This document shows, in pieces, positions 1 through 56,467 of a stretch of DNA of 56,467 nucleotides. Made by a program: the position numbers and the translations under genes. The DNA comes from Candidatus Nomurabacteria bacterium (GTDB taxonomy: Bacteria; Patescibacteriota; Patescibacteriia; Magasanikbacterales; UBA922): contig JACKFN010000006.1 in the NCBI GenBank assembly GCA_020632445.1, positions 1 through 56,467 on the forward strand, in the 5' to 3' direction. The first letter of the stretch is position 1. Every line of letters begins with the position of its first letter. The notes under the pieces are model-generated. The model saw nothing but the letters and a program-made list of their open reading frames with translations. It was not told where the DNA came from and ran no database searches.

Positions 1-180
1 AAATGTCGCGGCGAATGCTAAAAGTGGATACATCAAAAGTATCCCCACACAAAACATACTTGCTATTCGATCAAAAAATCGCGAGGATAACATAAAATTT
101 CATGCGTCGCTACTAATATTATACCAAAAAAAAGAAAAAAAAACAGCATAAGGCCGTTTTTTTCTCAAATTAACGCATTT

Positions 181-882
181 TTACTTTGTGCCTACAGATA
201 CATCACCTCTTTTCCCAATAAGCTGCAAAAATTGCTCCCTACTTTGGAAATCTTTTCTATCAAACCTCACAAACTGCGCATTATCAAAAACAGGAATAAA
301 CAATGTATGAAAACCGGTGTCCCTCACAATGACTACCTCTCCGGTATTCAGTAATTCAACGTCAGCGCTCAAACGTACCGCTTCTTTTTGACCGTTGTAA
401 TGACGAAAAAAAACTTTTTCCTTAATAATATCTACAGGGAACGTTTCTTCATAAACCTTCGTACGTATTCCTGCAGCTAAAGTGTATACCTGAACAGTAA
501 TGGAAACGGGTGTGTTATTTTCCAATACATCAACCGTAATCGCATCTTTACGAACCACAATAGAATCAATATGAGAAACATTTGTAATACCTTGCGACTG
601 TGGATAGTACCACTCGTCTTGTGTAAAGACGTAGGTAGTTTTATGATCTTGGTAGTGTGGATTTGTTGCAGTCACAGGATACAAATTTCTCTTACCTATT
701 TCATGATATACTCGAGAAGCTGACGACGTTCTGTAGTTCACTCCGGTATTCGACGTAATCACATGGTTTTTTGACAACCTCCAAGCCCCATGCGTCTGCT
801 CAATGGCATGAAGTAACTGCTGCATCCCTCTATGGTATTCCACATTTTTTCGCGCAGGTAACACATACCTAAAACAAAACAA
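181..882 (-). CDS. hypothetical protein
   Basis: 233-codon ORF in the track. The start is uncertain: 882 is a TTG and the first in-frame ATG is at 825. I recognise no motif. A weak hairpin plus T-run lies downstream at about 130-160. Confidence 0.5.
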   Translation of the reverse strand: MFCFRYVLPARKNVEYHRGMQQLLHAIEQTHGAWRLSKNHVITSNTGVNYRTSSASRVYHEIGKRNLYPVTATNPHYQDHKTTYVFTQDEWYYPQSQGITNVSHIDSIVVRKDAITVDVLENNTPVSITVQVYTLAAGIRTKVYEETFPVDIIKEKVFFRHYNGQKEAVRLSADVELLNTGEVVIVRDTGFHTLFIPVFDNAQFVRFDRKDFQSREQFLQLIGKRGDVSVGTK

Positions 883-1046
883 ATTTAAAATGTCAATTGA
901 TTGTGGATAAACGTATTGAAACTATACACCTACACAGTACACCTTTGATTCGAGAAAAAACATCTAAAATAAGCTAAAAGTGTACGAAACAGGTATAAAA
1001 TAGGTACTTTTTAGCAAAAATTAGCAAATAAATAGCACCTTCAGAC

Positions 1047-1075
1047 TTGACAAACTTGCCACATACTGCTATAGT
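1047..1075 (+). promoter_or_regulatory. sigma70-type consensus promoter upstream of GC-rich ORF
   Basis: TTGACA (1047-1052), 17-nt spacer, TATAGT (1070-1075), located in AT-rich DNA. Confidence 0.6.
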
Positions 1076-1128
1076 CAAAATAGAAGAATTGCGTGCAAAA
1101 GGAGGCATCGTAATTCATGATCTTTACA

Positions 1129-1188
1129 TAGACTAACGTCCTACACTGAGGATGGGGTACCTCTCCTCTGTCCAGGACGTTTAGTCTA
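1129..1188 (+). promoter_or_regulatory. inverted repeat / compound stem-loop in the 5' leader of the 1275 ORF
   Basis: tagactaacgtcct (1129-1142) pairs with aggacgtttagtcta (1174-1188): 14 bp with one extra T. It encloses an inner gagga/tcctc stem. The stop codon of the 4-codon uORF (1117-1131) forms the first 3 nt of the left arm. Confidence 0.5.
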
Positions 1189-1274
1189 CAGTAGGTAAGG
1201 GCACAGAGAGCCAATGCCAATCAGTTGACCACGCCCCTGGCAACGGGGGTATTACTGCGCGAAGGGAGACTTCC

Positions 1275-1967
1275 ATGCGCAACTTGACCCCCGCCGTGGC
1301 GTGGTCCTGCTGGGCCGCGCTGATCTTTGTTCTCGCCGCGTGCGGTGAGGACAACAGCCCCAACCCGGCCCCGCCCGTGGACAACCCGGGTGTGGAGAAC
1401 CCGGACGACCGCGAGATGACCCCGCCCGACGACCGCGAGATGACCCCGCCCGACGACCGCGAGATGACCCCGCCCGACGAGCCGCACATCTCCGACCCGG
1501 AGATGAACCGCTTCGCCGAGGACTGCGTGAACGCCGGCGGTGACGTCATGTCGGCGCCCCCGCCGATCGCCTGCAACGTGCGCGGCGACGTGTACGGCCC
1601 CGGCGACGAGCTCCCCGACCCCGAGGAGGTCGATGAGTTCGAGATGCTCTCGAACTACCTCGAACGAAGCTGGTGCATCACCCAGGTGGACGGCGACCTC
1701 TCATGTGAGCGCCCAACCTGGAACGAGGAGTGGCAGACCTTCGGTCCGTTCCCCGGCTCCCTCGTCGACATCGTCTACGAGGGCTTCAAGAGTCGCAACG
1801 ACAGCAACTGCTGGCACCAGGACGATGTCATCGCCATGAAGTGGATCTGCATCCCGAACTTCCCGGAAGAGAACTCGGAGATCGGCTACCGGATCTACTA
1901 CTCGTCCGCCGATGAGCTTCCTTCGGTCGAGGAGATGGCATCCGTGTTCTCGCGGAGCCACGACTGA
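1275..1967 (+). CDS. GC-rich putative secreted lipoprotein with PDDREMTP x3 repeat (likely horizontally acquired)
   Basis: ATG 1275 has GGGAG 6 nt upstream. The N-terminus MRNLTPAVAWSCWAALIFVLAAC is a signal peptide plus lipobox (LAAC). An acidic/Pro repeat and a 6-Cys C-terminal domain follow. GC3 codon bias is strong, unlike all neighbours. Confidence 0.75.
   Translation: MRNLTPAVAWSCWAALIFVLAACGEDNSPNPAPPVDNPGVENPDDREMTPPDDREMTPPDDREMTPPDEPHISDPEMNRFAEDCVNAGGDVMSAPPPIACNVRGDVYGPGDELPDPEEVDEFEMLSNYLERSWCITQVDGDLSCERPTWNEEWQTFGPFPGSLVDIVYEGFKSRNDSNCWHQDDVIAMKWICIPNFPEENSEIGYRIYYSSADELPSVEEMASVFSRSHD
1404..1475 (+). repeat. perfect 3 x 24-bp tandem repeat (coding)
   Basis: gacgaccgcgagatgaccccgccc occurs at 1404-1427, 1428-1451 and 1452-1475, with a 5-nt partial fourth unit. 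It is in frame and encodes DDREMTPP repeats. Confidence 0.95.
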
Positions 1968-1998
1968 TCCTCTTCACCTTCCCCTCCACCCCACCACC

Positions 1999-2024
1999 GT
2001 CATGACGAAACCCTTCGTCATGAC
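1999..2024. other. perfect 11-bp hairpin immediately downstream of the GC-rich ORF
   Basis: gtcatgacgaa (1999-2009), loop accc, ttcgtcatgac (2014-2024). No T-run follows. Confidence 0.8.
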
Positions 2025-2033
2025 ACCCCAATC

Positions 2034-2061
2034 AAAAAAGCGTCTATCGAGGCGTTTTTTT
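2034..2061. terminator. bidirectional intrinsic terminator between convergent genes
   Basis: aaaaaag-cgtc-tatcga-ggcg-ttttttt. The stem is short (one G:U pair) and is flanked by an A-run and a T-run. It lies between the 1967 (+) and 2129 (-) stops. Confidence 0.5.
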
Positions 2062-2128
2062 GATTGTTACATTTTTTACAAAAAAAGAGTAAACATGTAG
2101 CTTACTCTTTCAATATTTTTTTTGAATC

Positions 2129-5100
2129 TTACCTTGTCGGAACCACAATGATCTTTCCAGCAAATTCTACGTATGGTCTGTTATTAAAATTTGGATCATT
2201 TGGGTCAGTAATAACGTCAGAAAAATTCTTCTCGCACATAGGCAATTCGCTTCCTCTTATGCTAAAATCATCCCAACACCCCTCATACCCCACCATAGTC
2301 TGTGAATATTGTGGAGCAAACATTTGCTTTCTTCCTTCTCCCTCAAGCGAAGCACTTCCAGGGAGATATGGTGTCACAAAGAATCTTGATCCATTCTCTT
2401 CTGGTCCTAGGAATAGTGGCTGGTGATATGGCGAATCTTCCACATACAAGACATTTGCACCAAGCCTATATGGCTTATCAAATGCCACACCACTCCTGTT
2501 GTAGTTCGAACGATAGTCGGCGCTACACATACCATTACACCACCCCCAGTTATCCTTTACTTGTACGCGAGGTTTAAAGACACACACCTTGTCACCAACA
2601 CCAACATCATATTCACGCAATTCTCGAATTTCTGCTTCAGAAAATGTGTTATCATTCACAGTCTTTACCCAATCAACTCCACCACTATTGATATCATCCT
2701 GAGTACAGGTATATGTGTGAATAAACTCAAAGTATCCCTCATTACATGCCCTTTGACTATCCCCAAAGTATGCTGGGAAGGATTCACCTTCCGCAGGAAG
2801 TACACACTCCTGCACTGCATGGGTTTCTCCAGCTGCATCACGCCAGTATTCTATAGGACAGTCAGAATTTTGACTACAGAGCAATTGAAGTACTCCATCC
2901 TCATCATTTTCAGAAAGACCACGACAAACACCTATTTGACTTCCGGAAAATGAACTACTCTGACAAAATGGCTTCTGGTTTTTGTAGAGACCTACCTTGT
3001 TTTTGTTTACAATAGAGCTTCCATCCTGCCAGTCAACACGAACCTGACGGATAGGCATAGCATCGTGATCAGCAAAGGCAAAAAATTGCAACTTTGCAGG
3101 TGCTCTACCACGATAAATCATTGCGTCAACAAAGAAATCAGCGTCTTCATCTTCTTTGTCTTCTGGATACACTCCATCGGCATTATAGTCAGTCGTCAAG
3201 TATGTCCTTCCATTTACCGAAACATTATCTTTGGTTCCCGGAGTACATTTTGCGCTATCATTTAATGGAGAACAGGTAACCGGATTGAGAGAATAAATTT
3301 GAGGAGGAATGACTTTTCTTATTACTTCATTGCCCTGATTTCCAACTCTTCCTCCGTTTAAATTGAGTGTCTGTCGCAATAACAATCTACCATTCGCATC
3401 CAAACCGGAAACATCAAGATTTGTGATCGACTTGTCAACAACGTTATTATTCTCACCAAATCCAACTCTCTTAGAAATTTTACTAAAAAGTCCCTTCAAT
3501 ATACCCGCGGCACGTGCTGTTTCAACGTTTTGTGACAGGTCAATCCCTCCGCTCGTTGCAACATCGTTTCTTTCTATAAACTCAAATGGTGATGCAGGAT
3601 ATACATACATTGCATCCCTTCTATATAGCCCAGCACATCCACGGCTTCCATTTCCTCCAGCGGCATTAACTGGTACTTGTCCATTGATATCCGCCAAATA
3701 ATCATACGAAAGTAATTTCGAATCACATTTGTACGGAATACCATTGTAGTCTGGATATGCAAAGGATGCACGTGACAAAAGTAATGATCTGTCAGAGCTT
3801 TCCAAATCCCGATAACTCATAGGCAAACTACCATACGGAGGATTTGGGAACGCATGTCCAATAAATGAGCTATGCCATCCAGTTGCTGTGTCCTTTTGTG
3901 ACTCATTCCATGTTATGTTGGTCCATGCTTTGTTAGCGTCACCACTTATTGGATTAATATCTGAATTATGCACACCGCCATAGTCAACACAGATATCATT
4001 GAGTTCGGCGACAACTCCCACACTAAAGCCTCCGTAAGCGTAATCATCATCATCCTTTTCAGGATTACAAAATCGTGTAATGTACCCCAAAAATTCACCT
4101 TGCTTATTGAAATCCATTCCAATCGCCCAAAAACGACCTCCATTACTTCCTTTGTTTTCACAAATTTCAGAGAAAGGATCAGAACCTTGTATTGGGCGAC
4201 CAACACGGCCTGTGGTTGCAGTTTTCATAAACTCAGGTTCAAAGTCCCTTCCAAATTCTCCAATACTACCATTGTCAGCTAGCACAGCGACATACCTACG
4301 GTGAATTTTGTTTCTCTCGTCTGAAAATGGTGATACTTGATCTGAAATACCCACTCGATAATTGGTAGAATAACCACCGTGAGCAAGATAGTTGTCAAAG
4401 CTGAGGAGCCCATCGACATCACTTGCATCGAGCATATATGTCCACCATTTGTTACGAGCTTCTTCTCCACCATCGATGGTAGGATTTACTTGTCTATGTT
4501 TGTCTCCATATCTTCCAGGTCCTGAGACAAGCTCCAAATTAGCATGTGACTTGATTGATTGTAACTGCTCAAAGTCAATATACAGCTGCTTGTCATACAT
4601 GGCAGGAATACTTTGGTGAGACACATTTCCATGATACGAAGTCACCAAAAAGTAAACTTTGCGTATCTGTTTTTCGTTGAGTGAAGCTTCAATATCTGAT
4701 ACGTACACATACTCATTAGAATTTTTCTCCGGAGAGTAGTACTTTGTATTGATTTTTTGGTTTTCGAAATGGGAAAAAATTTCAGAATTTACAAATGACT
4801 GGTTAGCAACTTTTGCAAAGTCAACGGTATAGTCTGAAATAAAGCTTCCATCTTCTTTCCACAGCCGAGGAGGATGCATCACAGTACCAATTTCAAATCC
4901 TTCATAGTCTCCCCCATTATCACGTCCATCTTGGTTTGAATATGCCCATGTATTTGCGGCAAGCGTATATGGAGCCCATGTGTCAACATTGATTTCAATA
5001 CTTCCATTGTTAATTTCATATCCACCTGCGGCAGCACCATCGACGTTTCCACCATTACCACCCGCGACTCCCTCTCCCATAACATCGTGATGAGCAGCGC

Positions 5101-8100
5101 CCCCTCTGTCGTTTCTAAGTACAACGGCATCTTTTGAGATGTTGTACCAACTCCAAATTTGGAGCAAACTCGTGGTCCCTTTTGTCCCAGGACGACACAC
5201 AACTGCGCGAATATCGCCAGAACCATAGTCTGCATCTTCATCTTCAGAGCAGTCATCATCACCTGAAAGAGGCCTACCCGTATTCTCATCAAAATAGTTG
5301 TCTAAGAAATACTTCAAAAATGGCTTTTCACGATCACGTGCCCCATCAAATCGAAGTGGATAATTTGAGAACGTTAATTCAGAAATTTCTGCTATGTCTG
5401 TATTGTCAGCGTCAGGAATAACAATATCACCATTATTACCTCCTTCATACATTGAACCTCCCGAAGAGTACCGCGTGTACATGTTGCTGGCATCGTATGC
5501 GCCACTTTCCATGGACGTGCTATCGATACAATACACCTCACCACCGGTCGCCGCGCCGGTTGCATCTATGGCATCAATACTTGGATTGTATCCCGCTTCT
5601 ACATTTGAATTAAAGGTATCATTAAGTGCTGCAGAGATTTGCAGTGGCATCCAAGTGAGACATGGGTATTCCTTTCGTGTCTCGAGTTGTATTGGTCTAC
5701 TAAAATCTCTTTCCAGACAGTAACCTTCTACACCAATTCTGACTTCTTTTTTCGATAGCTTGTTACAAATCCCCGGTATAGCAGTAGTTTCTGCGGCTTC
5801 GCCTGGACGAGCAGATTCTGTGTACACATAGGTACAATCTGCGTCAACATTACATGCCTGACCAGCCAAACCATTTCCCGTACACTTCCCTGCAGGAAAA
5901 TTCTTGGTGAGTGGCCAATAATCAGAAGTAATGTCTTCCCCATAATTTACCTTAGTATATCCGCATGAACAATCACCAAACTGGCAAACATTTACCTTTT
6001 CAAAGCCTTGTACGTTCTGTATGTGATCTCTTCTAAACGCGAGATTGCCCTGGTTTTCTGCAATGCTACCACTAAATTGCTCCGCAACATAGTTAGGAAA
6101 CGGACTGTCCTGTTCCGGAAAACTCTTACAGCTACCACCTTCGAGGTATGGAAGGAGATTTGATTCAATTTCTTTCATCCTTTCTACTTGCTGATTGGCA
6201 TTTAAATCGACAAAATCCTCTTCATCGATACGAATACTTGCAGGGAACTGACCGGCAACCGGGTACAGACAACTTCCCTTGTAACAACGGCCACCGTTGT
6301 CTGGTCCACATGCCGTCCAGTTGAGTTCACTTTCGTTCCCTTGCTTACAAGCCCTATCAGAGAACCCTTCATTTCCTTGGTCATCTGGGTCACCGGCAAA
6401 AAACCGATCGTCAACTTTGTGACCTATATAGGTAGTATCATAACCCTCTACGGTAATGAAATATTCAAGATTTGGTATTTGTCTCCTGTTATATAAACTA
6501 TATCCTGTGTACTCAAAACCACTCCATGAAACATTTCTGGTAACATAGCTGTCGTAGTTAAGTGGCTCAAGACCATCGTCAATGCTCTGTGGAGTTACCC
6601 AGCTGACACATTCAGTTCCGTCTTCATTTCGTGCATTACACACTCCATATTCATAACACAGCGGCTCATCACGGCCAGAGATTTTAATTTTACTTCGACA
6701 TTCCAGCCACTCACTACACTGACGATCACGGTTCACCTTGATGATTCTGTTAGCGTCAAGTGTTCGCAAATCATCATTGCTAGGCTCGGTAACGACGTCG
6801 ACCAAACCATAGTTCCCTTCTTGAAAACTTTTCTGGTAGCTTGCTGCTGAGTTGTATACCCTATTAGGATCTTCGGTATAGTTAAAGAGAACACATCCTT
6901 CAGTCTGGCTTACCTGTCCATCACATTGTCCTTCTTTGTCAATAACTTTGTCATTGTAAATAAAGTAATATGGTTCTCCATTTGGATGCTCTGCAGAGGT
7001 GTCTTGTGGATCGATAAATTCACCGCACATGTGCTGTTCAAGTGGACATGAACCGACAAAACCGTCGTATCGGGGTGATTCATTAGAAAAAATTCCAAGC
7101 GCTTCTCCAACAGGAGTGTCCCGCCTCACAAAAAGTGGATCTCGGTAACAGGCTACTGGATCAGCAGTGTTACAGGTTCGAGCGCGCTCTCCATCTGGAG
7201 CCTGTCCACAATCAGCATCGGCCTTACACAACACATCACTGTCATGAGAACAGGTGCCCACTCCCTGGATGTACCAACCGGGAGTTCCACCTTCTGGCTG
7301 CTTGTACTCACAAATCTTGTTTCCAATAACTGCCGGGTCTTTGAAATATATATCAGCGTCCAAACTGAACGTTGAACAACCTAGCTGATCGGCACGACAG
7401 AGCATCTGAGAATAATTTTCAGGTCGATTCATGACATACACATCCTCAAACTGGTAAGCTGACGCCTGGTCATCACGAGGAAGAACCTGTGCCTGCTGCC
7501 CAACCTTAAGACATCCGACCTCATTTGACTGACAAGCAAAGTCCTGGCGAGCTGTCATATATAGAGGACTATCAGCCGGTGTATCTGCCGGAACGTAAAT
7601 ACTGGCAACATCCAAGATAAGTCTATTTTCTGCTGGCAAACCATCTCCAATTCTCCGCAGATCATCTGCATCAGCACCATCAGGCACAACCACTTGCTCG
7701 CCATTTATTTCTACTATTTCCAGTGTTTGATCAATGATAACATTGTTTGGTATATGACAAGTTGTCTGATCTGGAGCGACTTCACATTCAAAACTTTGAC
7801 CATCGTACAGCACCTTACATTTGTTTGAAAGTTCTCTTTCGCGAGATGACATCTCACAAAGCGTGTTGTATACGTGTGCCAAGTCATCCCCTGTCTCAAA
7901 GTCATTGGCTTCCTGTGAATATGAGTTGTAAGTGTCATACATTGGAATACAACCAACAGCATTTTCGCGGCACAGTTTATCAAACCCACTTGTAAACACG
8001 ATCCCCGTATCACCTTCGACATTGGTAAATTGATATTGAGAACAACCAAGTCCCTCTCCAGGAAGACCATCAGTTGGATTTGCGTCACAAGAAAGTGGAA

Positions 8101-11100
8101 CACTCGCGCGAACATTTTGTCCTTGATACTCTACAATGGTTTCCCAACTTCCCTTGATTCGGTATACCTTCTGAGTTGATGGCGAAAGCGAAAGTTTATC
8201 AATAAAGTATGGTTGATTTTGGTCGTCGTTGCTGACAAATACAAGGTTAAGTTCTTGAGAAGCATCTCCACCAAAGAGTACCGGACCCAAAACAACTTCT
8301 CTCCAATTATCTCCAACGGACACTTCTTCTACTTCTTGCTCTGCAATATTATAGGTAAACCGTCCCATTTCCTGACCACCTTGCTCAAAATAAATATCAA
8401 CCGCTTGCGCAACACCACGTGTCCAGAAACGAAGCTCATACCCGGTAGTATTGTCTGATTTGAGCATACCTCCATCAATATGATACTGCGCCCGCACAGC
8501 GCTGATCTGGAGTGAATGTTCATTTGGACTAAGTCCCTCTGCTGCAATCTGTAAATCATTATCATTTTGCGCTGCAAAACCACCCATAGCTTCTTGCAAT
8601 GACTCTTCATTTCCGAAATCATCGGCCTCAAAATCATGTGAGAAAATCGGCGCTGCGACATTGTTTCCACCATTTCCAACATACTCTCTACACATCGCAG
8701 CATCAGGGTTACAACTTTCGGTTCCCTGACCACCTTCAATAGCCTCGTAAATACACACTCCATTTTCATATTTTCCGCCCCCCTGACATCTTTGACATAC
8801 CGGCTCGTCAATTGGAAGATCAAGGTTTTGATTTTCGAGTTGAATTTGGCTTGGAGCTTCCCAAAGACCTCCCCATTGCTGACAGACGTCCTGATCACCT
8901 GCACCAGAGACATTTACATCAATATAAAGCTCTGCGTTGGTCTTTCGAAATGGATTACACTGCGCTGATATTTCTACCGTCTTGGTAACCAAACGATAAT
9001 ATTCCTGGTTATCATCATCAAAGAACCGCAAACACTGCGTTGACCCTTGGTTGTCAGGATTAATATTGTTGATACGATTGTTATACGTCTCTTCATTACA
9101 AAGTTCAAGATATCCAGCGATAACTGCAGGGTCAAAACTATCATAAGCAGGAGATCCTACTGGGAACACCTCATCAAGCTGCGCTTGAACAAGACCATCA
9201 ATAGCACCACGCTGTGCCATGCGAGCTAAATAATCATGTACCTGATCATCGATCTGCAAAAGCCTATGAGTTCGAAGTCGCTGTCCATCGTCTACAGAAG
9301 CTTCCCACGTATAGAATGTTTTTTCATTTTCACGATTGGCGTCTGGCTGCTCACAAAAACGAATCTTCTTGAAATATGCTTCACGCTCACCGGCACCAGC
9401 GGAGAGATCGGTAAATTCTTCACATCCAACGTCTTGCGCTCGACACTCGCCGGCATTTTGACTGTATGGATTGATGTACATTGGGAATTTTTCTGACTCA
9501 AATTGTACCCCCACTTGTCTGTACGCACTGTAGCCAAGACACTCCTGGTTACAAGAACTTCCTCCGACAATTCCCGGCACGAGTGGGTTGGCAGCAACAT
9601 CTCCGTCCACGGTAAGCGGAGTAAATGCCTGACATCCCACCTCCTGCTCAACACAAACCTGTGAAAACTCTCCACACGCAGGATTATTTGGAAGGTCATT
9701 AATTACTTGCGCGAGCGTAGTTGGCCAATCAATTTCTGGAGTAGACCGATCAATATCGTAACAACCCAAATAGTCTGGGGCCTTTTTGAGGAACAGACGT
9801 GTCTGGTTGCTTGCATCTGGATTAGTATAAAAAGCACTACAACCTTCTGCTTCTTGGTTTGCACAGTAGTTTGAAGAGACTTCACTGTTGAGGTAGAGGC
9901 TTCCGTTTCTTCCAAGAAGTTTTAAGTCAACATTAGATGCCGTTTGGTAACTATCAATCCACTGACCATTCTCATCTTGCTCAAGCGCATAGGCAAGACA
10001 TCCACTTGAATTTGCATCACACTGAGCGTAGTCAACGGTTCTTGCCAAGTATGGTGTTATTTGACCGGTAACCTGATTGGTATAGGCCTTACAAGTCGCA
10101 TTTTGCCACTCACAACTATCAGCGCCTGTTCTCCAAATATTTTCTTCTTTGAGACAATATCCGTACGCCTGTGGAGTAACACACTTTCCACTTTCATTTT
10201 CATAAATACAGGTAGAAATGTCTGCGCATTCTGGTTTACGAAGTGCCAAATCCGGCGCCAAAAGCTCAGGACCATACACTCCCATTTCACACTTATGGAG
10301 CGGAGCACGAAGTACCCAATTTGGATTGAGTATTCGACACCATCTAAATTCTGGATCACCAAGCCTCGAAGTATCCAAAAGTTTTTCTCCGGTATCTCCA
10401 TCAATATCATCAATACCATCTCCATTATCATCAACATATGGACAATCATCAAATCCCTCGATAACTTCTTTGAGCGTTGGTGGCTGATCTGGGTCAGAAC
10501 GCAATGCGGCTATCTCAAATCCAAGAGGCAATATTCTTTGTCTACGAAGTTTTTGGAGGTTTGAGTAACAATACGCACCATTGTAGCAGTCCTTATCGTT
10601 ATGCTCTGCTTCATTTACCGGAGAAATTAATTTCCAACTACCATGGAGATACTCGGTTCCATCACCACTACCATTGAGATTCATCGCCTGAGCAATCGTC
10701 ATTGGCTCAGAATTGTTGGCAATATCAAGAGCCTGCGCAAAATCATCATCGATTACACAGTTATTAAGACCCGGATTATCTGGACATGTTCGCATATCCT
10801 GCAAAATATCCTGTGATCCTACCGGAAGTGGATTGACGACCTTCAAGAACGAAAATTCTTTTTTGGCACGCTCACGTGGGTCTATGGCACTGGTATCATT
10901 TTCAAATGAAAGCCCCTGAGCTCCCCTACCTGGATCTGGATAAAGACCTTTGTTGAAGATTTTATCAAGCATCTGATTTGCCAAGGTGTTCAAAAAGACA
11001 GAAGCCGCCATGGGGAAAATCTGCCATGCCTCGGCAGCATACAAACCAGTTATTTGACTGGTAGTGACTTCTCCTTCGTGTTTTGAGGTGTTGACCTTCG

Positions 11101-11863
11101 ATTCTTCTTTGATGGTTTGAGCTGGAGAGAGAATTTTTCCAGAGATAAGACTGGTCAAACTCTTAAAACCATCCCCTTCTTGTCTATCCAGCTTGGCCGA
11201 CTCTGATCGACTGGCACGGCTCTCATCGATCTGTGCAATACCATCAAGCGCAATACCAAAATCGGAATCACTTACTTGAAATGAAGTCGCAAAAACCTCG
11301 TCCATAAAACGAGATCCACCTGGTCCATATTTTCTTTCAAAGGTTTCCTGACTCCAACCATCTTTCAATTTTTGCCAGTTACAAGCACTACCATTTTGGC
11401 CAGCTTTAGCATCGGCATAAGCATTTCGAAGACCAATACGAAGGTTAATAAGCAAGTTGGCGTCTGGAATTTCACACAAATTGAGCCCAGCCTTTTTTCC
11501 GATGGCTTCTACGGTTTCTGCTACGGCGTCACCAGCGGCCTGACCCAGGTAATCCCCAAACGAATCTTGGTGCACGAGTGGGTTTTTTCCTTTTCCACCT
11601 GAAGAAATGTATACCGCTGAATTGTAGGCCAAATCACGCGCATACCGAGACGCAGCGTTTACAAGTACCTGCAATGCACTGGAATACAAAGCATCCCAAA
11701 ATGACGCCTTCACGTCTTTTTGAGTCATGTATGCAACCACGTCAGGAGCTCCAGTAATAGCATAACTTCTTTGGGCATACAAAAATGAGCCCATCACCTG
11801 TATGATCAAAAATACACCGATAAAGAACGCGAGGAAAATTTTTTTGGTCGTGTTTTTTTGCAT
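2129..11863 (-). CDS. giant (3244 aa) Cys-rich secreted/surface protein, N-terminal signal-anchor
   Basis: Uninterrupted 9.7-kb ORF starting at ATG 11863. The N-terminal segment KKIFLAFFIGVFLIIQVMGSFLYA is hydrophobic. The sequence is very Cys-rich from about residue 360 on. It carries acidic DxDxDG-like stretches (DDNGDGIDDIDGDTGE). I recognise no catalytic motif. Confidence 0.85.
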   Translation of the reverse strand: MQKNTTKKIFLAFFIGVFLIIQVMGSFLYAQRSYAITGAPDVVAYMTQKDVKASFWDALYSSALQVLVNAASRYARDLAYNSAVYISSGGKGKNPLVHQDSFGDYLGQAAGDAVAETVEAIGKKAGLNLCEIPDANLLINLRIGLRNAYADAKAGQNGSACNWQKLKDGWSQETFERKYGPGGSRFMDEVFATSFQVSDSDFGIALDGIAQIDESRASRSESAKLDRQEGDGFKSLTSLISGKILSPAQTIKEESKVNTSKHEGEVTTSQITGLYAAEAWQIFPMAASVFLNTLANQMLDKIFNKGLYPDPGRGAQGLSFENDTSAIDPRERAKKEFSFLKVVNPLPVGSQDILQDMRTCPDNPGLNNCVIDDDFAQALDIANNSEPMTIAQAMNLNGSGDGTEYLHGSWKLISPVNEAEHNDKDCYNGAYCYSNLQKLRRQRILPLGFEIAALRSDPDQPPTLKEVIEGFDDCPYVDDNGDGIDDIDGDTGEKLLDTSRLGDPEFRWCRILNPNWVLRAPLHKCEMGVYGPELLAPDLALRKPECADISTCIYENESGKCVTPQAYGYCLKEENIWRTGADSCEWQNATCKAYTNQVTGQITPYLARTVDYAQCDANSSGCLAYALEQDENGQWIDSYQTASNVDLKLLGRNGSLYLNSEVSSNYCANQEAEGCSAFYTNPDASNQTRLFLKKAPDYLGCYDIDRSTPEIDWPTTLAQVINDLPNNPACGEFSQVCVEQEVGCQAFTPLTVDGDVAANPLVPGIVGGSSCNQECLGYSAYRQVGVQFESEKFPMYINPYSQNAGECRAQDVGCEEFTDLSAGAGEREAYFKKIRFCEQPDANRENEKTFYTWEASVDDGQRLRTHRLLQIDDQVHDYLARMAQRGAIDGLVQAQLDEVFPVGSPAYDSFDPAVIAGYLELCNEETYNNRINNINPDNQGSTQCLRFFDDDNQEYYRLVTKTVEISAQCNPFRKTNAELYIDVNVSGAGDQDVCQQWGGLWEAPSQIQLENQNLDLPIDEPVCQRCQGGGKYENGVCIYEAIEGGQGTESCNPDAAMCREYVGNGGNNVAAPIFSHDFEADDFGNEESLQEAMGGFAAQNDNDLQIAAEGLSPNEHSLQISAVRAQYHIDGGMLKSDNTTGYELRFWTRGVAQAVDIYFEQGGQEMGRFTYNIAEQEVEEVSVGDNWREVVLGPVLFGGDASQELNLVFVSNDDQNQPYFIDKLSLSPSTQKVYRIKGSWETIVEYQGQNVRASVPLSCDANPTDGLPGEGLGCSQYQFTNVEGDTGIVFTSGFDKLCRENAVGCIPMYDTYNSYSQEANDFETGDDLAHVYNTLCEMSSRERELSNKCKVLYDGQSFECEVAPDQTTCHIPNNVIIDQTLEIVEINGEQVVVPDGADADDLRRIGDGLPAENRLILDVASIYVPADTPADSPLYMTARQDFACQSNEVGCLKVGQQAQVLPRDDQASAYQFEDVYVMNRPENYSQMLCRADQLGCSTFSLDADIYFKDPAVIGNKICEYKQPEGGTPGWYIQGVGTCSHDSDVLCKADADCGQAPDGERARTCNTADPVACYRDPLFVRRDTPVGEALGIFSNESPRYDGFVGSCPLEQHMCGEFIDPQDTSAEHPNGEPYYFIYNDKVIDKEGQCDGQVSQTEGCVLFNYTEDPNRVYNSAASYQKSFQEGNYGLVDVVTEPSNDDLRTLDANRIIKVNRDRQCSEWLECRSKIKISGRDEPLCYEYGVCNARNEDGTECVSWVTPQSIDDGLEPLNYDSYVTRNVSWSGFEYTGYSLYNRRQIPNLEYFITVEGYDTTYIGHKVDDRFFAGDPDDQGNEGFSDRACKQGNESELNWTACGPDNGGRCYKGSCLYPVAGQFPASIRIDEEDFVDLNANQQVERMKEIESNLLPYLEGGSCKSFPEQDSPFPNYVAEQFSGSIAENQGNLAFRRDHIQNVQGFEKVNVCQFGDCSCGYTKVNYGEDITSDYWPLTKNFPAGKCTGNGLAGQACNVDADCTYVYTESARPGEAAETTAIPGICNKLSKKEVRIGVEGYCLERDFSRPIQLETRKEYPCLTWMPLQISAALNDTFNSNVEAGYNPSIDAIDATGAATGGEVYCIDSTSMESGAYDASNMYTRYSSGGSMYEGGNNGDIVIPDADNTDIAEISELTFSNYPLRFDGARDREKPFLKYFLDNYFDENTGRPLSGDDDCSEDEDADYGSGDIRAVVCRPGTKGTTSLLQIWSWYNISKDAVVLRNDRGGAAHHDVMGEGVAGGNGGNVDGAAAGGYEINNGSIEINVDTWAPYTLAANTWAYSNQDGRDNGGDYEGFEIGTVMHPPRLWKEDGSFISDYTVDFAKVANQSFVNSEIFSHFENQKINTKYYSPEKNSNEYVYVSDIEASLNEKQIRKVYFLVTSYHGNVSHQSIPAMYDKQLYIDFEQLQSIKSHANLELVSGPGRYGDKHRQVNPTIDGGEEARNKWWTYMLDASDVDGLLSFDNYLAHGGYSTNYRVGISDQVSPFSDERNKIHRRYVAVLADNGSIGEFGRDFEPEFMKTATTGRVGRPIQGSDPFSEICENKGSNGGRFWAIGMDFNKQGEFLGYITRFCNPEKDDDDYAYGGFSVGVVAELNDICVDYGGVHNSDINPISGDANKAWTNITWNESQKDTATGWHSSFIGHAFPNPPYGSLPMSYRDLESSDRSLLLSRASFAYPDYNGIPYKCDSKLLSYDYLADINGQVPVNAAGGNGSRGCAGLYRRDAMYVYPASPFEFIERNDVATSGGIDLSQNVETARAAGILKGLFSKISKRVGFGENNNVVDKSITNLDVSGLDANGRLLLRQTLNLNGGRVGNQGNEVIRKVIPPQIYSLNPVTCSPLNDSAKCTPGTKDNVSVNGRTYLTTDYNADGVYPEDKEDEDADFFVDAMIYRGRAPAKLQFFAFADHDAMPIRQVRVDWQDGSSIVNKNKVGLYKNQKPFCQSSSFSGSQIGVCRGLSENDEDGVLQLLCSQNSDCPIEYWRDAAGETHAVQECVLPAEGESFPAYFGDSQRACNEGYFEFIHTYTCTQDDINSGGVDWVKTVNDNTFSEAEIRELREYDVGVGDKVCVFKPRVQVKDNWGWCNGMCSADYRSNYNRSGVAFDKPYRLGANVLYVEDSPYHQPLFLGPEENGSRFFVTPYLPGSASLEGEGRKQMFAPQYSQTMVGYEGCWDDFSIRGSELPMCEKNFSDVITDPNDPNFNNRPYVEFAGKIIVVPTR

Positions 11864-11873
11864 ACAGTCCTAA

Positions 11874-12614
11874 CTATGATTCGTTAGAGCCCTGATCGGC
11901 ACTCTGCTCTCCTGTTGGCTCAGTAGATGTGGCTGTCTGAGCAGTAGGATCTTGTGGTTTATCTTTTTCAACTTCCTGGTTGTAAAATTCTTTAGCCATC
12001 TCAATTAGAGCCTTATCAGATATCTTGTCAAGTGTTTCTTTGTCGATTTTCCCAGAATTAAGAAGTGCTTGTCTGATTTGTGCCGGATCACCAATAAATG
12101 CTTCTACATCGGTATACTGAAGGGTTCCTACCTGCTGACCTTGCGCTACCCCCAAAACCGTCAATGGATCCTGAGCAGTACCAACTCCGTTGACGAGCTG
12201 CTCGGTTCCTGTTGGGATGACATAGGTAGAAGTAATGTCACACGGCTCTCCCTCTGGACACAAAGGATCAGTTCCCTGATCAACCTCTTGCATATCGGGA
12301 AAGCCATCAGAATCAGTATCCTTGATGTATGGACTCGTGCCGTAAAAATTCAATTCCTCAAAATCATTGAGCCCATCTTGATCTGTATCAATACTCTGAA
12401 GTCGAATTTGCTCATCAATCACACTGCTTGCATCCTCATAGTCTTGTGCAGAAAGCTGCACAGAAAATGGTGAGAAAATTTGTCTTTGGAAGTAGAACCA
12501 CCCAAACAGTGCAAAGCATACGACAAAAAGCAGAAGAAAAGTAAACCCAAACTTCTGCTCGCTTGTAAATCGGCTTGGTTTTGACTGCGGAGTTGGCAAG
12601 CCAGCCATAGACAT
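11874..12614 (-). CDS. membrane-anchored protein with thrombospondin-type-3-like Ca-binding repeats
   Basis: N-terminal TM segment FGFTFLLLFVVCFALFGWFYF. Repeats DTDQDGLNDFEE and DTDSDGFPDMQE are present. The stop lies 10 nt before the giant gene's ATG, suggesting an operon. Confidence 0.7.
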   Translation of the reverse strand: MSMAGLPTPQSKPSRFTSEQKFGFTFLLLFVVCFALFGWFYFQRQIFSPFSVQLSAQDYEDASSVIDEQIRLQSIDTDQDGLNDFEELNFYGTSPYIKDTDSDGFPDMQEVDQGTDPLCPEGEPCDITSTYVIPTGTEQLVNGVGTAQDPLTVLGVAQGQQVGTLQYTDVEAFIGDPAQIRQALLNSGKIDKETLDKISDKALIEMAKEFYNQEVEKDKPQDPTAQTATSTEPTGEQSADQGSNES

Positions 12615-12628
12615 TTTTGTATAGAGAA

Positions 12629-12657
12629 ATTATACCAAAAATCTCAGAATGCCACAA
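12629..12657 (-). promoter_or_regulatory. promoter of the 11874/giant-gene operon (extended -10)
   Basis: Minus strand reads TTGTGG (12657-12652), 17 nt, TGgTATAAT (-10 at 12634-12629). It lies 14 nt upstream of ATG 12614. Confidence 0.55.
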
Positions 12658-12706
12658 CTCAAATATTAAGTTGTACACATCCTGTGTACAAAGCATTGAA
12701 GTATAC

Positions 12707-12733
12707 AAAAAATCCTTTACCGTGGCAAGGATT
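12707..12733 (-). terminator. intrinsic terminator after rsmA
   Basis: Minus strand reads aatcctt-gccacggta-aaggatt followed by tttt: a 7-bp stem located 22 nt after the rsmA stop. Confidence 0.6.
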
Positions 12734-12754
12734 CCGTGTAATCTTTGATGTGTT

Positions 12755-13588
12755 TTACTTAGAAAGTACTTGCGCAAGTGCCTTCCACTGCGCCATACTC
12801 AGCTCCTGGGCGCGCACTCGACTATTTCCGGTGATCTGCTCAAGCAACTCTCGTATGAGCGCCTCTTCTTTTTTGATCCCATGAGCCAAGTTCTTGGCGA
12901 GCTGCTTACGCTTATTGCTAAAACCGGCCCTGGCCAAAGTAAAAAATGCCTCACTTACCTCTTGCTTTGGATAAACATCTATATGCACCACAGCAGAATC
13001 TACCTTTGGTGCCGGCCAAAAACAACCACTCGAAACCTTGGTAACGACCTTTGGGATGCCAAAATATTGTACACAAACAGAAAGCAAACTCATTTCTCCC
13101 GGCATGGCGCAGATACGCTGTGCGACTTCTTTTTGAACCATAACGGTAATTGATTGTGGTTTATTCGGGAGTTCAAGCAGAGTACGCAAAACATTTGAGG
13201 TAATCTGGTATGGAAGATTCGCAACCACTTTGTACGGTTTTCCTTTTTGCAGTGATTCATGACTCGGTATGGTACTGAGTGCATTCCCCCATATGACCTC
13301 AAAGTTTTCATGTTCGGTCAACACTTTATCCCAGTATGGGTGGAGTTTTTTTTCAATTTCAAAAGCAATAAGCTTTTTTGCTTTTTCCAAAAGTGCAAAA
13401 GTAAGCACACCAAATCCGGGACCTATTTCTACTATGGTATCCTCAGCAGAAACCCCGGCAGCTTCGAGCATTTTTTTGATAGGAGCATCTGTAATGAGGT
13501 AATTTTGACCGTATTTTTTGGATGGTGAAAGACCGTACTGCTGGCACAGTGCCTTGAGATAGGTCGGTTTATACAAGTCTACAATCAT
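12755..13588 (-). CDS. rsmA: 16S rRNA (adenine1518/1519-N6)-dimethyltransferase
   Basis: KKYGQNYL motif and SAM-binding IVEIGPGFGVLT. Length of 277 aa is typical of KsgA/RsmA. Confidence 0.9.
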   Translation of the reverse strand: MIVDLYKPTYLKALCQQYGLSPSKKYGQNYLITDAPIKKMLEAAGVSAEDTIVEIGPGFGVLTFALLEKAKKLIAFEIEKKLHPYWDKVLTEHENFEVIWGNALSTIPSHESLQKGKPYKVVANLPYQITSNVLRTLLELPNKPQSITVMVQKEVAQRICAMPGEMSLLSVCVQYFGIPKVVTKVSSGCFWPAPKVDSAVVHIDVYPKQEVSEAFFTLARAGFSNKRKQLAKNLAHGIKKEEALIRELLEQITGNSRVRAQELSMAQWKALAQVLSK

Positions 13589-13626
13589 AAATCCAACTTT
13601 CCAGTCAACAACGTTCTGTTTAGACT

Positions 13627-14853
13627 TTAGTTTTTTTCCTTTTTATCCTCATCAATTGCCATGTTTAGCCCATCGGTACCATACCGATTGCTGGCATTCC
13701 ACAGAATCCAACCACCATCAGTATGCTTTTCTATCACATCAATCTGAGTGCGAATCTTTTGGGCATCATAAACAGCACCCAAATGAAAAGCTTGAATCCA
13801 TGGCCGCGCCTTTGCGCGCTTCTCTTCAAAGTATGGCATTCCTTTTTGCATTCCGTTTTCAAAAACAAGTCCAGGATGGTCTGCAGGATTATCAAGGTTA
13901 AGATGCCCTGAGGGATAATGCGACGGATACATCATTGGCATAATATAGTCCACATGATCGACGGCATCTTCAAGCCTTTGTCCAATAGACATACCATCAT
14001 GTCTTTCCATCACAAACCCAAACATATCAAGTGACGTATAAACTGGTACTCCTTCCATTTCTTTGGCAATATTTGCATAGAATTGTTCCATGACTTCATA
14101 TTTAGGAGTGTCTCCATTGGTATATGCCACCAAACTCATATTTCCATCTGACGGAAAGCGCACATAGTCAAAATTAATTTCATCAAAACCAAATGCTGCC
14201 ACTTCTTTGGCAATCTGCATGTTGTAATCCCAAACTTCCTCTTTGGTAGGATCTACCCACGCAAGGCCTTTGTGATCCCGCCACAGACCACCATTTTTGC
14301 TTTTAATCGCCCATTCTTGTTTCTTTTCTGCCAAAATTGGATCCTGAAACACGGTCTGACGAGCGATCACATAAATACCTTCTTCGTGCAACTTGTCGAC
14401 AATAGCCTTTGGATCTTTGAGGCGATCATCTTCGAGACCCAATTGATTCACAAGCTCTATGTCACTGTCATAAAGTACCAACCCGCTATAGTCTTTGACA
14501 TCAATCACAATAGCATTAAGCTCTGTTTTGTGTATCAAATCAATCATGGCATTAAGTTTTTGATCTGAACCAGCAGAGTATGCCGTCAAATACAATCCCT
14601 TGACCTCTCGCGCCTGCGCCTTTCCCATGTATTTTTGACGCATCTGTCTAAACTTTCCATGCCTGGCACGCGCCGAATCGGCAGAAATTTGTGACAAGCC
14701 ATTTACATAGGTTTGTGTATAGATATGAGACCAAGTCACCGCTACTCCGGCAAACGTACCGACGCAAACAATAATCATAGCAGCCAAAAAGCTATGAATC
14801 TGTCTTTTCTCTTTCTTTTGTATCTCTTCTGGCTCGTAGGTATTTTCATCCAT
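13627..14853 (-). CDS. membrane-anchored putative glycoside hydrolase (DUF4015/COG1306-like TIM barrel)
   Basis: N-terminal TM segment. The segments KGLYLTAYSAGS...LNAIVIDVKDYSG...INFDYVRFP resemble that family as I recall it. Confidence 0.6.
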   Translation of the reverse strand: MDENTYEPEEIQKKEKRQIHSFLAAMIIVCVGTFAGVAVTWSHIYTQTYVNGLSQISADSARARHGKFRQMRQKYMGKAQAREVKGLYLTAYSAGSDQKLNAMIDLIHKTELNAIVIDVKDYSGLVLYDSDIELVNQLGLEDDRLKDPKAIVDKLHEEGIYVIARQTVFQDPILAEKKQEWAIKSKNGGLWRDHKGLAWVDPTKEEVWDYNMQIAKEVAAFGFDEINFDYVRFPSDGNMSLVAYTNGDTPKYEVMEQFYANIAKEMEGVPVYTSLDMFGFVMERHDGMSIGQRLEDAVDHVDYIMPMMYPSHYPSGHLNLDNPADHPGLVFENGMQKGMPYFEEKRAKARPWIQAFHLGAVYDAQKIRTQIDVIEKHTDGGWILWNASNRYGTDGLNMAIDEDKKEKN

Positions 14854-14862
14854 ACTCTGTTT

Positions 14863-17800
14863 TTATTGAGCGATGGTTGTAAGTTGCTGTGTAGCGGTAT
14901 TTTCAAAAGCATCACGAAGTGTCACTTCAAAAACATACTCCCTACCGGTTTCAAGACCATATACTTTCCACAAACGCTGTGTCTTGAGTATATTACTATT
15001 TGCTATTGGCTTACCATTTACAATGACGTTCACCGCGGTAGGCTCACTACTGAGAATCTGCAGCGTGTGGTAGTCCGCACTGATGTGATCCAGACTCAAA
15101 CCTTGAAAACTGGGATTAACACTGTCCCTTTGAGAATCATAGGAAGTAATGGTAACGCGAGCGATGGCATGTTGCGCAGTAATTTCGTTACTCACAAGGG
15201 TAACGACATAATCGTCCACGCTCTCAAAACACTGCACGAAGGTATAGTCCTTGTAATCGCGTGAGGTAATAAACTGTGAAGTCACAGAGTCTTCTTGATT
15301 GATTTTTATGCCAAGTGGATATGCGAATACGGAATTAAGTGTCTTTGCGTTGACGATCACAGAGTAACATCCCGCCTGAGTTGGACGAAAATTCACATAG
15401 GCAACCGAGCTTCGGTTAATCCCTGCGTAGGCAACATTGTACGCAATATTACTTCCACGAATCTGCGTTGGTGCAAACGTCCAAGTCAAATCACCCGTAG
15501 CAGAATTGCAATCATTGTCTATTCCATCGCCATTAACCTCAACAGCCCCAGGATTCACACTGGCATTCACGTCATTACAGTCAACCGGCACAGCGTATCC
15601 ATCGCCATCCTGATCACTATCTTTGGTGCTACTATCACAGTCATTATCTTTGCCGTCGTAAAAAATTTCTTTTCCTCCTGGTCGCACATCAGGATCATTG
15701 TCATTACAGTCAAACTGCACAAGCGACCCATCACCATCAGCGTCTTGAAGCTGATCAAGATCCTCCAAAATCACAATGAGTTTGTCGATATACAAATTGT
15801 TATCAATTGGTGGATCATACACATCGTTGGTAAATTCCATTCTGATGACATGCATACCTGCCCCTACCTTTGTAGACGCTTTGTACCTTTTGAAGCCGGC
15901 AGAATTGACATCAAAAGTCCCAATGACCACGCCATCAACACTAAGTTTCATCTGGGCGTTAAGTCCTTGAAAAATATCACCACGCGCTGCAACCTCAAAA
16001 CCATACTTTCCAGGAAGCAGCTGAACACTTTGTTCTACATAGCCATTACTATAGAGTGCAACAGAATCAGAAAATCGCTCAGAAACATTCGCCACAAGAT
16101 TCGCCATGTTTTCTGCTTCAAACTGGATGATTCTATTATTTCCATTGTCAGTTGTTCCAGCATTACAGTCATCATCAATACCATTTCCTAAAATCTCACT
16201 TCCACCCGGATTGATGCGAGCATTATTATCATCACAATCCACCTCTACCGTAAATCCATCACCATCATTGTCAAATGAGTAAAAGATAAACCTATCATTG
16301 TTTGAGGTCATGAAACTGCGAATCTGCGAACGCTTTGCGTTTCCGGCAGCGTCTTTTGATTCGATCTGGTAATAGTACCTCTTGTTACGAATAAGATTCG
16401 GCAAAATGACGCCGTGTGACTGAGTAAGAAATCCTGTTCCAATTTCACTGGTCATGCTTTCAGTAGTCAAACCATAAAAGACGGCGGAACTTGCAGGTTC
16501 ACTGGTTTGCCAGATAATACGCGCCTGCCCGGTAGTGATGTTTGTTTCGAGGATATTAAAGATTTGTGGCTGCTTGAAGTCAGGTGAAACAATGTCACCG
16601 CCCAGAAGTTTTCCATGTGCAAATAAATACATTTCACCTTGTCCAAGGAGCGCATTAAACTCCCGAACAGAGAAATACTGAAGTGGGCTGCCTGCGTAGG
16701 AAAGGTTGGCACTTCCATACTCAAAAGCTCTTCGAGCATCGCCCATGAGTTCGGCATTACCAGCTACATAGGCATGAGCAGCAAAAGCGTCTGCATACGC
16801 CAAGACGTCAGCGTTTGCAAGCTTTGATTGTGCACCATTTGCGTCGCACGCAAAATATTCATAGTTTTGTGCGCCATACACGAATCCTTTGAGCAAACTC
16901 GCACGAGACACGACCAAGTCCACCGCCTTTTGATCCACCAAAATGGCATTATCTTTGGAAACTTGATAGTAATGAGCTACCGCACTGATAGCCCTGGCCT
17001 GCTCAAGACTTGCCGCACAGGATTTGTCGAGACTTCCGGAAGCATTCACCGTCCAGAGATATTCTACAAGCCGTCTTGCCAGAGTGAGGTATTCCCTGTC
17101 ACCAAGCTGCTCATATCCGGCGATGAGTGCCTCAAGTGCTCCGGCAGTGTCATCGTTCAAACCGATCGTCACATCCTCTCGACACGTATTATCGCACTGT
17201 TTCAAAAGTAATGTCTGTGCCAATGCTGGATTATCTCTATATTCTAAATGCGTAAGACGATAGTACATATTATCCAGGATCTCTCGTCCAGTTTGCTCAA
17301 GCATTGGATCCGCGGTCTCTTTAGCCATTGCTAAAATTGCTCCTACCTTTTGCGCCTGCTCAAGGCTTGTACCAAATGAACCTCTATGCACATTGTTGCT
17401 CCCAGCATCCTGGAGAGTAAAATCATAAACACCACCCTCATACCAACGACGATCAGCATATTTTCCTTCAATTTGACTATGATGAACATCAATATCAGCG
17501 CTATGTCTTACCCCGGCGCGCAAAAGCGTATACCACAGGTCTTTTTGCTCGTCACTGAGTGTCCGTTTTGACTGTCTATACATTCCACCGAGCACGTCCC
17601 CGGGAAGATTTGATGGAAGCTGACCAGCAGCGCCACGGAGTGGGATATCACCATAGTCTATCATGCCATATAAATTGTTTTTTTGTATATCATCAAAAAC
17701 ACTGACTGCCTGTGACAATCCTGCGTTAAAGTTCTCAGGTCTTTGTATCTGTGTACTCAGAGCTGATTCGTATCCACTAAAATTTTGCCAATAACTACCG

Positions 17801-19113
17801 GCAATATATGGAAAATCTGTGACTTCAAGATCAAACCGCAATGGGTACTGGAGACTTTTTGCAACGTCTTGCACGTCTTGTGCTACGTCAGTGTGGTACC
17901 GAAGATAAAAACTGTGTGTTTTGTACTCACCTTCACGAAGCTCAAACTGACCGGAAAACTCTGCTGGAAAAAGACCAACTTCTAGACGATTATTTTTCCC
18001 ACGAAAAGCCTTTGGAAAATTCTGCCACGCATCTTCCATAACGAGTGTGATATTGCTGGCATCAAACCAACCTTCCATCTGATCAGCACCACGAAACCGT
18101 GACTGATCGATCTGTATAGTCGTCCCCTGGGTAGCGCTTCCTGACTGAAGCCTGGCATTTCCTGATATACTTTGGTACTGGGGGGTACCGCTTGAATCTT
18201 GATACAAAATAGCAGTGTTTTGGTATACCCCACTCAAAAGGCTCTGTGTATCACCATGATAATTTGGGATAGCGTATTTGTTGATTCCTTGCCCAATCAA
18301 TGACAAAGAAAGATCGTCAAACTTCATAGCCCCAAGTGATCCATAATCTGTGCTATGTGGATCAACGTGACCAAGTGCTCCTCGATTTTCCAAACGAAAA
18401 TCAACTTTTACAACAGCAGAATTTTTATAAAACTGCATTCTGGTGGTAAACCCGAGGTTATCCTTGATGACACCTTTGGCAATGAGCGAAATTTTGTTTG
18501 GACCGAACTGGTGCACTTCAATATCGGCCGAAGATGCGTGATAAATACCGTCAAGAAGTATCCCATAATTCTTGGCATTGACATCAGAATAATACACACG
18601 ATTAGAAAGACTTCCATCAAAAATGCTCACCAAGTCAAAGAATCGAAACTCGGTTTTTGAAATTTCAAATTCTGCAATCCCCGTATTAATGGTAATCCCC
18701 TCAGCATCGTTTTTGGTGACACGAAGTTTGCTCTCTACAAAGCTCTTCGTACCGTATTGCAGGTCAAACTTGGCCTTTTCTTTTGGAGCCATGTTTACCA
18801 GTGCATCGACATGAATCCATGAAATTGGCTTTGATGGGTCATCTGGTGATCCTCCATGTCGACCCACGATAGTAAACTGAGCAGCCACCTCAGCAGACTC
18901 TTTCATCAGCTGAAGATCACGTATATCACGAATATTTTTTTCTTTTGGAATAGGCAATGACCAACTTAGCGGCATATTGACGCGTGGCGCATCCAAAACA
19001 TTACGCACAGTAGCGCTTACAATCACTCCAGAATCCACTGCATCCACATCAACAACTCCCATGGGAAAAAACACGAGCAGAGTCAAGAAAAGAAAGGAAA
19101 AAACTTTTTTCAT
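14863..19113 (-). CDS. large (1416 aa) secreted multidomain protein (metal-binding DCDD repeats, CBM-like and Fn3-like modules)
   Basis: Signal peptide MKKVFSFLFLTLLVFFPMGVVDVDA. Three copies of the DGDG..DC(D/N)D..(N/R)PG..E..(N/D)G.D(N/D)DC motif. A CBM6/35-like block runs from IIQFEAENM to NLYIDKL. Two Fn3-like blocks are present. Confidence 0.8.
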   Translation of the reverse strand: MKKVFSFLFLTLLVFFPMGVVDVDAVDSGVIVSATVRNVLDAPRVNMPLSWSLPIPKEKNIRDIRDLQLMKESAEVAAQFTIVGRHGGSPDDPSKPISWIHVDALVNMAPKEKAKFDLQYGTKSFVESKLRVTKNDAEGITINTGIAEFEISKTEFRFFDLVSIFDGSLSNRVYYSDVNAKNYGILLDGIYHASSADIEVHQFGPNKISLIAKGVIKDNLGFTTRMQFYKNSAVVKVDFRLENRGALGHVDPHSTDYGSLGAMKFDDLSLSLIGQGINKYAIPNYHGDTQSLLSGVYQNTAILYQDSSGTPQYQSISGNARLQSGSATQGTTIQIDQSRFRGADQMEGWFDASNITLVMEDAWQNFPKAFRGKNNRLEVGLFPAEFSGQFELREGEYKTHSFYLRYHTDVAQDVQDVAKSLQYPLRFDLEVTDFPYIAGSYWQNFSGYESALSTQIQRPENFNAGLSQAVSVFDDIQKNNLYGMIDYGDIPLRGAAGQLPSNLPGDVLGGMYRQSKRTLSDEQKDLWYTLLRAGVRHSADIDVHHSQIEGKYADRRWYEGGVYDFTLQDAGSNNVHRGSFGTSLEQAQKVGAILAMAKETADPMLEQTGREILDNMYYRLTHLEYRDNPALAQTLLLKQCDNTCREDVTIGLNDDTAGALEALIAGYEQLGDREYLTLARRLVEYLWTVNASGSLDKSCAASLEQARAISAVAHYYQVSKDNAILVDQKAVDLVVSRASLLKGFVYGAQNYEYFACDANGAQSKLANADVLAYADAFAAHAYVAGNAELMGDARRAFEYGSANLSYAGSPLQYFSVREFNALLGQGEMYLFAHGKLLGGDIVSPDFKQPQIFNILETNITTGQARIIWQTSEPASSAVFYGLTTESMTSEIGTGFLTQSHGVILPNLIRNKRYYYQIESKDAAGNAKRSQIRSFMTSNNDRFIFYSFDNDGDGFTVEVDCDDNNARINPGGSEILGNGIDDDCNAGTTDNGNNRIIQFEAENMANLVANVSERFSDSVALYSNGYVEQSVQLLPGKYGFEVAARGDIFQGLNAQMKLSVDGVVIGTFDVNSAGFKRYKASTKVGAGMHVIRMEFTNDVYDPPIDNNLYIDKLIVILEDLDQLQDADGDGSLVQFDCNDNDPDVRPGGKEIFYDGKDNDCDSSTKDSDQDGDGYAVPVDCNDVNASVNPGAVEVNGDGIDNDCNSATGDLTWTFAPTQIRGSNIAYNVAYAGINRSSVAYVNFRPTQAGCYSVIVNAKTLNSVFAYPLGIKINQEDSVTSQFITSRDYKDYTFVQCFESVDDYVVTLVSNEITAQHAIARVTITSYDSQRDSVNPSFQGLSLDHISADYHTLQILSSEPTAVNVIVNGKPIANSNILKTQRLWKVYGLETGREYVFEVTLRDAFENTATQQLTTIAQ

Positions 19114-19116
19114 AGA

Positions 19117-19833
19117 TTAGAGTTTAAGTTGCGCACCGATATCATAAGAAAATGAGACCGGAAGGGTTACATAGCGATCCTTTCGAAAAGAAAGCTTATT
19201 CCAGGTTTGCATGTCGGCAATATGCCTTCTCCTACCATTTTCCAAAACATACAAATCCGGTCGATCTTGGTATTTTAGGATCATACCATCAGGATGGCTG
19301 TCACCACTTCCAAGCGTACCAGCAAATGCCAATTTTTCAAGTACCCTGATATCAACGTCTTCTATCCAATTCCACTCAAAACCGAGCCTACTGAAATTTT
19401 CAGCATCAGCAATCGCATAGCGTTTCCCTTTGAGTACTAAATATACTCGAGGGTCGTCGACTGACTTAAACAAGCTTCCGTCGATTGGTGCATATTGTGG
19501 CCCCCAAGGAAGAAAACCAAGTGGGTGATCCGCAATGGCACGCAATCTCGCAGCAGTCGTCACCTGTACCGCACTCCAGTTATTAAAGTACGAAAAGTAA
19601 ATCGATGCATTCTTGATAGGCCGTTTCATACAGTCACTGGAAATATAGTACACTGATGAGCTTTCTGGTGACTTGTATGGGGTTTCTTTGCTCAAACTGC
19701 AGGCAACTTCTTTATCGACAGAGATAAATTCTTCTCCGGTCTCAATACGAAGTGTATCCGTTGATCCTTGCTCAATGGCAATTGCCGGTGACACCACCAA
19801 AAGGCTAAGCAAGAGAAAGAAAAAATACTTCAT
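19117..19833 (-). CDS. secreted hypothetical protein
   Basis: Signal peptide MKYFFFLLLSLLVVSPAIA. The ATG overlaps the tsaC stop (ATGA). Confidence 0.65.
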   Translation of the reverse strand: MKYFFFLLLSLLVVSPAIAIEQGSTDTLRIETGEEFISVDKEVACSLSKETPYKSPESSSVYYISSDCMKRPIKNASIYFSYFNNWSAVQVTTAARLRAIADHPLGFLPWGPQYAPIDGSLFKSVDDPRVYLVLKGKRYAIADAENFSRLGFEWNWIEDVDIRVLEKLAFAGTLGSGDSHPDGMILKYQDRPDLYVLENGRRRHIADMQTWNKLSFRKDRYVTLPVSFSYDIGAQLKL

Positions 19834-20444
19834 ATGACTATTTCTGGTATAATTATTTCTCCCTGACGCAATATGTGTACGTCTGGGGTAACTTTAACAA
19901 TGGTAGAAGGAAGCTTTTCCGGGAGCACTCCTCCATCTATCATTATATCAGGTTTTTTCACTTCTTGCTCAAATTGCGCTTTTACATCCACAATACTGTA
20001 AGCACTCTTTCCCCCAAAAATATTGGCTGAGGTTGCAACCAGTGGCACCTGTAAATGCTCCATCAATTTCTGAACAAAAGGATGCTTTGATATCCGAAAG
20101 GCTATGGTCCCGTCACGTGCAAGGACGCCCTCTGGCAGAGAAATATCGGGAAGTGCCTTTGCAACAATCGAAAGTGGTCCGGGCCAATACATCTGTGCAA
20201 GCGTATCAATCTGGGGCGTCCACGCAACATAGTCCCTAGCCATTTCTTGATCTTTCATGACAACCAGCACGCTTTTTGTTTTTTGTTTTTTCTTTATTTC
20301 AAAAATTTTCTCAACAGCATCTGTGCTGGTAGCATCAGAGCCCAAGCAATAACAAGTCTCCGTGGGGAATACGAGAGTCGCTCCACCGGCAATTTGTCGA
20401 GCTATGCCTGGTATGTCAACATTTTCTTCTTGGATTACTTGCAT
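19830..20444 (-). CDS. tsaC: L-threonylcarbamoyladenylate synthase (YrdC/Sua5 family)
   Basis: FPTETCYCLGSDAT and PLVATSANIFGGKS match the YrdC-domain signatures. Confidence 0.8.
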   Translation of the reverse strand: MQVIQEENVDIPGIARQIAGGATLVFPTETCYCLGSDATSTDAVEKIFEIKKKQKTKSVLVVMKDQEMARDYVAWTPQIDTLAQMYWPGPLSIVAKALPDISLPEGVLARDGTIAFRISKHPFVQKLMEHLQVPLVATSANIFGGKSAYSIVDVKAQFEQEVKKPDIMIDGGVLPEKLPSTIVKVTPDVHILRQGEIIIPEIVI

Positions 20445-20484
20445 GCGAGTAATTTATCAATCATGGCACTAACGTTTTGATACA

Positions 20485-21582
20485 TTAGGGTGTAGACTTA
20501 AGATACTTCAAATAGCTTTCTATAAATGGCATGAGATCTCCATCGAGTACGGGATCCGGCTCCTTGGTTTCATGACGAGTGCGAACATCTTTGATCATTT
20601 TGTAAGGATGAAGCACGTACGAACGTATTTGGTTTCCCCACTCTGCTGATTTGTGCTCTCCCTTGAGTTTCTGCTGTTTTTCAAGTTCTTCTTGTTCTTT
20701 GAGCAACATCAGCCTGCTGCGCAATACTTTCATGGCCGTTTCTTTATTTTGCAGCTGTGAACGTTCATTTTGACACTGCACGGTGATGCCTGTAGGAATA
20801 TGTACAATGCGCACAGCTGAATACGTGGTGTTGACGCTTTGCCCACCCTTTCCTCCTGACATAAACGTATCGACACGCAAATCCTTATCTTCAATTTTTA
20901 TATCCGTATCAGACTCAATTTCTGGTATAACTTCTATCCCGGCAAACGATGTATGCCGCATACTTTCTGCATCAAATGGTGAAATTCGCACCAGACGATG
21001 TGTCCCATGTTCCGACTTGAGGTAACCATACGCATAACGGCCAGAAATGCGCATGGTGGCAGACTTGATGCCTGCCTCACCGCCAAGTGACTCATCCAAA
21101 ACCTCCACTTTCCACCCCTGCTTTTCAGCAAAACGCACAATCATACGCATAAGCATTTGCGCCCAATCCTGCGCTTCGGTTCCACCGCTTCCTGCATGGA
21201 AGGAGACAAGTGCGTTGCATACATCGTACTTTCCATCCATGAGCGCCCAAAACTCCATCTTTTGGTATGTTTTTTCGCATTGTCCCAGCCCTTCTTCCAG
21301 TTCTCGTGTCAGCTCATCCCCCTGCTCCATCTGACCAAGTTCAATCATGTCTGCTACATTTTGTTGCAGGTCCTCAAAATCCTTCACCTCTGTTTCCAAA
21401 TCGGCAAGCTCTTTGCTTACTTTTGCGGCTGTTTGTGGGTTGTCCCAAAAACCAGGCGATGTGGCCTTCTTCTTGAGAGAGGCTATATCTTCCTTTTTTT
21501 GACTGATTCTAAGAATTTCGCTCAGTTGAACCAATTTTGTGTTCAACTCATCGAGTTGTCTCAGTAGTGCGCTGCTTTCCAT
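20485..21582 (-). CDS. prfB: peptide chain release factor 2 (single uninterrupted frame)
   Basis: SPF tripeptide (RISPFD) and GGQ (GGKGGQSVN). Colinear with E. coli RF2. No internal in-frame stop or +1 frameshift site. Confidence 0.95.
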   Translation of the reverse strand: MESSALLRQLDELNTKLVQLSEILRISQKKEDIASLKKKATSPGFWDNPQTAAKVSKELADLETEVKDFEDLQQNVADMIELGQMEQGDELTRELEEGLGQCEKTYQKMEFWALMDGKYDVCNALVSFHAGSGGTEAQDWAQMLMRMIVRFAEKQGWKVEVLDESLGGEAGIKSATMRISGRYAYGYLKSEHGTHRLVRISPFDAESMRHTSFAGIEVIPEIESDTDIKIEDKDLRVDTFMSGGKGGQSVNTTYSAVRIVHIPTGITVQCQNERSQLQNKETAMKVLRSRLMLLKEQEELEKQQKLKGEHKSAEWGNQIRSYVLHPYKMIKDVRTRHETKEPDPVLDGDLMPFIESYLKYLKSTP

Positions 21583-21669
21583 ATGCTTTCACTATAGCCT
21601 AAAATTAGAGGAATATCAAGGGGATACCACAGACATGCCAAACGCACATATACACCCCCTCTTGATGAC

Positions 21670-21698
21670 TTGACCTCTTTTTTATTTCTGTGTAAAAT
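21670..21698 (+). promoter_or_regulatory. promoter of candidate small RNA
   Basis: TTGACC (21670-21675), 17 nt, TAAAAT (21693-21698). Confidence 0.55.
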
Positions 21699-21704
21699 AC
21701 TGTC

Positions 21705-21842
21705 GACCGAGGGAAAGAGGTCGGGCCAACAAACCGGGACCTGTACCCGTGACCAAATGCCAGCTCACCGCGAGTGAGACGCTAGCGGCCACGCTCTTCA
21801 GAACCCACCTGCCTACCGGTGACCTCTCCCTCCCTCGGTCCC
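21705..21842 (+). ncRNA. GC-rich structured small RNA of unknown class (6S-like rod/bubble architecture; RNase P CR-I/CR-V-like motifs)
   Basis: A GC-rich patch of about 140 nt in AT-rich intergenic DNA, bounded by a promoter and a terminator. The ends pair (GACCGAGGG 21705-21713 with CCCTCGGTC 21832-21840), extendable to about 16 bp. The apical hairpin is ctcac-cgcga-gtgag. No ORF is present. The strand is inferred from the promoter. Confidence 0.55.
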
Positions 21843-21844
21843 AT

Positions 21845-21876
21845 AAAAAAACGCCTTATTCCTAAGGCGTTTTTTG
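21845..21876. terminator. bidirectional intrinsic terminator (small RNA on +, exosortase gene on -)
   Basis: aaaaaaa-acgcctta-ttcc-taaggcgt-ttttt: an 8-bp stem that overlaps the last codons of the 21862 gene. Confidence 0.75.
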
Positions 21877-22803
21877 TTTGGCATTTCTGGAATCAAGCAT
21901 TCGTTTCCATACAAACGAAACATACGCTATGAAAAACAGTATAAGGAGTATCGCACCAATATTATTATGAAACAAATTTACCGCGAATTCAGGATCATAG
22001 TACGCACCGACCAAGAGGATCAAAAGTACTCTTATGCTATTAACCACGAAAACGAGGAGTAAACCCACAATGAAACTCACAACAACCCTCCAAGTGATAA
22101 ACCGATACCCTTTTTGTGATCCCATGAGTAAAAGTGTAGTAAAAAGCACAGTAAAAGCCAAAAGTGAGTGTATGCCCGCGCAGGGTGGACCAATATACGC
22201 GCTAAAGTTCTGTACTTGGACATTGAACGTCTCAAATCTCATCGTATGCTCAATATGAAAAAGACTAAACATGAGTTTTAAACCATACATGGTAACGAGC
22301 GAGGAGTACTCCCAAAAGTAATCAATGAGAATTGGTGCTAAAACAAACGGAATCAAAATCAACAACAAAATGCTAAGCTCTGTCTTAAACTGTACAAAAA
22401 ATTTTCTCCCAAATATCCCCAGAAGTACAAAAATACTTCCGATAAGTAAGACAATATATTCGGCAAATATAAGATCGACGTCATTTTCTAGAAATCCAAT
22501 CTTTTTTATAGGGAGAAAAAAGAACAATGCCCCAAAAAGTAAAAAGATTATGTTGTATGTTGTCTTTTCAGTTTTGCAATGTTGCTGAATTTTTTGAAAA
22601 AAGAAGAGAAAAAAAGCGGTCAGAAGAACAAAAGGTAAGTAGGTAACAAACCCATCAGAAATTTGAAGCTTGTACCCATAATACCTCTGCGTATACCAAA
22701 AATGCACAAAAGACAATACAAATGGCACAATCACAGCAAAAACACAGCGAGAGAGGACTCGCCGTGTTAATTTGCTTCTCAAGTCAATGGCAAGACGTTT
22801 CAT
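21862..22803 (-). CDS. exosortase/archaeosortase-family transpeptidase (polytopic membrane protein)
   Basis: Multi-TM protein. It has the three family signatures in order: Cys motif IGPPCAGIHSL, Asn/Arg motif VNSIRVL, and His motif LFHNNIG. Confidence 0.7.
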   Translation of the reverse strand: MKRLAIDLRSKLTRRVLSRCVFAVIVPFVLSFVHFWYTQRYYGYKLQISDGFVTYLPFVLLTAFFLFFFQKIQQHCKTEKTTYNIIFLLFGALFFFLPIKKIGFLENDVDLIFAEYIVLLIGSIFVLLGIFGRKFFVQFKTELSILLLILIPFVLAPILIDYFWEYSSLVTMYGLKLMFSLFHIEHTMRFETFNVQVQNFSAYIGPPCAGIHSLLAFTVLFTTLLLMGSQKGYRFITWRVVVSFIVGLLLVFVVNSIRVLLILLVGAYYDPEFAVNLFHNNIGAILLILFFIAYVSFVWKRMLDSRNAKQKTP

Positions 22804-22811
22804 GTTTGCTG

Positions 22812-23477
22812 TTACCCAGAACTGCCAAATGCTGTTCCATCCATTCCACTATCCCTATTTTGCTTCAAAAATACTAACATATATCCTACAAGAATTGCCA
22901 TCACCATGACGTACACAATATCTTGAAACTCCGGTACCCCACTACTCGCTGTTTTCAAAGAAATTTGGTCGATATCGTGTGAGCCCGTCATGGTATTACA
23001 TCCCATATCACACATAACAACACGAACATAATAGTGGGCCGATGCATCAGTATTTACCTGAGTGGTCGCCCAATCACCCGGAGCCGTAAAACTCAATGTC
23101 ACTATTCCAGTTGCATTAAAAGCCCCAGAGTCGTTAGTTACGGAAAGCGACGACCAAGATGATCCATCCCAATATTCAAAATCCGTAGAAGAAATCGACC
23201 AAGAAGAATCGTGTGTCTCTGCAGAAATATACATGTAGATCTTATCAAACTTTGCGGCTCCACCAAAATATATCTCCCAACCTCCACCACTTGGCCATGA
23301 CACATCAGCTGCCGTTGCGCTATTGGCATCCGTGGTATCATCAACCCAATCAAGTATATCGTATGTCCAATACGAACTAAGATCTGCATCTGCACCACTT
23401 ATCGGAGTGGCAAAGACATTTATCGGTCCCAAAAGCAGAATAAGCGAAAAAATGGCTGCAAAAATTTTTCTACACAT
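22812..23477 (-). CDS. secreted protein with PEF-CTERM-type sorting signal (putative exosortase substrate)
   Basis: Signal peptide MCRKIFAAIFSLILLLGPINVFA. The C-terminus is GVPEF + TM (IVYVMVMAILVGYMLVFL) + KQNR. Confidence 0.7.
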   Translation of the reverse strand: MCRKIFAAIFSLILLLGPINVFATPISGADADLSSYWTYDILDWVDDTTDANSATAADVSWPSGGGWEIYFGGAAKFDKIYMYISAETHDSSWSISSTDFEYWDGSSWSSLSVTNDSGAFNATGIVTLSFTAPGDWATTQVNTDASAHYYVRVVMCDMGCNTMTGSHDIDQISLKTASSGVPEFQDIVYVMVMAILVGYMLVFLKQNRDSGMDGTAFGSSG

Positions 23478-23499
23478 ATGTTTAAAATGAGTTTACATA

Positions 23500-23508
23500 A
23501 TTATACCA
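23500..23508 (-). promoter_or_regulatory. extended -10 element upstream of the PEF-CTERM gene
   Basis: Minus strand reads TGgTATAAT, 22 nt upstream of ATG 23477. The -35 would overlap the groEL terminator T-run. Confidence 0.4.
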
Positions 23509-23513
23509 GTTTG

Positions 23514-23546
23514 CCCAAAAAAAAGAAACTCCATTTATGGAGTTTC
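23514..23546 (-). terminator. intrinsic terminator after groEL
   Basis: Minus strand reads ggaaactcca-taaa-tggagtttc followed by tttttttt: a 9-bp stem. Confidence 0.75.
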
Positions 23547-23567
23547 CTTTCTAATATATACGCGTAT

Positions 23568-25519
<1,952 letters not shown>

Positions 25520-25557
25520 ATAGGCTATGTATGATTACATTATTTTTCTGAATAAAT

Positions 25558-25584
25558 TTATCACTCACTTATACCGAGTGATAA
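25558..25584. promoter_or_regulatory. CIRCE-like operator (TTATCACTC-N9-GAGTGATAA)
   Basis: Perfect 9-bp inverted repeat with a 9-nt spacer. It differs from the TTAGCACTC-N9-GAGTGCTAA consensus at one mirrored position. It sits between the -10 and the groES ATG. Confidence 0.7.
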
Positions 25585-25593
25585 TCTAATGGT

Positions 25594-25621
25594 ATTTTAC
25601 CGAAACAGTATTATATGTCAA
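25594..25621 (-). promoter_or_regulatory. groES-groEL promoter
   Basis: Minus strand reads TTGACA (25621-25616), 16 nt, TAAAAT (25599-25594). Confidence 0.6.
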
Positions 25622-26069
25622 GGGGTGGTTTTTCCACAGTTTTTTTGCGGATCTTCCACCTTTTGTGGATAAGATAAGCTATGTTTACTACCAAAGCAAA
25701 CCCAATGATACTAAGTGTGCTATTGAGCGCGCCTACAAGATAGGTCCTGTCACCACAGTAATTGTCCAGATCCGTCTGGCTACAGCGTGGATACATGAAA
25801 AAAAGCACGGGAATAGCCAGGTACAGCAACGCTGACTGTCTGAAATGGTCCTTCCAACCAATAGACTGATTTTTCTCTATATGCTGCATTATTCTGTTTG
25901 CTATGACAAATATCACCACAGCATATACCCCCACCAAGGTTATAAGCGCACCATCGCTAAAATATCTCAAAAATGCAGTACAAACGACCAATACAAAAAC
26001 TCCTGCTACAGAGAAAAGGTGCATTATCGGTGAATACCATTTTGACATATGCTGAGTGTGCTTCTTCAA
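25611..26069 (-). CDS. hypothetical 4-TM membrane protein
   Basis: ORF with four hydrophobic segments. The start is uncertain: TTG at 26069 or ATG at 26048. Confidence 0.55.
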   Translation of the reverse strand: MKKHTQHMSKWYSPIMHLFSVAGVFVLVVCTAFLRYFSDGALITLVGVYAVVIFVIANRIMQHIEKNQSIGWKDHFRQSALLYLAIPVLFFMYPRCSQTDLDNYCGDRTYLVGALNSTLSIIGFALVVNIAYLIHKRWKIRKKTVEKPPLDI

Positions 26070-26075
26070 AAGGAT

Positions 26076-26197
26076 AAAAAAAGCCTTGAGAGTACGATAA
26101 GCCCAAAATGCCGTCTACTATGAGATACTGTGATGCCTGTCAGTAACACAATATCGAGTAGCGAGCATTTCGAGCCAATGGTGCCCTCAAGGCTGCA
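26076..26197 (-). ncRNA. candidate ~120-nt rod-shaped small RNA or terminator-type leader
   Basis: A consensus promoter lies just upstream. The ends pair as GCCUUGAG/CUCAAGGC (26193-26186 with 26090-26083), followed directly by U7 (26082-26076). Several internal complementary blocks exist. No ORF is present. Confidence 0.5.
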
Positions 26198-26203
26198 AGC
26201 TGC

Positions 26204-26232
26204 ATCTTACTCCGCCGCCACAATCTTGTCAA
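26204..26232 (-). promoter_or_regulatory. promoter of the 26.1-kb candidate RNA
   Basis: Minus strand reads TTGACA (26232-26227), 17 nt, TAAGAT (26209-26204). Confidence 0.6.
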
Positions 26233-26240
26233 GAAAAAAG

Positions 26241-27524
26241 CTATTTTTTTGCTAAAATAGGAGCTTTTTCTATGCTCGGCTGAAAAATCGTCCCGATCAA
26301 AATCCCCACAAGCAAAAGCCCAACATGCGATGTATACAAATAGTGATCAAACAGAAATGGTGGAGCAAGTGCAAAGAGGTACCAAAGCCCTTTGGTGTTT
26401 CCAAACCACAAAAACAACGCCAATATACCCCAAAGCAAGAGGAAGAAACCAAGCAAACCAAGCTCGGCAATAACGAGCAGAGCAGTGTTGTGCACAGGTT
26501 GAAGGGAATACACTGATCTGCCTGGGTCTATTGCCAATAACTGCTGTGTATAGTTTCCTCCCCCGCTACCAAGTAATACGCGCGACTGAAGAATTTCTTT
26601 CACTTCTTGAAGCCCGGTAAGTCGGTATTCCACAGAAGCTGCTTCAATGTGCCCCGCAGACATGAGACGAGACTTTGCCAGTGGCGCACAGAGTACTATA
26701 AGCAAAAAGAAGATCATCAAATTGAGAAAAACATACTTCTGTGCTTGCTTATCAAGTGCAACAGCAACAAGACTTGCTAGCATCAAACCAATCCACGCAC
26801 TGCGGCTAAAACTGAAAAATAAGCCGAACGTAAGAACAAAAACCGCGGTAATACAAAGTTTTTTTGAGTTGTCATTTTTTTTGTGGAGAAAAAAGAACGC
26901 TACAATGATGGCCACAAGCATATACCCTCCAAAAATGTTTGGATGAGCAAATGACCCATAACTTCTCAAAAATCGACCAACCATAGGATGCTCGACAACG
27001 ATCGTGCCTGACGCAGACGAGTCATACTGCGTAAGTCCAAGCCATCTGGAATCAAACGTCTGCTGAAAAGCAAACTGAGCCAGTGCAAGAAACGCAACCA
27101 GTACTGCTCCCCCTACAAACCACTGACACAGCCGGTGTCTATCAATTCTATCTGAAATGAATATTACAAAAAGCAAAAGACTTTGCATTATCCAAAGCGC
27201 GTGTTGCGACGCTATAGATGCATCGTGTGACCAAAACATCGAAGCAAGTGCATATATCACAAATACAAGCGCCGCCAGAAAAAAATGCCTATCTTTACTC
27301 CATTGAAAATGGAGTTGGTTGGTTGTCCTCTGTCTTAAAAAAATACGCAAAGTATCGAAAAAGAAAAGAAAAATCCCCAACCACAAAAGTATCTGTGTGG
27401 CATAAATCCCGAGTGTTGCCCACTGCCATTTTTCTCCTTGGATAAAAATCTCACGAGTAATATAAATAGTCTGCCAAGGCAAAAGAAAGACAAAGGCGTT
27501 AAAGATTTTTTGTTGCAGATTCAT
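26241..27524 (-). CDS. O-antigen ligase/polymerase-like (Wzy_C family) membrane protein
   Basis: Polytopic membrane protein. FSFSRSAWIGLMLA matches the O-antigen-ligase domain signature. Confidence 0.7.
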   Translation of the reverse strand: MNLQQKIFNAFVFLLPWQTIYITREIFIQGEKWQWATLGIYATQILLWLGIFLFFFDTLRIFLRQRTTNQLHFQWSKDRHFFLAALVFVIYALASMFWSHDASIASQHALWIMQSLLLFVIFISDRIDRHRLCQWFVGGAVLVAFLALAQFAFQQTFDSRWLGLTQYDSSASGTIVVEHPMVGRFLRSYGSFAHPNIFGGYMLVAIIVAFFFLHKKNDNSKKLCITAVFVLTFGLFFSFSRSAWIGLMLASLVAVALDKQAQKYVFLNLMIFFLLIVLCAPLAKSRLMSAGHIEAASVEYRLTGLQEVKEILQSRVLLGSGGGNYTQQLLAIDPGRSVYSLQPVHNTALLVIAELGLLGFFLLLWGILALFLWFGNTKGLWYLFALAPPFLFDHYLYTSHVGLLLVGILIGTIFQPSIEKAPILAKK

Positions 27525-27581
27525 ATATGGTAGGACAAGATGTAGATATATGATATAATACCTGTATTATACACCTTTTTT

Positions 27582-28580
27582 ATGTTTAAAAAAGCAGTAC
27601 GTGATGATTTGAATTTCCTGTTCATGCTTGGGCTTGTCTGCATGCTGATGCTTTTTGGTATTATCTTACTCGTAAGTGAAAAAGAGAATTCAACTGATCG
27701 CAGCACAACCGATCATGTGCCGGAGAGCTCCACCGAATCGTCCTTGGATCGGGACGCACAAACCAAGCAAAAAAACAAAACCCTTCCTGCACGAGTATCT
27801 ATCACTCCGTCTTCAGAAAACGAACTACCGGGGCCTGAATACATTGATGAGGACGGATGGAAGCTTGCTTATGCAAATACCCATGATGCAGGGCGCAAAT
27901 CACAAGATGTGGTTGCCTACCCTCCTGATGCAAGACTGCAAACCAAGCAAATTGATGAAGATGACATACCAAAACTCGTACGCAATGTCATGGATTTTGA
28001 ATTCTTCCCTGGATACCCAACTTATATACTTAATGAAGAAGGCTTGCCAGAAAGAAATAGAACTCTAAGCTTTTTTCCCTATGATAACTTAGCAATGTGG
28101 TATAGCTATGTTGAAAAAACGCAAACAGCACAGGTAAAATTTTTCGATACACAAAAGCGAAAAGAAATCTCCTCATTTTTGGTTACTTACCATAATGAGG
28201 AATCCATGTTTTCGATAGATGACCTCTACGAAAATCAACTTATTGCTTTTGGTGACGGGCAGGTATTTGATATACAAACAGGCAAACGCGTTTTTGACAA
28301 AGACTGCTCGTATTCTTTCAGGAAAGTTGATGAGAAAGTGCTAGCTGTCATGTCTTGTGGATCCGAGATATTTGTGTACAATACAGAAAATTGGAAACCT
28401 CTTACTGATAACATTTGCCCAGGCAATTGTACCCGTGCCGATTTCTCTGAAGAAGGCATCATCAATTTCTGCGACTTTGGAAGTGAACCACCAGACATAG
28501 GTTCAGACAAATTTTCCATGGAGCTCGATGGCAGTAATGTCCAAAAACTTGAAGGAGAATACTGCTACTTTGGTTGGTAA
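27582..28580 (+). CDS. hypothetical membrane-anchored protein
   Basis: ATG 27582 lies 22 nt after a TATAAT. One N-terminal TM segment (FLFMLGLVCMLMLFGIILLV). I recognise no motif. Native AT-rich composition. Confidence 0.55.
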   Translation: MFKKAVRDDLNFLFMLGLVCMLMLFGIILLVSEKENSTDRSTTDHVPESSTESSLDRDAQTKQKNKTLPARVSITPSSENELPGPEYIDEDGWKLAYANTHDAGRKSQDVVAYPPDARLQTKQIDEDDIPKLVRNVMDFEFFPGYPTYILNEEGLPERNRTLSFFPYDNLAMWYSYVEKTQTAQVKFFDTQKRKEISSFLVTYHNEESMFSIDDLYENQLIAFGDGQVFDIQTGKRVFDKDCSYSFRKVDEKVLAVMSCGSEIFVYNTENWKPLTDNICPGNCTRADFSEEGIINFCDFGSEPPDIGSDKFSMELDGSNVQKLEGEYCYFGW

Positions 28581-29512
28581 CTATTTTGCCACCGGTCGTA
28601 ATACAACGTACGACGATCGTTTTCATGAAATTTAAGCATGTCATCGTTTACGACGATATTGTGCTCAGGATCATTAAGCTTCAGGCCTTTGGCCTGAATT
28701 TTTTTCATTTGAATTTCTTTGAGCTGTGACTGAATGAGGTCTCCATAGCTTCCCTCCCAAGCTTTTTCAAAAAATGACTTGATGTATTTTGAAAGACGTC
28801 CATCAGAAACCATAAATCGCTCATTTATATGGGTGTATTCACTTGTATGTGGAATATGTTCAGATAACCAATGCTTGTTTTCTTTCATGACTTTTTTGAA
28901 GATCTGCTGTGGATCATACAGTGGCATCAAAAGGGCAATCCAATAGAGAAAATAGACATTATCATTTCTGCTAGACAGTTTTGAAAAATCCAAAGCGTCA
29001 CTGCTGATAAAAAAGCTCAAACAGATCTTACTTTTTCGTGTCTTTTTTTGTATGCGCAATCTCATGATCCCCAATACCAAGATGCAAAAAAAACGCGCTA
29101 CCCAAATTCGGCCAGGCTTGGTGACGATGAGAAAATCGATGTCACTTTCATCCCTTGTGGAAACTTCAAATTGATTACACAAAAACACTGCTTGCAAAAA
29201 TGGAATCCACCTGATAAACCTCATCGCTCTTTGTGCCTTCTTGTGCTTTTGGGCCAGAATCCATGCCTTCTCTCTTCGTATCTCTACGGTCTTGCTTCTA
29301 CCTGGAAAAAAGTAAAAATGATGTTTTATTTCTATATCTCCCTCTTTAACCAATTCGCGAAGAACATCTGTGATGCGATCAAACGAACTCTGCGCAGGGA
29401 GCTTCCACCCATAACGAAAAAACTCCTCTTTGGTAAGAGGATAATCAAACATATCAAAATACGTCAGCGTCTGCAATATTGAACGGCGGATGGCATGCAT
29501 ACCGCGAATCAT
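28565..29512 (-). CDS. hypothetical protein (possible nucleotidyltransferase fold)
   Basis: 315-aa ORF whose ATG overlaps the upstream stop (ATGA). ESDIDFLIV is reminiscent of a pol-beta-type NTase motif, but this is a weak call. Confidence 0.5.
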   Translation of the reverse strand: MIRGMHAIRRSILQTLTYFDMFDYPLTKEEFFRYGWKLPAQSSFDRITDVLRELVKEGDIEIKHHFYFFPGRSKTVEIRREKAWILAQKHKKAQRAMRFIRWIPFLQAVFLCNQFEVSTRDESDIDFLIVTKPGRIWVARFFCILVLGIMRLRIQKKTRKSKICLSFFISSDALDFSKLSSRNDNVYFLYWIALLMPLYDPQQIFKKVMKENKHWLSEHIPHTSEYTHINERFMVSDGRLSKYIKSFFEKAWEGSYGDLIQSQLKEIQMKKIQAKGLKLNDPEHNIVVNDDMLKFHENDRRTLYYDRWQNSYQPK

Positions 29513-29817
29513 GCTACCTCACCAATCTGACGAGTTATGGCAGGCTCCGTGGATTGCACTTCTGGAACGATTTTTTCTTCTTTGGCAATGCCTTGTTTGA
29601 CCACACTTTCATATACCACCATAGCAGTATCCGTAAACTTAGCAACCTGATCTCTCCCCACTAAAAATTCCTTGGCCGAGAGCAGTGGACCTTTTACACG
29701 GTACTGAATTATTGACTGCGCGCCCACATCAAACACAAGGTCAGTAACATGACCTAGCTTAGTTCCACTGGTGGTTTCTACGTCAAGCTTTTTGAGTTGT
29801 TTGAGGGAAAAGCGCAT
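29509..29817 (-). CDS. PRC-barrel domain protein
   Basis: VETTSGTKLGHVTDLVFDVGAQSIIQYRV follows the PRC-barrel pattern. Confidence 0.55.
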   Translation of the reverse strand: MRFSLKQLKKLDVETTSGTKLGHVTDLVFDVGAQSIIQYRVKGPLLSAKEFLVGRDQVAKFTDTAMVVYESVVKQGIAKEEKIVPEVQSTEPAITRQIGEVA

Positions 29818-29872
29818 ATTTCGTTGCTTAATCTATCTTCATCCTAGCAATAAACCACCATTGCGTCAAATG

Positions 29873-29894
29873 AAAACTCCGGATATTTCCGGAG
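29873..29894 (-). terminator. intrinsic terminator after yidC
   Basis: Minus strand reads ctccgg-aaatat-ccggag followed by tttt. Confidence 0.5.
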
Positions 29895-29906
29895 CTTTGT
29901 ATCTAT

Positions 29907-30662
29907 CTAATCGCTGACTATTTTCCCTTCTATGACACCACTTTGGGAATCTTGATCGTCGTCCTTTTTGAAAATAAATTTCTGCTGAACCAGCGTAATC
30001 AAGGTTGAAAGAAACCAGTACAGTAAAAGCCCCCCCGGCAAAGAAAAACTGATGAAGAGCGTAATAATTGGCATCATGTAGGTCATCTGTTTGTTCATAA
30101 CGGCAGCCATATCTTCGTCTTTTGCACCCTCGCCGGCAACTTTTGGAGCACGTTTCTTTGTGAACATCTTTGCCTGAAAGTACTGCGCCCCTGCGGCTAG
30201 TACTCCGAGTGCCAGCACTGGCTTTGAAAGGTCCAAAAATCCTAGAAACAATGGATCAACTGACTCTGGTTTTGGAACAAACGAATACAGACTCTCAAAC
30301 CCACCACCTGTCAGCCCATCACGTAGTACCCAGTACAGCGCCAAAAACACAGGAAGCTGGATGAGCAAGGGCAAACAAGAACCAAGTGGATTAACTTTAT
30401 GTGTCTTATAAAGTTGCATGGTTTCTTGTGCAATTTTTTGTTGGTCGTTTTTATACTTTTCCTTAATTTCCTGCATCTTTGGCTGAAGCTCTGAGAGCGA
30501 CTTCTGAGCCTCAATAGATTTTTTGGTCTGAGGATAAAGCGCGAGCTTGATAAGGACGGTCAAGATGATAATAACAACTCCAACGTCCGGAATAACATTG
30601 TAAAACCCAATAAAGAGGTTAAATATAGGCTCGTAGAGAATTGTGTGAAAGAGTTCTTTCAT
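29907..30662 (-). CDS. yidC: membrane protein insertase YidC (short form)
   Basis: LTVLIKLALYPQTKKS...LQPKMQEIKEKYK...NPLGSCLPLLIQLPVF. I chose ATG 30662 because the TTG at 30737 would overlap the nusA terminator. Confidence 0.85.
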   Translation of the reverse strand: MKELFHTILYEPIFNLFIGFYNVIPDVGVVIIILTVLIKLALYPQTKKSIEAQKSLSELQPKMQEIKEKYKNDQQKIAQETMQLYKTHKVNPLGSCLPLLIQLPVFLALYWVLRDGLTGGGFESLYSFVPKPESVDPLFLGFLDLSKPVLALGVLAAGAQYFQAKMFTKKRAPKVAGEGAKDEDMAAVMNKQMTYMMPIITLFISFSLPGGLLLYWFLSTLITLVQQKFIFKKDDDQDSQSGVIEGKIVSD

Positions 30663-30723
30663 GTGATTGTTTAGCAAATTACGGGTTGGAGTATACCATG
30701 GAAGGAATTTTTTTTCAATGCAT

Positions 30724-30750
30724 AAAAAAACTCCCAATTAGGGAGTTTTT
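30724..30750 (-). terminator. intrinsic terminator after nusA
   Basis: Minus strand reads aaaaactccc-taatt-gggagttttttt. Confidence 0.7.
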
Positions 30751-30766
30751 GCTCTTGTTAATTACT

Positions 30767-32077
30767 TTATAACTCACTTTTCTCTAAAGCCTCCTCTGTT
30801 ACTTCATCTTGAGCAGGCTCAGAAAGACCCTCGCTAGGAGCCTCATCCGATTCATCTTCTGTAGGTGCCTCTTCAGCTTTTCCATTCACCTTTTCATCTA
30901 CCTCCGCCATACTATCTTCTGACGAAACAGCTTCACCACCTTCTTGCAGTACATCAATTTTGTATCCTGTAAGCTCGGCGGCAAGACGAACATTTTGTCC
31001 CTTACGTCCAATAGCAAGTGAAAATTGATCCGCTGCAACATGTGCTGTTGCGGTTTTTTCTGCTTCATTGATTTCTACATCATCTACTTTGGCTGGAGAA
31101 AGTGCTTCTTTGATGTATTCTACAGCATCATCCTTATACTGGATGATATCAACTTTCTCCCCACCAAGTTCCTCGATGATAGTGGTGATACGACTTCCTC
31201 GCTGTCCAATACATGCCCCAATTGGATCGATAGATTCGTCGTCTGTATGTACTGACAACTTTGAACGAAATCCCGGATCACGTGCAATCCCTTTAATTTC
31301 TACATCTCCCGATGCAATTTCTGGAATTTCTTGTTCAAAAACTGACTCAACCATTTTATTTGAACTTCGTGAGAGCATAATCTGTGGCCCACGCTGTGTC
31401 ATCTCCGCAGACATAAGGAAAAAACGCATACGCATCCCTGGACGGTACTGCTCACCACGGATCTGTTCTTCTGGGAACAAGTATCCGGTAATCTTTCCAA
31501 GATCAACGAGCACCATTCCACTTCGATCACGCTTATGCACCACTCCCTGAATAATGGTTCCTACCTGCTCGCTCAAATCATCAAATACGCTGCTACGTTC
31601 TGCCTCGCGAATTTTTTGAATAATAACCTGCTTGGCAGTTTGCGCTGCCATACGACCAAAGTCTGTAGGCACCTCGAGTTCGATTTCCAAAGTATCACCA
31701 ATCTTTGCATCCTTTTTGATCTCAACCGCTTCTTTGATCATCATCTCTGTCTTAGGATTAAAATGCAAAAGATCGTCGACTTCTTCTTCTTCAAGCTCAC
31801 GATCTTCTTCCCGGGCTTTTTCACGACGAAGTTGAAGCTCCTCTTGATCCTTTTCAAGTTGTTCTTCATCCATATCAGCGACAACTTCTTTAACATCCCA
31901 AACCTGCATGTCTCCTGTTTCTGGATCATACTTTACTTTGAGATTCTGCTGCTTGTGCCCAAAATCCTTTCGGTACGCTGCTCCCATGGCGGTCTCAAGT
32001 GCCTCAAGGACATCGGCATAATCAAGGCCCTTTTCATCGCAGATAAACTGCATTGCCTTGGTAATTTCTGATGACAT
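30767..32077 (-). CDS. nusA: transcription termination/antitermination factor NusA
   Basis: S1 domain (GTIIQGVVHKRDRSGMVLVDLG) and two KH domains (IGACIGQRGSRI; GRKGQNVRLAAELTG). It also has an acidic insert and an acidic C-terminal tail. Confidence 0.93.
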   Translation of the reverse strand: MSSEITKAMQFICDEKGLDYADVLEALETAMGAAYRKDFGHKQQNLKVKYDPETGDMQVWDVKEVVADMDEEQLEKDQEELQLRREKAREEDRELEEEEVDDLLHFNPKTEMMIKEAVEIKKDAKIGDTLEIELEVPTDFGRMAAQTAKQVIIQKIREAERSSVFDDLSEQVGTIIQGVVHKRDRSGMVLVDLGKITGYLFPEEQIRGEQYRPGMRMRFFLMSAEMTQRGPQIMLSRSSNKMVESVFEQEIPEIASGDVEIKGIARDPGFRSKLSVHTDDESIDPIGACIGQRGSRITTIIEELGGEKVDIIQYKDDAVEYIKEALSPAKVDDVEINEAEKTATAHVAADQFSLAIGRKGQNVRLAAELTGYKIDVLQEGGEAVSSEDSMAEVDEKVNGKAEEAPTEDESDEAPSEGLSEPAQDEVTEEALEKSEL

Positions 32078-32115
32078 ATGAATAGATTATATCGTTTATA
32101 TACGAAATAAGGTGT

Positions 32116-32140
32116 AAAAAAAGCAGCATTGGTATGCTAC
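32116..32140 (-). terminator. weak hairpin + U7 inside the nusA 5' leader (candidate attenuator)
   Basis: Minus strand reads gtagcat-acca-atgctgc followed by ttttttt. It lies between the promoter -10 (32159-32154) and ATG 32077. Confidence 0.5.
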
Positions 32141-32153
32141 TTTGAACGCTCGT

Positions 32154-32182
32154 ACTATAGCACAAATAGACTGATTTGTCAA
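32154..32182 (-). promoter_or_regulatory. nusA promoter
   Basis: Minus strand reads TTGACA (32182-32177), 17 nt, TATAGT (32159-32154). Confidence 0.65.
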
Positions 32183-32321
32183 GTTTTTGCTAAAATAAGC
32201 TAAATTCTCTTCCCTGAATTCCATGCCATCTTAAAAAGTGTCCTATACGTCTTGGCAATATTGCCCGATTCAATCGTGGTAGCAAAAATTTGCTCTTTTA
32301 CTGAAAAAATCACGAGTGTAT

Positions 32322-32702
32322 TCACATCGGCAAAATAAACTTCCTCAGCCTCACACGGCTATTTTTTTTATCAACATATACACTGACTACCTCAAAACGA
32401 ATCGATTTCCGATCAATGTCAATGTTTTTCATCAAACAATACTCAAATGCCACCTTTTGAATCCGCATTTGCTTGTCCCATTTCACACTTCGCTCTGCGC
32501 TACCTTGTCCGGCCGCTCGTGTCTTTACCTCAACAAAACAAAGTGCATCGGTATCTGAATCATGCGCGATGATATCAATTTCATATTTTCCAGATCGAAA
32601 ATTTTTTCCAATCATTTCATATCCTAGGCGTATCAAAAAAGCAGCTGCTTGCTGCTCGCCCCAAGTGCCAAGTTGTGTATTCCCCCTCTTTTTGTGATTC
32701 AT
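32322..32702 (-). CDS. yraN: YraN-family (UPF0102) endonuclease-like protein
   Basis: GEQQAAAFLIRLGYEMIGKNFRSGKYEIDIIA...FVEVKTR. ATG 32702 lies 1 nt after the upstream stop. Confidence 0.8.
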   Translation of the reverse strand: MNHKKRGNTQLGTWGEQQAAAFLIRLGYEMIGKNFRSGKYEIDIIAHDSDTDALCFVEVKTRAAGQGSAERSVKWDKQMRIQKVAFEYCLMKNIDIDRKSIRFEVVSVYVDKKNSRVRLRKFILPM

Positions 32703-32703
32703 A

Positions 32704-33231
32704 TCATGCTCGATACAATACCATTCCAGCGTGATAGGGACCACAGGTAAACTCTTCTTGAATCGTAAAACCACGCTGCCTGGCCCAGTCTTCTATACTG
32801 TCAAAATTAATATACTGACTCTCTGGTGGTCCAAAACTCGCGCCCTTCTTCCACCAGTCCACGACAATCAACCGACACTTTTCCTTGAGAAGTCTGTTCG
32901 CTTCTTCAAGCACAGCAATTTGGTCTTCCACCTTCACGAGCACATTTACCAAAAAAATGACATCAAGACTTGCTGAAGGAATGGCCGTTGAGCCAATCTT
33001 TTCTATATTGGACCACACGCCATGGATATTGGAAATCCCCATGTCATGTGCGCGTTTCTCCAAATCATGAAGTTTGTCTTTGAGAATATCAACCGCATAT
33101 ACCACTCCACTCTCACCAATAATCTTTGAGGCTGGCAGAACAATATGGCCCGTTTTTCCACAGCCTAAATGTCCCATATGCATGCCTGCTTGGAGCTGTG
33201 CTTTTTGAAAGAGGAGCCCAACGTCGATCAT
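32704..33231 (-). CDS. class I SAM-dependent methyltransferase
   Basis: The Gly-rich HLGCGKTGH block followed by VYAVD matches methyltransferase motifs I/II. Substrate unknown. Confidence 0.6.
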   Translation of the reverse strand: MIDVGLLFQKAQLQAGMHMGHLGCGKTGHIVLPASKIIGESGVVYAVDILKDKLHDLEKRAHDMGISNIHGVWSNIEKIGSTAIPSASLDVIFLVNVLVKVEDQIAVLEEANRLLKEKCRLIVVDWWKKGASFGPPESQYINFDSIEDWARQRGFTIQEEFTCGPYHAGMVLYRA

Positions 33232-33232
33232 A

Positions 33233-33469
33233 CTAATTTATACCAAAAAGTCCACCAAAAATTCCAAGAATAATATCACCGAGTGACCCTGTTGCTCCCA
33301 GAAAAGCTACAACGATAAGGGTTACACCCAGAAGTTTGTAAAACATAAAACTTCCCATGTGCTGCTCGGCCCATTGACTCGCCCCAAAATTTTGGATGTA
33401 CCACTGAGATTTCCATACCATGGTAAACCCTACCACCATGACAATACCAGCAATTATATATCCACCCAT
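33233..33469 (-). CDS. small (78 aa) two-TM membrane protein
   Basis: Compact ORF tightly packed between neighbours, with two hydrophobic segments. Confidence 0.5.
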   Translation of the reverse strand: MGGYIIAGIVMVVGFTMVWKSQWYIQNFGASQWAEQHMGSFMFYKLLGVTLIVVAFLGATGSLGDIILGIFGGLFGIN

Positions 33470-33529
33470 AATATAATAATGAATTGATCAATTGATTTAA
33501 TTATACCCTAAATCCACTCATCAAGAAAG

Positions 33530-34123
33530 CTACTTACGTGAATACAAACCCACAAGCAGTGCCTCGTCAACAATGTGTTCGGAGATCATTGATGCTACCT
33601 GGTCCTTTGTAGCTCCCTCTGAAATGCTCAGCATGGCATCAAGAGCGTACACCTTAAAAAAATATCGGTGCATGCTTGGTTCATATTCTGGCGGTGGACA
33701 GGGTGGTCCATATTCTTGATTTCCTCTTGTATTTACCCCCATCAATCCGACATGACTGTTTTCTGGTATCTCAACCTCAGAGAGCTGCGTAACATCAATA
33801 TTGTACAAAACCCAATGATCAAAGACTTCGATATTCATGCGTTCCTTTACAACCTGAGGAATATCAGGATCATCTACAAAGAGAACCAATGACACTGCTT
33901 GCGTCGGGATTTCTGATATGTGTAATGGAGGACTGATACCCTCTCCATCACAAGTGTACACAGAAGGTATCATGCCTTCATGCATAAAGGCATTACTCGT
34001 AATTTTCATACTATTATGGTTATTATCTAAAGGAGTCACTGGCACGTCTTGGGCCGGAGGTCGCAAAGAGCCACATCCCACCAAAAAACAAAATACTCCT
34101 GCAATGACAAATACTTTATTCAT
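33530..34123 (-). CDS. YbhB/YbcL-family PEBP (Raf kinase inhibitor-like) lipoprotein
   Basis: Lipobox FLVGC. DDPD...FDHWVLYNI...GPPCPP...HRYFFKVYALD matches PEBP signatures. ATG 34123 overlaps the pgl stop. Confidence 0.8.
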   Translation of the reverse strand: MNKVFVIAGVFCFLVGCGSLRPPAQDVPVTPLDNNHNSMKITSNAFMHEGMIPSVYTCDGEGISPPLHISEIPTQAVSLVLFVDDPDIPQVVKERMNIEVFDHWVLYNIDVTQLSEVEIPENSHVGLMGVNTRGNQEYGPPCPPPEYEPSMHRYFFKVYALDAMLSISEGATKDQVASMISEHIVDEALLVGLYSRK

Positions 34124-34796
34124 ACCGATTGAAAAAAATGGATATGTCTGGGTGCTCAAGTAATCTTTTGGCTGGGAAGTTTTTCACAGAGCACTCTTTG
34201 TCCAATAGCTCACTTATAACCTGCTTTTTCTTTTCGCCCGATGCGAGTAGCAGTAGCTTGCGCGAATGCATTATAGCCTTCCAGCCCAAGGTAAGCCTTT
34301 GACGAACCGGAGGAGTCGGATCATACGGATTATCTGCCTGCAATACCAAATCTGTTTCGTTCAATACACTTTTTTGTCCAACCATAAGCGAAGCTGTGTG
34401 TCCATCAGTTCCAATACCAAGAATGCACACATCTAGCTCTCCTATTTCATCAAGTTCTTCTCTATACTTGTCTAAAGCTTTTTCCATAGACAGGCTGGTA
34501 TCAAAATAATGAAACCCCCTCAGACGCTCAGCTAATGGATCAACTAGGGTCGCTCGTATCATCTTTTGATTTGAATATTCACTACTTGCTGGAACATACC
34601 GCTCATCTATCATCCAAAACTCTACTTTTCCAAAATCTATGTTCTGATTTTGCGCAAGTGCCTGATAGAGTGGCCTTGGTGTATTTCCACCCGATAGGGC
34701 GATATGTACCACTTCTTGTGAATCGCAAACTTCCTCGATACATTTTACCAAAGCTTCTACATAGTCAACGGTGCTGTGAAACTCTTGAAGATTCAT
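34116..34796 (-). CDS. pgl: 6-phosphogluconolactonase
   Basis: IALSGGNTP, WMIDERYV and LGIGTDGHTASL motifs. Confidence 0.88.
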   Translation of the reverse strand: MNLQEFHSTVDYVEALVKCIEEVCDSQEVVHIALSGGNTPRPLYQALAQNQNIDFGKVEFWMIDERYVPASSEYSNQKMIRATLVDPLAERLRGFHYFDTSLSMEKALDKYREELDEIGELDVCILGIGTDGHTASLMVGQKSVLNETDLVLQADNPYDPTPPVRQRLTLGWKAIMHSRKLLLLASGEKKKQVISELLDKECSVKNFPAKRLLEHPDISIFFNRYE

Positions 34797-34805
34797 TTAG
34801 GATTT

Positions 34806-36242
34806 TTAACTTTTCATTTTAGACTTCTGATGCAAATCATACCACTCAAAACCATCCATGTGAGGAAGTTTGTGCTGGGCTTTTGGTCCCTCACTTCCAT
34901 CTTCATATATGTGAAGCTTTGAACAGTCTCCCTCCATAAGATACTCCATTTGATCAACCACTTTCCATGCAGAAAGTATCTCAGAAAAACTGAGGAAATG
35001 CGTACGCTCTCCCTCAAGTATATCAAGCAAAAGCATACCATGCTCTGGCAGACATCCTTCCACATCACAGGCAATCGAATCCGCGGTGGTAATCGATTGA
35101 TAGTGTGACACTCCCTCATGGAGATTCACGAGTTCAATATTGATTTTTGGGTATGGATAAAATTCAATGATAATTCTGTTCGGTTGCTCTTTGGGATTTT
35201 GAAAGGGAAATTTTTTCAGTTCAATCGAAACATAGGTGTGTTTTTCATGAAGCATTTTCCCGGTTCTTATGTATATTGGAACCTTGTACCAGTCTTCTTT
35301 GTCAATAAATAACCTCACTGCTGCAAACGTCTCTGTTCGTGAACCTTTTTTTACGCCATCTTGCTTTTTATAACTTTTGTACTGCCCGAGCACAACGTTA
35401 TTATCATCACACGGACAATCAATAGCTTCAAGGATGTTGTTTTTTTCACGTTTCAGGCTTTGTGAGCTGATATTGTTTGGTATTGCCATTGTGGTGAGCG
35501 CAAAGATTTGTAAAAGGTGTGATTGAATCATGTCCTTCACAATCCCCACCTGCTCGAAATACCCAATGCGATGCTCCACACCAATATTTTCAAGCGCAGT
35601 AATCTGAATATTTGCTATTTCGCTTCCTCTCAAAATATTTGCGAGAATTCTGTTTGAGCGTCTCATGTTCAAAATAGATTGAACCGATGACTTACCTAGG
35701 TAATGATCAAGAAGGTAAAACTGATCTTCCTTGAAATGCCTTGAAACAAAGTGAAATAAATCCTCTGCACTCTTGTAGCTTTCTCCAAACGGTTTTTCAA
35801 TCACAAGTCGAATGTCGTCACTTTTGCTCTTACGTGACTTGGCAAGGTTTTGAATGATCGGTTTGAAAACGACAGGAGGAACAGAAAAATACGCGATGTG
35901 CGCCATTTTTTTACGAGAAAGTTTTGAAAGAAACTGGTGATACTCCTTAAAATCTTGAAAAACATCGTACTGCCCAGAAAAATAATGGAAATGTGAAACA
36001 AGCTGTTTAAGCACCTTTGGTTTTATTTTTTCGGATGAATACTTCTTGATGCTCTGCGTGACGACTTTCTGAAACTCTTTTTGAGATATTTGTGTTCTAG
36101 AGTACCCAACGATACAAAAATCTTTTGGAAGCCTTTCTTGACGTGCCAATGTATAGAGTGCTGGAAAAATTTTCATCTTTGCCAAGTCACCGGAGGCACC
36201 AAATATGGTAAGGATGAATGGTTTTTTGAGTTTTTCGATCAT
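34806..36242 (-). CDS. zwf: glucose-6-phosphate 1-dehydrogenase
   Basis: IFGASGDLAKMK, IEKPFG and LDHYLGK motifs. The start is set at ATG 36242 (MIEKLKKPF). The track's 98-codon extension runs antisense through the GC island. Confidence 0.92.
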   Translation of the reverse strand: MIEKLKKPFILTIFGASGDLAKMKIFPALYTLARQERLPKDFCIVGYSRTQISQKEFQKVVTQSIKKYSSEKIKPKVLKQLVSHFHYFSGQYDVFQDFKEYHQFLSKLSRKKMAHIAYFSVPPVVFKPIIQNLAKSRKSKSDDIRLVIEKPFGESYKSAEDLFHFVSRHFKEDQFYLLDHYLGKSSVQSILNMRRSNRILANILRGSEIANIQITALENIGVEHRIGYFEQVGIVKDMIQSHLLQIFALTTMAIPNNISSQSLKREKNNILEAIDCPCDDNNVVLGQYKSYKKQDGVKKGSRTETFAAVRLFIDKEDWYKVPIYIRTGKMLHEKHTYVSIELKKFPFQNPKEQPNRIIIEFYPYPKINIELVNLHEGVSHYQSITTADSIACDVEGCLPEHGMLLLDILEGERTHFLSFSEILSAWKVVDQMEYLMEGDCSKLHIYEDGSEGPKAQHKLPHMDGFEWYDLHQKSKMKS

Positions 36243-36302
36243 AGAATTGTTTTTTTCTGATATTTGTCGTACACTAGTAAGCACACACCCTGGGAGTTCA
36301 CC

Positions 36303-36578
36303 ATGCGAAAGATGATTCTGATTCCCTCTTCGGCCAACGCGAAGGGCATCGTGCTGATGCTGGTCAATGTGATCTTCATGTCCATGCTGAGCTTTGAGCC
36401 GCCCTCCATGAGCTTGGATCAACTCGCTCTGTACGCGCAGCTGGGCGTGGTGCTGATGATCGCCGATGGCGCCATGCTGATGTACTACGTGTGCAAGCAA
36501 TTCACCTCCATGCATCTCGTCGATGAAAGCGAACAACCGCCCACCACCGAAGCTTCCACTCCCACCTCAAACTCCTAG
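36303..36578 (+). CDS. GC-elevated small (91 aa) two-TM membrane protein, likely acquired
   Basis: ATG 36303 has GGGAG 6 nt upstream. Hydrophobic segments are GIVLMLVNVIFMSMLSF and LGVVLMIADGAMLMYYV. Hand-counted G+C is 31/60 (36361-36420) and 38/60 (36421-36480). It is plus-strand between minus-strand gnd and zwf. Confidence 0.6.
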   Translation: MRKMILIPSSANAKGIVLMLVNVIFMSMLSFEPPSMSLDQLALYAQLGVVLMIADGAMLMYYVCKQFTSMHLVDESEQPPTTEASTPTSNS

Positions 36579-36592
36579 CCACCCATGCTAGG
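36574..36592. other. 6-bp GC hairpin overlapping the stop codon of the 36303 ORF
   Basis: cctagc (36574-36579), loop cacccat, gctagg (36587-36592). The TAG stop at 36576-36578 lies inside the left arm. Confidence 0.6.
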
Positions 36593-36608
36593 TCTTCTCA
36601 TTTATGGG

Positions 36609-38036
36609 CTATCCCTCATCCCAATCAGTATGATAGGTACCAGCCCTGTCATCCCTCTGATAGGTATGCGCCCCAAAATAATCTCGAAGCCCCTGGATAA
36701 AATTCGCAGGCATATGCTCAGCAGTACTGTATTCAAAATAGTAGAGCGCTGATGAAAATCCTGGAAGTGCCACACCACTTTGTGACATGCTTGCCACCGC
36801 ACTTCGTAAATCTTTTACATTCTTTTTCATGAGTGCCTGAATCTTTGGCAAGGCAAAGAGGTGTTCATCATGCCTTCTTGTCTCACTATAGGCATCCCCC
36901 AGTACACTGAGAAGCTTCGCTCGGATAATGCATCCACCTTCCCAAATTCGTGAAATTTCTTTCATATCTATCTTCCATCCTTCTTCTTTTGCGGCCTTAC
37001 AGATCAAATGGTAGCCTTGGGCATATGAGCTGAACATAGCAGCATAGAGCGCGTTTTCGAGTTGCTTTGTAAACTGCCCCAGCGTAATAACTTTTCCTCT
37101 CTTGGCAGGAGTATACTTTTTCGACAGTGCTACTCGAAGATTTTTTTCACTGGAAAGAAAACGAGCAAAAACCGCTTCATTGATCGTCGGTGTACTTACC
37201 CCTCGCTCAAGTGCATCAAGGGATGCCCACTTCCCTGTCCCCTTTTGTGAAGCAGTGTCCAAAATATGATAAACAAGACAGCATGAATTCTTGTCTAATT
37301 CATCTTTTTGACGAAGCACCGGCAAGGCGATCTCCAACAAATACGATTGAAGCTTCCCTCGATTATACTTTTGAAAGATATCCGCAATTTCTGGAGGAGA
37401 GAGTTTGTACACCTTCCTCAAAATCTCGTAACTCTCCGCCATAAACTGCATCACTGCATATTCAATTCCATTATGCACCATTTTTACATAATGACCAGCA
37501 GCACCAGATCCAACGTGAGTAACACACGGACCTTCAGAAAAATCTTTGGCAGCTATTTTGGTCAAAATAGGTTTCATCACCCTCCATGCTTGCATAGACC
37601 CTCCTGGCATAAGCGATGGACCATACAAGGCGCCATCCTCTCCTCCTGAGACACCGCATCCCATATACAAAATCCCTTTTTTTAATAGTGCTGCCTCACG
37701 TCTTTTGGTATCACCATAGTATGAATTTCCGCCATCGACAATGACGTCTCCCTTTTGTATATGTGGCAAAAGTGCTTTGATGACGGCATCAACAGGCTGG
37801 CCAGCTTGCACCATGATCATGATGCGGCGTGGACGCCTAAGTGATTGTACAAAAGTCTTGAGGTCACCAAATCCCGTGAAATTCCCTTCAAAATTCAAAA
37901 GAAACTGCTCTGTTTTGTTAAAGCTTCTATTATAAACGGAAACCGAAAAGCCTCGCGACTCGACATTTCGAGCAAGATTAGCTCCCATGACACCAAGTCC
38001 AATGAGACCAAAATCTGATGTGGGTTTTTGTGGCAT
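36609..38036 (-). CDS. gnd: 6-phosphogluconate dehydrogenase (decarboxylating)
   Basis: N-terminal GLIGLGVMGANLARN Rossmann motif. Length of 475 aa is colinear with Gnd. Confidence 0.93.
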   Translation of the reverse strand: MPQKPTSDFGLIGLGVMGANLARNVESRGFSVSVYNRSFNKTEQFLLNFEGNFTGFGDLKTFVQSLRRPRRIMIMVQAGQPVDAVIKALLPHIQKGDVIVDGGNSYYGDTKRREAALLKKGILYMGCGVSGGEDGALYGPSLMPGGSMQAWRVMKPILTKIAAKDFSEGPCVTHVGSGAAGHYVKMVHNGIEYAVMQFMAESYEILRKVYKLSPPEIADIFQKYNRGKLQSYLLEIALPVLRQKDELDKNSCCLVYHILDTASQKGTGKWASLDALERGVSTPTINEAVFARFLSSEKNLRVALSKKYTPAKRGKVITLGQFTKQLENALYAAMFSSYAQGYHLICKAAKEEGWKIDMKEISRIWEGGCIIRAKLLSVLGDAYSETRRHDEHLFALPKIQALMKKNVKDLRSAVASMSQSGVALPGFSSALYYFEYSTAEHMPANFIQGLRDYFGAHTYQRDDRAGTYHTDWDEG

Positions 38037-38038
38037 AT

Positions 38039-39007
38039 CTATACAATCAACTTTTTAAACTCTTCTACCATAGGAACTTTCTCTGACTCAAGGCCATAAC
38101 TTTCCGCGCAGTAGACGGCTGTCCAGTCGGCAATGAGCAGTGACACAAAAGCCTTCTCAAGCTCTGTAGCACCTTCCATATTTATTGACATTACAGGCAG
38201 GCCGCGATCTTTGTATAATTTCTCCACCACTTCCATGCGTTTTTGAATCTTTGGATGATCACTATCATCTTTGAGCATGATAAACGCAAAGCGATCAGAT
38301 AAATGCTTACTCGTATCAGTAACATCAAACCCTGTCATTTCATTGTGGTTGAGTTCTGGAAAAACATTGTAAAATGCAGGAATCTTCCCTGTTTCATTAA
38401 ATTTTATCTTCCAATTCCACGCAATGGTTTCATTGGACCTCGAACAATACACCACCGGAACTCTGTCCTTGAGCCAATTGGCAACTTCTTTTCCCTGAGA
38501 TTCCCATACTGCGGGATTAATGGCACCTGCAAGTGACTTAGCCCCTTGTAAAAGATCTTCTCTTCCAGTAAGCTTTGCAAGTCCCAAAAAGCTCAACCCC
38601 AATCCACTCCTTGGTTGAATATTGGTATTTGGAAGCTGCACGTAAGGCAGGTCATCTTCCTTTGCCATTTCTAAAAGTTTCCCCCCAACCGCGATCACCG
38701 CAATGTCCATTCCTTTCTCTTTTACCTCGTTGTAAGCAAAAATAACTTCTTCGGTATTCCCAGAATATGAACTGGCAATAAACAAACTCTCTTCGTACTT
38801 TTTTTCTGAAACCAAAGGAAGTCCATAATCCCTATGTACAACCAGATCAAAGGTTGGATCCATTTTGAGTACCAAATCAGCCGCCAGGTGCGATCCTCCC
38901 ATACCGGTAAGCAAAAATGACTGCTTGCTTGGCATCTTATCTCCATTGATTATTTCTGGATCATATGCAAATTGCTTTGCAAAATTGTTTATAGCATCTC
39001 TCATCAT
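38039..39007 (-). CDS. bifunctional phosphoglucose/phosphomannose isomerase (SIS-domain, archaeal-type)
   Basis: LTGMGGSHLAADL, SSYSGNTEE and a C-terminal FNETGKIPAFYNVFPELNHNE block. Confidence 0.8.
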   Translation of the reverse strand: MMRDAINNFAKQFAYDPEIINGDKMPSKQSFLLTGMGGSHLAADLVLKMDPTFDLVVHRDYGLPLVSEKKYEESLFIASSYSGNTEEVIFAYNEVKEKGMDIAVIAVGGKLLEMAKEDDLPYVQLPNTNIQPRSGLGLSFLGLAKLTGREDLLQGAKSLAGAINPAVWESQGKEVANWLKDRVPVVYCSRSNETIAWNWKIKFNETGKIPAFYNVFPELNHNEMTGFDVTDTSKHLSDRFAFIMLKDDSDHPKIQKRMEVVEKLYKDRGLPVMSINMEGATELEKAFVSLLIADWTAVYCAESYGLESEKVPMVEEFKKLIV

Positions 39008-39043
39008 ATATTCTACGAATAATTTCTCATCTTAAAAAATACT

Positions 39044-39733
39044 TCAATCATTCTGACGGCTTGGATCTTTGAGGTAATCGGCAAGATCATCGAGTGTTTC
39101 AAAACTTGCGGTCAAACCACCTGAAGGCGTAAACATCTGCCATGAACCATCCATCCCATACTGTATTTTTCCCCAATATCTCCCTTGTCTGTTTACTACG
39201 AAAATATATTCACCTTCAGTGGTGCCATCTTGCACAACTAAAGCAAATTCTTCATCTGTATCAGTAAGATCCGCATCAGAACTGAGAGTAGCAGTTGTTT
39301 CAAATGTTTGAGAAAGCATAGACAAAAGATTTTGAGAAAGTTCATTCTTTTTGGATGCCTGTACCGCACTATCTGCACCGTAACGGAATTCATTTCCATA
39401 ATTTGAATCACCACCCCCAGCTGGATTATTTTCTGTACTTTCATCTAAAATCTCTATAGATGGAAGTGAACGAAATGGCGCGATATCACCAGCATCTCTT
39501 GGTGGATTTTCTACAACATCCAAAATAAAATCACTTACTTCACCGTCATTCGGTTTTGTTTCTGTCGAAGGTGTCTTTCCTTGATGATTCTGGCACCACC
39601 GTTGCTCCAAAGCTAAATATGTCAATCCCATAAACCCAGCAAGTGCTACAAGCCATGGTGCTCGTTCACGAGATTTTTCACCAAGTGTCTTTGGCATTGC
39701 ATCTATTCCTCTTGGTGGACCACTTTCCCGCAT
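39044..39733 (-). CDS. hypothetical membrane-anchored protein
   Basis: One TM segment (APWLVALAGFMGLTYLAL) followed by an acidic low-complexity region. No recognised motif. Confidence 0.55.
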   Translation of the reverse strand: MRESGPPRGIDAMPKTLGEKSRERAPWLVALAGFMGLTYLALEQRWCQNHQGKTPSTETKPNDGEVSDFILDVVENPPRDAGDIAPFRSLPSIEILDESTENNPAGGGDSNYGNEFRYGADSAVQASKKNELSQNLLSMLSQTFETTATLSSDADLTDTDEEFALVVQDGTTEGEYIFVVNRQGRYWGKIQYGMDGSWQMFTPSGGLTASFETLDDLADYLKDPSRQND

Positions 39734-39736
39734 AAT

Positions 39737-39991
39737 CTAAGCATTAACCATTTCTAACAGTTTTCCCTCACCATGCAGTCTACTGATATCATCAAATCCC
39801 CCCACGAGTTCCTCACCTATTGTAATGAGTGGCACTGTCTGCCACTGATACTTTTCAATAAGCTGATCTCGAAGCTCCTGGTTGTTTTCAACATCGATTT
39901 CTTCATAATCGACTCCCAGCGACTCAAAAAGTGCCTTGGCTCTTTTGCAATAGGGACAATAGGTGGTGGTATAGACTTTTACTTCTTTCAT
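39737..39991 (-). CDS. grxC: glutaredoxin
   Basis: 84 aa, with a CPYC active site in VKVYTTTYCPYCKRAK. Confidence 0.88.
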   Translation of the reverse strand: MKEVKVYTTTYCPYCKRAKALFESLGVDYEEIDVENNQELRDQLIEKYQWQTVPLITIGEELVGGFDDISRLHGEGKLLEMVNA

Positions 39992-39994
39992 ACA

Positions 39995-40699
39995 CTACTT
40001 TAATTTAGGCAAAAAACTCGTGTCCATGTAATATATATCGGGATTTTGTGGGTGTACCATTACCGTAATTTCTTTTCCCGGTGGCGCAAACTCATTTGGA
40101 TTGTACCAAATATATTCACTCTTATATTCTTTCACTGTATTTCTCATAGGATCATGAGCAACAGCATAGAGACGATACGGGCTTTTATTGTTTATCTTGT
40201 ATGAACGATCAACCATAGATCTTTCGACCTTGGCAACGATACGATTGCCACTTTGCATCAAAAAAGCAATCTCTTTTTTCCTATGATGTGCATGCACAAG
40301 ACCAATTACTCCTACCACCAAAAAAACAGACCCAAATAACCCAAAAATCACTGGCACAATCCAATTGACCACACTTCCTTCAAGCTTGGCTTTGTGGGGA
40401 TTATTTGGTTGATAGGCCACGTCTACCCCTTCTCCAACATCGTAGAGTGGAAAATTTGAGCTCACTGCTGACACAAATGCTATAGACTCGCCAGTTGGTG
40501 TCTCAAATGCAACCTTCGGACTATACATCATATCTCCGTCAGAATCTCTCCTTTCGACGATTTCAACCACCTTCCCCTGTGTGTGCTCAGCAGTTTGCAA
40601 AAAAAGATAAGAATTTACAAAAATACCGATCGCGACACCGGCAAAGACGATACCAAAAAGTAGCATGATCCCAAATCCAAATGATGGTGATTTTGTCAT
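39995..40699 (-). CDS. DUF3592-like membrane protein
   Basis: The arrangement TM - GKVVEIVERRDSDGDMMYSPKVAFE - TM is typical of DUF3592 as I recall it. Confidence 0.6.
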   Translation of the reverse strand: MTKSPSFGFGIMLLFGIVFAGVAIGIFVNSYLFLQTAEHTQGKVVEIVERRDSDGDMMYSPKVAFETPTGESIAFVSAVSSNFPLYDVGEGVDVAYQPNNPHKAKLEGSVVNWIVPVIFGLFGSVFLVVGVIGLVHAHHRKKEIAFLMQSGNRIVAKVERSMVDRSYKINNKSPYRLYAVAHDPMRNTVKEYKSEYIWYNPNEFAPPGKEITVMVHPQNPDIYYMDTSFLPKLK

Positions 40700-40708
40700 A
40701 GAAAAAGG

Positions 40709-41578
40709 TTAGACGCCAATAAGTTTATTCCAATCATCGGCAAACCGAGCCAAACCAGCGTCAGTCAGCTCATGATAAATGTCATATTCACTCCAATCGA
40801 GGTTCAGATCTATGTGCCTATATTCAATATCCTGCAAGTCCCCTTTCTGATAGACATACGCCCCAGTAGAGACCGGCATCCCCTGCTCGGCCCACTTCAG
40901 TAAAAATTTCTTTGAAGAAGTAATAATATCCACACCAAGTGCAATTGAATACAAAAAATGTTCAAAGCTCCTTACTGATGCGACGAGTATCTCAACATGA
41001 CTATCTCCATTTCTATACGTTTGTATACAATTTTCTATTAAGCTCATACCATTTACTCCCCGATCATCAAGCCTTCCCACAAATGGAGAAAGGAATACCT
41101 CCCCTTTTTTTGCACCTCTCGTCGCAGCATAGACCGCAGCCGCTTGTTCCTGTGAAAAAACAAGCGTCATGTTCACTCGTCCATGATCTTCCGTTATAAA
41201 TGTCTGAGCAGCTTCGAGACCTGCCGAAATGGTTGGAAATTTGATATGGGCATTAGGTATCCAAGTAGTCATTTCTCTTGCTTGGGAAAGCATTTCCTGC
41301 GCAGAAGTGTCTGCATCACCATATACTTCAACCGAAATGCTTCCAACAGGAATCATTTCAGAAATTTCTTGGACCACACCTTTGTAAAAATCATTCACTT
41401 CACTGCTGCTAAGTTGCTCTCCATTTTCTATTTTCGCTTGCATGTGAGGATTGTTTGCAACGAGTGAGGGATTGGTTGTTTGCCCATCAAGAAAGCCAAG
41501 TACACCAAGGACCTCCCTGGTGTCAGCTGGATCCCCACTATCAAGAAAAATTTTAGTCTTTAGATTATCTGGTCGCAT
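40709..41578 (-). CDS. tal: transaldolase-family protein
   Basis: KIFLDSGDP, GQTTNPSL and IKFPT (Schiff-base Lys) motifs. Confidence 0.85.
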   Translation of the reverse strand: MRPDNLKTKIFLDSGDPADTREVLGVLGFLDGQTTNPSLVANNPHMQAKIENGEQLSSSEVNDFYKGVVQEISEMIPVGSISVEVYGDADTSAQEMLSQAREMTTWIPNAHIKFPTISAGLEAAQTFITEDHGRVNMTLVFSQEQAAAVYAATRGAKKGEVFLSPFVGRLDDRGVNGMSLIENCIQTYRNGDSHVEILVASVRSFEHFLYSIALGVDIITSSKKFLLKWAEQGMPVSTGAYVYQKGDLQDIEYRHIDLNLDWSEYDIYHELTDAGLARFADDWNKLIGV

Positions 41579-41652
41579 ATGTTCTTTCTATTCTATCAGT
41601 ATAACACAAAAACACCTCAAAAAGTGTGTATAAGTAAACTTGCATGCCCTGT

Positions 41653-42924
41653 TTAAAAATACCGAATAAGTACGTATCCTGTACTGATAAGCAGCGCAAG
41701 TACAGTTAGTGGCATGGCGACCTTCATATATCGAAAGAAATGAATACACTCTCCTTCTTTTTCTGCTATACCACGTACCACCAGGTTGGATGATGCCCCA
41801 ATTAATGTTGCATTTCCACCGATATCAGCTCCAAGTGCCAAAACCCACCACAAAACGGTGACATCGGCTCCTGTGAGGCTTCCTATATCCTTAATAAAGG
41901 GGATCATCGTAGCCACAAAAGGAACATTATCAACAATTGCTGACAAAATGGCCGAGCCCCAAAGCATCACGATCGCCGTAAGCTTCAAATCACCACCAGT
42001 GGCCTCCATAAGGTTGCTTGCAAGTGAACTGATGATTCCCACATGCTCTATACCTGCGACCAAAACAAACAGACCAATAAAGAAAAAAATCGTAATCCAC
42101 TCTATTTGCTGCAAATGAACCTCGGGATCATCCACCGTAAGAAGTAGTAACAAGGCGGCACCACCAAGAGCCATGGTAGCCGCTTCTATTCCGGTCATGT
42201 CATAGGTAACAAAACCCACAACAACCAAAAAAATTACGGCAAGCGACTTATATAAAAGAGGCCAATCAGTAATCGCATCTCTTGGGTTGAATTTCATTAC
42301 TTTTTCTCTTCTCTCATCGGTTGTGTGAAACTCTTTTCTATAAATCCACAAAAGCACCGCGGCGCAAATAATACAGATGACAATAACTACGGGAGCAATA
42401 TGATTGATGAAGTCATTAAAACTGAGCCCAGCAGCACTTCCAATAATGGTGTTTGGAGGATCTCCAATAAGCGTTGCTGCACCACCAAAATTTGAAAACA
42501 TGATTATCCCAATAAGATAGGGATAGGGAGATATCTTGAGGTTGTTGGTGATAACAAAAGTTACCGGAACCATCAAAAGCACCACCGTGACGTTATTCAA
42601 AAAGGCAGAGAAAATTCCCACAATGCTACATAGCAGTATAAAAATAGGGATTGGCTTTCCCTTACATAACTTTGATACCGAAAGTGCCATTGCCTGAAAA
42701 AATCCAGATTGTCTTGCAATTCCCACAATAACCATCATTCCCACCAAAAGACCCAAGGTATTAAAATCAACTCCTTCGATGGCCTCTTGCTGATTCAAAA
42801 CACCAAGCATGACCATCAATATAGCACCAAGCAGCGCAATAATCGTTCGATGCACCTTTTCTGTCACAATAATAAAAAAAGTCCCAACAAATATGATCAG
42901 CGCACTTAGACTCGTTAAATCCAT
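41653..42924 (-). CDS. ArsB/NhaD-superfamily anion/ion permease
   Basis: 423 aa with about 10-12 TM segments. The two-repeat topology and GDPPN-like loop (LIGDPPNTIIG) fit the superfamily. Confidence 0.7.
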   Translation of the reverse strand: MDLTSLSALIIFVGTFFIIVTEKVHRTIIALLGAILMVMLGVLNQQEAIEGVDFNTLGLLVGMMVIVGIARQSGFFQAMALSVSKLCKGKPIPIFILLCSIVGIFSAFLNNVTVVLLMVPVTFVITNNLKISPYPYLIGIIMFSNFGGAATLIGDPPNTIIGSAAGLSFNDFINHIAPVVIVICIICAAVLLWIYRKEFHTTDERREKVMKFNPRDAITDWPLLYKSLAVIFLVVVGFVTYDMTGIEAATMALGGAALLLLLTVDDPEVHLQQIEWITIFFFIGLFVLVAGIEHVGIISSLASNLMEATGGDLKLTAIVMLWGSAILSAIVDNVPFVATMIPFIKDIGSLTGADVTVLWWVLALGADIGGNATLIGASSNLVVRGIAEKEGECIHFFRYMKVAMPLTVLALLISTGYVLIRYF

Positions 42925-42977
42925 ACTTTTATTTTCAATTGAAAAACCACTTTAGATGAAAGTGGATATTTGTTTGT

Positions 42978-43445
42978 TTAACTCTTCTTTTTCCCTGACA
43001 AAACGTCAGAAACTGCTTTTTTGATGTCGGTTCTGTTGAGATAACCAATCAAATGGTTTTCTTCGTCCACGACCGGCAATTGTCTGATATGAAATTCAGA
43101 CAAAAGTGTGATAGCGACCATCAGACTGCAATCTTCCTTTACTGTCCTCACCTTTTTGGTCATAAATTTTGATATTGGATCATCCTTTACGTGTTTTACA
43201 CGACTTGCAAAAATATCACTTGCCTCAAACCTGGCTAAGTGCCCATCTTCTTCTAAATAGTCAGGCACAATATGCTTGATAATATCCCAGCTGGAAAGAA
43301 TTCCAATGACCTTATTATCGTCATCGAGTATGACCAAACCATTAGTTTTTTTACTCACCATAAGACCAATCACGCTCTGCACGGTTTCATCTGGTGAGGC
43401 GGTGACAACTTTCTTTTGCATGTAATCACGCACGGTATATTCCAT
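42978..43445 (-). CDS. CBS-domain pair protein
   Basis: Two CBS repeats (MQKKVVTASPDETV...; MTKKVRTVKEDCSL...LPVVDEENHLIGYLNRTDI). Confidence 0.8.
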   Translation of the reverse strand: MEYTVRDYMQKKVVTASPDETVQSVIGLMVSKKTNGLVILDDDNKVIGILSSWDIIKHIVPDYLEEDGHLARFEASDIFASRVKHVKDDPISKFMTKKVRTVKEDCSLMVAITLLSEFHIRQLPVVDEENHLIGYLNRTDIKKAVSDVLSGKKKS

Positions 43446-43446
43446 A

Positions 43447-44685
43447 CTATTGAAATTTTGATATATCTCTGCGAGTAAATAACCCTATCGTCCAGTCAAG
43501 CACAACACGAAATCGTTGTTTCCAGGTTAGCAGCTTGGTAACATATACAGTTCTCCAAAGCCACCACATAAGTGGCCCCCTAAGCTTGAGCGGTCCAATG
43601 ACCCCCGCAGCTCGAAATTTTCCAAGAGATACAAGAGAACCTTTTGACTGAAAATGAAACCCCTTCTTGGGTTTTCCCTCTATCTGCGCACTTATATTAT
43701 ACGCCAAAGTCTTGGCCTGCACAACGGCAACCTGCGCAAGCGGTGGAAGAGAGGCACCGTCTTGCTGAAAGTCGGCGATATCTCCAAGCGCAAACACATC
43801 TTCTAAACCTTTTACCTGAAAATCATTTTCTACAGGAATCCTTCCCTTTGAAAGCTCGATGTCGATATCAAATGGCAGTGTGTTTGCAGCTACACCAGCT
43901 GTCCAAATGACCGTACCAGCCTCAATAGGGTCAGCTTCCTTTATTTCTATAACGCCACCTTGAACACTTGACACCATACAATTTTTCTTCAGGGCAACCT
44001 TCTCTTTTTTCAAAACTTTTTCTGCCTCATTTTGGATAAAAGGAGAAAAGCCAGGAAGAATCACGTCAATGGCCTGTAAAAGCTGTATATCTACCTGGTC
44101 AATAAGCGATTTTGAAAAATAGTGCCGAAATGTCCCGTAAATAAAATCAGAAATCTCGGTGGCAAGTTCTACTCCCGCAGGCCCTCCCCCGATCACGACA
44201 TAACGCAAGAGTTTTTCTCTTTCAAGTTTGTCATCTGATTGATTTGCCTTCTCCAATGTTTCGATTATTTGATTTTTGATCGAAAATGCATCCTCCAAAG
44301 TCTTGAGAGCCAATGTATTTTCTTTAAGCTCCGGCATGCCAAAATAATTCGTCTTAGCACCCAGCGCAACCACCAAATAGTCATACGCAATGTCACCCAC
44401 AGAAGTATTGACCGTTTTTGTTTTTGTCTTTACGCTAAGAATATTTGCTTCATGAAACTCAGACAAACAACATCCTAGGGACACACGAATCGGATGGATG
44501 ATATGTTCCGGTGAAACACTTCCTGTCGCGACTTCATGCAAAAGCGGAGTAAAGAGGAAATAATTTTCTCGATTAATCAAAACAAGTTCCACACGGCTAT
44601 CATTGTGGAACTTTTTGTGCAAATACTTGAATGTATAGATACCACCAAATCCGGCACCTAGTATAACAATACGTTTCTTTTTCAT
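43447..44685 (-). CDS. ndh: type II NADH dehydrogenase-like FAD/NAD(P)-dependent oxidoreductase
   Basis: Two dinucleotide folds (ILGAGFGG; VIGGGPAGVE) and a C-terminal amphipathic/hydrophobic tail. Confidence 0.8.
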   Translation of the reverse strand: MKKKRIVILGAGFGGIYTFKYLHKKFHNDSRVELVLINRENYFLFTPLLHEVATGSVSPEHIIHPIRVSLGCCLSEFHEANILSVKTKTKTVNTSVGDIAYDYLVVALGAKTNYFGMPELKENTLALKTLEDAFSIKNQIIETLEKANQSDDKLEREKLLRYVVIGGGPAGVELATEISDFIYGTFRHYFSKSLIDQVDIQLLQAIDVILPGFSPFIQNEAEKVLKKEKVALKKNCMVSSVQGGVIEIKEADPIEAGTVIWTAGVAANTLPFDIDIELSKGRIPVENDFQVKGLEDVFALGDIADFQQDGASLPPLAQVAVVQAKTLAYNISAQIEGKPKKGFHFQSKGSLVSLGKFRAAGVIGPLKLRGPLMWWLWRTVYVTKLLTWKQRFRVVLDWTIGLFTRRDISKFQ

Positions 44686-44688
44686 AGC

Positions 44689-45675
44689 TTATCGCAAACC
44701 CACTCTCCTTCGAACCTCTTTCATAGTCTTGTCTGCAACCTTTTGAGCTCTGTGAGCCCCATCAATCAGGATATCTGCGACCACGCCATGACTCCCAAGG
44801 TATTCTTTTCGCTTCAGACGGAAATCTTTAAATTCCTCGGCAATTGCCTTGGACAAATCCTTTTTCAAATCACCATACCGAATACTTCCGTCTTTTTCTG
44901 CTTTTACGTATTCCTGGTACTGCTTGACATTGCCAAAGTGTCGAAACAACTCAAGTAAATTTTGCGCTCCAGGAGACTTTGCACCGCCTTCGCTTGCTGT
45001 TACCGCTTTCATTACTTTTTTTTCTATGACCAATGGCTCATCAGCCAGAGCAATATACGCTTTTTCTCCATGTGATTTACTCATTTTACTGGTAGGTTCA
45101 ACCAGACTCATAACACGTGGAATTTCTGTCAGCAGTGGCTTTGGAGCCGAAAAATATTCCCCGTATTTTTTGTTGAACCACCTCACACAATCTCTGGTAA
45201 GCTCGACATGCTGCACCTGGTCTTCTCCAACAGGAACCACCTCTCCATGATACAAAAGAATATCCGCAACTTGCAAAACAGGATAGTCAAAAAGGCCAAC
45301 ATTTACATTTTTTGCCTGCCGAGCTGATTTGTCCTTGTACTGTGTCATACGCTCAAGTTCGGACATAGGTGTAACACAGTTAAACACCCAAGCCAAATCG
45401 GCATGACCGCTCACATGTGACTGGACAAATAATGTTGTTTTCTTTGGATCGATACCTGCAGCCAGAAGTTCAGTAGCTACTCCCATGATATTTTTTCTCA
45501 AATCATCACCTGATTGATTTCCAGTAAGAGCATGTAAATCAGCTATAAAGATAAACATCTGATATTTGCCAGAGTTTTGCAGTTGCACCCAGTTTTTGAC
45601 TGCACCAAGGTAATTTCCTATATGCAGGTCACCCGTCGGCTGAAGGCCAGAAAAGAGTATTGGTTTTTTTGCCAT
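44689..45675 (-). CDS. trpS: tryptophan--tRNA ligase
   Basis: HIGN (GDLHIGNYLGA) and KMSKS motifs. Length 328 aa. Confidence 0.93.
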   Translation of the reverse strand: MAKKPILFSGLQPTGDLHIGNYLGAVKNWVQLQNSGKYQMFIFIADLHALTGNQSGDDLRKNIMGVATELLAAGIDPKKTTLFVQSHVSGHADLAWVFNCVTPMSELERMTQYKDKSARQAKNVNVGLFDYPVLQVADILLYHGEVVPVGEDQVQHVELTRDCVRWFNKKYGEYFSAPKPLLTEIPRVMSLVEPTSKMSKSHGEKAYIALADEPLVIEKKVMKAVTASEGGAKSPGAQNLLELFRHFGNVKQYQEYVKAEKDGSIRYGDLKKDLSKAIAEEFKDFRLKRKEYLGSHGVVADILIDGAHRAQKVADKTMKEVRRRVGLR

Positions 45676-45759
45676 AAAGCGTAATTTTAACGCGGTAAGT
45701 ATACCACTGACGCCTCACCTGTTCAAGCTGTCGTATCTCATTTACTTCCGGTTATGCTA

Positions 45760-46404
45760 TCACCGTAAATCCTCAAGTCGGGCTACTTGCTTACCAGAAA
45801 GTGGATAGGAGGGATGAGCCGTAACTCCCTCCCCCACAATGACTACATCTTGTACTTTGAGACCGTTTTCCTTCATGATATCAATAAGCTTTGCCAGCAT
45901 TCCATAGCGATTTGGCTCATGGGTAAAGTTATGCAGGCCCTCAAGCGGTGTAAATACCTCCTTGACCGCATCTTCATCATTATAGACAAAAGGCTTCATG
46001 CCGGAAACTTCAAAACCAGAGAGTTCGTGCTCAGCGCCATACACCGCACTGACAAGCCCCTTCATCAAAAGTTCCGTATAAATTGCAGATGGATATGCGG
46101 TAAAAATGACAATCTTCGAAAACCTTTTCTGAAGTTTCTTCAACTGATCATCAATATTCTCTCTCTTATTTATTTCAAAATAATCATTACAATAGTGCAG
46201 AAAGTCCGGTTCCTCCATACCCTTGGCAGCTACGTCAAACACCTGCTCAAGCAAAAGCGGCCCCTTAAACTTGTTTTGTTCATATTCCCTATCGAGGTGT
46301 GCGTACTGTGCAAGCCGTTTTCTTTTTTCAGCCAAAAAACCATAGGCATTTTGCGCCCCGGTTTTCAAAAGTGCTGAGTTGGAGAAAATTGCGAGAAGTT
46401 TCAT
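45760..46404 (-). CDS. hypothetical protein
   Basis: ATG 46404 is preceded by AAAGGA. The longer track start at 46464 would overlap the RNase J terminator. No recognised motif. Confidence 0.5.
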   Translation of the reverse strand: MKLLAIFSNSALLKTGAQNAYGFLAEKRKRLAQYAHLDREYEQNKFKGPLLLEQVFDVAAKGMEEPDFLHYCNDYFEINKRENIDDQLKKLQKRFSKIVIFTAYPSAIYTELLMKGLVSAVYGAEHELSGFEVSGMKPFVYNDEDAVKEVFTPLEGLHNFTHEPNRYGMLAKLIDIMKENGLKVQDVVIVGEGVTAHPSYPLSGKQVARLEDLR

Positions 46405-46462
46405 ACATCCTTTTCCCCCTATACCCATGGTACTGCTCAGTGAAAAGTGTGTCAATACGTAC

Positions 46463-46490
46463 AAAAAAACTGCCTATGAAGCAGTTTTTT
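46463..46490. terminator. bidirectional-looking intrinsic terminator after RNase J
   Basis: aaaaaaa-ctgc-ctatgaa-gcag-tttttt. Confidence 0.6.
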
Positions 46491-46503
46491 GTATATTCTA
46501 TGT

Positions 46504-48576
46504 TTACACCTCAATGACCACCGGCAGTACCATTGGACGCTTTTCTGTTTTGGAAAAAATAAACTGTCCAATCTTGTCGCGAATATCGTTTTTGATCTGA
46601 TTGGTATCTGCCCATGAAAGTGGGTCAGAATGCGCAATCATAGATTTGACCTTGTTTCTCACTTCTTGGATAAGCTCACGGTTATCCTTGAGGAATACAA
46701 ACCCACGAGAGATGATGTCTGGATTTTGGATCAGGTCACCGGTCTTGGTATCTACGGTAGCAATGATGACAATCATTCCATCTTCCGCGAGTACCTGTCT
46801 ATCACGCAAAACCACGTGCTGAGAATCTGAAATTCCGAGTCCATCGACAAAAACATACTCACTTGGTGCTTTCTGCTTTTGTATTTGAAACTTTCCACCT
46901 TTAAAGTCAATAACCGTTCCATTGTCAGGTACCACGGTCTTTCGCTCATCAAAACCATTTTTTACGGCAAGACGTTGCGCTTCTTTGAGGAAATAGTGAT
47001 TTGCATAGATAGGAATAAAGTAATCCGGCTGAATCATTTTAATAACCTCCATGATATCCTGACGAGTAGCATGTCCAGAAATATGCACATCCATGACATC
47101 GCCATGGTAGACATTGTCACACTGACGATAAATGTTATCCTTGAGACGCTGAATCGTTCGTTCATTTCCAGGAATAATCGATGAAGAAAATATGACCGTG
47201 TCATTTTTTCGGAATCGAATACTCCTATGATCTCCTTGTACAATACGGTTCAGCACCGCACGCTCTTCTCCCTGACCTCCAGTACAAATCACAACGATTT
47301 CGCTGTCGTGATAGTTATCAATCTTTTTTACGTCAATCAGGACACCTCTCTTTGGTTTGATGTACCCCAATTTTTTGGAAAGTTCCACATTGGTCTTCAT
47401 GCTATAACCATCGAGAGCCACTTTTTTTCCAAGATTTCCAGCAGCATCAATAATCCACCGAACTCGTTCTACCTGCGAAGCAAAGGTCGCAACAACTACA
47501 CGACCGGGTGCATTTTGCAAAAGTGCATAAATATTTTCATACATTTCCTCATATGTTCCATGACGCTTATTGTTGGTAGCGCCAAGACTCTCAAGCATCA
47601 AAATCCTTGGGCTCTTGAGTTTCCGAAGCGGTGTATAGTCAATACCATGCTTCCCATCTTTGTCACGTTCAAGCGTCCAATCACCCGGATGAATAATTGT
47701 TCCCTGAGGTGTCTCAAGGATAACCCCCATGGAATCCATAATTGAATGCTCAACTTGAAAAAACTTCACCGTAATCTGTCCAAATTTCATCACATCACTG
47801 AGCGATTTTACACGAATGACATTGAGTTTTTTGGCAGTATTTGGTTTGTAGTCTTCCTGCTTGTGTTTAATAAGTGCGACGGTAAGGTCACGAGCAACAA
47901 TAGGAGGATTTCCGAGTTTTTCCAGTACGAGTGGAGCCGCACCAATATGGTCAAGATGCCCATGAGTAAATACCACGGCTCTGATGTTTTTTTCTTTTCC
48001 TTCCAAATACTTTGTATTTGGAATAATGTAATCAATCCCAGGCATGTCTTCCTCTGGAAACTGTACACCAACATCAACAATAATGATGTCATCATTGTAC
48101 TCAAAAATTGTCATGTTTCTTCCAACTTCTTCACATCCACCGATTGGAATGATACGCAAAGTATCTTTGGCTGCGGCAGCAACCTTTTGCCTCGGACTCT
48201 TCAGGCTGTTTTTCATGACTGGAACACTACGACTTCTCCCTTTTCCCCTGCTACCGGAAGCGTTATTTGAACGATTGCCTCGTGAAGCGTTTCCTTGATG
48301 TCCGGCATTTGATCGCTGCTGAAAATTTGACCTCTTACCGGCACTCTGTCCACCCCGTGAGTCTCTTCTTGTTTGAGAGCTTGGTCTTGATGAAGAAGTT
48401 TTTGCTTGTGGCATTGCACCACTGCTCGCCGTTTGGCGAGCTTGCGCAGAACTTGTGCGCGTAGAGGCCTTACGTGAAGCATATCCACCCCGAGATGGCC
48501 TCTGAGTTGAACGCTGCTCTGAAGAACTTGACTGCCTTCGCTGTGCGCTCCGCTTTCCTGAATTTTTTCGAATCAT
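46504..48576 (-). CDS. rnj: ribonuclease J (metallo-beta-lactamase/beta-CASP) with ~135-aa Arg/Ser-rich N-terminal extension
   Basis: HGHLDHIG motif and a beta-CASP core colinear with RNase J. The N-terminus is low-complexity S/R/Q/G-rich. Confidence 0.9.
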   Translation of the reverse strand: MIRKNSGKRSAQRRQSSSSEQRSTQRPSRGGYASRKASTRTSSAQARQTASSGAMPQAKTSSSRPSSQTRRDSRGGQSAGKRSNFQQRSNAGHQGNASRGNRSNNASGSRGKGRSRSVPVMKNSLKSPRQKVAAAAKDTLRIIPIGGCEEVGRNMTIFEYNDDIIIVDVGVQFPEEDMPGIDYIIPNTKYLEGKEKNIRAVVFTHGHLDHIGAAPLVLEKLGNPPIVARDLTVALIKHKQEDYKPNTAKKLNVIRVKSLSDVMKFGQITVKFFQVEHSIMDSMGVILETPQGTIIHPGDWTLERDKDGKHGIDYTPLRKLKSPRILMLESLGATNNKRHGTYEEMYENIYALLQNAPGRVVVATFASQVERVRWIIDAAGNLGKKVALDGYSMKTNVELSKKLGYIKPKRGVLIDVKKIDNYHDSEIVVICTGGQGEERAVLNRIVQGDHRSIRFRKNDTVIFSSSIIPGNERTIQRLKDNIYRQCDNVYHGDVMDVHISGHATRQDIMEVIKMIQPDYFIPIYANHYFLKEAQRLAVKNGFDERKTVVPDNGTVIDFKGGKFQIQKQKAPSEYVFVDGLGISDSQHVVLRDRQVLAEDGMIVIIATVDTKTGDLIQNPDIISRGFVFLKDNRELIQEVRNKVKSMIAHSDPLSWADTNQIKNDIRDKIGQFIFSKTEKRPMVLPVVIEV

Positions 48577-48618
48577 AAAAAAAGAAATTTGTTATCAATA
48601 TTAGAGTATTTGTGGAAA

Positions 48619-50538
48619 CTATTTTGAGGAATTCCACTGTCCCTTTGTCTTGATGTACCAAGACGTTACACCAGAAAATCTGTCTGATGGAGTAAAAATT
48701 CTTTGCGTTTGAAATCCTTGTACTTTGTCAAGCATAGCATACGTGTATGTTGGCATGTACAAGAATATTGCTGGAATTTCATCCAAAATGGTTTGCTCAA
48801 TTTGCTTGTATGCTTCTTCGAGTTCTGCTGGATCACTTACTTCTCGAGTTGACTCAATAAGCGTGTCTACTTCTGCTTTTTCAAACCCCGAAAGATTCAA
48901 ACCAGGAGAAGCTTTCTGACTTGAATGCCAAAAAGGATACAAATCAGGGTTACTTCCCATGATAATTCTATACAGCAAAACGTCATAGTTACGTCCCTTG
49001 AGTACCTCACGAATCATACTGCGTGGTGGTACATATTCAAGGGTGACACCAACTCCTACACTTTCCCAAAATCCAGCGATAAGCTGCGCTGCCTGCCTAT
49101 ACTCATTCGTGTCGGCAGTAACAAGTTTAATACTCAAATACTCTCCGTCCTCGCTTTTTCGGTAAAACGTTTGCGATCGCTGCAATTCACTTTCAAGCGC
49201 TGCTTCAATTTCCTTTTCTTGCTCTGCAAGAATTTCTTCTGTACTGGTTACACTATCATCAAGGGTATCTTCAAAAGCCTCAAGTCGCTCTTTCTTGAGA
49301 GCATCTCTATACTCCTGCGCCGAAACGCGCTCCCAATCAGCATCCAACAGCTCATTAGCGCCTTCGATGCTGTATTCAATCTTTTGAATATCCATGTTAA
49401 ACCCAGGAAATCCCGGCAAAATAGGTCCATGAATAATTTCTCCATCCTGTCCTATCGCACCACGCATAACGCGACGCTTATCAAGCGCCATAGCAAGCGC
49501 CTTACGAACATCGGCATCTTCAAGGGCTTCATTGCTCTGACGATTGAAAAAAGCTGCCGTGTATTGTGGAAGCTGCAATGTATGCAAGACAATATGCTTT
49601 CGCTCGACTTTATCTTTTAAATCATTTGGCACGAAATGCAAACCTTCAACCTTTTGCTCACGAAGTGCCTGTATGGCGCCACCGAGCCCATCGTATTCAC
49701 TAAAAAATCTTAGCGCAAACTCTTCTATGTATGGAGGCTGTCCATAGAAATTTTCATTACGTACAAGCTCATAATCGGTGAGATATCCCTCTTCGCTTTT
49801 CTTCAGTTTTGAAAAACGAAATGGACCAGTTCCTATAGGACGCAGATTGCTTTGTGAAAGTCGAATATTTTCTGGCGGAATCGCTCCCCAAACATGTTCA
49901 GGAAGTATCCCGACCGTTAAACTTGAGAGGAAAGGAGAAAAAGGTTCTGCCAAAGTGAACACAACAGTGTAGTCATCAATTTGACTTACCTGAACTCCCT
50001 GAAAACTTACGAGCAGTGGACTGTTTACCTGTGGTGAAACAAGCATATCAAAGGTAAACAAAACGTCACTGGCGGTAAACGGCTGCCCATCGTGCCAGGT
50101 GATTCCCTCTTTGAGTTTAAAGGTATAGGTTTTTTGATCTTCACTGAGCGTATAGCTCTGTGCGAGATCACCAATGAGATTTTGATTCTCATCGTAGCGA
50201 AGCAATCCAGAATATATCAAATTCACAAGATCTGCATCAACATCATTGAGTGTCGCAAATAATGGATTGATAAGTTGTGGACTACCAACTACGGCTTCTG
50301 TATAGGATCCTCCAACAGCAGGGATCTGTACACGATTTGTTCCTATTACCACGACACCAAGCCACACCACTCCCACTGTCAAAAAAATCACTGCGGTCTT
50401 AAAAAGCTTTTTCTCTGGAAAAGTGAGTAGTCTGCTGAGGTGTTTGAACTGACGCAAGGATGGAAATCTTCGTTTGTGAAGTTTCCTCAGAAGTTTCGTA
50501 TTGTACGAATGACTATGTAACACTTGCTTCTTTTTCAT
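48619..50538 (-). CDS. family-5 (peptide/nickel, OppA-like) ABC substrate-binding protein, TM-anchored
   Basis: The long SBP_bac_5-like body includes GITWHDGQPFTASDV. I chose ATG 50538. The TTG at 50622 overlaps a hairpin/T-run after secG. Confidence 0.7.
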   Translation of the reverse strand: MKKKQVLHSHSYNTKLLRKLHKRRFPSLRQFKHLSRLLTFPEKKLFKTAVIFLTVGVVWLGVVVIGTNRVQIPAVGGSYTEAVVGSPQLINPLFATLNDVDADLVNLIYSGLLRYDENQNLIGDLAQSYTLSEDQKTYTFKLKEGITWHDGQPFTASDVLFTFDMLVSPQVNSPLLVSFQGVQVSQIDDYTVVFTLAEPFSPFLSSLTVGILPEHVWGAIPPENIRLSQSNLRPIGTGPFRFSKLKKSEEGYLTDYELVRNENFYGQPPYIEEFALRFFSEYDGLGGAIQALREQKVEGLHFVPNDLKDKVERKHIVLHTLQLPQYTAAFFNRQSNEALEDADVRKALAMALDKRRVMRGAIGQDGEIIHGPILPGFPGFNMDIQKIEYSIEGANELLDADWERVSAQEYRDALKKERLEAFEDTLDDSVTSTEEILAEQEKEIEAALESELQRSQTFYRKSEDGEYLSIKLVTADTNEYRQAAQLIAGFWESVGVGVTLEYVPPRSMIREVLKGRNYDVLLYRIIMGSNPDLYPFWHSSQKASPGLNLSGFEKAEVDTLIESTREVSDPAELEEAYKQIEQTILDEIPAIFLYMPTYTYAMLDKVQGFQTQRIFTPSDRFSGVTSWYIKTKGQWNSSK

Positions 50539-50638
50539 TCGCACAAACTTGCGCCCGAAGAATTTCAACACCCTTGTAAAAAGGAGTCTCGGTTTGGACA
50601 CAGAAATGGTTGTTATGCTCAAAAAATCTCAAAGAGAT

Positions 50639-50857
50639 TTAGATGACGAGCATGGCAACTCCAAGTGCAAAGAAAATGAGTGCAAGCACTATGGTTGCCC
50701 TATGTAAGAAGAGGTCAACACCACGTTTGGTAAGGGTTACTCCACCGCCTGTTCCACCAAATCCAGCTCCAAGCCCATCACCTTTTTGCTGAAGCAAAAT
50801 AGTGAGCATCATAACGATTCCAACGATAACTTGTGCAATAGTAAGTACTTTTTCCAT
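50639..50857 (-). CDS. secG: preprotein translocase subunit SecG
   Basis: 72 aa with two TM segments and LLQQKGDGLGAGFGG in the Gly-rich loop. Confidence 0.85.
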   Translation of the reverse strand: MEKVLTIAQVIVGIVMMLTILLQQKGDGLGAGFGGTGGGVTLTKRGVDLFLHRATIVLALIFFALGVAMLVI

Positions 50858-50865
50858 ATGTTTGT

Positions 50866-50894
50866 ATTATAGCAAACCTCTTTTAGGCTGCCAA
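50866..50894 (-). promoter_or_regulatory. secG promoter placing the TSS at/near the ATG (leaderless)
   Basis: Minus strand reads TTGGCA (50894-50889), 17 nt, TATAAT (50871-50866), then only 8 nt (acaaacat) before ATG 50857. Confidence 0.6.
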
Positions 50895-51006
50895 GATCCA
50901 ATTTTGTCCTGATTTCTCCGGGTTCCATTTATGAGTACAAGATGTATTCAATGGCGATAGTGTACAAAAATACGGCTTTTTTGTCAATACTCAAACATCT
51001 CAACCC

Positions 51007-51035
51007 TTGACAAATGTGCTAAAATATGCTAATAT
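51007..51035 (+). promoter_or_regulatory. consensus promoter upstream of GC-rich ORF
   Basis: TTGACA (51007-51012), 17 nt, TAATAT (51030-51035). Confidence 0.6.
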
Positions 51036-51076
51036 ACCTTGTTCCCACATATGTGCCCAAGGGGCAGGAGGTTGTG

Positions 51077-51697
51077 ATGGGATGGCACAAGAACCCCGCT
51101 TTGTGGGGTGTCGCACTGGGTCTTCTGGCCGTTCAGGTCCTGCTGGCCGCTCTGGGCTGGTGGAAGGCCCTGTGGTGCCTGGACACCAGCCTGATCGTCG
51201 GAGTCACTGTCTGGAACTTCCGTGAGTTCTTCCGGAAGTTCGCGTTCAACGACCAGTTCGATGGACAGCTCCCACTCGTCATCCAGTCCATTCCTGGGCT
51301 GCCGCGACGCCAGGTGCGCATGCGCTCGGTCGTGATCCGACGCGTGAACGGCACCGGTCCCTTCGCCATCAAGCTGGGGATGCGCCTGATGGACGGCCTG
51401 GACTGGTACGGCGCGGTCAACAGCGGAGACAAGAGTGGCGGCCACACCAACACGCTGGTGTTCGAAACCTTCGTTGGCAGTCGAAACTGGGGCATGGTCG
51501 TCATGTACCGGAGCCGGCCCAACACGGCCAGCATACAGGTCGAAGGGCTTGGCGAAGTGACGATGCGTAACGGGGTTTCCATCCTCGACCCTCGTGACTT
51601 CACCATCGAGGTGACCGACCAGCCTCCCTTCGCCCCTACCCAGACTTTCGCTCCCCACCTCATTCAACGCATCCTGGCCCGACTCGGCTGGATGTAG
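51077..51697 (+). CDS. GC-rich membrane-anchored protein of unknown function, likely acquired
   Basis: AGGAGG (51066-51071) lies 5 nt before ATG 51077. The track's 51026 start would sit inside the promoter. The N-terminus is hydrophobic (ALWGVALGLLAVQVLLAALGWW) and is followed by a soluble domain of about 150 aa. Hand-counted G+C is 44/60 for 51301-51360. Confidence 0.7.
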   Translation: MGWHKNPALWGVALGLLAVQVLLAALGWWKALWCLDTSLIVGVTVWNFREFFRKFAFNDQFDGQLPLVIQSIPGLPRRQVRMRSVVIRRVNGTGPFAIKLGMRLMDGLDWYGAVNSGDKSGGHTNTLVFETFVGSRNWGMVVMYRSRPNTASIQVEGLGEVTMRNGVSILDPRDFTIEVTDQPPFAPTQTFAPHLIQRILARLGWM

Positions 51698-51702
51698 AAG
51701 CC

Positions 51703-51722
51703 GGCGCGCCCCACCGCGCGCC
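51703..51722. other. 7-bp all-GC hairpin just after the stop of the GC-rich ORF
   Basis: ggcgcgc (51703-51709), loop cccacc, gcgcgcc (51716-51722). No T-run follows. Confidence 0.7.
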
Positions 51723-51765
51723 ACCCTCAACACACAAACGTTTGAGCATAAAAATATCTAAACAC

Positions 51766-51787
51766 AGCGCCAATAGGCGTTTTTTTG
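51766..51787 (+). terminator. intrinsic terminator
   Basis: agcgcc-aata-ggcgt followed by ttttttt, located in AT-rich DNA. Confidence 0.55.
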
Positions 51788-51827
51788 TTTGTATATTTAT
51801 ACGCTGAGATATTTGCATGATATCCCC

Positions 51828-51856
51828 TTGACAGCCTGAACATTGTATTGTATAAT
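51828..51856 (+). promoter_or_regulatory. rpmE promoter
   Basis: TTGACA (51828-51833), 17 nt, TATAAT (51851-51856). Confidence 0.7.
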
Positions 51857-51885
51857 CTGCGCACTTGAAATTAGGACTTTTTTTT

Positions 51886-52209
51886 ATGAAAACTGACATC
51901 CATCCAGAAGTCAATCCAGTCGTCTTTGTAGACACTTCTTGCGGAGTGGAGTTTGTGACTACCTCAACCATGAAATCAGAGGAGACACGCGATATCGATG
52001 GGGTAACACACTATGTGATCAACCTCGAAATCTCATCAGCTTCGCACCCATTCTTTACCGGAAAGCAGGTCTTTGTCGACACTGCACGCCGTGTGGAAAA
52101 GTTCCAAGAAAAGATGAAGAAAGTAGAAGCCAAGCAAGGTTCTGCTACCAACAAGAAGGCAAAACGTGCTGCCAAGGCTGCAAAAAAGGAAGACAAGGCA
52201 GCTGCATAG
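51886..52209 (+). CDS. rpmE: 50S ribosomal protein L31 (non-Zn type, Lys/Ala-rich C-terminal tail)
   Basis: MKTDIHPE...SHPFFTGKQ. It has only one Cys, with SSASHPFF in place of CxxCHPFF. The tail is KKAKRAAKAAKKEDKAAA. Confidence 0.9.
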   Translation: MKTDIHPEVNPVVFVDTSCGVEFVTTSTMKSEETRDIDGVTHYVINLEISSASHPFFTGKQVFVDTARRVEKFQEKMKKVEAKQGSATNKKAKRAAKAAKKEDKAAA

Positions 52210-52222
52210 CTCCTGACATATC

Positions 52223-52250
52223 AAAACAGGCCACTTCTGGTCTGTTTTTG
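52223..52250 (+). terminator. intrinsic terminator after rpmE
   Basis: acaggcca-cttc-tggtctgt (8 bp, one G:U pair) followed by ttttt. Confidence 0.7.
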
Positions 52251-52360
52251 TTTCTGTGTCCCCTAACAATATGATCATTTGACAATTTAGCCATGGTTAA
52301 TTGAAAAATTGTTAAATGGCTGCAATATGGTAAAATACTTTAAAACAAAGCCTCCCATAT

Positions 52361-53425
52361 ATGATTGAAAAGTATCAAAATATTCAAAAACGATACCAGC
52401 AACTGGAACAGCAGCTTTCTGACCCTGCGGTTATTGGTGATGCCAAAAAACTCAAAGAAGTATCCCAAGAATACAACGATCTCAAAGAGGCCTATGAAAA
52501 AATTCATGAATTTGAAAATATCGAAAATCAAATACATGACACCAAAAAAATGATTGACCTCGAAGAAGATGAAGAAATGAAATCAATGGCAGTCGTTGAG
52601 CTTGAGGAACTTGAAAACAAGTACGCTATTATGGAAGAGCAGCTCAAGCTTTTAACGAGACCCACAGATCCAATGGACAAAAAGAATGTCATTGTAGAAA
52701 TCCGTGCCGGCGCTGGTGGTGACGAAGCTGGAATTTTTGCAGCAGACCTGATGCGTATGTATTCTCGATATGCAGAAAACAAAAAATGGAAAACGTCTCT
52801 GATATCCGAAAGTCCAAACGATGCCGGTGGATACAAAGAGGTCGTTTTTTCTCTTTCAGGAGACAGTGTCTACAAATTCATGAAGTATGAAATGGGGGTT
52901 CACCGCGTCCAGCGTGTGCCAGAAACCGAAAAACAGGGTCGCATTCACACCTCTACGGCTTCTGTTGCGGTTCTACCGGAAATTGAAGAAGAAGAAATCG
53001 AAATTCACCAAAATGACCTGCGTATTGATACCTTCTGCGCCAGTGGAAATGGCGGGCAAAGCGTCAACACCACCCATTCGGCGGTTAGAATTACGCATAT
53101 TCCGACGGGAACCGTCGTGCAGTGCCAAGATGAAAAATCACAACAACAAAACAAAATCAAGGCGATGAGTGTACTTCGTGCGCGCATCTACGAAAAAATC
53201 GAAGCCGAGAAAAAAGCGCAGCTCGATGAAAAACGTAAAAGCCAAATTGGAAGTGGAGACCGCTCAGAAAAAATCCGTACCTACAACTATCCACAAGACC
53301 GAATCACCGATCACCGCATTTCACAAAGTTGGAACAATATTCCGACGATTCTTGATGGTGATCTTGATGATATCATCTCAGCGCTTATGCACGCTGATTA
53401 CGAAAAACTCGATGCAGCAGAGTAA
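52361..53425 (+). CDS. prfA: peptide chain release factor 1
   Basis: PxT tripeptide ([14 protein letters not shown]) and GGQ (GNGGQSVNT). Confidence 0.95.
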
Positions 53426-53475
53426 AAATACTGTCTCTGCCTCAATCTTGGATATTTGCAAAGAAAGATACCCTT

Positions 53476-54963
53476 TTGATCACTCTCATAGTTAGTTCCA
53501 TGTTCATACTCATCAACCTCATTGCAGGCGCCGCTATGCGCCTCTATTACCTTACGATGCGCGGAACCTTTTGGTTCGATGAAGTTTTTACGGTTCACTA
53601 TAGCGGTCTTCCTTGGCATGAGGCCATCAAATACTGGACCCTTGAAACCAATCCCCCACTGCACACACTGTTTATGCGATACTGGATTGGTATTTTTTCT
53701 GATGGAGAATTTGTTACACGGCTCTCTTCGGTAATCTTTGCCGTCGCCTCTATTTGGATGCTCTACTATTTTGGAAAAACCTTTTTTAACAAGTATACCG
53801 GTAACCTTGCTTCATTTTTTCTCTCTTTTTCGGGTCTCCACATTTTTTTGAGTACCGAAGCGCGCGCTTACAGCCTCAACATACTCCTCTGCTTGATTTC
53901 TTTTTTCCTTTTTTTCAAAATTTTCTACAGCAAAAAACAAGGTAAAAAAATCTTTTTGGGATATTTCCTCATTCAGCTGGCCATGCTCTATACGCATCTG
54001 ACACTTGCCGTTATCCCTATTGTACAACTGCTCTGTTTGTTTATCCTACAAAATGACAAAAAAGAAGTGAGAAAATTTGTCAGTTTACACATTATTGCCG
54101 GACTCCTGTTTGCCATTTGGTTTATTCCATCAATCCTTTCCAAAAGTAATGTTGGTACGTTTAATGGTTGGTTTTTTACCGAAGACGCTACGTATGCCAA
54201 TGTGTATTCAACCCTCATGGCTTTTTTTGCCATTTCAAAAGTTGATAGCCTGACTATTTCCTTTTTTGTTATCCTCCTCACCGGCCTTATCTGCGCCCTC
54301 GTGGTATATATCAAAGAGAACCTTGACAAAAAGGCCACTCCACTACTGATGTGTTTGGCTGTGTGGGCATTTATACCACCGGTCTTGAGTAATGTCTTTG
54401 GGATTTATATTCCCAAATATTCTTTCTTTAGCGCTCCGGCACTTTTCCTCATATTTGGTTTTCTTTTATCCGAAAGCAAAAGCGCCCTACTACAGAAAAT
54501 TATTCCCTTTTTGACCTTTTCGGTCATGCTCGTACCGATATCTTCTGTAATGACCACACCCGTGTACGATGCCTACAGCCACACGAAATTTATTGAGGAG
54601 CATGAAACAGAAAATTCTGTAGTTGTTGTTGTGCCATTCAATGAAGAAATTCTTCTCAAACGCTACTACAACGGAAATACTCCCATTGTTGGGTTTTATC
54701 CTCGTGAAGATGAACTGCCACTGGAGGAAAGAATTGTCCGATACAACTGGCAAGAACTGCAAGTAGCACCAGAAGTGGTAGACAAAAAAATGCGCGCTCT
54801 AACCGATGGCAAAGACAAGGTGTTTTTTAGTAAATACATACTCGAGTCAGAGCCTATAGAAGACTGGCTCAAGAAAAATGGATGGAAGTACCAAAGCACC
54901 ACCATAGCCGGGAACTACGTTCAAATATTTTTGCTTGAATATGATGCGCCAGCAGATTGGTAA
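53476..54963 (+). CDS. GT39/ArnT-like (PMT_2) GT-C glycosyltransferase
   Basis: Polytopic protein with RLYYLTMRGTFWFDEVFTVHYS in the first-loop DE motif. TTG start at 53476; alternative ATG at 53500. Confidence 0.7.
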   Translation: MITLIVSSMFILINLIAGAAMRLYYLTMRGTFWFDEVFTVHYSGLPWHEAIKYWTLETNPPLHTLFMRYWIGIFSDGEFVTRLSSVIFAVASIWMLYYFGKTFFNKYTGNLASFFLSFSGLHIFLSTEARAYSLNILLCLISFFLFFKIFYSKKQGKKIFLGYFLIQLAMLYTHLTLAVIPIVQLLCLFILQNDKKEVRKFVSLHIIAGLLFAIWFIPSILSKSNVGTFNGWFFTEDATYANVYSTLMAFFAISKVDSLTISFFVILLTGLICALVVYIKENLDKKATPLLMCLAVWAFIPPVLSNVFGIYIPKYSFFSAPALFLIFGFLLSESKSALLQKIIPFLTFSVMLVPISSVMTTPVYDAYSHTKFIEEHETENSVVVVVPFNEEILLKRYYNGNTPIVGFYPREDELPLEERIVRYNWQELQVAPEVVDKKMRALTDGKDKVFFSKYILESEPIEDWLKKNGWKYQSTTIAGNYVQIFLLEYDAPADW

Positions 54964-55795
54964 GGCGCTTTCACGCGCGCAAAAACAGATAGAGAGGCTG
55001 GACGCGCAATTACTCCTCGCGCATGTTTTGGATGTCACACGCGAGCATCTCTTGGCGCACGATGAAAGACGACTCTCCTTGTTGCAATCCTTGCGCTTTT
55101 CACGTTTGGTTCAAAAAAGAAAGCAACACACGCCTCTTGCCTACCTCGTGGGACAGAAAGCATTTTATGGTCTTGACTTTTTTGTAAACAAAAATGTCCT
55201 GGTACCAAGACCGGAAACAGAGGACTTGGTAGAATATGTGCTTCAAAAAATTGAAAACTTAAAAGGGGAAAAGATGCTCCTTGTTGATATAGGTACCGGA
55301 AGCGGATGTATCCCCATATCAATTGTAAAAACACACAAACACTCAAACATACAAACGCTTGCCATTGATGTCTCTAAAACAGCCCTCAAGATCGCAAAAA
55401 AGAATGCGCAAAAGCATGGTGTCAACATTCAATTTTTGAAAGGAAACCTTCTAAAACCAATTTTAAAGCAATCTGACCATTTATCAATCTCACCGTTTGA
55501 CCATGTTTTTGTAACGGCCAATCTCCCCTACGTCCCAGCGGCTGACTACAAACAACAACCTTCTATACAAAAAGAACCACCACTCGCCCTTCTTGCCGGC
55601 AGTGATGGAATGGATCTCTATCGAGAATTTATTCCACAACTCTTAAAGCTCAAAGATTTAACGAGCGCAAGCGTTTCCTGCATCATGGAGATGGATCCAT
55701 CGCAGATTGTCCCCCTATCAGCTTTGTTTAAAAACAAGCCAGAGGTTATCAAAGATTTATCTGGTCGAGAAAGATTTTTGTTTGTCACCTTATAA
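54941..55795 (+). CDS. prmC: release-factor glutamine N5-methyltransferase
   Basis: VDIGTGSGCI SAM motif and NLPY (an NPPY variant). ATG 54941 overlaps the end of the GT39 gene. Confidence 0.88.
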   Translation: MMRQQIGKALSRAQKQIERLDAQLLLAHVLDVTREHLLAHDERRLSLLQSLRFSRLVQKRKQHTPLAYLVGQKAFYGLDFFVNKNVLVPRPETEDLVEYVLQKIENLKGEKMLLVDIGTGSGCIPISIVKTHKHSNIQTLAIDVSKTALKIAKKNAQKHGVNIQFLKGNLLKPILKQSDHLSISPFDHVFVTANLPYVPAADYKQQPSIQKEPPLALLAGSDGMDLYREFIPQLLKLKDLTSASVSCIMEMDPSQIVPLSALFKNKPEVIKDLSGRERFLFVTL

Positions 55796-55796
55796 T

Positions 55797-56267
55797 ATGC
55801 CGACATTTTATAACTCCCATTTTGAGCCAATCGAAAAACCAGAAGACGAGCCTATTCATATGCGTGCTGGCGGCTATGTCTGTGTGACAAAAGATGATAC
55901 CATTTTGCTCGTAAACCCAACATGGTCACATTTTTGGGAATTCCCTGGCGGAGGTGTTGATCCTGGAGAACATATCCAAGATGCCGCTATCCGTGAGTGC
56001 ATGGAAGAAACCGGCTACAGCATACAGATCTCTTCAGAAACTCCCTTTGCGGTAACAGAAAGCTTCTACGTTTCTCCATCCAATGGAAAATTCTACCAGA
56101 ATATTGGAGTTTTTTTTCATGCGAAGTTAACATCAGAAACACCTGATGCAGAAAAAGTCTTTCGGGACGAAATTCGTCAGATTCGTTGGGTGCCAAAAAA
56201 TGAGATTACTGAAGAAATATTTCATCCTACACATTGGAAAGCCATACATCACATTTTGGATCAATAA
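55797..56267 (+). CDS. NUDIX hydrolase
   Basis: Nudix box GGGVDPGEHIQDAAIRECMEETG. ATG 55797 lies 1 nt after the prmC stop. Confidence 0.85.
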   Translation: MPTFYNSHFEPIEKPEDEPIHMRAGGYVCVTKDDTILLVNPTWSHFWEFPGGGVDPGEHIQDAAIRECMEETGYSIQISSETPFAVTESFYVSPSNGKFYQNIGVFFHAKLTSETPDAEKVFRDEIRQIRWVPKNEITEEIFHPTHWKAIHHILDQ

Positions 56268-56270
56268 AGA

Positions 56271-56292
56271 ACGAGGCTCTGGCCTCGTTTTT
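56271..56292. terminator. intrinsic terminator between convergent genes
   Basis: acgaggc-tctg-gcctcgt followed by ttttt. Confidence 0.7.
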
Positions 56293-56305
56293 ACTTTTTT
56301 CACTC

Positions 56306-56467
56306 CTACACATCCTTCGTCCTCGTCAAAACCCCATCAATTCTCTTATATTCCCGATTTTTGTTTTTCTCTACCTTTTTTAGCAGTTCTTCCTCCAAAT
56401 TTACTCCGACAATTTCCGAAAGACCAAGCAAATAAATCACCACATCAGCAATCTCTTCTCCGAGCGT
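56306..56467 (-). CDS. MazG-like nucleotide pyrophosphohydrolase, C-terminal fragment (5' end outside the window)
   Basis: My own translation of the minus strand gives TLGEEIADVVIYLLGLSEIVGVNLEEELLKKVEKNKNREYKRIDGVLTRTKDV*. EEIADVVIYLL is MazG-like. This ORF is not in the track because it is short and partial. Confidence 0.55.
   Translation of the reverse strand, partial: TLGEEIADVVIYLLGLSEIVGVNLEEELLKKVEKNKNREYKRIDGVLTRTKDV

Follow-up and report, generated by a model that had tools for sequence, protein, structure and literature searches.

Three high-GC single-gene islands in a Saccharibacterium chromosome are probably old horizontal acquisitions from high-GC bacteria

The stretch of DNA analysed here (the window, 56,467 nt) appears to come from the chromosome of a divergent Saccharibacterium (Patescibacteria/CPR), and its NDH2 has its best relatives in GTDB and metagenomes among Candidatus Saccharibacteria. 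The background GC is ~0.42, and local peaks mark three separate sites: 0.69 at 1.2-1.8 kb (island 1), 0.50-0.52 at 36.2-36.8 kb (island 3) and 0.60-0.62 at 51.0-51.6 kb (island 2), with 35 kb and 15 kb between successive islands. Their neighbours are housekeeping genes, namely pentose-phosphate genes and those for NusA, YidC, GroEL, RF1/RF2, L31 and SecG. The features of the three sites are as follows.

1047..1075, plus strand: island 1 promoter, TTGACA-17-TATAGT with TG-extended -10, 11/12 matches, in AT-rich resident DNA
1083..1274, plus strand: island 1 leader, ~190 nt, GC 0.52
1275..1967, plus strand: island 1 ORF, 230 aa, GC 0.66, GC3 0.91, predicted lipoprotein
1968..2024, plus strand: island 1 3' tail, a C-rich, G-poor tract with CCACCCCACC, then a hairpin
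2029..2066, no strand assigned: resident AT-rich bidirectional intrinsic terminator, common to island 1 and the convergent giant gene
36292..36296, plus strand: island 3 Shine-Dalgarno sequence (SD), GGGAG-N6-ATG
36303..36578, plus strand: island 3 ORF, 91 aa, two hydrophobic segments, GC 0.55, GC3 0.78
36574..36592, plus strand: island 3 hairpin, CCTAGC-CACCCAT-GCTAGG, 6 bp, overlapping the stop codon
51007..51035, plus strand: island 2 promoter, TTGACA-17-TAATAT with TG, 10/12 matches, in AT-rich resident DNA
51066..51071, plus strand: island 2 SD, AGGAGG-N5-ATG, with a small hairpin (TGCCC-AAG-GGGCA) upstream
51077..51697, plus strand: island 2 ORF, 206 aa, GC 0.62, GC3 0.81
51703..51722, plus strand: island 2 hairpin, GGCGCGC-CCCACC-GCGCGCC, a 7-bp all-GC stem without a U-tract
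51766..51781, plus strand: resident AT-rich intrinsic terminator after island 2

A sequence-only reading of this DNA had described each island as one plus-strand ORF, and the plus reading frame indeed agrees with GC3 periodicity in every island. The strand context is also as described, islands 1 and 3 lying amid minus-strand genes and island 2 at the switch between SecG (minus) and L31 (plus), while the plus strand for 3/3 islands is alone not significant (p ~0.25). GC3 is 0.91, 0.81 and 0.78 in islands 1, 2 and 3, compared with about 0.24-0.48 in the native ORFs (40+); island 1 is a compositional outlier with a robust z of 12.8, and no further ORF in the window combines a GC3 of at least 0.62 with an overall GC above 0.55. 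A GGGAG or AGGAGG SD precedes every island ORF (GGGAG-N6-ATG at 1264 and 36292, AGGAGG-N5-ATG at 51066) and none of the 36 native starts scanned at -4 to -9 (Fisher p ~1e-4), in agreement with the earlier contrast. Native genes, with AT-rich third positions, are SD-less and often near-leaderless, so that the SD-led islands provide a natural experiment on translation initiation in the CPR.

Consensus promoters in resident AT-rich DNA and AT-rich terminators downstream had been proposed for islands 1 and 2, and both were recovered. The island 1 promoter is 82% conserved in a relative (L091). Its leader holds a long conserved hairpin at about 1130-1189, a small hairpin (GCCCCTG-GCAA-CGGGGGT) at 1233-1250 with TTGACC upstream (1225-1230), and the SD at 1264-1268; a search of the leader against Rfam gave no match. 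The island 1 protein begins with a signal peptide that ends in a lipobox of the form [LVI][ASTVI][GAS]C, namely LAAC at residues 20-23 with a hydrophobic segment at 4-25, and is a predicted lipoprotein; LSAC and LTAC stand at this place in its homologues. DDREMTPP occurs three times in a Pro/Asp-rich linker, and a C-terminal domain that contains Cys completes the protein. Those homologues are P0005 (on L091, syntenic) and P0006 (on L092). Together with the N-terminal hydrophobic helical hairpin, probably transmembrane, and beta-rich domain predicted for the island 2 product and the two hydrophobic segments of the island 3 product, this favours the earlier suggestion that all three encode envelope-type proteins. 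Downstream, island 1 ends in an 11-bp stem without a U-tract (1999-2024), which L091 keeps via compensating changes (GTCATGGCG..CGCCATGAC), and a giant gene (2129-11863, minus strand) converges on the island.

Island 2 has a syntenic homologue of 52-55% identity, P0003 on L001, where the promoter is also conserved and the 3' hairpin is 85% conserved, its stem retained via compensating changes. A GC hairpin lacking a U-tract had been claimed as the 3' end of all three islands; this stands for islands 1 and 2, where it is kept in relatives, and is weak for island 3, whose hairpin is not significant alone (z -1.35). Island 3 lies antisense in the spacer of 366 nt that separates the stop of gnd (36609) from the true start of zwf (ATG 36242), and its protein is an orphan in a word-index search. 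The promoter scan gave none at threshold for island 3; a weak promoter-like TTGTTT-17-TACACT (~36247-36275) was spotted upstream by eye. The outgroup counterpart of the site is an operon, within which island 3 would be antisense, and this position and the want of a clear promoter sit uneasily with a self-contained acquired unit.

Metagenome mis-assembly, or a chimeric contig, was the trivial explanation offered earlier, and the composition steps are sharp and the database status single-copy, as such an artefact would predict. However, the junctions of islands 2 and 3 are crossed by independent Logan contigs at 99.96-100% identity (runs SRR12358675, SRR12358676 and SRR14234112), which cover the 5' and 3' junctions of island 2 and, in L093, both junctions of island 3. 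Contigs of related but distinct sequence from SRR29965070 and SRR29965071 also carry islands 2 and 1 in this setting, island 1 again beside the giant gene. Mis-assembly is effectively refuted for islands 2 and 3, the junctions of island 1 being backed by the relative's contig only, and as an account of the islands its probability is now negligible.

That the islands are foreign to this genome, as had been proposed, is supported by an outgroup comparison of the sites of islands 2 and 3 in one distant Saccharibacteria relative (L034), where gnd and zwf are 13 nt apart without island 3, and SecG and L31 are 240 nt apart without island 2. Islands 2 and 3 are missing from junctions that are otherwise conserved and are therefore insertions. 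In a sister lineage, island 2 lies between SecG and L31 (L001) and island 1 beside the giant gene (L091), at identical junction positions and with promoter, leader motifs, SD and 3' hairpin conserved. The divergence of this lineage is deep: housekeeping pS is 0.70-0.82, 4-fold-site identity is near the composition expectation, i.e. saturated, the giant protein is 57% identical and the syntenic island copies share 39-55% protein identity. Since islands 1 and 2 occupy the same sites in a saturated sister lineage with GC3 undiminished, they are old acquisitions, also by the criterion that the sequence-only reading had set for itself, and the idea of recent capture by the present genome has to be abandoned.

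The origin of island 1 is indicated by its second homologue, P0006, which is 40% identical and lies on a contig (L092) of about 65-70% GC, the matching composition expected of a donor. This contig carries RT-Cas1 and an ArdC-like gene whose best plasmid matches are Actinomycetota plasmids (37-40%); L092 thus resembles an actinobacterial mobile element, a putative phylum assignment drawn from that single ArdC-like protein and its 37-40% matches. The two loci have non-coding ends in common, namely a small leader hairpin (TTGACCACGCCCCTG..CGGGGG), a GGAG SD leading to an ATGCGCA start, and a 3' tail (CCCACC..GTCATGACG), and a GC hairpin lacking a U-tract terminates the L092 copy too. The shared leader hairpin, SD and C-rich tail suggest that the transferred unit comprised a donor leader, the ORF and a donor-type terminator. 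The homologue on this 68% GC contig supports a foreign origin of island 1, and host-to-epibiont gene flow, already put forward by the sequence-only reading, is the most likely source of the islands. For islands 2 and 3 the word-index search found no relative outside the Saccharibacteria, and a high-GC homologue is demonstrated for island 1 only, a point against the acquisition reading given below.

A donor-like segment that runs from an SD-bearing leader to a terminator hairpin, behind a promoter in resident DNA, is also what would be left if a reverse-transcribed host mRNA (5' UTR to terminator hairpin, promoterless) had integrated downstream of a resident promoter. Import of host RNA has been reported for Patescibacteria (bioRxiv 10.64898/2026.06.21.733656), and the L092 copy lies beside RT-Cas1 and is flanked by two copies of a CRISPR-repeat-like sequence of 36 nt. 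Against such retro-capture, the window has no reverse transcriptase and there are no marks of the poly-A-like or target-site-duplication kind. In L092 the common leader hairpin directly follows the stop codon of the upstream gene, so the start of the shared segment may lie within an upstream terminator rather than coincide with a transcription start. Retro-capture is accordingly rated highly improbable.

The reading that best accommodates the foreign composition, the insertion polarity, the sister synteny, the shared non-coding ends and the verified junctions is that the islands are old, horizontally acquired single-gene units, each self-contained for expression, that came from high-GC bacteria into a Saccharibacterium chromosome (probability roughly 0.7). 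The donors would most likely be Actinomycetota-type hosts or their mobile elements, and each transfer would have brought a gene with its own leader (small hairpin and SD) and a donor-type 3' end, i.e. the C-rich, G-poor tract and U-less GC hairpin seen in high-GC bacteria. The fragment presumably landed in an intergenic spacer, where a consensus sigma-70 promoter of the AT-rich resident DNA would drive transcription up to a resident intrinsic terminator, as predicted from the sequence. Entry was probably by illegitimate recombination of host-derived DNA, with nothing that points to a dedicated recombinase. The products, a predicted lipoprotein and two small membrane proteins, evolve fast, presumably with a role at the cell surface or host interface, and the acquisitions would predate the split from the sister lineage with its saturated housekeeping synonymous sites. 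Transfer from Actinomycetota hosts to Saccharimonadia has been documented (bioRxiv 10.64898/2026.09.16.751625; see also Cell Rep 2020, PMC7427843), and the islands resemble those transfers in recipient (Saccharibacteria), in type of donor (high-GC, Actinomycetota-type) and in the probable route (close physical association). The published transfers, however, are recent (>99% identity) and involve several genes at once together with recombinase genes, whereas the islands are single genes without recombinases, old (39-55% identity between syntenic copies) and unameliorated.

The sequence-only reading had preferred an undescribed capture system, integron-like or hairpin-directed, that inserts ORF-plus-hairpin cassettes. 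Its observation that integrases, transposases and direct repeats are absent was upheld: no integrase, transposase or recombinase occurs among the proteins of the 56-kb window, no flanking direct repeat or att-like core at any island border, and no attC-like site at the junctions, where reading the sequences revealed no GTTRRRY/RYYYAAC cores. An integron gene cassette was therefore rejected, there being no attC with RYYYAAC...GTTRRRY cores and no tyrosine recombinase in 56 kb, as was a transposon or insertion sequence, there being no transposase in the window and no direct repeats flanking the islands. Comparison of the junctions yielded no shared 3' hairpin motif beyond a C-rich, G-poor tail with CCCACC, marginally above the composition expectation. 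CCCACC or CCACCC does occur in or beside the 3' hairpin of islands 1-3 and of gene Y, a second insert in the same SecG|L31 spacer of L001 that itself speaks for a capture system, and in 0/36 natives; the joint shuffle probability is ~0.003 for a motif picked post hoc, and composition alone would give CCCACC in C-rich tails with P 0.06-0.40 per tail. The 42-nt direct repeat that brackets the L092 homologue (822 nt apart) could also be a trace of such a system. Yet the island hairpins are short perfect stems (19-26 nt) of unrelated sequence, unlike the 57-141-nt imperfect palindromes of the attC type, and the cassettes are scattered, not arrayed, islands 1 and 2 each having their own promoter. 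The simplest view of the SD and the U-less GC hairpin is that they came from the donor along with the gene and do not mark a capture device, and a dedicated system is very unlikely.

Two known kinds of unit are nonetheless instructive. Like integron cassettes, the islands have a small ORF followed by a hairpin-forming site, exported products of unknown function are frequent in both, and a repeated element bounds the homologue in L092; they differ in having no IntI, attI or long imperfect attC palindromes, in being scattered over 50 kb without an array, and in having their own promoters (islands 1 and 2). Phage morons, described by Hendrix, Juhala and colleagues in about 2000, are reportedly lone additional genes of deviant base composition, each equipped with a promoter and a terminator and situated between two genes. 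The islands resemble them in having one ORF per unit, a sigma-70 promoter and terminator, a deviant GC and a spacer insertion without recombinase or repeats, and moron products are likewise often membrane proteins or lipoproteins; a promoter and terminator with consensus matches are found for islands 1 and 2, while island 3 has no promoter at threshold. In contrast to morons, the islands lie in the cellular chromosome of a reduced epibiont and not in a prophage, their promoters are apparently resident and not imported, and they are conserved across a deep lineage split. The islands have no PHROG match and no phage or IMG/VR relative, and no phage families were found in the window.

Simple old horizontal transfer predicts amelioration, and none was observed. 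In the model of Lawrence and Ochman, the composition of acquired DNA is said to decay towards that of the resident genome in proportion to synonymous turnover. The islands are like the foreign genes of this model in that GC3 and codon usage deviate from the resident genome, but at saturated turnover they hold a GC3 of 0.87-0.91 (island 1) and of 0.77-0.81 in both lineages (island 2). Third positions of island 1 are alike in the window, L091 and L092 (C3 0.57 in all; GC3 0.91, 0.87 and 0.87) despite a protein divergence of 59-61%, and first- and second-position composition is also unchanged, with a dN/dS of about 0.5-0.8. The three copies form a star phylogeny (103, 95 and 102 informative sites), the syntenic window and L091 copies being no closer to each other than to the high-GC L092 copy. 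The phylogenetic signal is not uniform over the gene (chi-square p = 0.017), with L091 and L092 grouping in the N-terminal third and the window and L091 in the C-terminal part. To account for the same composition and the star phylogeny of island 1, either selection specific to the gene or recurrent re-copying of high-GC DNA has to be invoked.

Re-copying would occur if a single insertion had founded a conserved slot whose ORF was then repeatedly overwritten by homologous recombination with high-GC host alleles. The template would be host DNA, or RNA-derived DNA, imported by a naturally competent epibiont; the conserved cassette ends would serve as homology arms, composition would be held at donor values, and each epibiont lineage would track the allele of its own host. 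Uptake of host nucleic acids by Saccharibacteria is on record in the literature, and the unchanged codon-position composition, the perfect star, the mosaic signal, the non-coding ends conserved across phyla and the junctions fixed in the window and L091 around an ORF that is the most diverged part all fit. However, 15 billion proteins contain no close donor allele, the nearest island 1 relatives being about 40% identical, and the P0001, P0002 and P0004 clusters contain the window's own proteins only. The common blocks of 11-15 nt are short for RecA-type recombination, the mosaic signal is weak, and the residual 4-fold identity of island 2 with its syntenic partner (0.49, expected 0.34) fits vertical co-divergence. 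A recurrently overwritten slot is therefore considered rather unlikely, if still a contender.

Vertical descent in place is the other option, with gene-specific selection for GC-rich codons or mRNA holding GC3 near 0.8-0.9 in the face of AT-biased drift in the genome; SD-led translation, mRNA stability, slow translation in aid of membrane insertion or a dependence of translation on imported host tRNAs may be the cause. Both lineages have the same junctions, promoter and leader, the synonymous divergence of the islands is similar to that of native neighbours, and the GC-rich non-coding hairpins are kept too, with compensating changes. But the synonymous sites under selection would have to number ~200 per gene, in a genome that is small and reduced and whose highly expressed natives (GroEL, L31, SecG) favour AT-ending codons (GC3 0.34-0.49). 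It would also leave the star phylogeny unexplained, and codon positions 1 and 2 are unchanged as well, at the dN/dS given above. Such selection is unlikely.

Absent amelioration and the star phylogeny keep one version of the sequence-only idea alive, namely that the clade keeps a few envelope genes in the dialect of a high-GC host (GC3 0.8-0.9, SD, host-type terminators) by an active process, either re-copying of imported host nucleic acids or selection. Through re-copying, a fixed chromosomal slot would track the current host's allele; through selection, good translation may be confined to host-attached cells (e.g. by imported host tRNAs), or the genes may have to fit the host machinery. The proposal is doubtful, though if true, symbiosis and not the resident mutation-selection balance would maintain gene composition. 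Either re-copying or dialect-dependent translation would be a new way in which symbiosis shapes genome composition, and islands that are unameliorated despite a saturated divergence, in combination with a star phylogeny, contradict the standard model of how acquired DNA ages.

Patescibacteria, including Saccharibacteria, live on host bacteria, and the islands bear on how they acquire surface proteins and match them to the host. The islands are clean, datable host-type envelope genes fixed in an epibiont genome. With the Actinomycetota-like mobile element of the partner contig taken into account, they suggest candidate proteins of the host interface and the phylum to which the host of this uncultured lineage probably belongs. 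Similar genes recur in other Saccharibacteria, on L003, on L068 and, as the extra gene Y, on L001.

The three GC-rich, plus-strand, single-gene islands in the window are, by composition and comparison with related contigs, foreign envelope genes, and their most likely source is high-GC hosts or mobile elements of such hosts. GC3 is 0.91 in island 1, 0.81 in island 2 and 0.78 in island 3, compared with 0.24-0.48 across the native ORFs of a window whose background GC is ~0.42, and outside the islands no window ORF is high in both GC3 and total GC. The features of the islands, and of the neighbouring zwf gene, are as follows.

Features of the islands and of zwf in the window
1100-1131, plus strand: AGGAGG and, 11 nt further on, a mini-ORF of 4 codons (ATG ATC TTT ACA TAG), in the island 1 leader
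1275-1967, plus strand: island 1 ORF
1401-1481, within the island 1 ORF: tandem repeat of three 24-nt units, 96-100% identical, encoding DDREMTPP three times in the lipoprotein linker
34806-36536, minus strand: longest zwf ORF, 576 aa from a TTG start, running antisense through island 3; Pfam G6PD domain from residue 111
36242, minus strand: ATG, the true start of zwf (478 aa)
36303-36578, plus strand: island 3 ORF
51077-51697, plus strand: island 2 ORF

The sequence-only reading described each island as one plus-strand ORF with its own Shine-Dalgarno (SD) motif, and codon-position GC fits that frame in every case; the motif is GGGAG-N6-ATG twice and AGGAGG-N5-ATG once, a type found at 0 of 36 native starts. 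Consensus promoters were confirmed for islands 1 and 2 (1047-1075 and 51007-51035), as were their AT-rich terminators (2029-2066 and 51766-51781), while no promoter above the scan threshold was found for island 3. The GC hairpin ascribed to all three is strong in islands 1 and 2 but weak in island 3 (z -1.35). The envelope character of the products also held at the level of prediction: island 1 encodes a predicted lipoprotein with lipobox LAAC at 20-23, island 2 a predicted N-terminal transmembrane helical hairpin and beta-rich domain, and island 3 a protein of 91 aa with two hydrophobic segments. AlphaFold2 models were unusable for the island 1 protein (pLDDT 44) and poor for that of island 2 (pLDDT 59), and assigning a function from the island 2 fold was abandoned, as a PDB search returned generic beta-sandwich matches only (E >= 0.05, TM ~0.25). 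A phage or plasmid origin was likewise rejected after tblastn of islands 1 and 2 gave zero matches in phage and plasmid collections; no relatives of any of the three islands were found in IMG/VR. The 576-aa zwf ORF is an artefact of the GC-rich island 3 insert that misleads gene callers, and the Logan gene call for the zwf sequence is 564 aa.

Independent Logan contigs that cross the junctions of islands 2 and 3 exclude mis-assembly, the trivial alternative, for these two. The contigs come from three sequencing runs and match the window at 99.96-100% identity: one covers gnd, island 3 and zwf continuously (L093), two reach from SecG across the island 2 promoter and into its ORF, by up to 230 nt (L096, L097), and two cover the island 2 end followed by L31 and prfA (L094, L095). 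For the island 1 junction, the supporting contig is related but not identical to the window.

L034, a 606-kb Saccharibacteria contig at greater distance, retains both gene junctions, its proteins being 55% (gnd), 63% (zwf), 60% (SecG) and 71% (L31) identical to those of the window. Its gnd-zwf gap is only 13 nt and its SecG-L31 gap 240 nt, and on this comparison islands 2 and 3 are derived insertions in native spacers. In a sister lineage represented by two Logan contigs, an island 2 homologue lies between SecG and L31 (contig L001) and an island 1 homologue adjoins the giant protein gene (contig L091). Promoters, leader motifs, SD motifs, junction positions and 3' hairpins of both islands are kept there, the hairpin stems by compensating changes. 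Housekeeping proteins of the two lineages are 68-90% identical and the giant protein 57%, and synonymous sites are saturated (housekeeping pS 0.70-0.82). Islands 1 and 2, shared by position across such a divergence, were therefore present before the split. The earlier proposal, that the genome repeatedly captures foreign envelope genes, by an undescribed mechanism or through host-to-symbiont gene flow, is partly supported: their foreign, envelope-type nature stands, and under the refuting condition set out with that proposal the presence of islands in relatives argues for old genes and against recent capture. In an ancestor of the clade the genes became fixed at three intergenic sites, each as a moron-like unit of one gene.

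A dedicated capture machine fares no better. As the sequence-only reading stated, no integrase or transposase was found in the window and no direct repeat flanking the islands, nor was a reverse transcriptase found; a search for recombinases and att-like or attC-like sites was equally empty, leaving no evidence for a capture machine. An integron gene cassette fails on every defining feature tested. No shared recombination motif emerged either, as the hairpin sequences differ between islands and the one recurring element is barely beyond composition: all four clade gene families (islands 1-3 and gene Y of L001) have CCCACC or CCACCC within their 3' hairpin or next to it, and 0 of 36 native genes are followed by it, with a shuffle probability of 0.06-0.40 per tail given the C-richness and a joint, post hoc value of ~0.003. 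The motif is thus a lead and not a site. The 3' tails are C-rich and G-poor (C 0.38-0.53, G 0.07-0.20), and presumably resemble Rho-utilisation tracts.

The full-length island 1 family has only three members in an exhaustive HMMER search of 1.84 billion cluster representatives: the window protein, its homologue on L091 (P0005) and a third (P0006) located on a 7.3-kb JGI contig of 65-70% GC (L092). Other genes on the latter contig code for an RT-Cas1 fusion and for an ArdC-like anti-restriction protein whose best plasmid matches, at 37-40% identity, are from Actinomycetota (among them Leifsonia, Herbiconiux, Rhodococcus, Dietzia and Cutibacterium). Its likeness to the window reaches past the island 1 ORF into the non-coding ends, where four elements are shared: TTGACC followed by a 7-bp hairpin with a GNAA-type loop (GCCCCTG-GCAA-CGGGGGT in the window, GCCCCTG-TGAA-CGGGGGC in L092), a GGAG Shine-Dalgarno, an ATGCGCA start, and a C-rich tail holding CCCACC and GTCATGACG. 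A GC hairpin lacking a U-tract closes the L092 copy too. Most simply, the SD motif and U-less hairpin are the usual expression signals of a high-GC donor, carried along with the gene, and not traces of a capture device; the island promoters, unlike these elements, sit in AT-rich resident DNA. Two copies of a 42-nt direct repeat, with 36 nt identical (GTTGCGGCGGTTCACATAACGCTGATTGTGCGACAC), bracket the homologue at L092 5991-6032 and 6813-6854, 822 nt apart (JGI 3300041081, Ga0452205_056776) and ~2 kb from the RT-Cas1 gene. Its length and its GTTGC...GCGAC ends may point to a CRISPR repeat, but the 'spacer' is a whole gene. The repeat is present in two copies only, with none in IMG/VR, and small ORFs near it encode exported or Cys-rich proteins. 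The DDREMTPP repeat of island 1 is missing from the L091 and L092 homologues and so is a recent expansion, while the leader mini-ORF is not conserved in L091 and is therefore probably incidental; no Rfam match, to a riboswitch or other known RNA, was found in that leader.

With native synonymous sites saturated, islands that had merely stayed in these genomes since before the split should have moved, at their own synonymous sites, most of the distance towards a resident GC3 of ~0.38; such drift is not seen. A3/C3/G3/T3 of island 1 is 0.03/0.57/0.34/0.06 in the window, 0.04/0.57/0.29/0.09 in L091 and 0.04/0.57/0.30/0.08 in L092, with GC1 and GC2 likewise unchanged despite protein identity of 39-41%, and island 2 GC3 is 0.81 in the window and 0.77 in the sister lineage. 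A perfect star relates the three copies of island 1, with informative nucleotide sites uniting window and L091 (103), window and L092 (95) and L091 and L092 (102) in similar numbers; the signal is mildly uneven along the gene (p = 0.017), joining L091 with L092 in the N-terminal third and the window with L091 in the C-terminal part. Repeated overwriting of the ORFs by homologous high-GC DNA taken up by the cell, with the conserved cassette ends as homology arms, would fit the star, the hint of mosaicism and the constant composition, but is rather unlikely: no close donor allele was found among 15 billion proteins, and island 2 retains synonymous similarity to its syntenic partner (0.49 vs 0.34 expected). 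Gene-specific selection for GC-rich codons would suit the synteny and conserved regulatory elements, yet is not easily defended for a reduced genome in which highly expressed genes favour AT-ending codons, and we regard it as improbable. DNA exchange between Saccharimonadia and Actinomycetota hosts (bioRxiv 10.64898/2026.09.16.751625), import of host RNA by Patescibacteria (bioRxiv 10.64898/2026.06.21.733656) and, in recent preprints, host CRISPR spacers against Saccharimonadia and Patescibacteria codon usage that complements the host's have been reported. These preprints make both explanations worth testing and prove neither. Donor composition kept through saturated divergence, along with the star phylogeny, is what sets the islands apart from ordinary acquired genes.

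Strong GC3-outlier genes are rare in a survey set of ~900 kb, made up of Saccharibacteria and Patescibacteria loci obtained through NDH2 searches, from which the outgroup L034 was taken, and the window is unusually rich with three islands in 56 kb. Three further GC-elevated genes were found.

GC-elevated genes in other Saccharibacteria loci
L003 4025-4822, minus strand: lipoprotein gene, 265 aa; GC 0.61 vs 0.42, GC3 0.68 vs ~0.36; C-rich tail
L068 (a relative of L003) 9452-9838, minus strand: lipoprotein gene; GC3 0.49 vs 0.22-0.29
L001 8521-8967 (locus 8440-9010): gene Y, 148 aa with an N-terminal membrane anchor; GC3 0.56 vs 0.36 in native genes

All three products are predicted to be exported or membrane proteins. 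The two lipoprotein genes have the same tsaE-like gene as a neighbour, and AT-rich DNA supplies a consensus promoter for each; homology between them was rejected, their alignment score falling within shuffles. Gene Y, which has a promoter-like site of its own and GGCCG-TCCCCACCC-CGGCC as its 3' hairpin, lies between the island 2 homologue and L31; it is missing from the window, and the SecG/L31 spacer has therefore gained or lost a second unit. The pattern of single foreign envelope genes expressed from their own promoters is therefore real, and several lineages show it. Searches of Pfam, NCBIfam and PHROGs found no match for any island protein, the L003 lipoprotein or gene Y.

The nearest named relatives of the window NDH2 among GTDB species genomes are uncultured Candidatus Saccharibacteria at 39-41% identity, and JGI metagenomes gave up to 49%, with no near relative in either collection; because its NDH2 relatives are Candidatus Saccharibacteria at 39-49%, the organism is, by this marker, a divergent and poorly sampled Saccharibacterium. 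Between 0.2 and 50.9 kb of the window, almost all genes are carried on the minus strand. Pfam assigns pentose-phosphate and sugar genes (zwf, gnd, pgl, tal, pgi) and other housekeeping genes (NusA, YidC, KsgA, Sua5, GroES/EL, RF1, RF2, L31, SecG, RNase J, TrpS, NDH2), and exosortase-like and O-antigen-ligase-like proteins are also encoded; no tRNA genes or Rfam families were found in the window. Native genes throughout the window (e.g. 20485-21582, 30767-32077, 50639-50857) have no Shine-Dalgarno sequence at their starts. A -10-like (TATAAT-like) hexamer ends 3-12 nt upstream of the ATG at seven of the 36 native starts, and AT immediately precedes the start in 14 of 36, often as cATATG. These features suggest that native genes typically give mRNAs with very short leaders or none. 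Three other features of the window deserve mention.

Other features of the window
2129-11863, minus strand: giant protein gene, 3244 aa
14863-19113, minus strand: 1416-aa protein gene with MopE-type metal-binding motifs, CBM60 and fn3-like domains
21670-21880, plus strand: ~140-nt candidate small RNA in the gap that separates prfB from the exosortase-like gene

The 3244-aa and 1416-aa products are probably large surface proteins; the two ~955-aa end segments tested of the former contain no Pfam domains. The candidate small RNA has no ORF >38 aa and no Rfam match even at E <= 1. It has a promoter (TTGACC-17-TAAAAT), a clean intrinsic terminator and a fold z-score of -6.2, and its long closing helix pairs GACCGAGGGAAAGAGGTC with GACCTCTCCCTCCCTCGGTC.

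Follow-up and report, generated by a model that had tools for sequence, protein, structure and literature searches.

The window, by which we mean the whole 56,467-nt stretch of DNA that was analysed, contains a gap flanked by two minus-strand genes. On one side lies a release factor gene (20485–21582), the product of which carries Pfam PCRF and RF-1 domains and for which the name prfB (RF2) was taken from the source names of its closest relatives; on the other lies an exosortase-family gene (21862–22803; Pfam Exosortase_EpsH), with its stop codon at 21862. The closest prfB relatives of the window are metagenome-assembled genomes (MAGs) of Candidatus Magasanikbacteria, and the stretch itself is present in activated-sludge and wastewater metagenomes. 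Between the two genes, on the plus strand, lie a promoter, a GC-rich structured sequence and a terminator hairpin, and it is this unit that is the subject of the present analysis.

The flanking genes have some features of their own. The prfB gene is preceded by a promoter (TTGATA-17-TATAGT, 21619–21591, minus strand) that ends only 8 nt from the ATG (21582), so that the prfB mRNA is expected to be leaderless or nearly so; a TATAG(T/C) box at equal distance before prfB is also present in the related loci L081, L086 and L102. The exosortase gene is accompanied by an upstream gene encoding 221 aa in the window (region 21862–23477) and 209 aa in L099. An exosortase gene between groEL and prfB is found in only part of the Magasanikbacteria (L081, L086, L098 and L099 among the loci compared), whereas elsewhere (L001, L003, L009 and L105) groEL abuts prfB.

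The transcription unit and the predicted fold of its RNA

The preliminary description of this locus had proposed a promoter of the form TTGACC-17-TAAAAT followed by a GC-rich stretch free of open reading frames, and both elements were borne out. The promoter is of the sigma-70 type (21670–21698, plus strand), with a -35 box TTGACC at 21670–21675, a 17-nt spacer and a -10 box TAAAAT at 21693–21698, and it matches the consensus at 10 of 12 positions. The RNA begins after a spacing of about 6 nt, its first paired base (21705) being 7 nt downstream of the promoter. In the orthologous units described below a distance of 5–7 nt likewise separates the closing stem from the promoter (TTGACA-17-TAAAAT in L081, TTGACG-17-TACTAT in L086 and TTGACA/TATTAT in L102). 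No open reading frame longer than 38 codons occurs in 21690–21860, and the GC content of the RNA is 64 % as compared with about 31–45 % in the flanks.

At the other end of the unit, a hairpin at 21846–21875 (AAAAAAACGCCUUA-UUCC-UAAGGCGUUUUUU in the predicted fold) is preceded by an A-run and followed on the plus strand by a U-run, and it overlaps the exosortase stop codon. Because of these flanking runs and this overlap, we read the fold as a putative bidirectional intrinsic terminator, acting on both strands and common to the RNA gene (plus strand) and the convergent exosortase gene (minus strand). The 8-bp terminator stem described earlier is present as the core of this hairpin (ACGCCUUA/UAAGGCGU), but its length was underestimated, as A–U pairs extend the hairpin to 13 bp. 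A scan with a consensus terminator model flagged nothing at 21846–21875. A terminator is found at the equivalent place in all three orthologues, with different stem sequences.

Folding of 21700–21876 (plus strand) gave -71.1 kcal/mol (z = -5.8), a value that none of 200 shuffled sequences equalled, and the 138-nt core by itself gave -55.4 kcal/mol (z = -3.9). The reverse strand folds better (-89.7 kcal/mol). The promoter, the strand of the Rfam matches in the orthologues and the G–U pairs of the structural alignment (columns 2/186, 49/131 and 58/121, where the opposite strand would have A–C mismatches) all point to the plus strand as the RNA strand. Judged by these predicted signals, the gap is shown to hold a separate plus-strand unit with a near-consensus promoter and a terminator of its own.

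The core of the RNA (21705–21842, plus strand; 138 nt), as delimited by the folds and by the alignment to model R3 (see below), consists of a closing stem, a central bubble and a terminal stem. The 5' strand of the closing stem (21705–21722) comprises P1 (GACCGAGGGA, 21705–21714), a bulged A and P1b (AGAGGUC, 21716–21722), and its 3' strand (21821–21840) comprises P1b (GACCUCU, 21821–21827), a CCC loop and P1 (UCCCUCGGUC, 21831–21840). The rod of about 16 bp that had been described thus stands as a rod of 17 bp, 10 bp in P1 and 7 bp in P1b, although with the second helix being 7 bp long the internal loop is 1x3 (A/CCC) and not 2x4 as originally drawn. The 5' strand of the central bubble (13 nt, GGGCCAACAAACC, 21723–21735) is unpaired or weakly paired in the folds, and the 3' strand (14 nt, ACCUGCCUACCGGU, 21807–21820) may form a small hairpin through either GCC/GGU or CACC/GGUG. 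The terminal stem (71 nt, 21736–21806) is irregular; it is closed by GGG (21736–21738) paired with CCC (21804–21806) and continues through the helices CUG/CAG, CGUG.CC/GG.CACG and GC/GC to an apical hairpin, CUCAC-CGCGA-GUGAG (21764–21778), flanked by GC-CAG and AC-GC, which the fold placed exactly where it had first been noticed. The motif CCCACCU (21804–21810) straddles the border between terminal stem and bubble, its CCC forming the final three stem pairs and its ACCU opening the 3' bubble strand. With the terminator included, the primary transcript is predicted to be about 172 nt long.

Metagenome contigs that aligned to the window and to L086 were essentially clonal and held no informative variation. 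One aquatic-metagenome strain carries a CGCG insertion after 21768, which merely enlarges the apical loop, and a C>T change at 21677 in the promoter spacer; both changes are neutral with respect to structure.

Orthologues at the same locus and their relationship to 6S RNA

Relatives were compared by their prfB identity to the window in a large protein collection, the closest being L081 (77 %), L086 (66 %) and L098/L102 (63 %), with all others at or below 62 %. We label the window RNA W, that of the sister L081 (also represented by L085) A, that of L086 (the sequence of which is also carried by L089) B, and that of L098/L102 C. The gene order groEL–exosortase–gap–prfB is common to the window and these three closest relatives, and in all three the gap contains a unit with a promoter, a closing stem, a structured body and a terminator, antisense to both neighbouring genes. 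The closing stems are related in sequence, being GACCGAGGGA/UCCCUCGGUC in W, CAGCCGAGGGAG/CUCCCUCGGCUG in A, GACCGGGAG/CUCCCGGUU in B and AACCGGGAG/CUCCCGGUU in C, and the cores measure 138, 157, 124 and 116 nt, respectively.

Beyond these relatives the unit was not encountered. It was not at this slot in the more distant Magasanikbacteria L099, L001, L003 and L105, and no RNA was found in the exosortase/prfB relatives L096, L097, L099, L100, L101, L105 and L107; where other relatives bear an exosortase gene, it either stands beside a different gene or, in L099, lies 46 nt from prfB, and the RNA is absent. In Magasanikbacteria at about 60 % prfB identity groEL directly precedes prfB, and a survey of GC islands and open reading frames upstream of prfB disclosed no comparable RNA. 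The groEL–prfB gap of L002 (1900–2480; 580 nt, 55–62 % GC) is filled by unrelated small open reading frames, including one of 89 codons on the minus strand, and contained neither an RNA like that of the window nor any Rfam match. A blastn search with the window RNA against 80 prfB loci gave no match, and a metagenome scan with an exosortase profile returned only the L086 organism again and unrelated contexts. As regards the exosortase–prfB slot, the unit thus occurs only in a small clade of four exosortase-bearing genomes.

Searches of Rfam, as recommended in the preliminary description for 6S, RNase P, SRP and the full collection, gave a different outcome for different members of this clade. 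For the window, cmscan against Rfam 15 at gathering thresholds returned nothing in the whole 56 kb, and at E≤10 the RNA itself (401-nt and 147-nt slices) had no 6S, RNase P or SRP match; the small SRP RNA model (RF00169), which covers the domain IV hairpin, was set aside on this basis. Sister A (L081/L085) had no 6S match either. However, C (L098) matched the 6S model RF00013 with 40.9 bits (E 2.1e-5 when 16.8 kb was searched, and 2.3e-7 locally), and B, via L089, matched it with 37.9 bits (E 1e-4, and 1.5e-6 locally), in both cases below the gathering score of 46.4 bits. Judged by E-value thresholds, 6S was by far the best Rfam match for B and C. The matches lie on the strand defined by the promoters and span the bubble and terminal stem, with near-perfect agreement over the consensus segments GuGuGcAaGC-hairpin-GAAgCcuaA and GGG...CCCACCUggaA, the latter at the border of terminal stem and bubble. 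That the scores fall below threshold is mainly because B and C have a closing stem of only 9 bp, which leaves the corresponding part of the 187-position model unmatched.

The only sequence block conserved in all four RNAs, GG(G)...CC(C)ACCU, lies within this same RF00013 consensus. The junction reads CCCACCU in the window, L081 and L086 and ACCACCU in L098, as compared with '...gggcaCCCACCUggaA' in the Rfam consensus. The window RNA thus bears the marks of the 6S consensus at three places, in GGG (21736–21738), in CCCACCU (21804–21810) and in the clamp GC-CAG-CUCAC...GUGAG-AC-GC, its apex corresponding to the GC-AAG-hairpin-AA-GC apex of the consensus. The 6S layout proposed at the outset is therefore supported by the sub-threshold RF00013 matches of two relatives at the same slot, by a common architecture and by GGG...CCCACCU. 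In a separate observation, groundwater-metagenome contigs of other organisms were found to contain stretches of 36–41 nt that are 85–89 % identical to the L086 6S apex (9840–9880) but have unrelated flanks; as far as these short segments allow, the contigs probably represent 6S genes of other community members, and the shared apex fits a widely conserved 6S motif.

Linking W and A to B and C by primary sequence failed, since nhmmer comparisons among the four RNAs matched only B and C with each other, with no match of W or A to B or C and none of W to A. What the four have in common is a layout: P1, a 5' bubble strand of 6–15 nt, a terminal stem with GG(G)/CC(C) closure (89 nt in A, 71 nt in the other three), a GC/GC clamp, an apical hairpin and a 3' bubble strand of 14–20 nt that begins with ACCU in every case. 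The inner helix P1b is restricted to W and A, the closing stem of B and C being 9 bp. The large two-sided bubble is retained in all four while its sequence changes freely.

MAFFT by itself misaligned the closing stem, and the structural alignment was therefore made by hand, with N as a gap placeholder. In this alignment (n=4) 92.9 % of 140 cells are paired over 42 pairs, and 18 of the 42 pairs are changed on both sides, counts that lean towards structure because the alignment was fitted to it. Across 500 column shuffles the values of the real alignment were not attained for any of the five measures employed, and sliding the 3' partners by 1–3 columns reduced pairing to 35–44 %. Compensatory changes in the closing stem are found at four pairs (columns 2/186, 3/185, 19/167 and 20/166), and in the terminal stem (helices 3–7) 14 of 23 pairs have changes on both sides. 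RNAalifold run on the hand alignment recovered P1, the inner helices of the terminal stem and the apical hairpin but not the GGG/CCC closure or P1b.

Covariance models provided a further link. A model built from B and C only (R1) scored W at 8.7 bits and missed A, and was too specific. A model from all four RNAs (R2) served solely to place A, B and C in an alignment having true gaps, and a third model (R3) was then built from A, B and C alone. When the 56-kb window was searched with R3, filters off, the top and only significant match was 21704–21843 (plus strand), at full length, with 25.3 bits and a rough E-value of 0.0029, the alignment beneath R3 having been made with R2, which had seen W; the next-best match scored 10.3 bits (E 4.2). 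Over 92 other loci (514 kb) R3 returned only the known members, and there was no second copy in the 56-kb window. Because the location was fixed beforehand by synteny, we regard this result as adequate, though not overwhelming, support for homology of W to the 6S genes of B and C, and grade the model-based evidence as moderate.

A second orphan RNA is predicted in the window at 26076–26232 (minus strand), with a TTGACA-17-TAAGAT promoter and a near-perfect rod (z = -7.0). Its orthologue in L086, at about 6405–6545 (plus strand) between a Wzy-like gene and groES, shares the promoter type, and the cores in the window and L086 are almost identical (GGCUCGAAAU.CUCGCUAC..GAUAUUGUGUUACUGACAGGCAUCAC...GUAGACGG.AUUUUGGGC). 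It is conserved far better than the 6S-like gene 4 kb away. The possibility that it is a paralogue of the 6S-like RNA was considered and rejected, as it matched neither R1 nor R3.

Interpretation of the RNA and a proposed mechanism

We consider it probable that the unit in the window is ssrS, the gene for a 6S RNA of Candidatus Magasanikbacteria (CPR/Patescibacteria) that is compact and has diverged strongly. Such a compact 6S RNA would therefore be a further member, itself unrecognised by Rfam, of a known RNA class. The window core is shorter than the usual ~200 nt, mainly through short helical arms, and by analogy a 6S RNA of 138 nt is plausible, since truncated 6S-1 constructs still work in vitro (PMC8876501).

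The alternative that survives best, although we think it improbable, is that the RNA is a lineage-specific structured sRNA and not a working 6S RNA, either having the rod shape only or being a 6S descendant that has acquired another partner (a protein or a base-pairing target). This would accord with the failure to detect any RF00013 similarity in W and its sister A and with the occurrence of the unit at this slot in just four close taxa. It sits less well with the RF00013 matches of two positional orthologues (E 1e-4 to 2e-7), with the retention in W of the CCCACCU junction and the GC-xAG-hairpin-Ax-GC apex, and with the persistence of a large two-sided bubble in all four RNAs despite free sequence change.

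Much less probable is a cis-acting element serving the neighbouring genes, whether as an antisense or insulating structure at the exosortase terminator or as an upstream regulatory region of prfB. The element does have its terminator in common with the exosortase gene, is separated from the divergent prfB promoter by about 50 bp and travels with the exosortase–prfB pair in four genomes. However, on the minus strand it follows the exosortase terminator and precedes the promoter of prfB, and so would not be transcribed, whereas on the plus strand a strong promoter of its own is present in each of the four genomes. Moreover, in L099 exosortase and prfB lie 46 nt apart without the unit, and the compensatory changes indicate selection on the RNA fold.

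We give scarcely any credence to a miniature mobile element, i.e. a MITE-like inverted-repeat DNA hairpin of a type that has been reported from CPR genomes: inverted repeats of 10 bp at its ends and a GC content that departs from the surroundings might suggest one, but the sequence is single copy in the 56-kb window and absent from 92 other loci, its positional orthologues in four species diverge in step with the flanking genes, and a promoter and a terminator mark its limits, with no visible target duplication. Least probable of all, to the point of being negligible, is a drastically reduced RNase P-like RNA, which was prompted by the resemblance by eye of GAGGGAAAGAGGUCGGGC and CAGAACCCACCU to CR-I and CR-V and by the ability of AGGU(C)GGG to pair with CCCACCU in a P4-like helix. 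RF00010 and RF00011 gave no match at E≤10, the CR-V-like block CAGAACCCACCU is accounted for as the conserved 6S junction CCCACCU of the Rfam consensus, and what resembles CR-I is the closing stem's 5' strand. The putative P4 pairing is not conserved either, because its 5' partner AGGU-GGG is missing in B and C, and in A no more than a shifted 5-bp GGUGG/CCACC pairing is possible. The likeness of these blocks to RNase P sequences is fortuitous.

If, as we favour, the RNA is a 6S RNA, its action can be sketched from what is known of the class. Transcription would start at the first base of the 17-bp closing stem, and the helix-flanked bubble would, by analogy, mimic an open promoter and fill the active-site cleft and DNA channel of the housekeeping sigma–RNA polymerase holoenzyme. 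A decoy of this kind would be expected to dampen sigma-70-type transcription under nucleotide scarcity. Once nucleotides were available again, the polymerase would copy the 5' bubble strand as a template, beginning, according to our prediction, opposite C21730 and giving a product RNA 5'-GUUGGCCCGACCUC. This short product would unzip the inner closing stem, the RNA would refold and the polymerase would be freed.

In known 6S RNAs an A beside the start site is conserved and the product carries GG at positions 4/5 or 5/6 (PMC8414754), and our product start sites are predictions made from these regularities. Both regularities fit the predicted start at C21730 in W (product GUUGGCCCGACCUC) and the predicted product of C (GUGGGCU...). 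In A the predicted product (GUAGGGU...) has GG at 4/5, but the base beside the start is C and not A, and B has no site that fits. Simulated refolding with the template strand blocked, as it would be when bound by product, yielded no rearrangement common to the RNAs.

A more far-reaching joint reading, which we put forward tentatively and regard as rather unlikely in its entirety, is that this clade possesses the shortest natural 6S RNAs, that release occurs by complete opening and that the window lineage has been rewritten outside CCCACCU. If this were true, cores would have contracted to 116–138 nt, with a closing stem of down to 9 bp in the L086 and L098 orthologues, and the product RNA would unzip the entire closing stem or run off the 5' end, so that release would differ from the hairpin or collapse-helix rearrangements of Escherichia coli and Bacillus subtilis. 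The window lineage, in which nearly every base outside CCCACCU would have changed, would then amount to a natural experiment showing how little sequence a polymerase decoy needs when the genome is reduced.

Comparison with known systems

The probable assignment to 6S RNA would place an orphan structured RNA with a known global regulator in the CPR/Patescibacteria, where standard annotation misses 6S; in the literature searched we found no paper treating 6S RNA in these bacteria, beyond a passing co-mention. It also does away with the idea of a tiny RNase P-like RNA. From a practical standpoint, these genes are missed when RF00013 is applied at its gathering score, and synteny together with a clade-specific model recovers them, much as weak 6S genes were located earlier by family-level synteny (PMC8414754). 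For 6S specialists the interest is modest and lies in the small size of these RNAs and their invisibility to Rfam.

RNase P RNA (RF00010/RF00011) has nothing in common with the window RNA other than two short strings resembling CR-I and CR-V; unlike RNase P RNA, the window RNA has no conserved P4 and no architecture of specificity and catalytic domains, and it is one third the size. A closer comparison can be made with Ms1 of the Actinobacteria, an RNA of about 300 nt that binds the core enzyme, not the holoenzyme, and lacks the 6S consensus motifs (PMC9130861). Ms1 resembles the window RNA in being 6S-shaped and in having been found through synteny and not through sequence, and it does bind RNA polymerase, but the orthologues of the window RNA, in contrast to Ms1, do match the 6S model.

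The closest likeness is to 6S/SsrS RNA itself (RF00013; 6S of E. coli, 6S-1 of B. subtilis and 6S of Aquifex aeolicus). Both have a gene that stands alone behind a strong promoter of the housekeeping type, and in both the 5' and 3' ends pair as a closing stem, next to a large bubble open on both strands and an irregular terminal stem. They also share the GGG/CCC closure with ACCU after it and the apex GC-AAG-hairpin-AA-GC seen in the Rfam consensus; the possible small hairpins in the 3' bubble strand of the window RNA recall 6S-1 in particular. The differences are ones of size and of processing. The window core is 138 nt (116–157 nt among the orthologues) as compared with about 180–200 nt, the closing stem is only 17 bp in W and only 9 bp in B and C, and the window copy lies entirely below Rfam detection. 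In addition, the closing stem seems to form the very start of the window transcript, which would make 5' processing unnecessary, and its intrinsic terminator may stay attached to the RNA. With regard to size, B. subtilis 6S-1 cut down to the bubble and two short arms still binds the polymerase, templates product RNA and is released in vitro, with an affinity about 10-fold lower (PMC8876501). The window RNA shares with these constructs a bubble between two short arms, but whereas they were engineered, its short form would be natural, and the RNAs of this clade would thus provide naturally miniaturised 6S variants for comparison with engineered truncations that are functional in vitro.

Follow-up and report, generated by a model that had tools for sequence, protein, structure and literature searches.

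The spacer that separates gnd from zwf in an uncultured, Magasanikbacteria-like CPR (Patescibacteria) bacterium most probably holds a recent, lineage-specific insert of ~315 bp of foreign coding DNA, derived from a donor whose GC content exceeds that of the host, a reading to which we assign a probability of about 0.7. The insert would constitute a compact single-gene unit made up of a GGGAG-N6-ATG initiation region, an open reading frame of 91 codons (ORF91) and a hairpin laid over the stop codon. It is a moron-like orphan (ORFan) islet, the product of an ordinary event, the horizontal acquisition of a single gene, in an unusual host. An earlier interpretation drawn from the letters of the DNA and its open reading frames (the sequence-only reading) is supported overall, its factual elements having all been located where it placed them, and the present analysis sets it against relatives, codon statistics, structure prediction and database searches.

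The window analysed, i.e. the whole stretch of 56,467 nucleotides, belongs to a chromosomal contig of 43% GC (window mean 0.429), and the source organism is represented by one sample only. Its gene content is that of a cellular chromosome, with RF1, RF2, L31, RNase J, TrpRS, GroEL/ES, YidC, NusA, KsgA and enzymes of the pentose-phosphate pathway, and the remaining Pfam-scanned ORFs are housekeeping or unannotated. Integrase, transposase and phage genes were all absent from the ORFs scanned with Pfam, and the spacer insert does not belong to any larger mobile element. Literature searches on horizontal transfer in CPR bacteria and on Shine-Dalgarno (SD) usage in Patescibacteria returned nothing specific.

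Both flanking genes lie on the minus strand. The 6-phosphogluconate dehydrogenase gene gnd (36609-38036, 475 aa; Pfam 6PGD 7e-106 and NAD_binding_2) turns its 3' end toward the insert and is consequently convergent, tail-to-tail, with ORF91, while the glucose-6-phosphate dehydrogenase gene zwf (34806-36242, 478 aa; Pfam G6PD_N and G6PD_C) is divergent from it, head-to-head, with the two start codons 60 nt apart. The spacer itself measures 366 bp (36243-36608). In the three relative loci found with gnd followed by zwf (L002, L048 and L049, at 73–77% amino acid identity, the first and second being Ca. Magasanikbacteria CG11), the same spacer is 27 bp long, AT-rich and devoid of any ORF. It had been proposed that the two genes would otherwise form a contiguous minus-strand pair, and these loci confirm it; they also speak against a shared native spacer of host-like composition, so that the 366-bp spacer can be taken as lineage-specific extra DNA. 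As the closest relatives are only 73–77% identical in Gnd and Zwf (73% for the Gnd of L002), the date of the gain is only loosely bounded.

The GC-rich core was delimited with a 30-nt GC trace and a change-point fit to 36281-36595, that is ~315 bp (about 320) of 55% GC. On the left the composition changes sharply at ~36281, the position returned by the change-point fit; the right edge falls just past the hairpin, and there the maximum-likelihood boundary is blurred by the higher GC of the 3' end of gnd. Between the core and zwf remains an AT-rich remnant of the native spacer (36243-36280). The insertion is exactly intergenic and leaves gnd and zwf both intact. Neither a target-site duplication, nor terminal inverted repeats, nor a motif shared by the boundaries was found at the junctions, the longest repeat between them being the 6-mer CCATGC; a 9-nt complementarity between the SD and stop regions is present, probably by chance.

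The higher GC that had been counted by hand in this DNA holds over its length, with 0.553 in 36301-36600 and a peak of 0.575 in 200-nt windows, against flanks of 0.37–0.44 and the window mean given above. Only three places in the 56 kb rise at least 0.13 above the mean in 200-nt windows (1151-2050, 36351-36600 and 51001-51750), hereafter islands 1, 3 and 2, respectively. A putative fourth island at 48150-48580 was rejected, as it corresponds to the N-terminus of RNase J, a segment of low complexity, rich in Ser and Arg and lying on the host strand.

Within island 3, the plus-strand frame of ORF91 (36303-36578; an annotated CDS at NCBI) carries a coding signal of foreign type. The periodicity of GC over codon positions is 0.377, a value reached by none of 2000 shuffles (mean 0.087, maximum 0.274). 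GC at the first, second and third codon positions is.505,.374 and.78, and the third-position value exceeds that of all 442 host windows of 91 codons, whose maximum is.516. Similarly, the synonymous-codon score of -0.25 lies below the whole host range (mean +0.094, sd 0.046, minimum -0.055), with C- or G-ending codons in 8 of 11 Leu (as CTG), 6 of 6 Pro, 7 of 7 Val, 3 of 3 Gly and 3 of 3 Lys. When a codon model was trained on islands 1 and 2, the ORF91 frame gained +0.254 bits per codon against 0.048 for the next best, and it is the sole one of the six frames that this model favors; the codon-usage comparison that the sequence-only reading had called for thus places ORF91 outside its host and with its fellow islands. 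Stop-free length in itself is not significant, since 25% of dinucleotide-shuffled cores contain a run of at least 97 codons in one of their six frames. An open frame this long is not improbable at the composition of the island, and its intactness proves recency and not selection.

The choice of this plus-strand frame, with GGGAG-N6-ATG ahead of it, as the best reading of the spacer is upheld by these tests. The SD-like GGGAG lies at 36292-36296, 6 nt ahead of the ATG, and the spacing previously likened to that of island 1 is indeed the same (GGGAG-acttcc-ATG at 1275); an SD is located at -11 in all three island ORFs. Among host genes, an SD precedes any candidate start within the first 50 codons in only 3 of 34, so the host apparently does without SD-led initiation and the efficiency with which ORF91 would be translated is uncertain. 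Upstream of ORF91, no plus-strand promoter scoring at least 9/12 was found in 36000-36300; the sole promoter-like string, TTGTTT-N17-TACACT at 36247-36275 within the AT-rich remnant, is weak (7/12, under the threshold of the scan, and read by eye). At the other end, a 6-bp hairpin, CCTAGC-CACCCAT-GCTAGG, followed by TCTTCTCATT, encloses the TAG stop at 36574-36592, just as had been described. With its T-rich tail it is a weak candidate for a plus-strand terminator (one such site found, 0.8 expected by chance); read on the minus strand, the hairpin has no T-run after it.

The two sister islands are larger in product and more complete in their signals. Island 1 encodes an orphan, lipoprotein-like protein of 230 aa (1275-1967, plus strand; GC.66, GC3.92) and possesses a promoter (1047-1075), an SD and a terminator (2029-2066) of its own. 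Island 2 encodes a 206-aa protein with an N-terminal membrane anchor (51077-51697, plus strand; GC.62, GC3.81), likewise with promoter (51007-51035), AGGAGG SD and terminator (51766-51781); its AF2 model is unusable (pLDDT 41). No match to the island 2 ORF was found in any family library or collection searched, and both islands were without a match in the viral and plasmid collections, as was island 2 in the phage collections. Compared with one another, the three islands show no similarity in DNA or protein, and all three products are predicted to be envelope-targeted.

ORF91 is likewise without known kin. A word-indexed search of 5.8e9 clusters returned only the query itself, and an exhaustive phmmer (HMMER) search of 1.84 billion representatives added only P0002, which was rejected as a homolog because it is a 988-aa repetitive junk translation. 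No significant match was obtained in Pfam, PHROGs, NCBIfam, PADLOC or PDB sequences, the best PHROG (22787, "membrane protein") reaching a non-significant E = 0.053. Contig scans and tblastn against metagenome, viral, phage and plasmid collections gave neither a match nor a donor lineage.

The orphan status of ORF91 is compatible with a less eventful history, in which a foreign fragment was dead on arrival, having entered by illegitimate recombination and been tolerated in the spacer, where it would yield neither a plus-strand transcript nor a protein. Its frame would then be intact only through the youth of the insertion and the rarity with which GC3-rich frames gain stops. The missing promoter, the non-significant stop-free length, the SD-independence of the host and the marginal evidence for internal structure in the protein are all in keeping with this. 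However, SD, start, stop and hairpin are all contained within ~315 bp with hardly any further foreign DNA, and a random piece would rarely provide so complete a unit; moreover, the sister islands are complete promoter-SD-ORF-terminator units, and envelope targeting is predicted for all three products. We consider the dead fragment unlikely.

The opposite strand offers a further reading, in which Zwf begins at 36536 or 36500 and the GC-rich DNA encodes an N-terminal extension rich in His and Gln. This frame runs without a stop into zwf, the gene caller applied to a Logan contig gives a protein of 564 aa, and a host codon model penalizes the frame least among the six (-0.023 bits per codon). Against it, the Zwf proteins of relatives begin at the Met of the 478-aa form across a spacer of 27 bp, and tblastn alignment begins with the first residue, encoded by the ATG at 36242 (MIEKLKK vs MIPKLKK), which disfavors a start at 36536. 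The annotation at NCBI likewise has the 478-aa protein and the 91-aa ORF. The GC1 of the extension (.745) is abnormal and its synonymous score (-0.03) lies 2.6 sd under host windows. The antisense frame is, as described earlier, a His/Gln-rich run in frame with zwf, and its codon statistics are not those of the host. The openness of the frame is automatic, because its stops mirror the sense codons TTA, CTA and TCA that the GC3-rich ORF91 avoids; in islands 1 and 2, the corresponding mirror frames contain just 1 and 0 stops, respectively. A search with the extension peptide, aimed at relatives with a wrongly called island, came back empty, and was uninformative since the positive control (the 564-aa call, a non-representative member of the 478-aa cluster) was itself missed. 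Taken together, an extended Zwf is very improbable.

In AT-rich genomes, an island of high GC often proves to be an RNA gene, and the present one, with a hairpin (36574-36592) in a genome of 43% GC, could be read as a structured non-coding RNA or a regulatory leader; yet its minimum free energy does not improve on that of shuffles (z of +0.40 and +0.32 on the two strands), no Rfam match arises at the gathering threshold and only noise of E > 2 in a permissive scan, ARAGORN finds no tRNA or tmRNA, and the strong 3-nt periodicity is that of coding DNA, which together leave such an RNA extremely unlikely. The chance that reads of a GC-rich organism were wrongly joined into the CPR contig, as a metagenome-derived contig with an abrupt change of composition and a single sample might suggest, is very small, given that the NCBI MAG contig and an independent Logan contig (L001, 6.5 kb, run SRR12358675) are identical across both junctions (100% identity, more than 2 kb on each side), that the insertion is precisely intergenic between intact genes and that a Logan contig (L081) also reproduces island 2 at its 3' junction.

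Returning to the foreign coding insert, the product of ORF91 is predicted to be a helical-hairpin protein of the cytoplasmic membrane. The two hydrophobic helices and the acidic Pro/Thr tail that had been recognized are borne out, the helices by hydropathy, with hydrophobic stretches at residues 13–31 and 41–59 (Kyte-Doolittle 19-mer means of 1.93 and 1.78). An N-terminus with three basic residues is followed by TM1 (~15–31), the acidic loop EPPSMSLDQ, TM2 (~41–64) and an acidic, Pro/Thr/Ser-containing tail of 27 residues with one K+R and four D+E (net -3), which is probably disordered. The single-sequence AF2 model also gives a helical hairpin and only that (helices 10–30 and 38–76, pLDDT 65), and a Foldseek search with it against the PDB found nothing. 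With charges of +3 at the N-terminus and -2 in the inter-helix loop, the positive-inside rule predicts that both ends are cytoplasmic (N-in/C-in). Each helix carries one polar residue at its middle, Asn22 and Asp55, and these would favor oligomerization or the binding of another membrane protein. An in-frame repeat, encoding G-I-V-L-M-L-V-N at 36344-36369 and G-V-V-L-M-I-A-D at 36443-36468 on the plus strand, 33 codons apart, may reflect a duplication of the TM helix, its 77% identity over 26 nt being marginal against codon shuffles (p ~0.04). Five CCATGC motifs and a Met content of 11% were considered as special features and dismissed, as they are explained by Met/Leu-rich helices and C-ending codons. 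A likeness to the F-ATPase c subunit, considered on account of the acidic residue in TM2, was set aside for want of Pfam support.

Among known systems, the closest resemblance is to the morons of phages, in which one gene has been inserted between two that are neighbors in related genomes, as with the HK97 gene 15 element (Cumby, Davidson & Maxwell 2012, PMC3594210). Island 3 is likewise extra, GC-deviant DNA between genes that abut in relatives, with one small ORF and a predicted small envelope product, but it resides among housekeeping genes of a cellular CPR chromosome, with no phage or prophage. It also lacks a promoter of its own and has no more than a weak terminator candidate, whereas islands 1 and 2 have both, and ORF91 has no sequence kinship to any moron family. 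The gp15 of HK97 is a membrane protein. In the amelioration framework of Lawrence and Ochman, transferred ORFan genes and small islets are reportedly found by their atypical composition, and island 3 agrees with such islets in its atypical GC and codons, absence from the site in relatives, lack of homologs, small size and sharp edges; it differs in having no tRNA, integrase or direct-repeat signature, in being SD-led in an SD-poor host and in being one of three units in 56 kb of a reduced CPR genome.

More distant likenesses concern single features. ORF91 falls within the 65–95 aa, two-TM format, predicted N-in/C-in, of class II holins or pinholins and of small two-TM phage or defense proteins, but its tail is acidic (net -3) where that of a holin is strongly basic, and it has neither an endolysin or lysis-cassette neighbor nor a significant HMM match. 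As in an integron cassette, a compact and promoterless SD-ORF ends in an inverted repeat; nevertheless, the hairpin spans 19 nt while attC requires at least ~55 nt with RYYYAAC and GTTRRRY cores, neither of which occurs at island 3, and no cassette array was found in the window and no integrase among its Pfam-scanned ORFs. An arrangement reminiscent of type I toxin-antitoxin pairs would arise if read-through from gnd to zwf yielded RNA fully complementary to the ORF91 mRNA. Typical type I toxins are smaller than a 91-aa protein with two TM helices.

Such read-through is plausible, and gnd-zwf-pgl most likely still forms one minus-strand transcription unit that runs through the island, in which no minus-strand terminator or promoter was found; any ORF91 mRNA would hence be fully antisense to the operon transcript. 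Transcription of ORF91 would need the weak promoter-like string that overlaps the start of zwf. The sequence-only reading had further held that the insertion left zwf without a promoter, and of this the absence stands while the insertion as its cause does not, for the zwf genes of relatives have no promoter of their own either, being operonic. Judging from single-gene insertions of foreign composition elsewhere, the most likely role for ORF91 would be an accessory envelope function, e.g. immunity or exclusion; the gene may just as well be cargo that is poorly expressed and has yet to decay. The insertion, its foreign composition, the coding frame, the orphan status and the features of hairpin topology are observed, and expression, membrane insertion and function are inferred.

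The recurrence of such units deserves consideration. Three SD-led envelope genes in 56 kb, a GC-elevated antisense multi-TM ORF at another locus of the relative L002 as a fourth, and host genes poor in SD together raise the thought that this Magasanikbacteria-like lineage repeatedly captures SD-led single envelope genes from one or more GC-rich partners or hosts or from their phages; the genes would land in intergenic sites, with no recognizable integrase, att site or repeat. We regard repeated capture as a doubtful generalization at present. If it were true, the islets would be traces of an episymbiosis that could reveal the identity of the host, and reduced genomes would have a distinct, cassette-like means of gaining genes.

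Overall, the three islets cleanly mark recent transfer of genes into a CPR bacterium from GC-rich donors, and naming their donor would suggest the physical partner of that bacterium. The 564-aa call, in which one automatic caller fused a shadow frame to zwf, is a warning for annotation wherever GC-rich inserts lie near genes. SD-led foreign genes in an SD-poor host provide a case in which translation signals may limit the use of transferred genes. If ORF91 is expressed, it would add a novel membrane protein to the minimal CPR envelope, and its antisense placement inside gnd-zwf-pgl would be a simple, natural instance of operon disruption by a foreign gene.

Island 3, the GC-rich core of the spacer between zwf and gnd (36243–36608), has a GC content of 0.553 (36301–36600) and at most 0.575 in 200-nt windows, against a window mean of 0.429. 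Pfam scanning of the neighbourhood identified gnd (36609–38036, minus strand; 6PGD and NAD_binding_2), preceded by the gene of a bacterial PGI-like SIS protein (38039–39007), and zwf (34806–36242, minus strand; G6PD_N and G6PD_C), followed by pgl (34116–34796) and a PEBP-family gene (33530–34159). The remaining genes are ordinary chromosomal ones (RF1, RF2, L31, RNase J, TrpRS, NDH-2, GroEL/ES, YidC, NusA, KsgA, Sua5, transaldolase, a CitMHS transporter and an exosortase), and no integrase, transposase or phage gene was found among the genes of the window. Two giant minus-strand ORFs are also present, one of 3,244 aa (2129–11863) with no Pfam match whatever and one of 1,416 aa (14863–19113) with MopE-type metal-binding motifs, CBM60 and fn3-like domains; both probably encode CPR surface proteins, and near them lie the exosortase gene (21862–22803) and an O-antigen-ligase-like gene (26241–27524). 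RNase J (46504–48576, minus strand) bears a low-complexity N-terminal extension of ~140 aa (48150–48576), rich in Ser, Arg, Gly and Gln, whose local GC of 0.50 mimics a further small island in composition scans, but this extension is host-strand sequence rather than inserted DNA.

Contig L001, a Logan contig from run SRR12358675 (6,507 bp), is 100% identical to window 32327–38833 and covers the entire island together with over 2 kb of each flank. The host organism has been sampled once and its protein clusters have 1–2 members; the closest genomes are those of Candidatus Magasanikbacteria CG11 (L002 and L048), at 73% identity for Gnd and 77% for Zwf, and the metagenome contig L049, in which both proteins reach 75–76%. 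In all three of these loci gnd and zwf are adjacent, as the sequence-only reading had supposed for the undisturbed order, with an AT-rich 27-bp spacer devoid of any ORF. The window Zwf aligns with those of the relatives from residue 1, and ~315–340 bp of the 366-bp spacer is therefore missing in the relatives. The left edge of the island is sharp (~36281), the right edge falls just past the 3' hairpin, and the ~40 nt of AT-rich DNA adjoining zwf resemble a native spacer. Neither target-site duplications nor terminal inverted repeats, motifs common with the other islands or a signature of site-specific recombination were detected at the insertion. Five copies of the hexamer CCATGC lie within ~290 bp (36300–36590), one at the start codon and one in the 3'-hairpin loop among them; those inside the ORF arise because the Met/Leu-rich helices use C-ending codons, and the pair at its boundaries also forms the longest direct repeat of the junctions.

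The 91-codon plus-strand ORF of the island, ORF91 (36303–36578), encodes MRKMILIPSSANAKGIVLMLVNVIFMSMLSFEPPSMSLDQLALYAQLGVVLMIADGAMLMYYVCKQFTSMHLVDESEQPPTTEASTPTSNS and is introduced by GGGAG-N6-ATG, the same spacing as in island 1, while its TAG stop falls within the hairpin CCTAGC-CACCCAT-GCTAGG; these features of spacer, ORF, SD and hairpin had all been described correctly from sequence inspection. Its length is not significant for DNA of this composition, as 25% of dinucleotide shuffles contain 97 or more consecutive codons without a stop. Its GC by codon position is.505/.374/.78, and this spread of 0.377 was reached in none of 2,000 shuffles (maximum 0.274). CTG supplies 8 of 11 Leu codons, and G or C ends every Pro (6/6), Val (7/7), Gly (3/3) and Lys (3/3) codon. 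The synonymous score under the host codon model is −0.25, outside the range of 442 host windows of 91 codons (mean +0.094, sd 0.046, minimum −0.055), and a codon model trained on islands 1 and 2 only, the two other GC-rich single-ORF segments of the contig, favours the frame of ORF91, with +0.254 bits per codon vs 0.048 for the best other frame. Island 3 is thus coding DNA with its reading frame on the plus strand, in the codon style of a genome GC-richer than the host.

GGGAG or AGGAGG is centred at −11 in all three island ORFs. Among the 34 host genes of at least 200 codons in the window, a 5-mer SD motif precedes any candidate start within the first 50 codons in only three, all at internal GTG or TTG codons. 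No 16S gene is present in the window. The host does not seem to depend on SD pairing, and with the islands it apparently receives translation signals of donor type. Host start regions are A/T-rich, and host promoters can be perfect sigma-70 consensus (12/12 at 51828–51856, before rpmE).

These observations are best explained by the recent horizontal gain of a compact unit with a single gene, which came from a higher-GC donor and was placed between gnd and zwf; this upholds the earlier view of a GC-elevated two-TM ORF inserted antisense at this site. The main alternative is that the island is silent cargo which has not yet decayed, and the chance that ORF91 is expressed at all is put at roughly even. 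No plus-strand promoter of at least 9/12 occurs within ~300 nt upstream; the sole candidate, TTGTTT-N17-TACACT (36247–36275), scores 7/12, and its transcript start would fall exactly on the GC boundary. With its T-rich tail the hairpin resembles a terminator on the plus strand, although chance alone would give about one such site. A T-run after the hairpin is missing on the minus strand, and no promoter was found on that strand in the gnd–zwf spacer, which together with the 27-bp spacers of the relatives argues that gnd-zwf-pgl is most likely still read through as one transcription unit. Any ORF91 mRNA would then be fully complementary to that transcript.

A reading of the same DNA as an N-terminal extension of zwf fares less well. 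The antisense frame is indeed a His/Gln-rich continuation of zwf, as had been noted, and is the exact mirror frame of ORF91; its GC1 is.745 and its synonymous score is near-random (−0.03). A mirror frame of this kind stays free of stops by default, since TTA, CTA and TCA are avoided in a GC3-rich gene, and the corresponding frames of islands 1 and 2 hold one and no stop codons respectively. By cluster look-up the window is a contig deposited at NCBI, whose annotation gives Zwf as 478 aa and the 91-aa ORF as a protein. The gene caller on the Logan contig fused the shadow frame to zwf into 564 aa (L001 2334–4028, equal to window 34806–36500, minus strand), a miscall produced by the GC-rich insert. 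A structured RNA can be dismissed, with folds no better than shuffles on either strand (z +0.40 and +0.32) and no match in Rfam and ARAGORN scans of the island.

The two hydrophobic helices and the acidic Pro/Thr tail proposed for the product were both recovered. Hydropathy delineates two TM-grade segments (residues 13–31 and 41–59), and the single-sequence AF2 model, of moderate confidence (pLDDT 65), places helices at 10–30 and 38–76. The N-terminus carries a charge of +3 with no acidic residues, the loop EPPSMSLDQ a charge of −2, and the Pro/Thr/Ser-rich tail of 27 residues has one basic and four acidic residues; under the positive-inside rule such a pattern points to an N-in/C-in hairpin whose external loop is short. 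A weak in-frame repeat (G-I-V-L-M-L-V-N and G-V-V-L-M-I-A-D; marginal, p about 0.04) recurs at a distance of 33 codons, and the single polar residue of each helix falls on the same position in both copies; Met content is 11% vs 2.2% in the host. ORF91 is viewed as a putative small oligomerising cytoplasmic-membrane hairpin protein, with an inferred accessory role in the envelope.

No relative of ORF91 was detected by sequence, family or fold. The search of 5.8 billion clusters returned the protein itself only, exhaustive phmmer against 1.84 billion representatives added one repetitive-artefact match, and nothing significant emerged from JGI metagenome contigs, IMG/VR, phage and plasmid collections, PDB sequences and folds, Pfam, PHROGs, NCBIfam or PADLOC. 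The island resembles phage morons and ORFan islets in kind; however, it lacks the own promoter and phage context of a moron, and neither the integron cassette tests for the island nor the class II holin tests for its product were passed.

Islands 1 and 2 likewise hold plus-strand, SD-led ORFs, each with a near-consensus sigma-70 promoter and an intrinsic terminator, unlike island 3. Island 1 (~1150–2030; GC locally up to 0.73) has a promoter TTGACA-17-TATAGT (1047–1075), GGGAG-N6-ATG, an 11-bp hairpin past the stop and a terminator at 2029–2066; its ORF (1275–1967; GC.66, GC3.92) encodes 230 aa with a lipoprotein signal (LAAC lipobox) and three tandem PPDDREMT repeats, and the search of 5.8 billion clusters shows it to be a strict orphan, with no match in viral or plasmid collections either. 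At 1101–1134, between its promoter and ORF, AAAGGAGG stands 11 nt ahead of a 4-codon mini-ORF (ATG ATC TTT ACA TAG), which may be a leader peptide or chance. Island 2 (~51040–51730; GC.62, GC3.81) lies where an SBP_bac_5 gene and rpmE (L31) diverge, with its own promoter (51007–51035), an AGGAGG SD and a terminator (51766–51781), and its 3' junction is confirmed by a second Logan contig (L081). Its ORF (51077–51697) encodes a membrane-anchored protein of 206 aa, without a match in family libraries or viral, plasmid and phage collections, and its single-sequence AF2 model is unusable (pLDDT 41). The three islands share no sequence similarity, and the products of all three are predicted envelope proteins.

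A GC-elevated ORF also occurs in the CG11 relative L002 (PCWN01000003.1, 11466–12020, minus strand; 184 aa, multi-TM), with GC 0.47–0.56 vs a locus mean of 0.37 and GC3.58 vs.23–.35 in its neighbours; it lies antisense to all of them at a different locus, between UPF0102 and a TrmB-like regulator, was assigned to no family by Pfam and has no counterpart at the equivalent position of the window. Overall, the repeated occurrence of GC-rich orphans that are SD-led and encode envelope proteins, in a CPR genome poor in SD motifs, is somewhat more notable than island 3 alone.

Follow-up and report, generated by a model that had tools for sequence, protein, structure and literature searches.

Genes of deviant composition are routinely read as recent horizontal acquisitions, with amelioration serving as the clock. 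The described systems that lie closest to the gene considered here, hereafter the islet, are (i) genomic islets as understood in the Lawrence-Ochman amelioration framework, (ii) phage morons, and (iii) integron cassettes. The islet lies in a window of 56,467 nt, the whole stretch of DNA that was analysed. It shares with genomic islets an atypical G+C content and codon use, presence or absence at a conserved site, and an orphan-like product. Unlike them, it comes with no mobility gene, tRNA, flanking repeats, or donor-like homologue, its anomaly persists through near-saturating divergence, and its third codon positions are the most deviant. As with phage morons, the islet is self-contained (promoter, ORF, and terminator), deviates in composition, and encodes a small membrane protein, but it sits between chromosomal housekeeping genes, and none of the examined loci shows a prophage context. 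The likeness to integron cassettes consists of a single ORF with an inverted repeat close behind it and of accessory ORFs that adjoin in the corresponding gap of one relative (L001). In contrast to cassettes, the islet has its own promoter and neither integrase nor array, and its hairpin is a unique 7-bp GC stem, whereas integron attC sites span 57-141 bp with R''/R' cores. Patescibacteria have been described as carrying many genomic islands, mostly intra-phylum transfers, in work that does not address persistent GC-rich islets (PMC12455944). A literature search turned up no account of GC-rich islets that persist in CPR or Patescibacteria.

The islet is an autonomous monocistronic accessory gene unit with its own promoter and terminator (Table 1). 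An earlier note on this DNA had placed it in the divergent gap between secG and rpmE, and both flanks match Pfam-annotated orthologues in L001: the left-hand gene is 82% identical to one bearing PF03840 SecG and the right-hand gene 90% identical to one bearing PF01197. The chromosomal neighbours are secG, an SBP gene, RNase J, rpmE, and prfA. The promoter hexamers and their spacing, the Shine-Dalgarno sequence, the start codon, and the reading frame described in that note are all confirmed in the sequence, and the all-GC hairpin followed by an AT-rich terminator was found as claimed. The islet promoter matches the consensus at 10 of 12 positions, carries a TG extended -10, is AT-rich and host-like, and its sequence is kept in L001 (TTGACAAA..GCTAAAATATGCTA); promoter-like sites in the region number seven, against 1.3 expected. 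The GC hairpin shows a compensatory change in L001 (GGCGCGT/ACGCGCC), its motif occurs a single time in the window and compared loci, and it probably marks the 3′ end of the mRNA or stabilises the transcript. At the place equivalent to the weak middle hairpin, L001 has a hairpin of different sequence. The terminator stem covaries between the two (GCGCC/GGCGU against GUGCC/GGCAC), and the terminator insulates the rpmE promoter.

Table 1. Features of the islet and its flanks (window positions) and predicted segments of its product (residues).
Feature	Position	Strand	Details
secG, left flank	50639..50857	(-)	72-aa ORF, divergent from islet
secG promoter-like site	50894-50866	(-)	promoter scan 11/12 with TG
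Islet sigma-70-type promoter	51007..51035	(+)	TTGACA 51007-51012, 17 nt, TAATAT 51030-51035
Islet 5′ UTR	51036..51076	(+)	GC 0.59; GC-rich block starts here
Shine-Dalgarno AGGAGG	51066-51071	(+)	5 nt, then ATG 51077
Islet ORF	51077..51697	(+)	206 codons; TAG stop 51695-51697
GC hairpin GGCGCGC-CCCACC-GCGCGCC	51703..51722	(+)	all-GC 7-bp stem, CCCACC loop, 5 nt past stop
Weak middle hairpin CUCAA...UUGAG	51726..51746	(+)	from folds of window and L001 3′ UTRs
Intrinsic terminator	51766..51788	(+)	6-bp stem 51766-51781, AATA loop, T-run
rpmE promoter	51828-51856	(+)	12/12 consensus
rpmE, right flank	51886-52209	(+)	ORF; L31
Predicted TM helices	residues ~7-25, ~29-61		AF2
Predicted beta-sandwich	residues ~68-191		AF2; C-terminal helix 195-203

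The 10-bp palindrome cacatatgtg, formerly given as 51047-51056, lies at 51046-51055. It was rejected as an operator, being at chance level and not conserved in L001; dozens of 10-bp palindromes are expected by chance in 56 kb (estimate). The 5′ UTR region folds with no advantage over shuffles (z = +0.24). At gathering thresholds Rfam matched nothing in the window, nor did it match the leader of island 1 at E ≤ 1. Database gene call P0001 does not figure among the recorded genes of the contig.

The G+C content of the islet ORF is 0.623, which corresponds to z = 8.3 relative to background 621-nt windows (mean 0.425, sd 0.024, maximum 0.509), and a hand count of 44/60 for positions 51301-51360 was reproduced exactly. 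By codon position, GC1/GC2/GC3 are 0.62/0.44/0.81, as opposed to 0.53/0.37/0.39 in long host ORFs. The GC-rich block has sharp edges at about 51036-51730 that match the limits of the transcript body; G+C reaches 0.77 over the first 35 nt of the 3′ UTR, and the islet promoter and terminator stay AT-rich outside the block. Neither flanking gene, secG or rpmE, shows a rise in GC3, and the 5′ UTR of the L001 islet is not GC-rich. Codon counts support the earlier observation of a bias toward CTG, GCC, AAG, TTC, and ATC unlike that of the host: all 12 of 12 phenylalanine codons in the islet ORF are TTC, versus 19% in the host, and codon use resembles that of high-GC bacteria (CTG, GCC, GGC, CGC). 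Three causes were tried and rejected. Translational selection for high expression does not suffice as the sole cause because the highly expressed rpmE prefers other codons at four-fold sites. The idea of a conserved, specific mRNA structure was discarded since the whole transcript folds just marginally better than its shuffled versions (z = -1.65). Antisense dual coding behind the constrained third positions fails because the antisense frame is broken in both L001 and L026 (see below); the 234-aa antisense ORF is open in neither, and the long antisense ORFs are artefacts, as the earlier note had stated.

An exhaustive HMMER and profile search of 5.8 billion proteins and 1.84 billion cluster representatives retrieved 23 family members, all of about 150 aa and devoid of a Pfam domain, one of them named Candidatus Moranbacteria. 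All homologues found are Patescibacteria proteins. The independent test of family membership is the hhalign comparison of A1 with A6 (98.8%, E = 1.1e-16, 128 columns; A5 and A6 are family alignments) and not the hmmsearch of the A5 profile against the window ORF (E = 1.5e-36), as that profile contains the window sequence itself. Residues E50, K54, F55, F57, V86, F96, D109, H194, and Q197 (window numbering) are invariant in 22 sequences including that of the window, and the family motifs comprise ELLKKFxF, GMYNIVL, GxDYYG, TYLGKG, and a C-terminal PPHWxQRLGFYG. In the members, a basic cluster comes after the N-terminal TM helix, and the hydropathy peak and the AlphaFold (AF2) helices agree; relative to the family, the window/L001 branch has an extra second N-terminal TM helix and an insertion of ~35 aa. 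The NG86 dN/dS of the islet ORF is 0.49, with a dN of 0.43 versus 0.06-0.21 in the flanking genes. Taken from alignment and prediction, the islet protein is a fast-evolving member of a small, unannotated family restricted to Patescibacteria.

The AF2 model built on the 22-sequence alignment consists of two helices and a beta-sandwich (pLDDT 82, pTM 0.70) and supersedes a run from two sequences (pLDDT 59). The N-terminal hydrophobic anchor noticed earlier is present, although it comprises two predicted TM helices and not one, and the remaining domain is as unassignable as had been stated. The islet protein has no match in Pfam at E ≤ 1 and none in NCBIfam, PADLOC and PHROGs yielded nothing consistent for the family, the PDB sequence-profile search was empty, and Foldseek against PDB and BFVD returned only generic beta-sandwich matches (E > 1e-3, TM scores 0.2-0.3). 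The predicted layout resembles that of the small bacterial PH-like (bPH) membrane proteins of the YdbS/YdbT type, which have two N-terminal TM helices, a small cytoplasmic beta-sandwich, and a C-terminal helix cap. Unlike PF03703-type bPH proteins, the islet protein matches neither a Pfam family (E ≤ 1) nor a PDB fold (E ≤ 1e-3), and bPH membership is not supported.

The locus was compared with related Patescibacteria. L001, an independent Logan contig (SRR29965070), has the same promoter, ORF, hairpin, and terminator between its secG and rpmE (secG|X|rpmE), and its islet protein is 52-55% identical to that of the window; since two independent assemblies, L001 and L026, reproduce the architecture, the islet junctions are real. 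L026 (JGI Ga0210019_1000020), whose prfA is ~70% identical, carries a 150-aa family member in the same gap and orientation, supported by hmmsearch (E = 1.7e-8) and hhalign (96.5%). Compared directly with the window/L001 pair, this member shows no significant similarity, and the copy appears orthologous on the basis of position, orientation, and family membership. Orthologues of native composition, which the earlier note had weighed as evidence against its reading, do not occupy this position in L001 or L026, as both copies are GC-rich. In the more distant relatives L027-L034, secG-rpmE synteny is kept and the gap is empty, measuring only 135-324 bp, which agrees with the proposal that a genuine, foreign-looking gene unit was inserted there. 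The gap also holds an extra TM gene in L001 (GC3 0.55) and, in L035, an unrelated 81-aa ORF.

The gene tree matches the host tree, with 55% identity within the window/L001 pair and 28% to L026, and four-fold sites of the hosts are near saturation between the lineages. The insertion of the islet dates to the common ancestor of three or more of the sampled Patescibacteria lineages, and its inheritance from then on has been vertical. The dS values of secG, the islet, and rpmE are 0.58-0.88, and those of prfA and the SBP gene are 2-4; because of the lower dS of secG and rpmE, the secG-islet-rpmE segment may have been exchanged between lineages later than the genomes split.

Across this divergence the GC-richness did not decay. 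The GC3 of the islet in the window, L001, and L026 is 0.81, 0.775, and 0.70, with host values of 0.39, 0.35, and 0.30, so that the logit offset from the host amounts to 1.87, 1.85, and 1.70, respectively. The window and L001 share 63 four-fold sites, of which 32 differ (17 G<->C and 14 S<->W changes), while the four-fold differences of prfA comprise 7 G<->C and 51 S<->W. In the L001 and L026 copies, GC1 and GC2 are host-like and GC3 is strongly deviant, the reverse of the order expected from amelioration. Under a simple two-class substitution model applied to three lineages, neutral AT-biased change at the lowest local dS (0.58-0.88) needs an ancestral GC3 above 1 (own calculation). As neutral amelioration cannot give a stable GC3, we infer a GC-favouring fixation bias that holds turning-over synonymous sites at G/C, and with it that the GC-richness is not the fading trace of a recent transfer.

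The probable overall account is that of an ancient, vertically kept islet that encodes a membrane-tethered family protein and is subject to a GC-favouring fixation bias. The helical hairpin of the model would anchor the protein in the membrane, and the beta-sandwich with its C-terminal helix is predicted to be cytoplasmic by the positive-inside rule, given a K/R cluster past the last TM helix. The beta-sandwich domain could conceivably act as a membrane-tethered binding or adaptor module, a suggestion weakened by the Foldseek searches, which gave no significant match. The most likely cause of the bias would be selection on transcript make-up (NNC codons, mRNA stability, regulated decoding), with localised GC-biased conversion as a second option, and the GC-rich version probably came originally from another Patescibacterium or from a mobile element of the phylum not yet sampled.

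Of the rival explanations, the one that survives best, though unlikely, is that a local neutral process keeps the GC content and not selection on the gene. It could take the form of gBGC at a recombination hotspot or of mutation that is not AT-biased, with native genes selected to be AT-rich and accessory genes drifting toward GC. The constancy of the logit offset in three lineages is what a constant conversion or selection coefficient gives, the non-coding 5′ UTR and early 3′ UTR of the window are GC-rich too, and many unrelated islets of the clade share the property. However, such a process accords poorly with very sharp borders at the transcript body, an AT-rich promoter and terminator, the flat GC3 of secG and rpmE, and the L001 5′ UTR. 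Reported gBGC effects in bacteria are small.

Repeated replacement stands next and is rather improbable. It casts the gap as an insertion hotspot in which each lineage acquired its family copy, or regained one by recombination, from a GC-rich reservoir, for which an unsampled phage or plasmid of Patescibacteria or a GC-rich sister lineage would be candidates; the GC-richness would then record the time that a copy had spent elsewhere. Variable gap contents (the extra TM gene of L001, the 81-aa ORF of L035) fit a hotspot, GC-rich orphan islets are common in the clade, the low dS across secG, the islet, and rpmE would suit a later exchange, and the L026 protein is not directly similar to the window/L001 pair. 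Nevertheless, a reservoir would have had to deliver the same rare family (23 in 5.8 billion proteins) to the same gap in the same orientation, the gene tree agrees with that of the hosts, and the window and L001 have homologous AT-rich promoters and terminators. Signs of mobility were sought and not found: there was no integrase-like ORF or other mobility gene in or near the gap, no tRNA in the 56-kb window, no convincing direct repeat or attC-like site around the islet, and no PHROG, IMG/VR, or GenBank phage match to the islet, nor any plasmid relative. With a unique hairpin and no flanking repeats, an integron cassette or target duplication was rejected. A diversity-generating retroelement target was likewise set aside, there being no template repeat and no RT-like ORF that stands out in 56 kb. 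Blastn of the islet against the whole window revealed no second copy. Two chance Y/F-x-DD motifs occur in unrelated ORFs of the window.

The reading implied by the earlier note, a recent import from a high-GC donor that is still ameliorating, with islets at different stages of decay, is doubtful and ranks below both. Codon use and composition like those of high-GC bacteria, a site that is empty in outgroups, a sharp GC block with a GC-only hairpin typical of high-GC terminators, and a graded GC3 series from 0.91 to 0.55 all suit such an import, but the donor is missing: protein databases, viral-contig scans, and tblastn gave no homologue in a high-GC organism, phage, or plasmid, and a metagenome scan with the islet protein profile gave no match. 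The homologues are instead Patescibacterial, of native composition, and mostly low in GC. At six loci in five other contexts, family genes have a GC content like that of their own contig (gene/contig 0.33/0.36, 0.25/0.26, 0.26/0.29, 0.51/0.515, and 0.33/0.33). Moreover, the insertion is common to lineages whose synonymous divergence is close to saturation, synonymous positions have turned over yet stayed G/C, and codon positions 1 and 2 are host-like whereas position 3 is not. An assembly chimera or contaminating high-GC fragment, to which only the abrupt change in composition would point, is virtually discounted by three independent assemblies with a related GC-rich gene in the gap, by the host-type promoter and terminator, and by the Patescibacterial protein family.

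The preferred reading, a long-kept islet under GC-favouring bias, may extend beyond this gene. In 347 kb, 16 GC-elevated segments of the clade (~13 distinct, ~ten strong) were found, none of those tested with a Pfam match, and GC3 is graded from island 1 (0.91) through the islet copies (0.81, 0.775, and 0.70) to the extra L001 gene (0.55). We tentatively propose that this AT-rich Patescibacteria clade carries a class of GC-rich autonomous orphan genes whose composition is actively maintained over the long term, each combining a promoter of host type and a GC-rich ORF with an all-GC hairpin just past the stop and an AT-rich terminator. The maintaining force in this class may be selection on transcript composition or localised biased conversion.

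The analysis corrects a database gene start and establishes a new protein family, specific to Patescibacteria, whose fold is modelled with confidence and for which no relative is known. The islet is a strongly deviant gene that has stayed at a fixed site through deep divergence without decay of its GC3. If this behaviour is general, the amelioration clock fails for a class of genes in CPR bacteria, and if the composition is maintained, a foreign-looking make-up would be a stable functional property of a gene and not a clock of its transfer. The recurring orphan islets suggest either that synonymous sites are subject to a force not yet recognised or that Patescibacteria harbour a GC-rich gene reservoir that has escaped sampling.

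The GC-rich gene unit between secG and rpmE (the islet), read in the earlier note as a foreign island to be checked through synteny, composition, taxonomy of homologues and structure prediction, is a real insertion, but the GC-rich gene is neither recent nor of high-GC origin. The one homologue returned by a search of 5.8 billion proteins is P0002 (212 aa, 52% identity by BLASTP), encoded on a 41.7% GC contig of the Logan assembly SRR29965070 (locus L001), where the gene order SBP, secG(-), islet gene (+), rpmE(+), prfA matches that of the window. DNA homology between the two runs across promoter, ORF, GC hairpin, and terminator, with compensatory changes in both the hairpin stem (GGCGCGC/GCGCGCC in the window, GGCGCGT/ACGCGCC in L001) and the terminator stem (GCGCC/GGCGU and GUGCC/GGCAC, respectively). 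Scanning metagenomes with the adjacent SBP protein added 24 loci, nine of which keep the secG|rpmE-prfA arrangement. In the JGI assembly L026 (contig GC 0.374, prfA ~70% identical), the gap contains an equally oriented ORF of 150 aa that belongs to the islet family (hmmsearch E=1.7e-8, hhalign 96.5%), whereas in L027-L034 the gap is 135-324 bp long with no gene inside. The gap was thus short ancestrally and the islet was inserted into it; the presence of the islet in three independently assembled lineages rules out an assembly chimera.

Islet protein identities follow the host tree, at 55% between window and L001 and 28% between L026 and either of them, compared to 71% and 58-59% for SBP and 84% and 69-71% for prfA. 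Synonymous divergence between window and L001 (NG86 dS) is 0.78 for secG, 0.88 for the islet gene, and 0.58 for rpmE, against 4.3 for the adjacent prfA and 2.0 for SBP; the low values may stem from constraint on the codons of small genes with high expression, or from a later exchange of the segment by recombination. In L001, the islet terminator is separated from the rpmE promoter by a further gene (8521-8967, +; GC3, i.e., GC at third codon positions, 0.55 vs 0.35 in the host) that encodes 148 aa with a TM helix at the N-terminus and is absent from the window, and an unrelated 81-aa ORF occupies the gap in L035, so this region tolerates insertions.

The promoter, SD-ATG, hairpin, terminator, and divergent flanks described earlier are all correct on re-examination (table). 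The reported palindrome exists as well, but its coordinates are 51046-51055; L001, the closest relative, lacks it, and its length is within chance expectation by our estimate. In the database, the gene (P0001, 223 aa) is called from an ATG at 51026, inside the -10 region of the islet's own promoter, and orthologue alignment and the SD support a predicted start at 51077 (206 aa). The long antisense ORF is rejected as coding: its frame is broken in both L001 and L026, and it is therefore the composition artefact it had been taken for.

Features of the islet, of island 1 (the window's second autonomous GC-rich unit), and of GC-rich islets in distant Patescibacteria relatives of this clade
Locus	Feature	Position	Strand	Remark
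Islet	promoter	TTGACA 51007-51012, TAATAT 51030-51035	+	17-nt spacer, TG extended -10
Islet	SD AGGAGG	51066-51071	+	5 nt, then ATG 51077
Islet	ORF	51077-51697	+	stop TAG 51695-51697
Islet	GC hairpin	51703-51722	+	GGCGCGC/CCCACC/GCGCGCC
Islet	intrinsic terminator stem	51766-51781	+	T-run after stem
Left flank	secG	50639-50857	-	
Right flank	rpmE	51886-52209	+	promoter 12/12 consensus
Island 1	promoter TTGACA	1048		
Island 1	5' leader	1085-1280		highly structured, z=-4.4
Island 1	mini-ORF	1118-1132		5 codons
Island 1	ORF	1275-1967		230 aa
Island 1	tandem repeat, 24-nt x3.4	1404-1485		DDREMTPP
Island 1	hairpin	1999-2024		11-bp
Island 1	strong terminator	2030-2065		
L003	GC-rich orphan islet	1719-2411		between housekeeping genes
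L004	GC-rich orphan islet	229-2978		between housekeeping genes
L005	GC-rich orphan islets	1247-2075, 9916-11032, 12083-12936		between housekeeping genes
L028	GC-rich orphan islet	1288-2611		between housekeeping genes; ORF GC3 0.68
L032	GC-rich orphan islet	10497-11357		between housekeeping genes

Against a mean GC of 42.9%, the window has two strong GC-rich blocks, at ~1114-2063 and 50990-51795. The deviant composition claimed for the islet is borne out: the ORF GC of 0.623 lies 8.3 sd above background 621-nt windows (mean 0.425, sd 0.024, maximum 0.509), GC by codon position is 0.62/0.44/0.81 compared to 0.53/0.37/0.39 in long host ORFs, and a recount of 51301-51360 returns exactly the 44/60 G+C counted by hand. 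The highest background window falls in a moderately GC-rich patch (36266-36628, GC 0.54) within a minus-strand gene. Both borders of the block are sharp in 30-nt windows, rising from 0.30 to 0.53-0.57 at ~51036, just past the -10 box, and dropping from 0.87 to 0.30 at ~51730. These borders argue against diffuse conversion tracts, although the AT-richness of promoter and terminator is itself under constraint.

The excess has persisted. At the secG/rpmE site, GC3 is 0.81, 0.775, and 0.70 in the window, L001, and L026, with host values of 0.39, 0.35, and 0.30, which amounts to a nearly constant logit offset (1.87, 1.85, and 1.70); GC1 and GC2 of the L001 and L026 copies are near host values. Host four-fold sites between these lineages are near saturation, with identity above chance of 0.14-0.15 for window-L001 (prfA, SBP) and 0.03-0.17 in L026 comparisons. 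Between window and L001, 32 of 63 islet four-fold sites differ (17 G<->C, 14 GC<->AT, 1 A<->T), while prfA shows 7, 51, and 14 such differences, respectively. That G<->C changes abound and AT states are few indicates that composition was held through many substitutions. By our calculation with a two-class mutation model, set to the host equilibrium and, most leniently, to the local dS (0.58-0.88), about 0.5-0.6 of the excess GC3 present when window and L001 split would be left, and the ancestral GC3 would have to exceed 1. Neutral amelioration thus fails, and under this model a GC-favouring fixation bias, or repeated re-import, would be needed.

The codon bias unlike that of the host is genuine, with a strong and consistent preference for NNC over NNT, TTC in 39 of 42 Phe codons across three orthologues (vs 19% in the host), and favoured CTG, GCC, GGC, and CGC. 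However, rpmE prefers GCT/GCA, CCA, and GGA, and simple selection for high expression is therefore insufficient. The full transcript folds only marginally better than shuffled sequences (z=-1.65). A high-GC donor is not supported by the taxonomic profile: family genes elsewhere (five contexts, six loci) share their contig GC (gene/contig 0.33/0.36, 0.25/0.26, 0.26/0.29, 0.51/0.515, and 0.33/0.33), and the protein, cluster, viral, phage, and plasmid collections searched contain no homologue in a high-GC organism, phage, or plasmid.

Similar islets recur in the clade, where a scan of 347 kb yielded 16 GC-elevated segments, ~13 of them distinct and roughly ten strong islets. Tabulated ORFs of L003, L004, L005, and L032 have GC3 values of 0.74-0.89 (host 0.22-0.53); two of those in L004, L004a and L004b, are paralogous. 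A Pfam domain is lacking in all ten island ORFs examined for one, nine of them from relatives and the tenth from island 1. The L032, L026, and window islets have a common layout of host-type promoter, GC-rich ORF, all-GC hairpin 0-6 nt past the stop, and, where seen, canonical terminator; in L026, the hairpin directly precedes the rpmE promoter. Island 1 encodes a lipoprotein-like orphan that is more extreme than the islet (GC3 0.91), with no homologue in 5.8 billion proteins and no Rfam match to its 5' leader. It adjoins a giant Cys-rich ORF (2129-11863, -; 3244 aa) that opens with a TM or signal segment. The terminators of island 1 (2050-2067) and the islet (51775-51792) have AGGCGTTTTTTTG(A/T)TTG in common (17/18, E=0.13), a resemblance that might arise by chance in such simple terminators or mark a common 3' module.

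With the islet gene, an uncharacterised Patescibacteria family gains a new and divergent member. The domain left unassigned in the earlier note has no match in Pfam, NCBIfam, PADLOC, PHROGs, or PDB sequence searches. Run exhaustively over 1.84 billion cluster representatives, HMMER returned two marginal matches, which a profile search widened to 23 proteins of ~150 aa; one of these, from a Candidatus Moranbacteria MAG, has no annotation beyond hypothetical protein. Profile-profile comparison links the window/L001 pair to the other 20 sequences (98.8% probability, E=1e-16), and nine columns are invariant across 22/22 aligned sequences. The family signature comprises, from N- to C-terminus, a TM helix, ELLKKFxF, GMYNIVL, GxDYYG, TYLGKG, and PPHWxQRLGFYG, to which the window/L001 branch adds an N-terminal TM helix and a ~35-aa insertion. 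Chromosomal contexts of the members are unrelated, so there is no conserved operon. Read with table 11, another family member, P0022 (L024 2961-3389, L025 507-935), contains in-frame TGA codons, and its neighbours look fragmented; this contig is probably from a UGA-recoding lineage.

AlphaFold, run with the 22-sequence alignment (pLDDT 82, pTM 0.70), predicts helices at residues 7-25 and 29-61, an eight-strand beta-sandwich at 68-191, and a C-terminal helix at 195-203; the low-confidence segment 151-164 sits in the lineage-specific insertion. The hydrophobic N-terminal anchor is thus present, as two predicted helices rather than one. Every family member has a basic cluster after its last TM helix, which, by the positive-inside rule, would place the sandwich in the cytoplasm; the window protein, with its extra helix, would keep an N-in, C-in orientation. 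In neither PDB nor BFVD did a Foldseek match reach E<=1e-3; the best ones were generic sandwiches of jelly-roll or CBM-like type (TM scores 0.2-0.3). Constraint on the gene is purifying but relaxed (NG86 dN/dS 0.49; dN 0.43 vs 0.06-0.21 in flanking genes).

The islet does not qualify as an integron cassette or, within the 56 kb examined, as a DGR target. The two TM helices and capped beta-sandwich recall the architecture of bPH proteins, membership of which has no support from Pfam or Foldseek. As an autonomous promoter-ORF-terminator unit of deviant composition, the islet resembles a genomic islet or phage "moron", but without prophage context, mobility genes, or donor. In Patescibacteria, islands are reported to be abundant and transfer to be mostly intra-phylum (PMC12455944). 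No description of persistently GC-rich islets was found in the published literature. The notable part of this finding is the GC-rich composition without amelioration, along with the repeated occurrence of comparable orphan islets across the clade.
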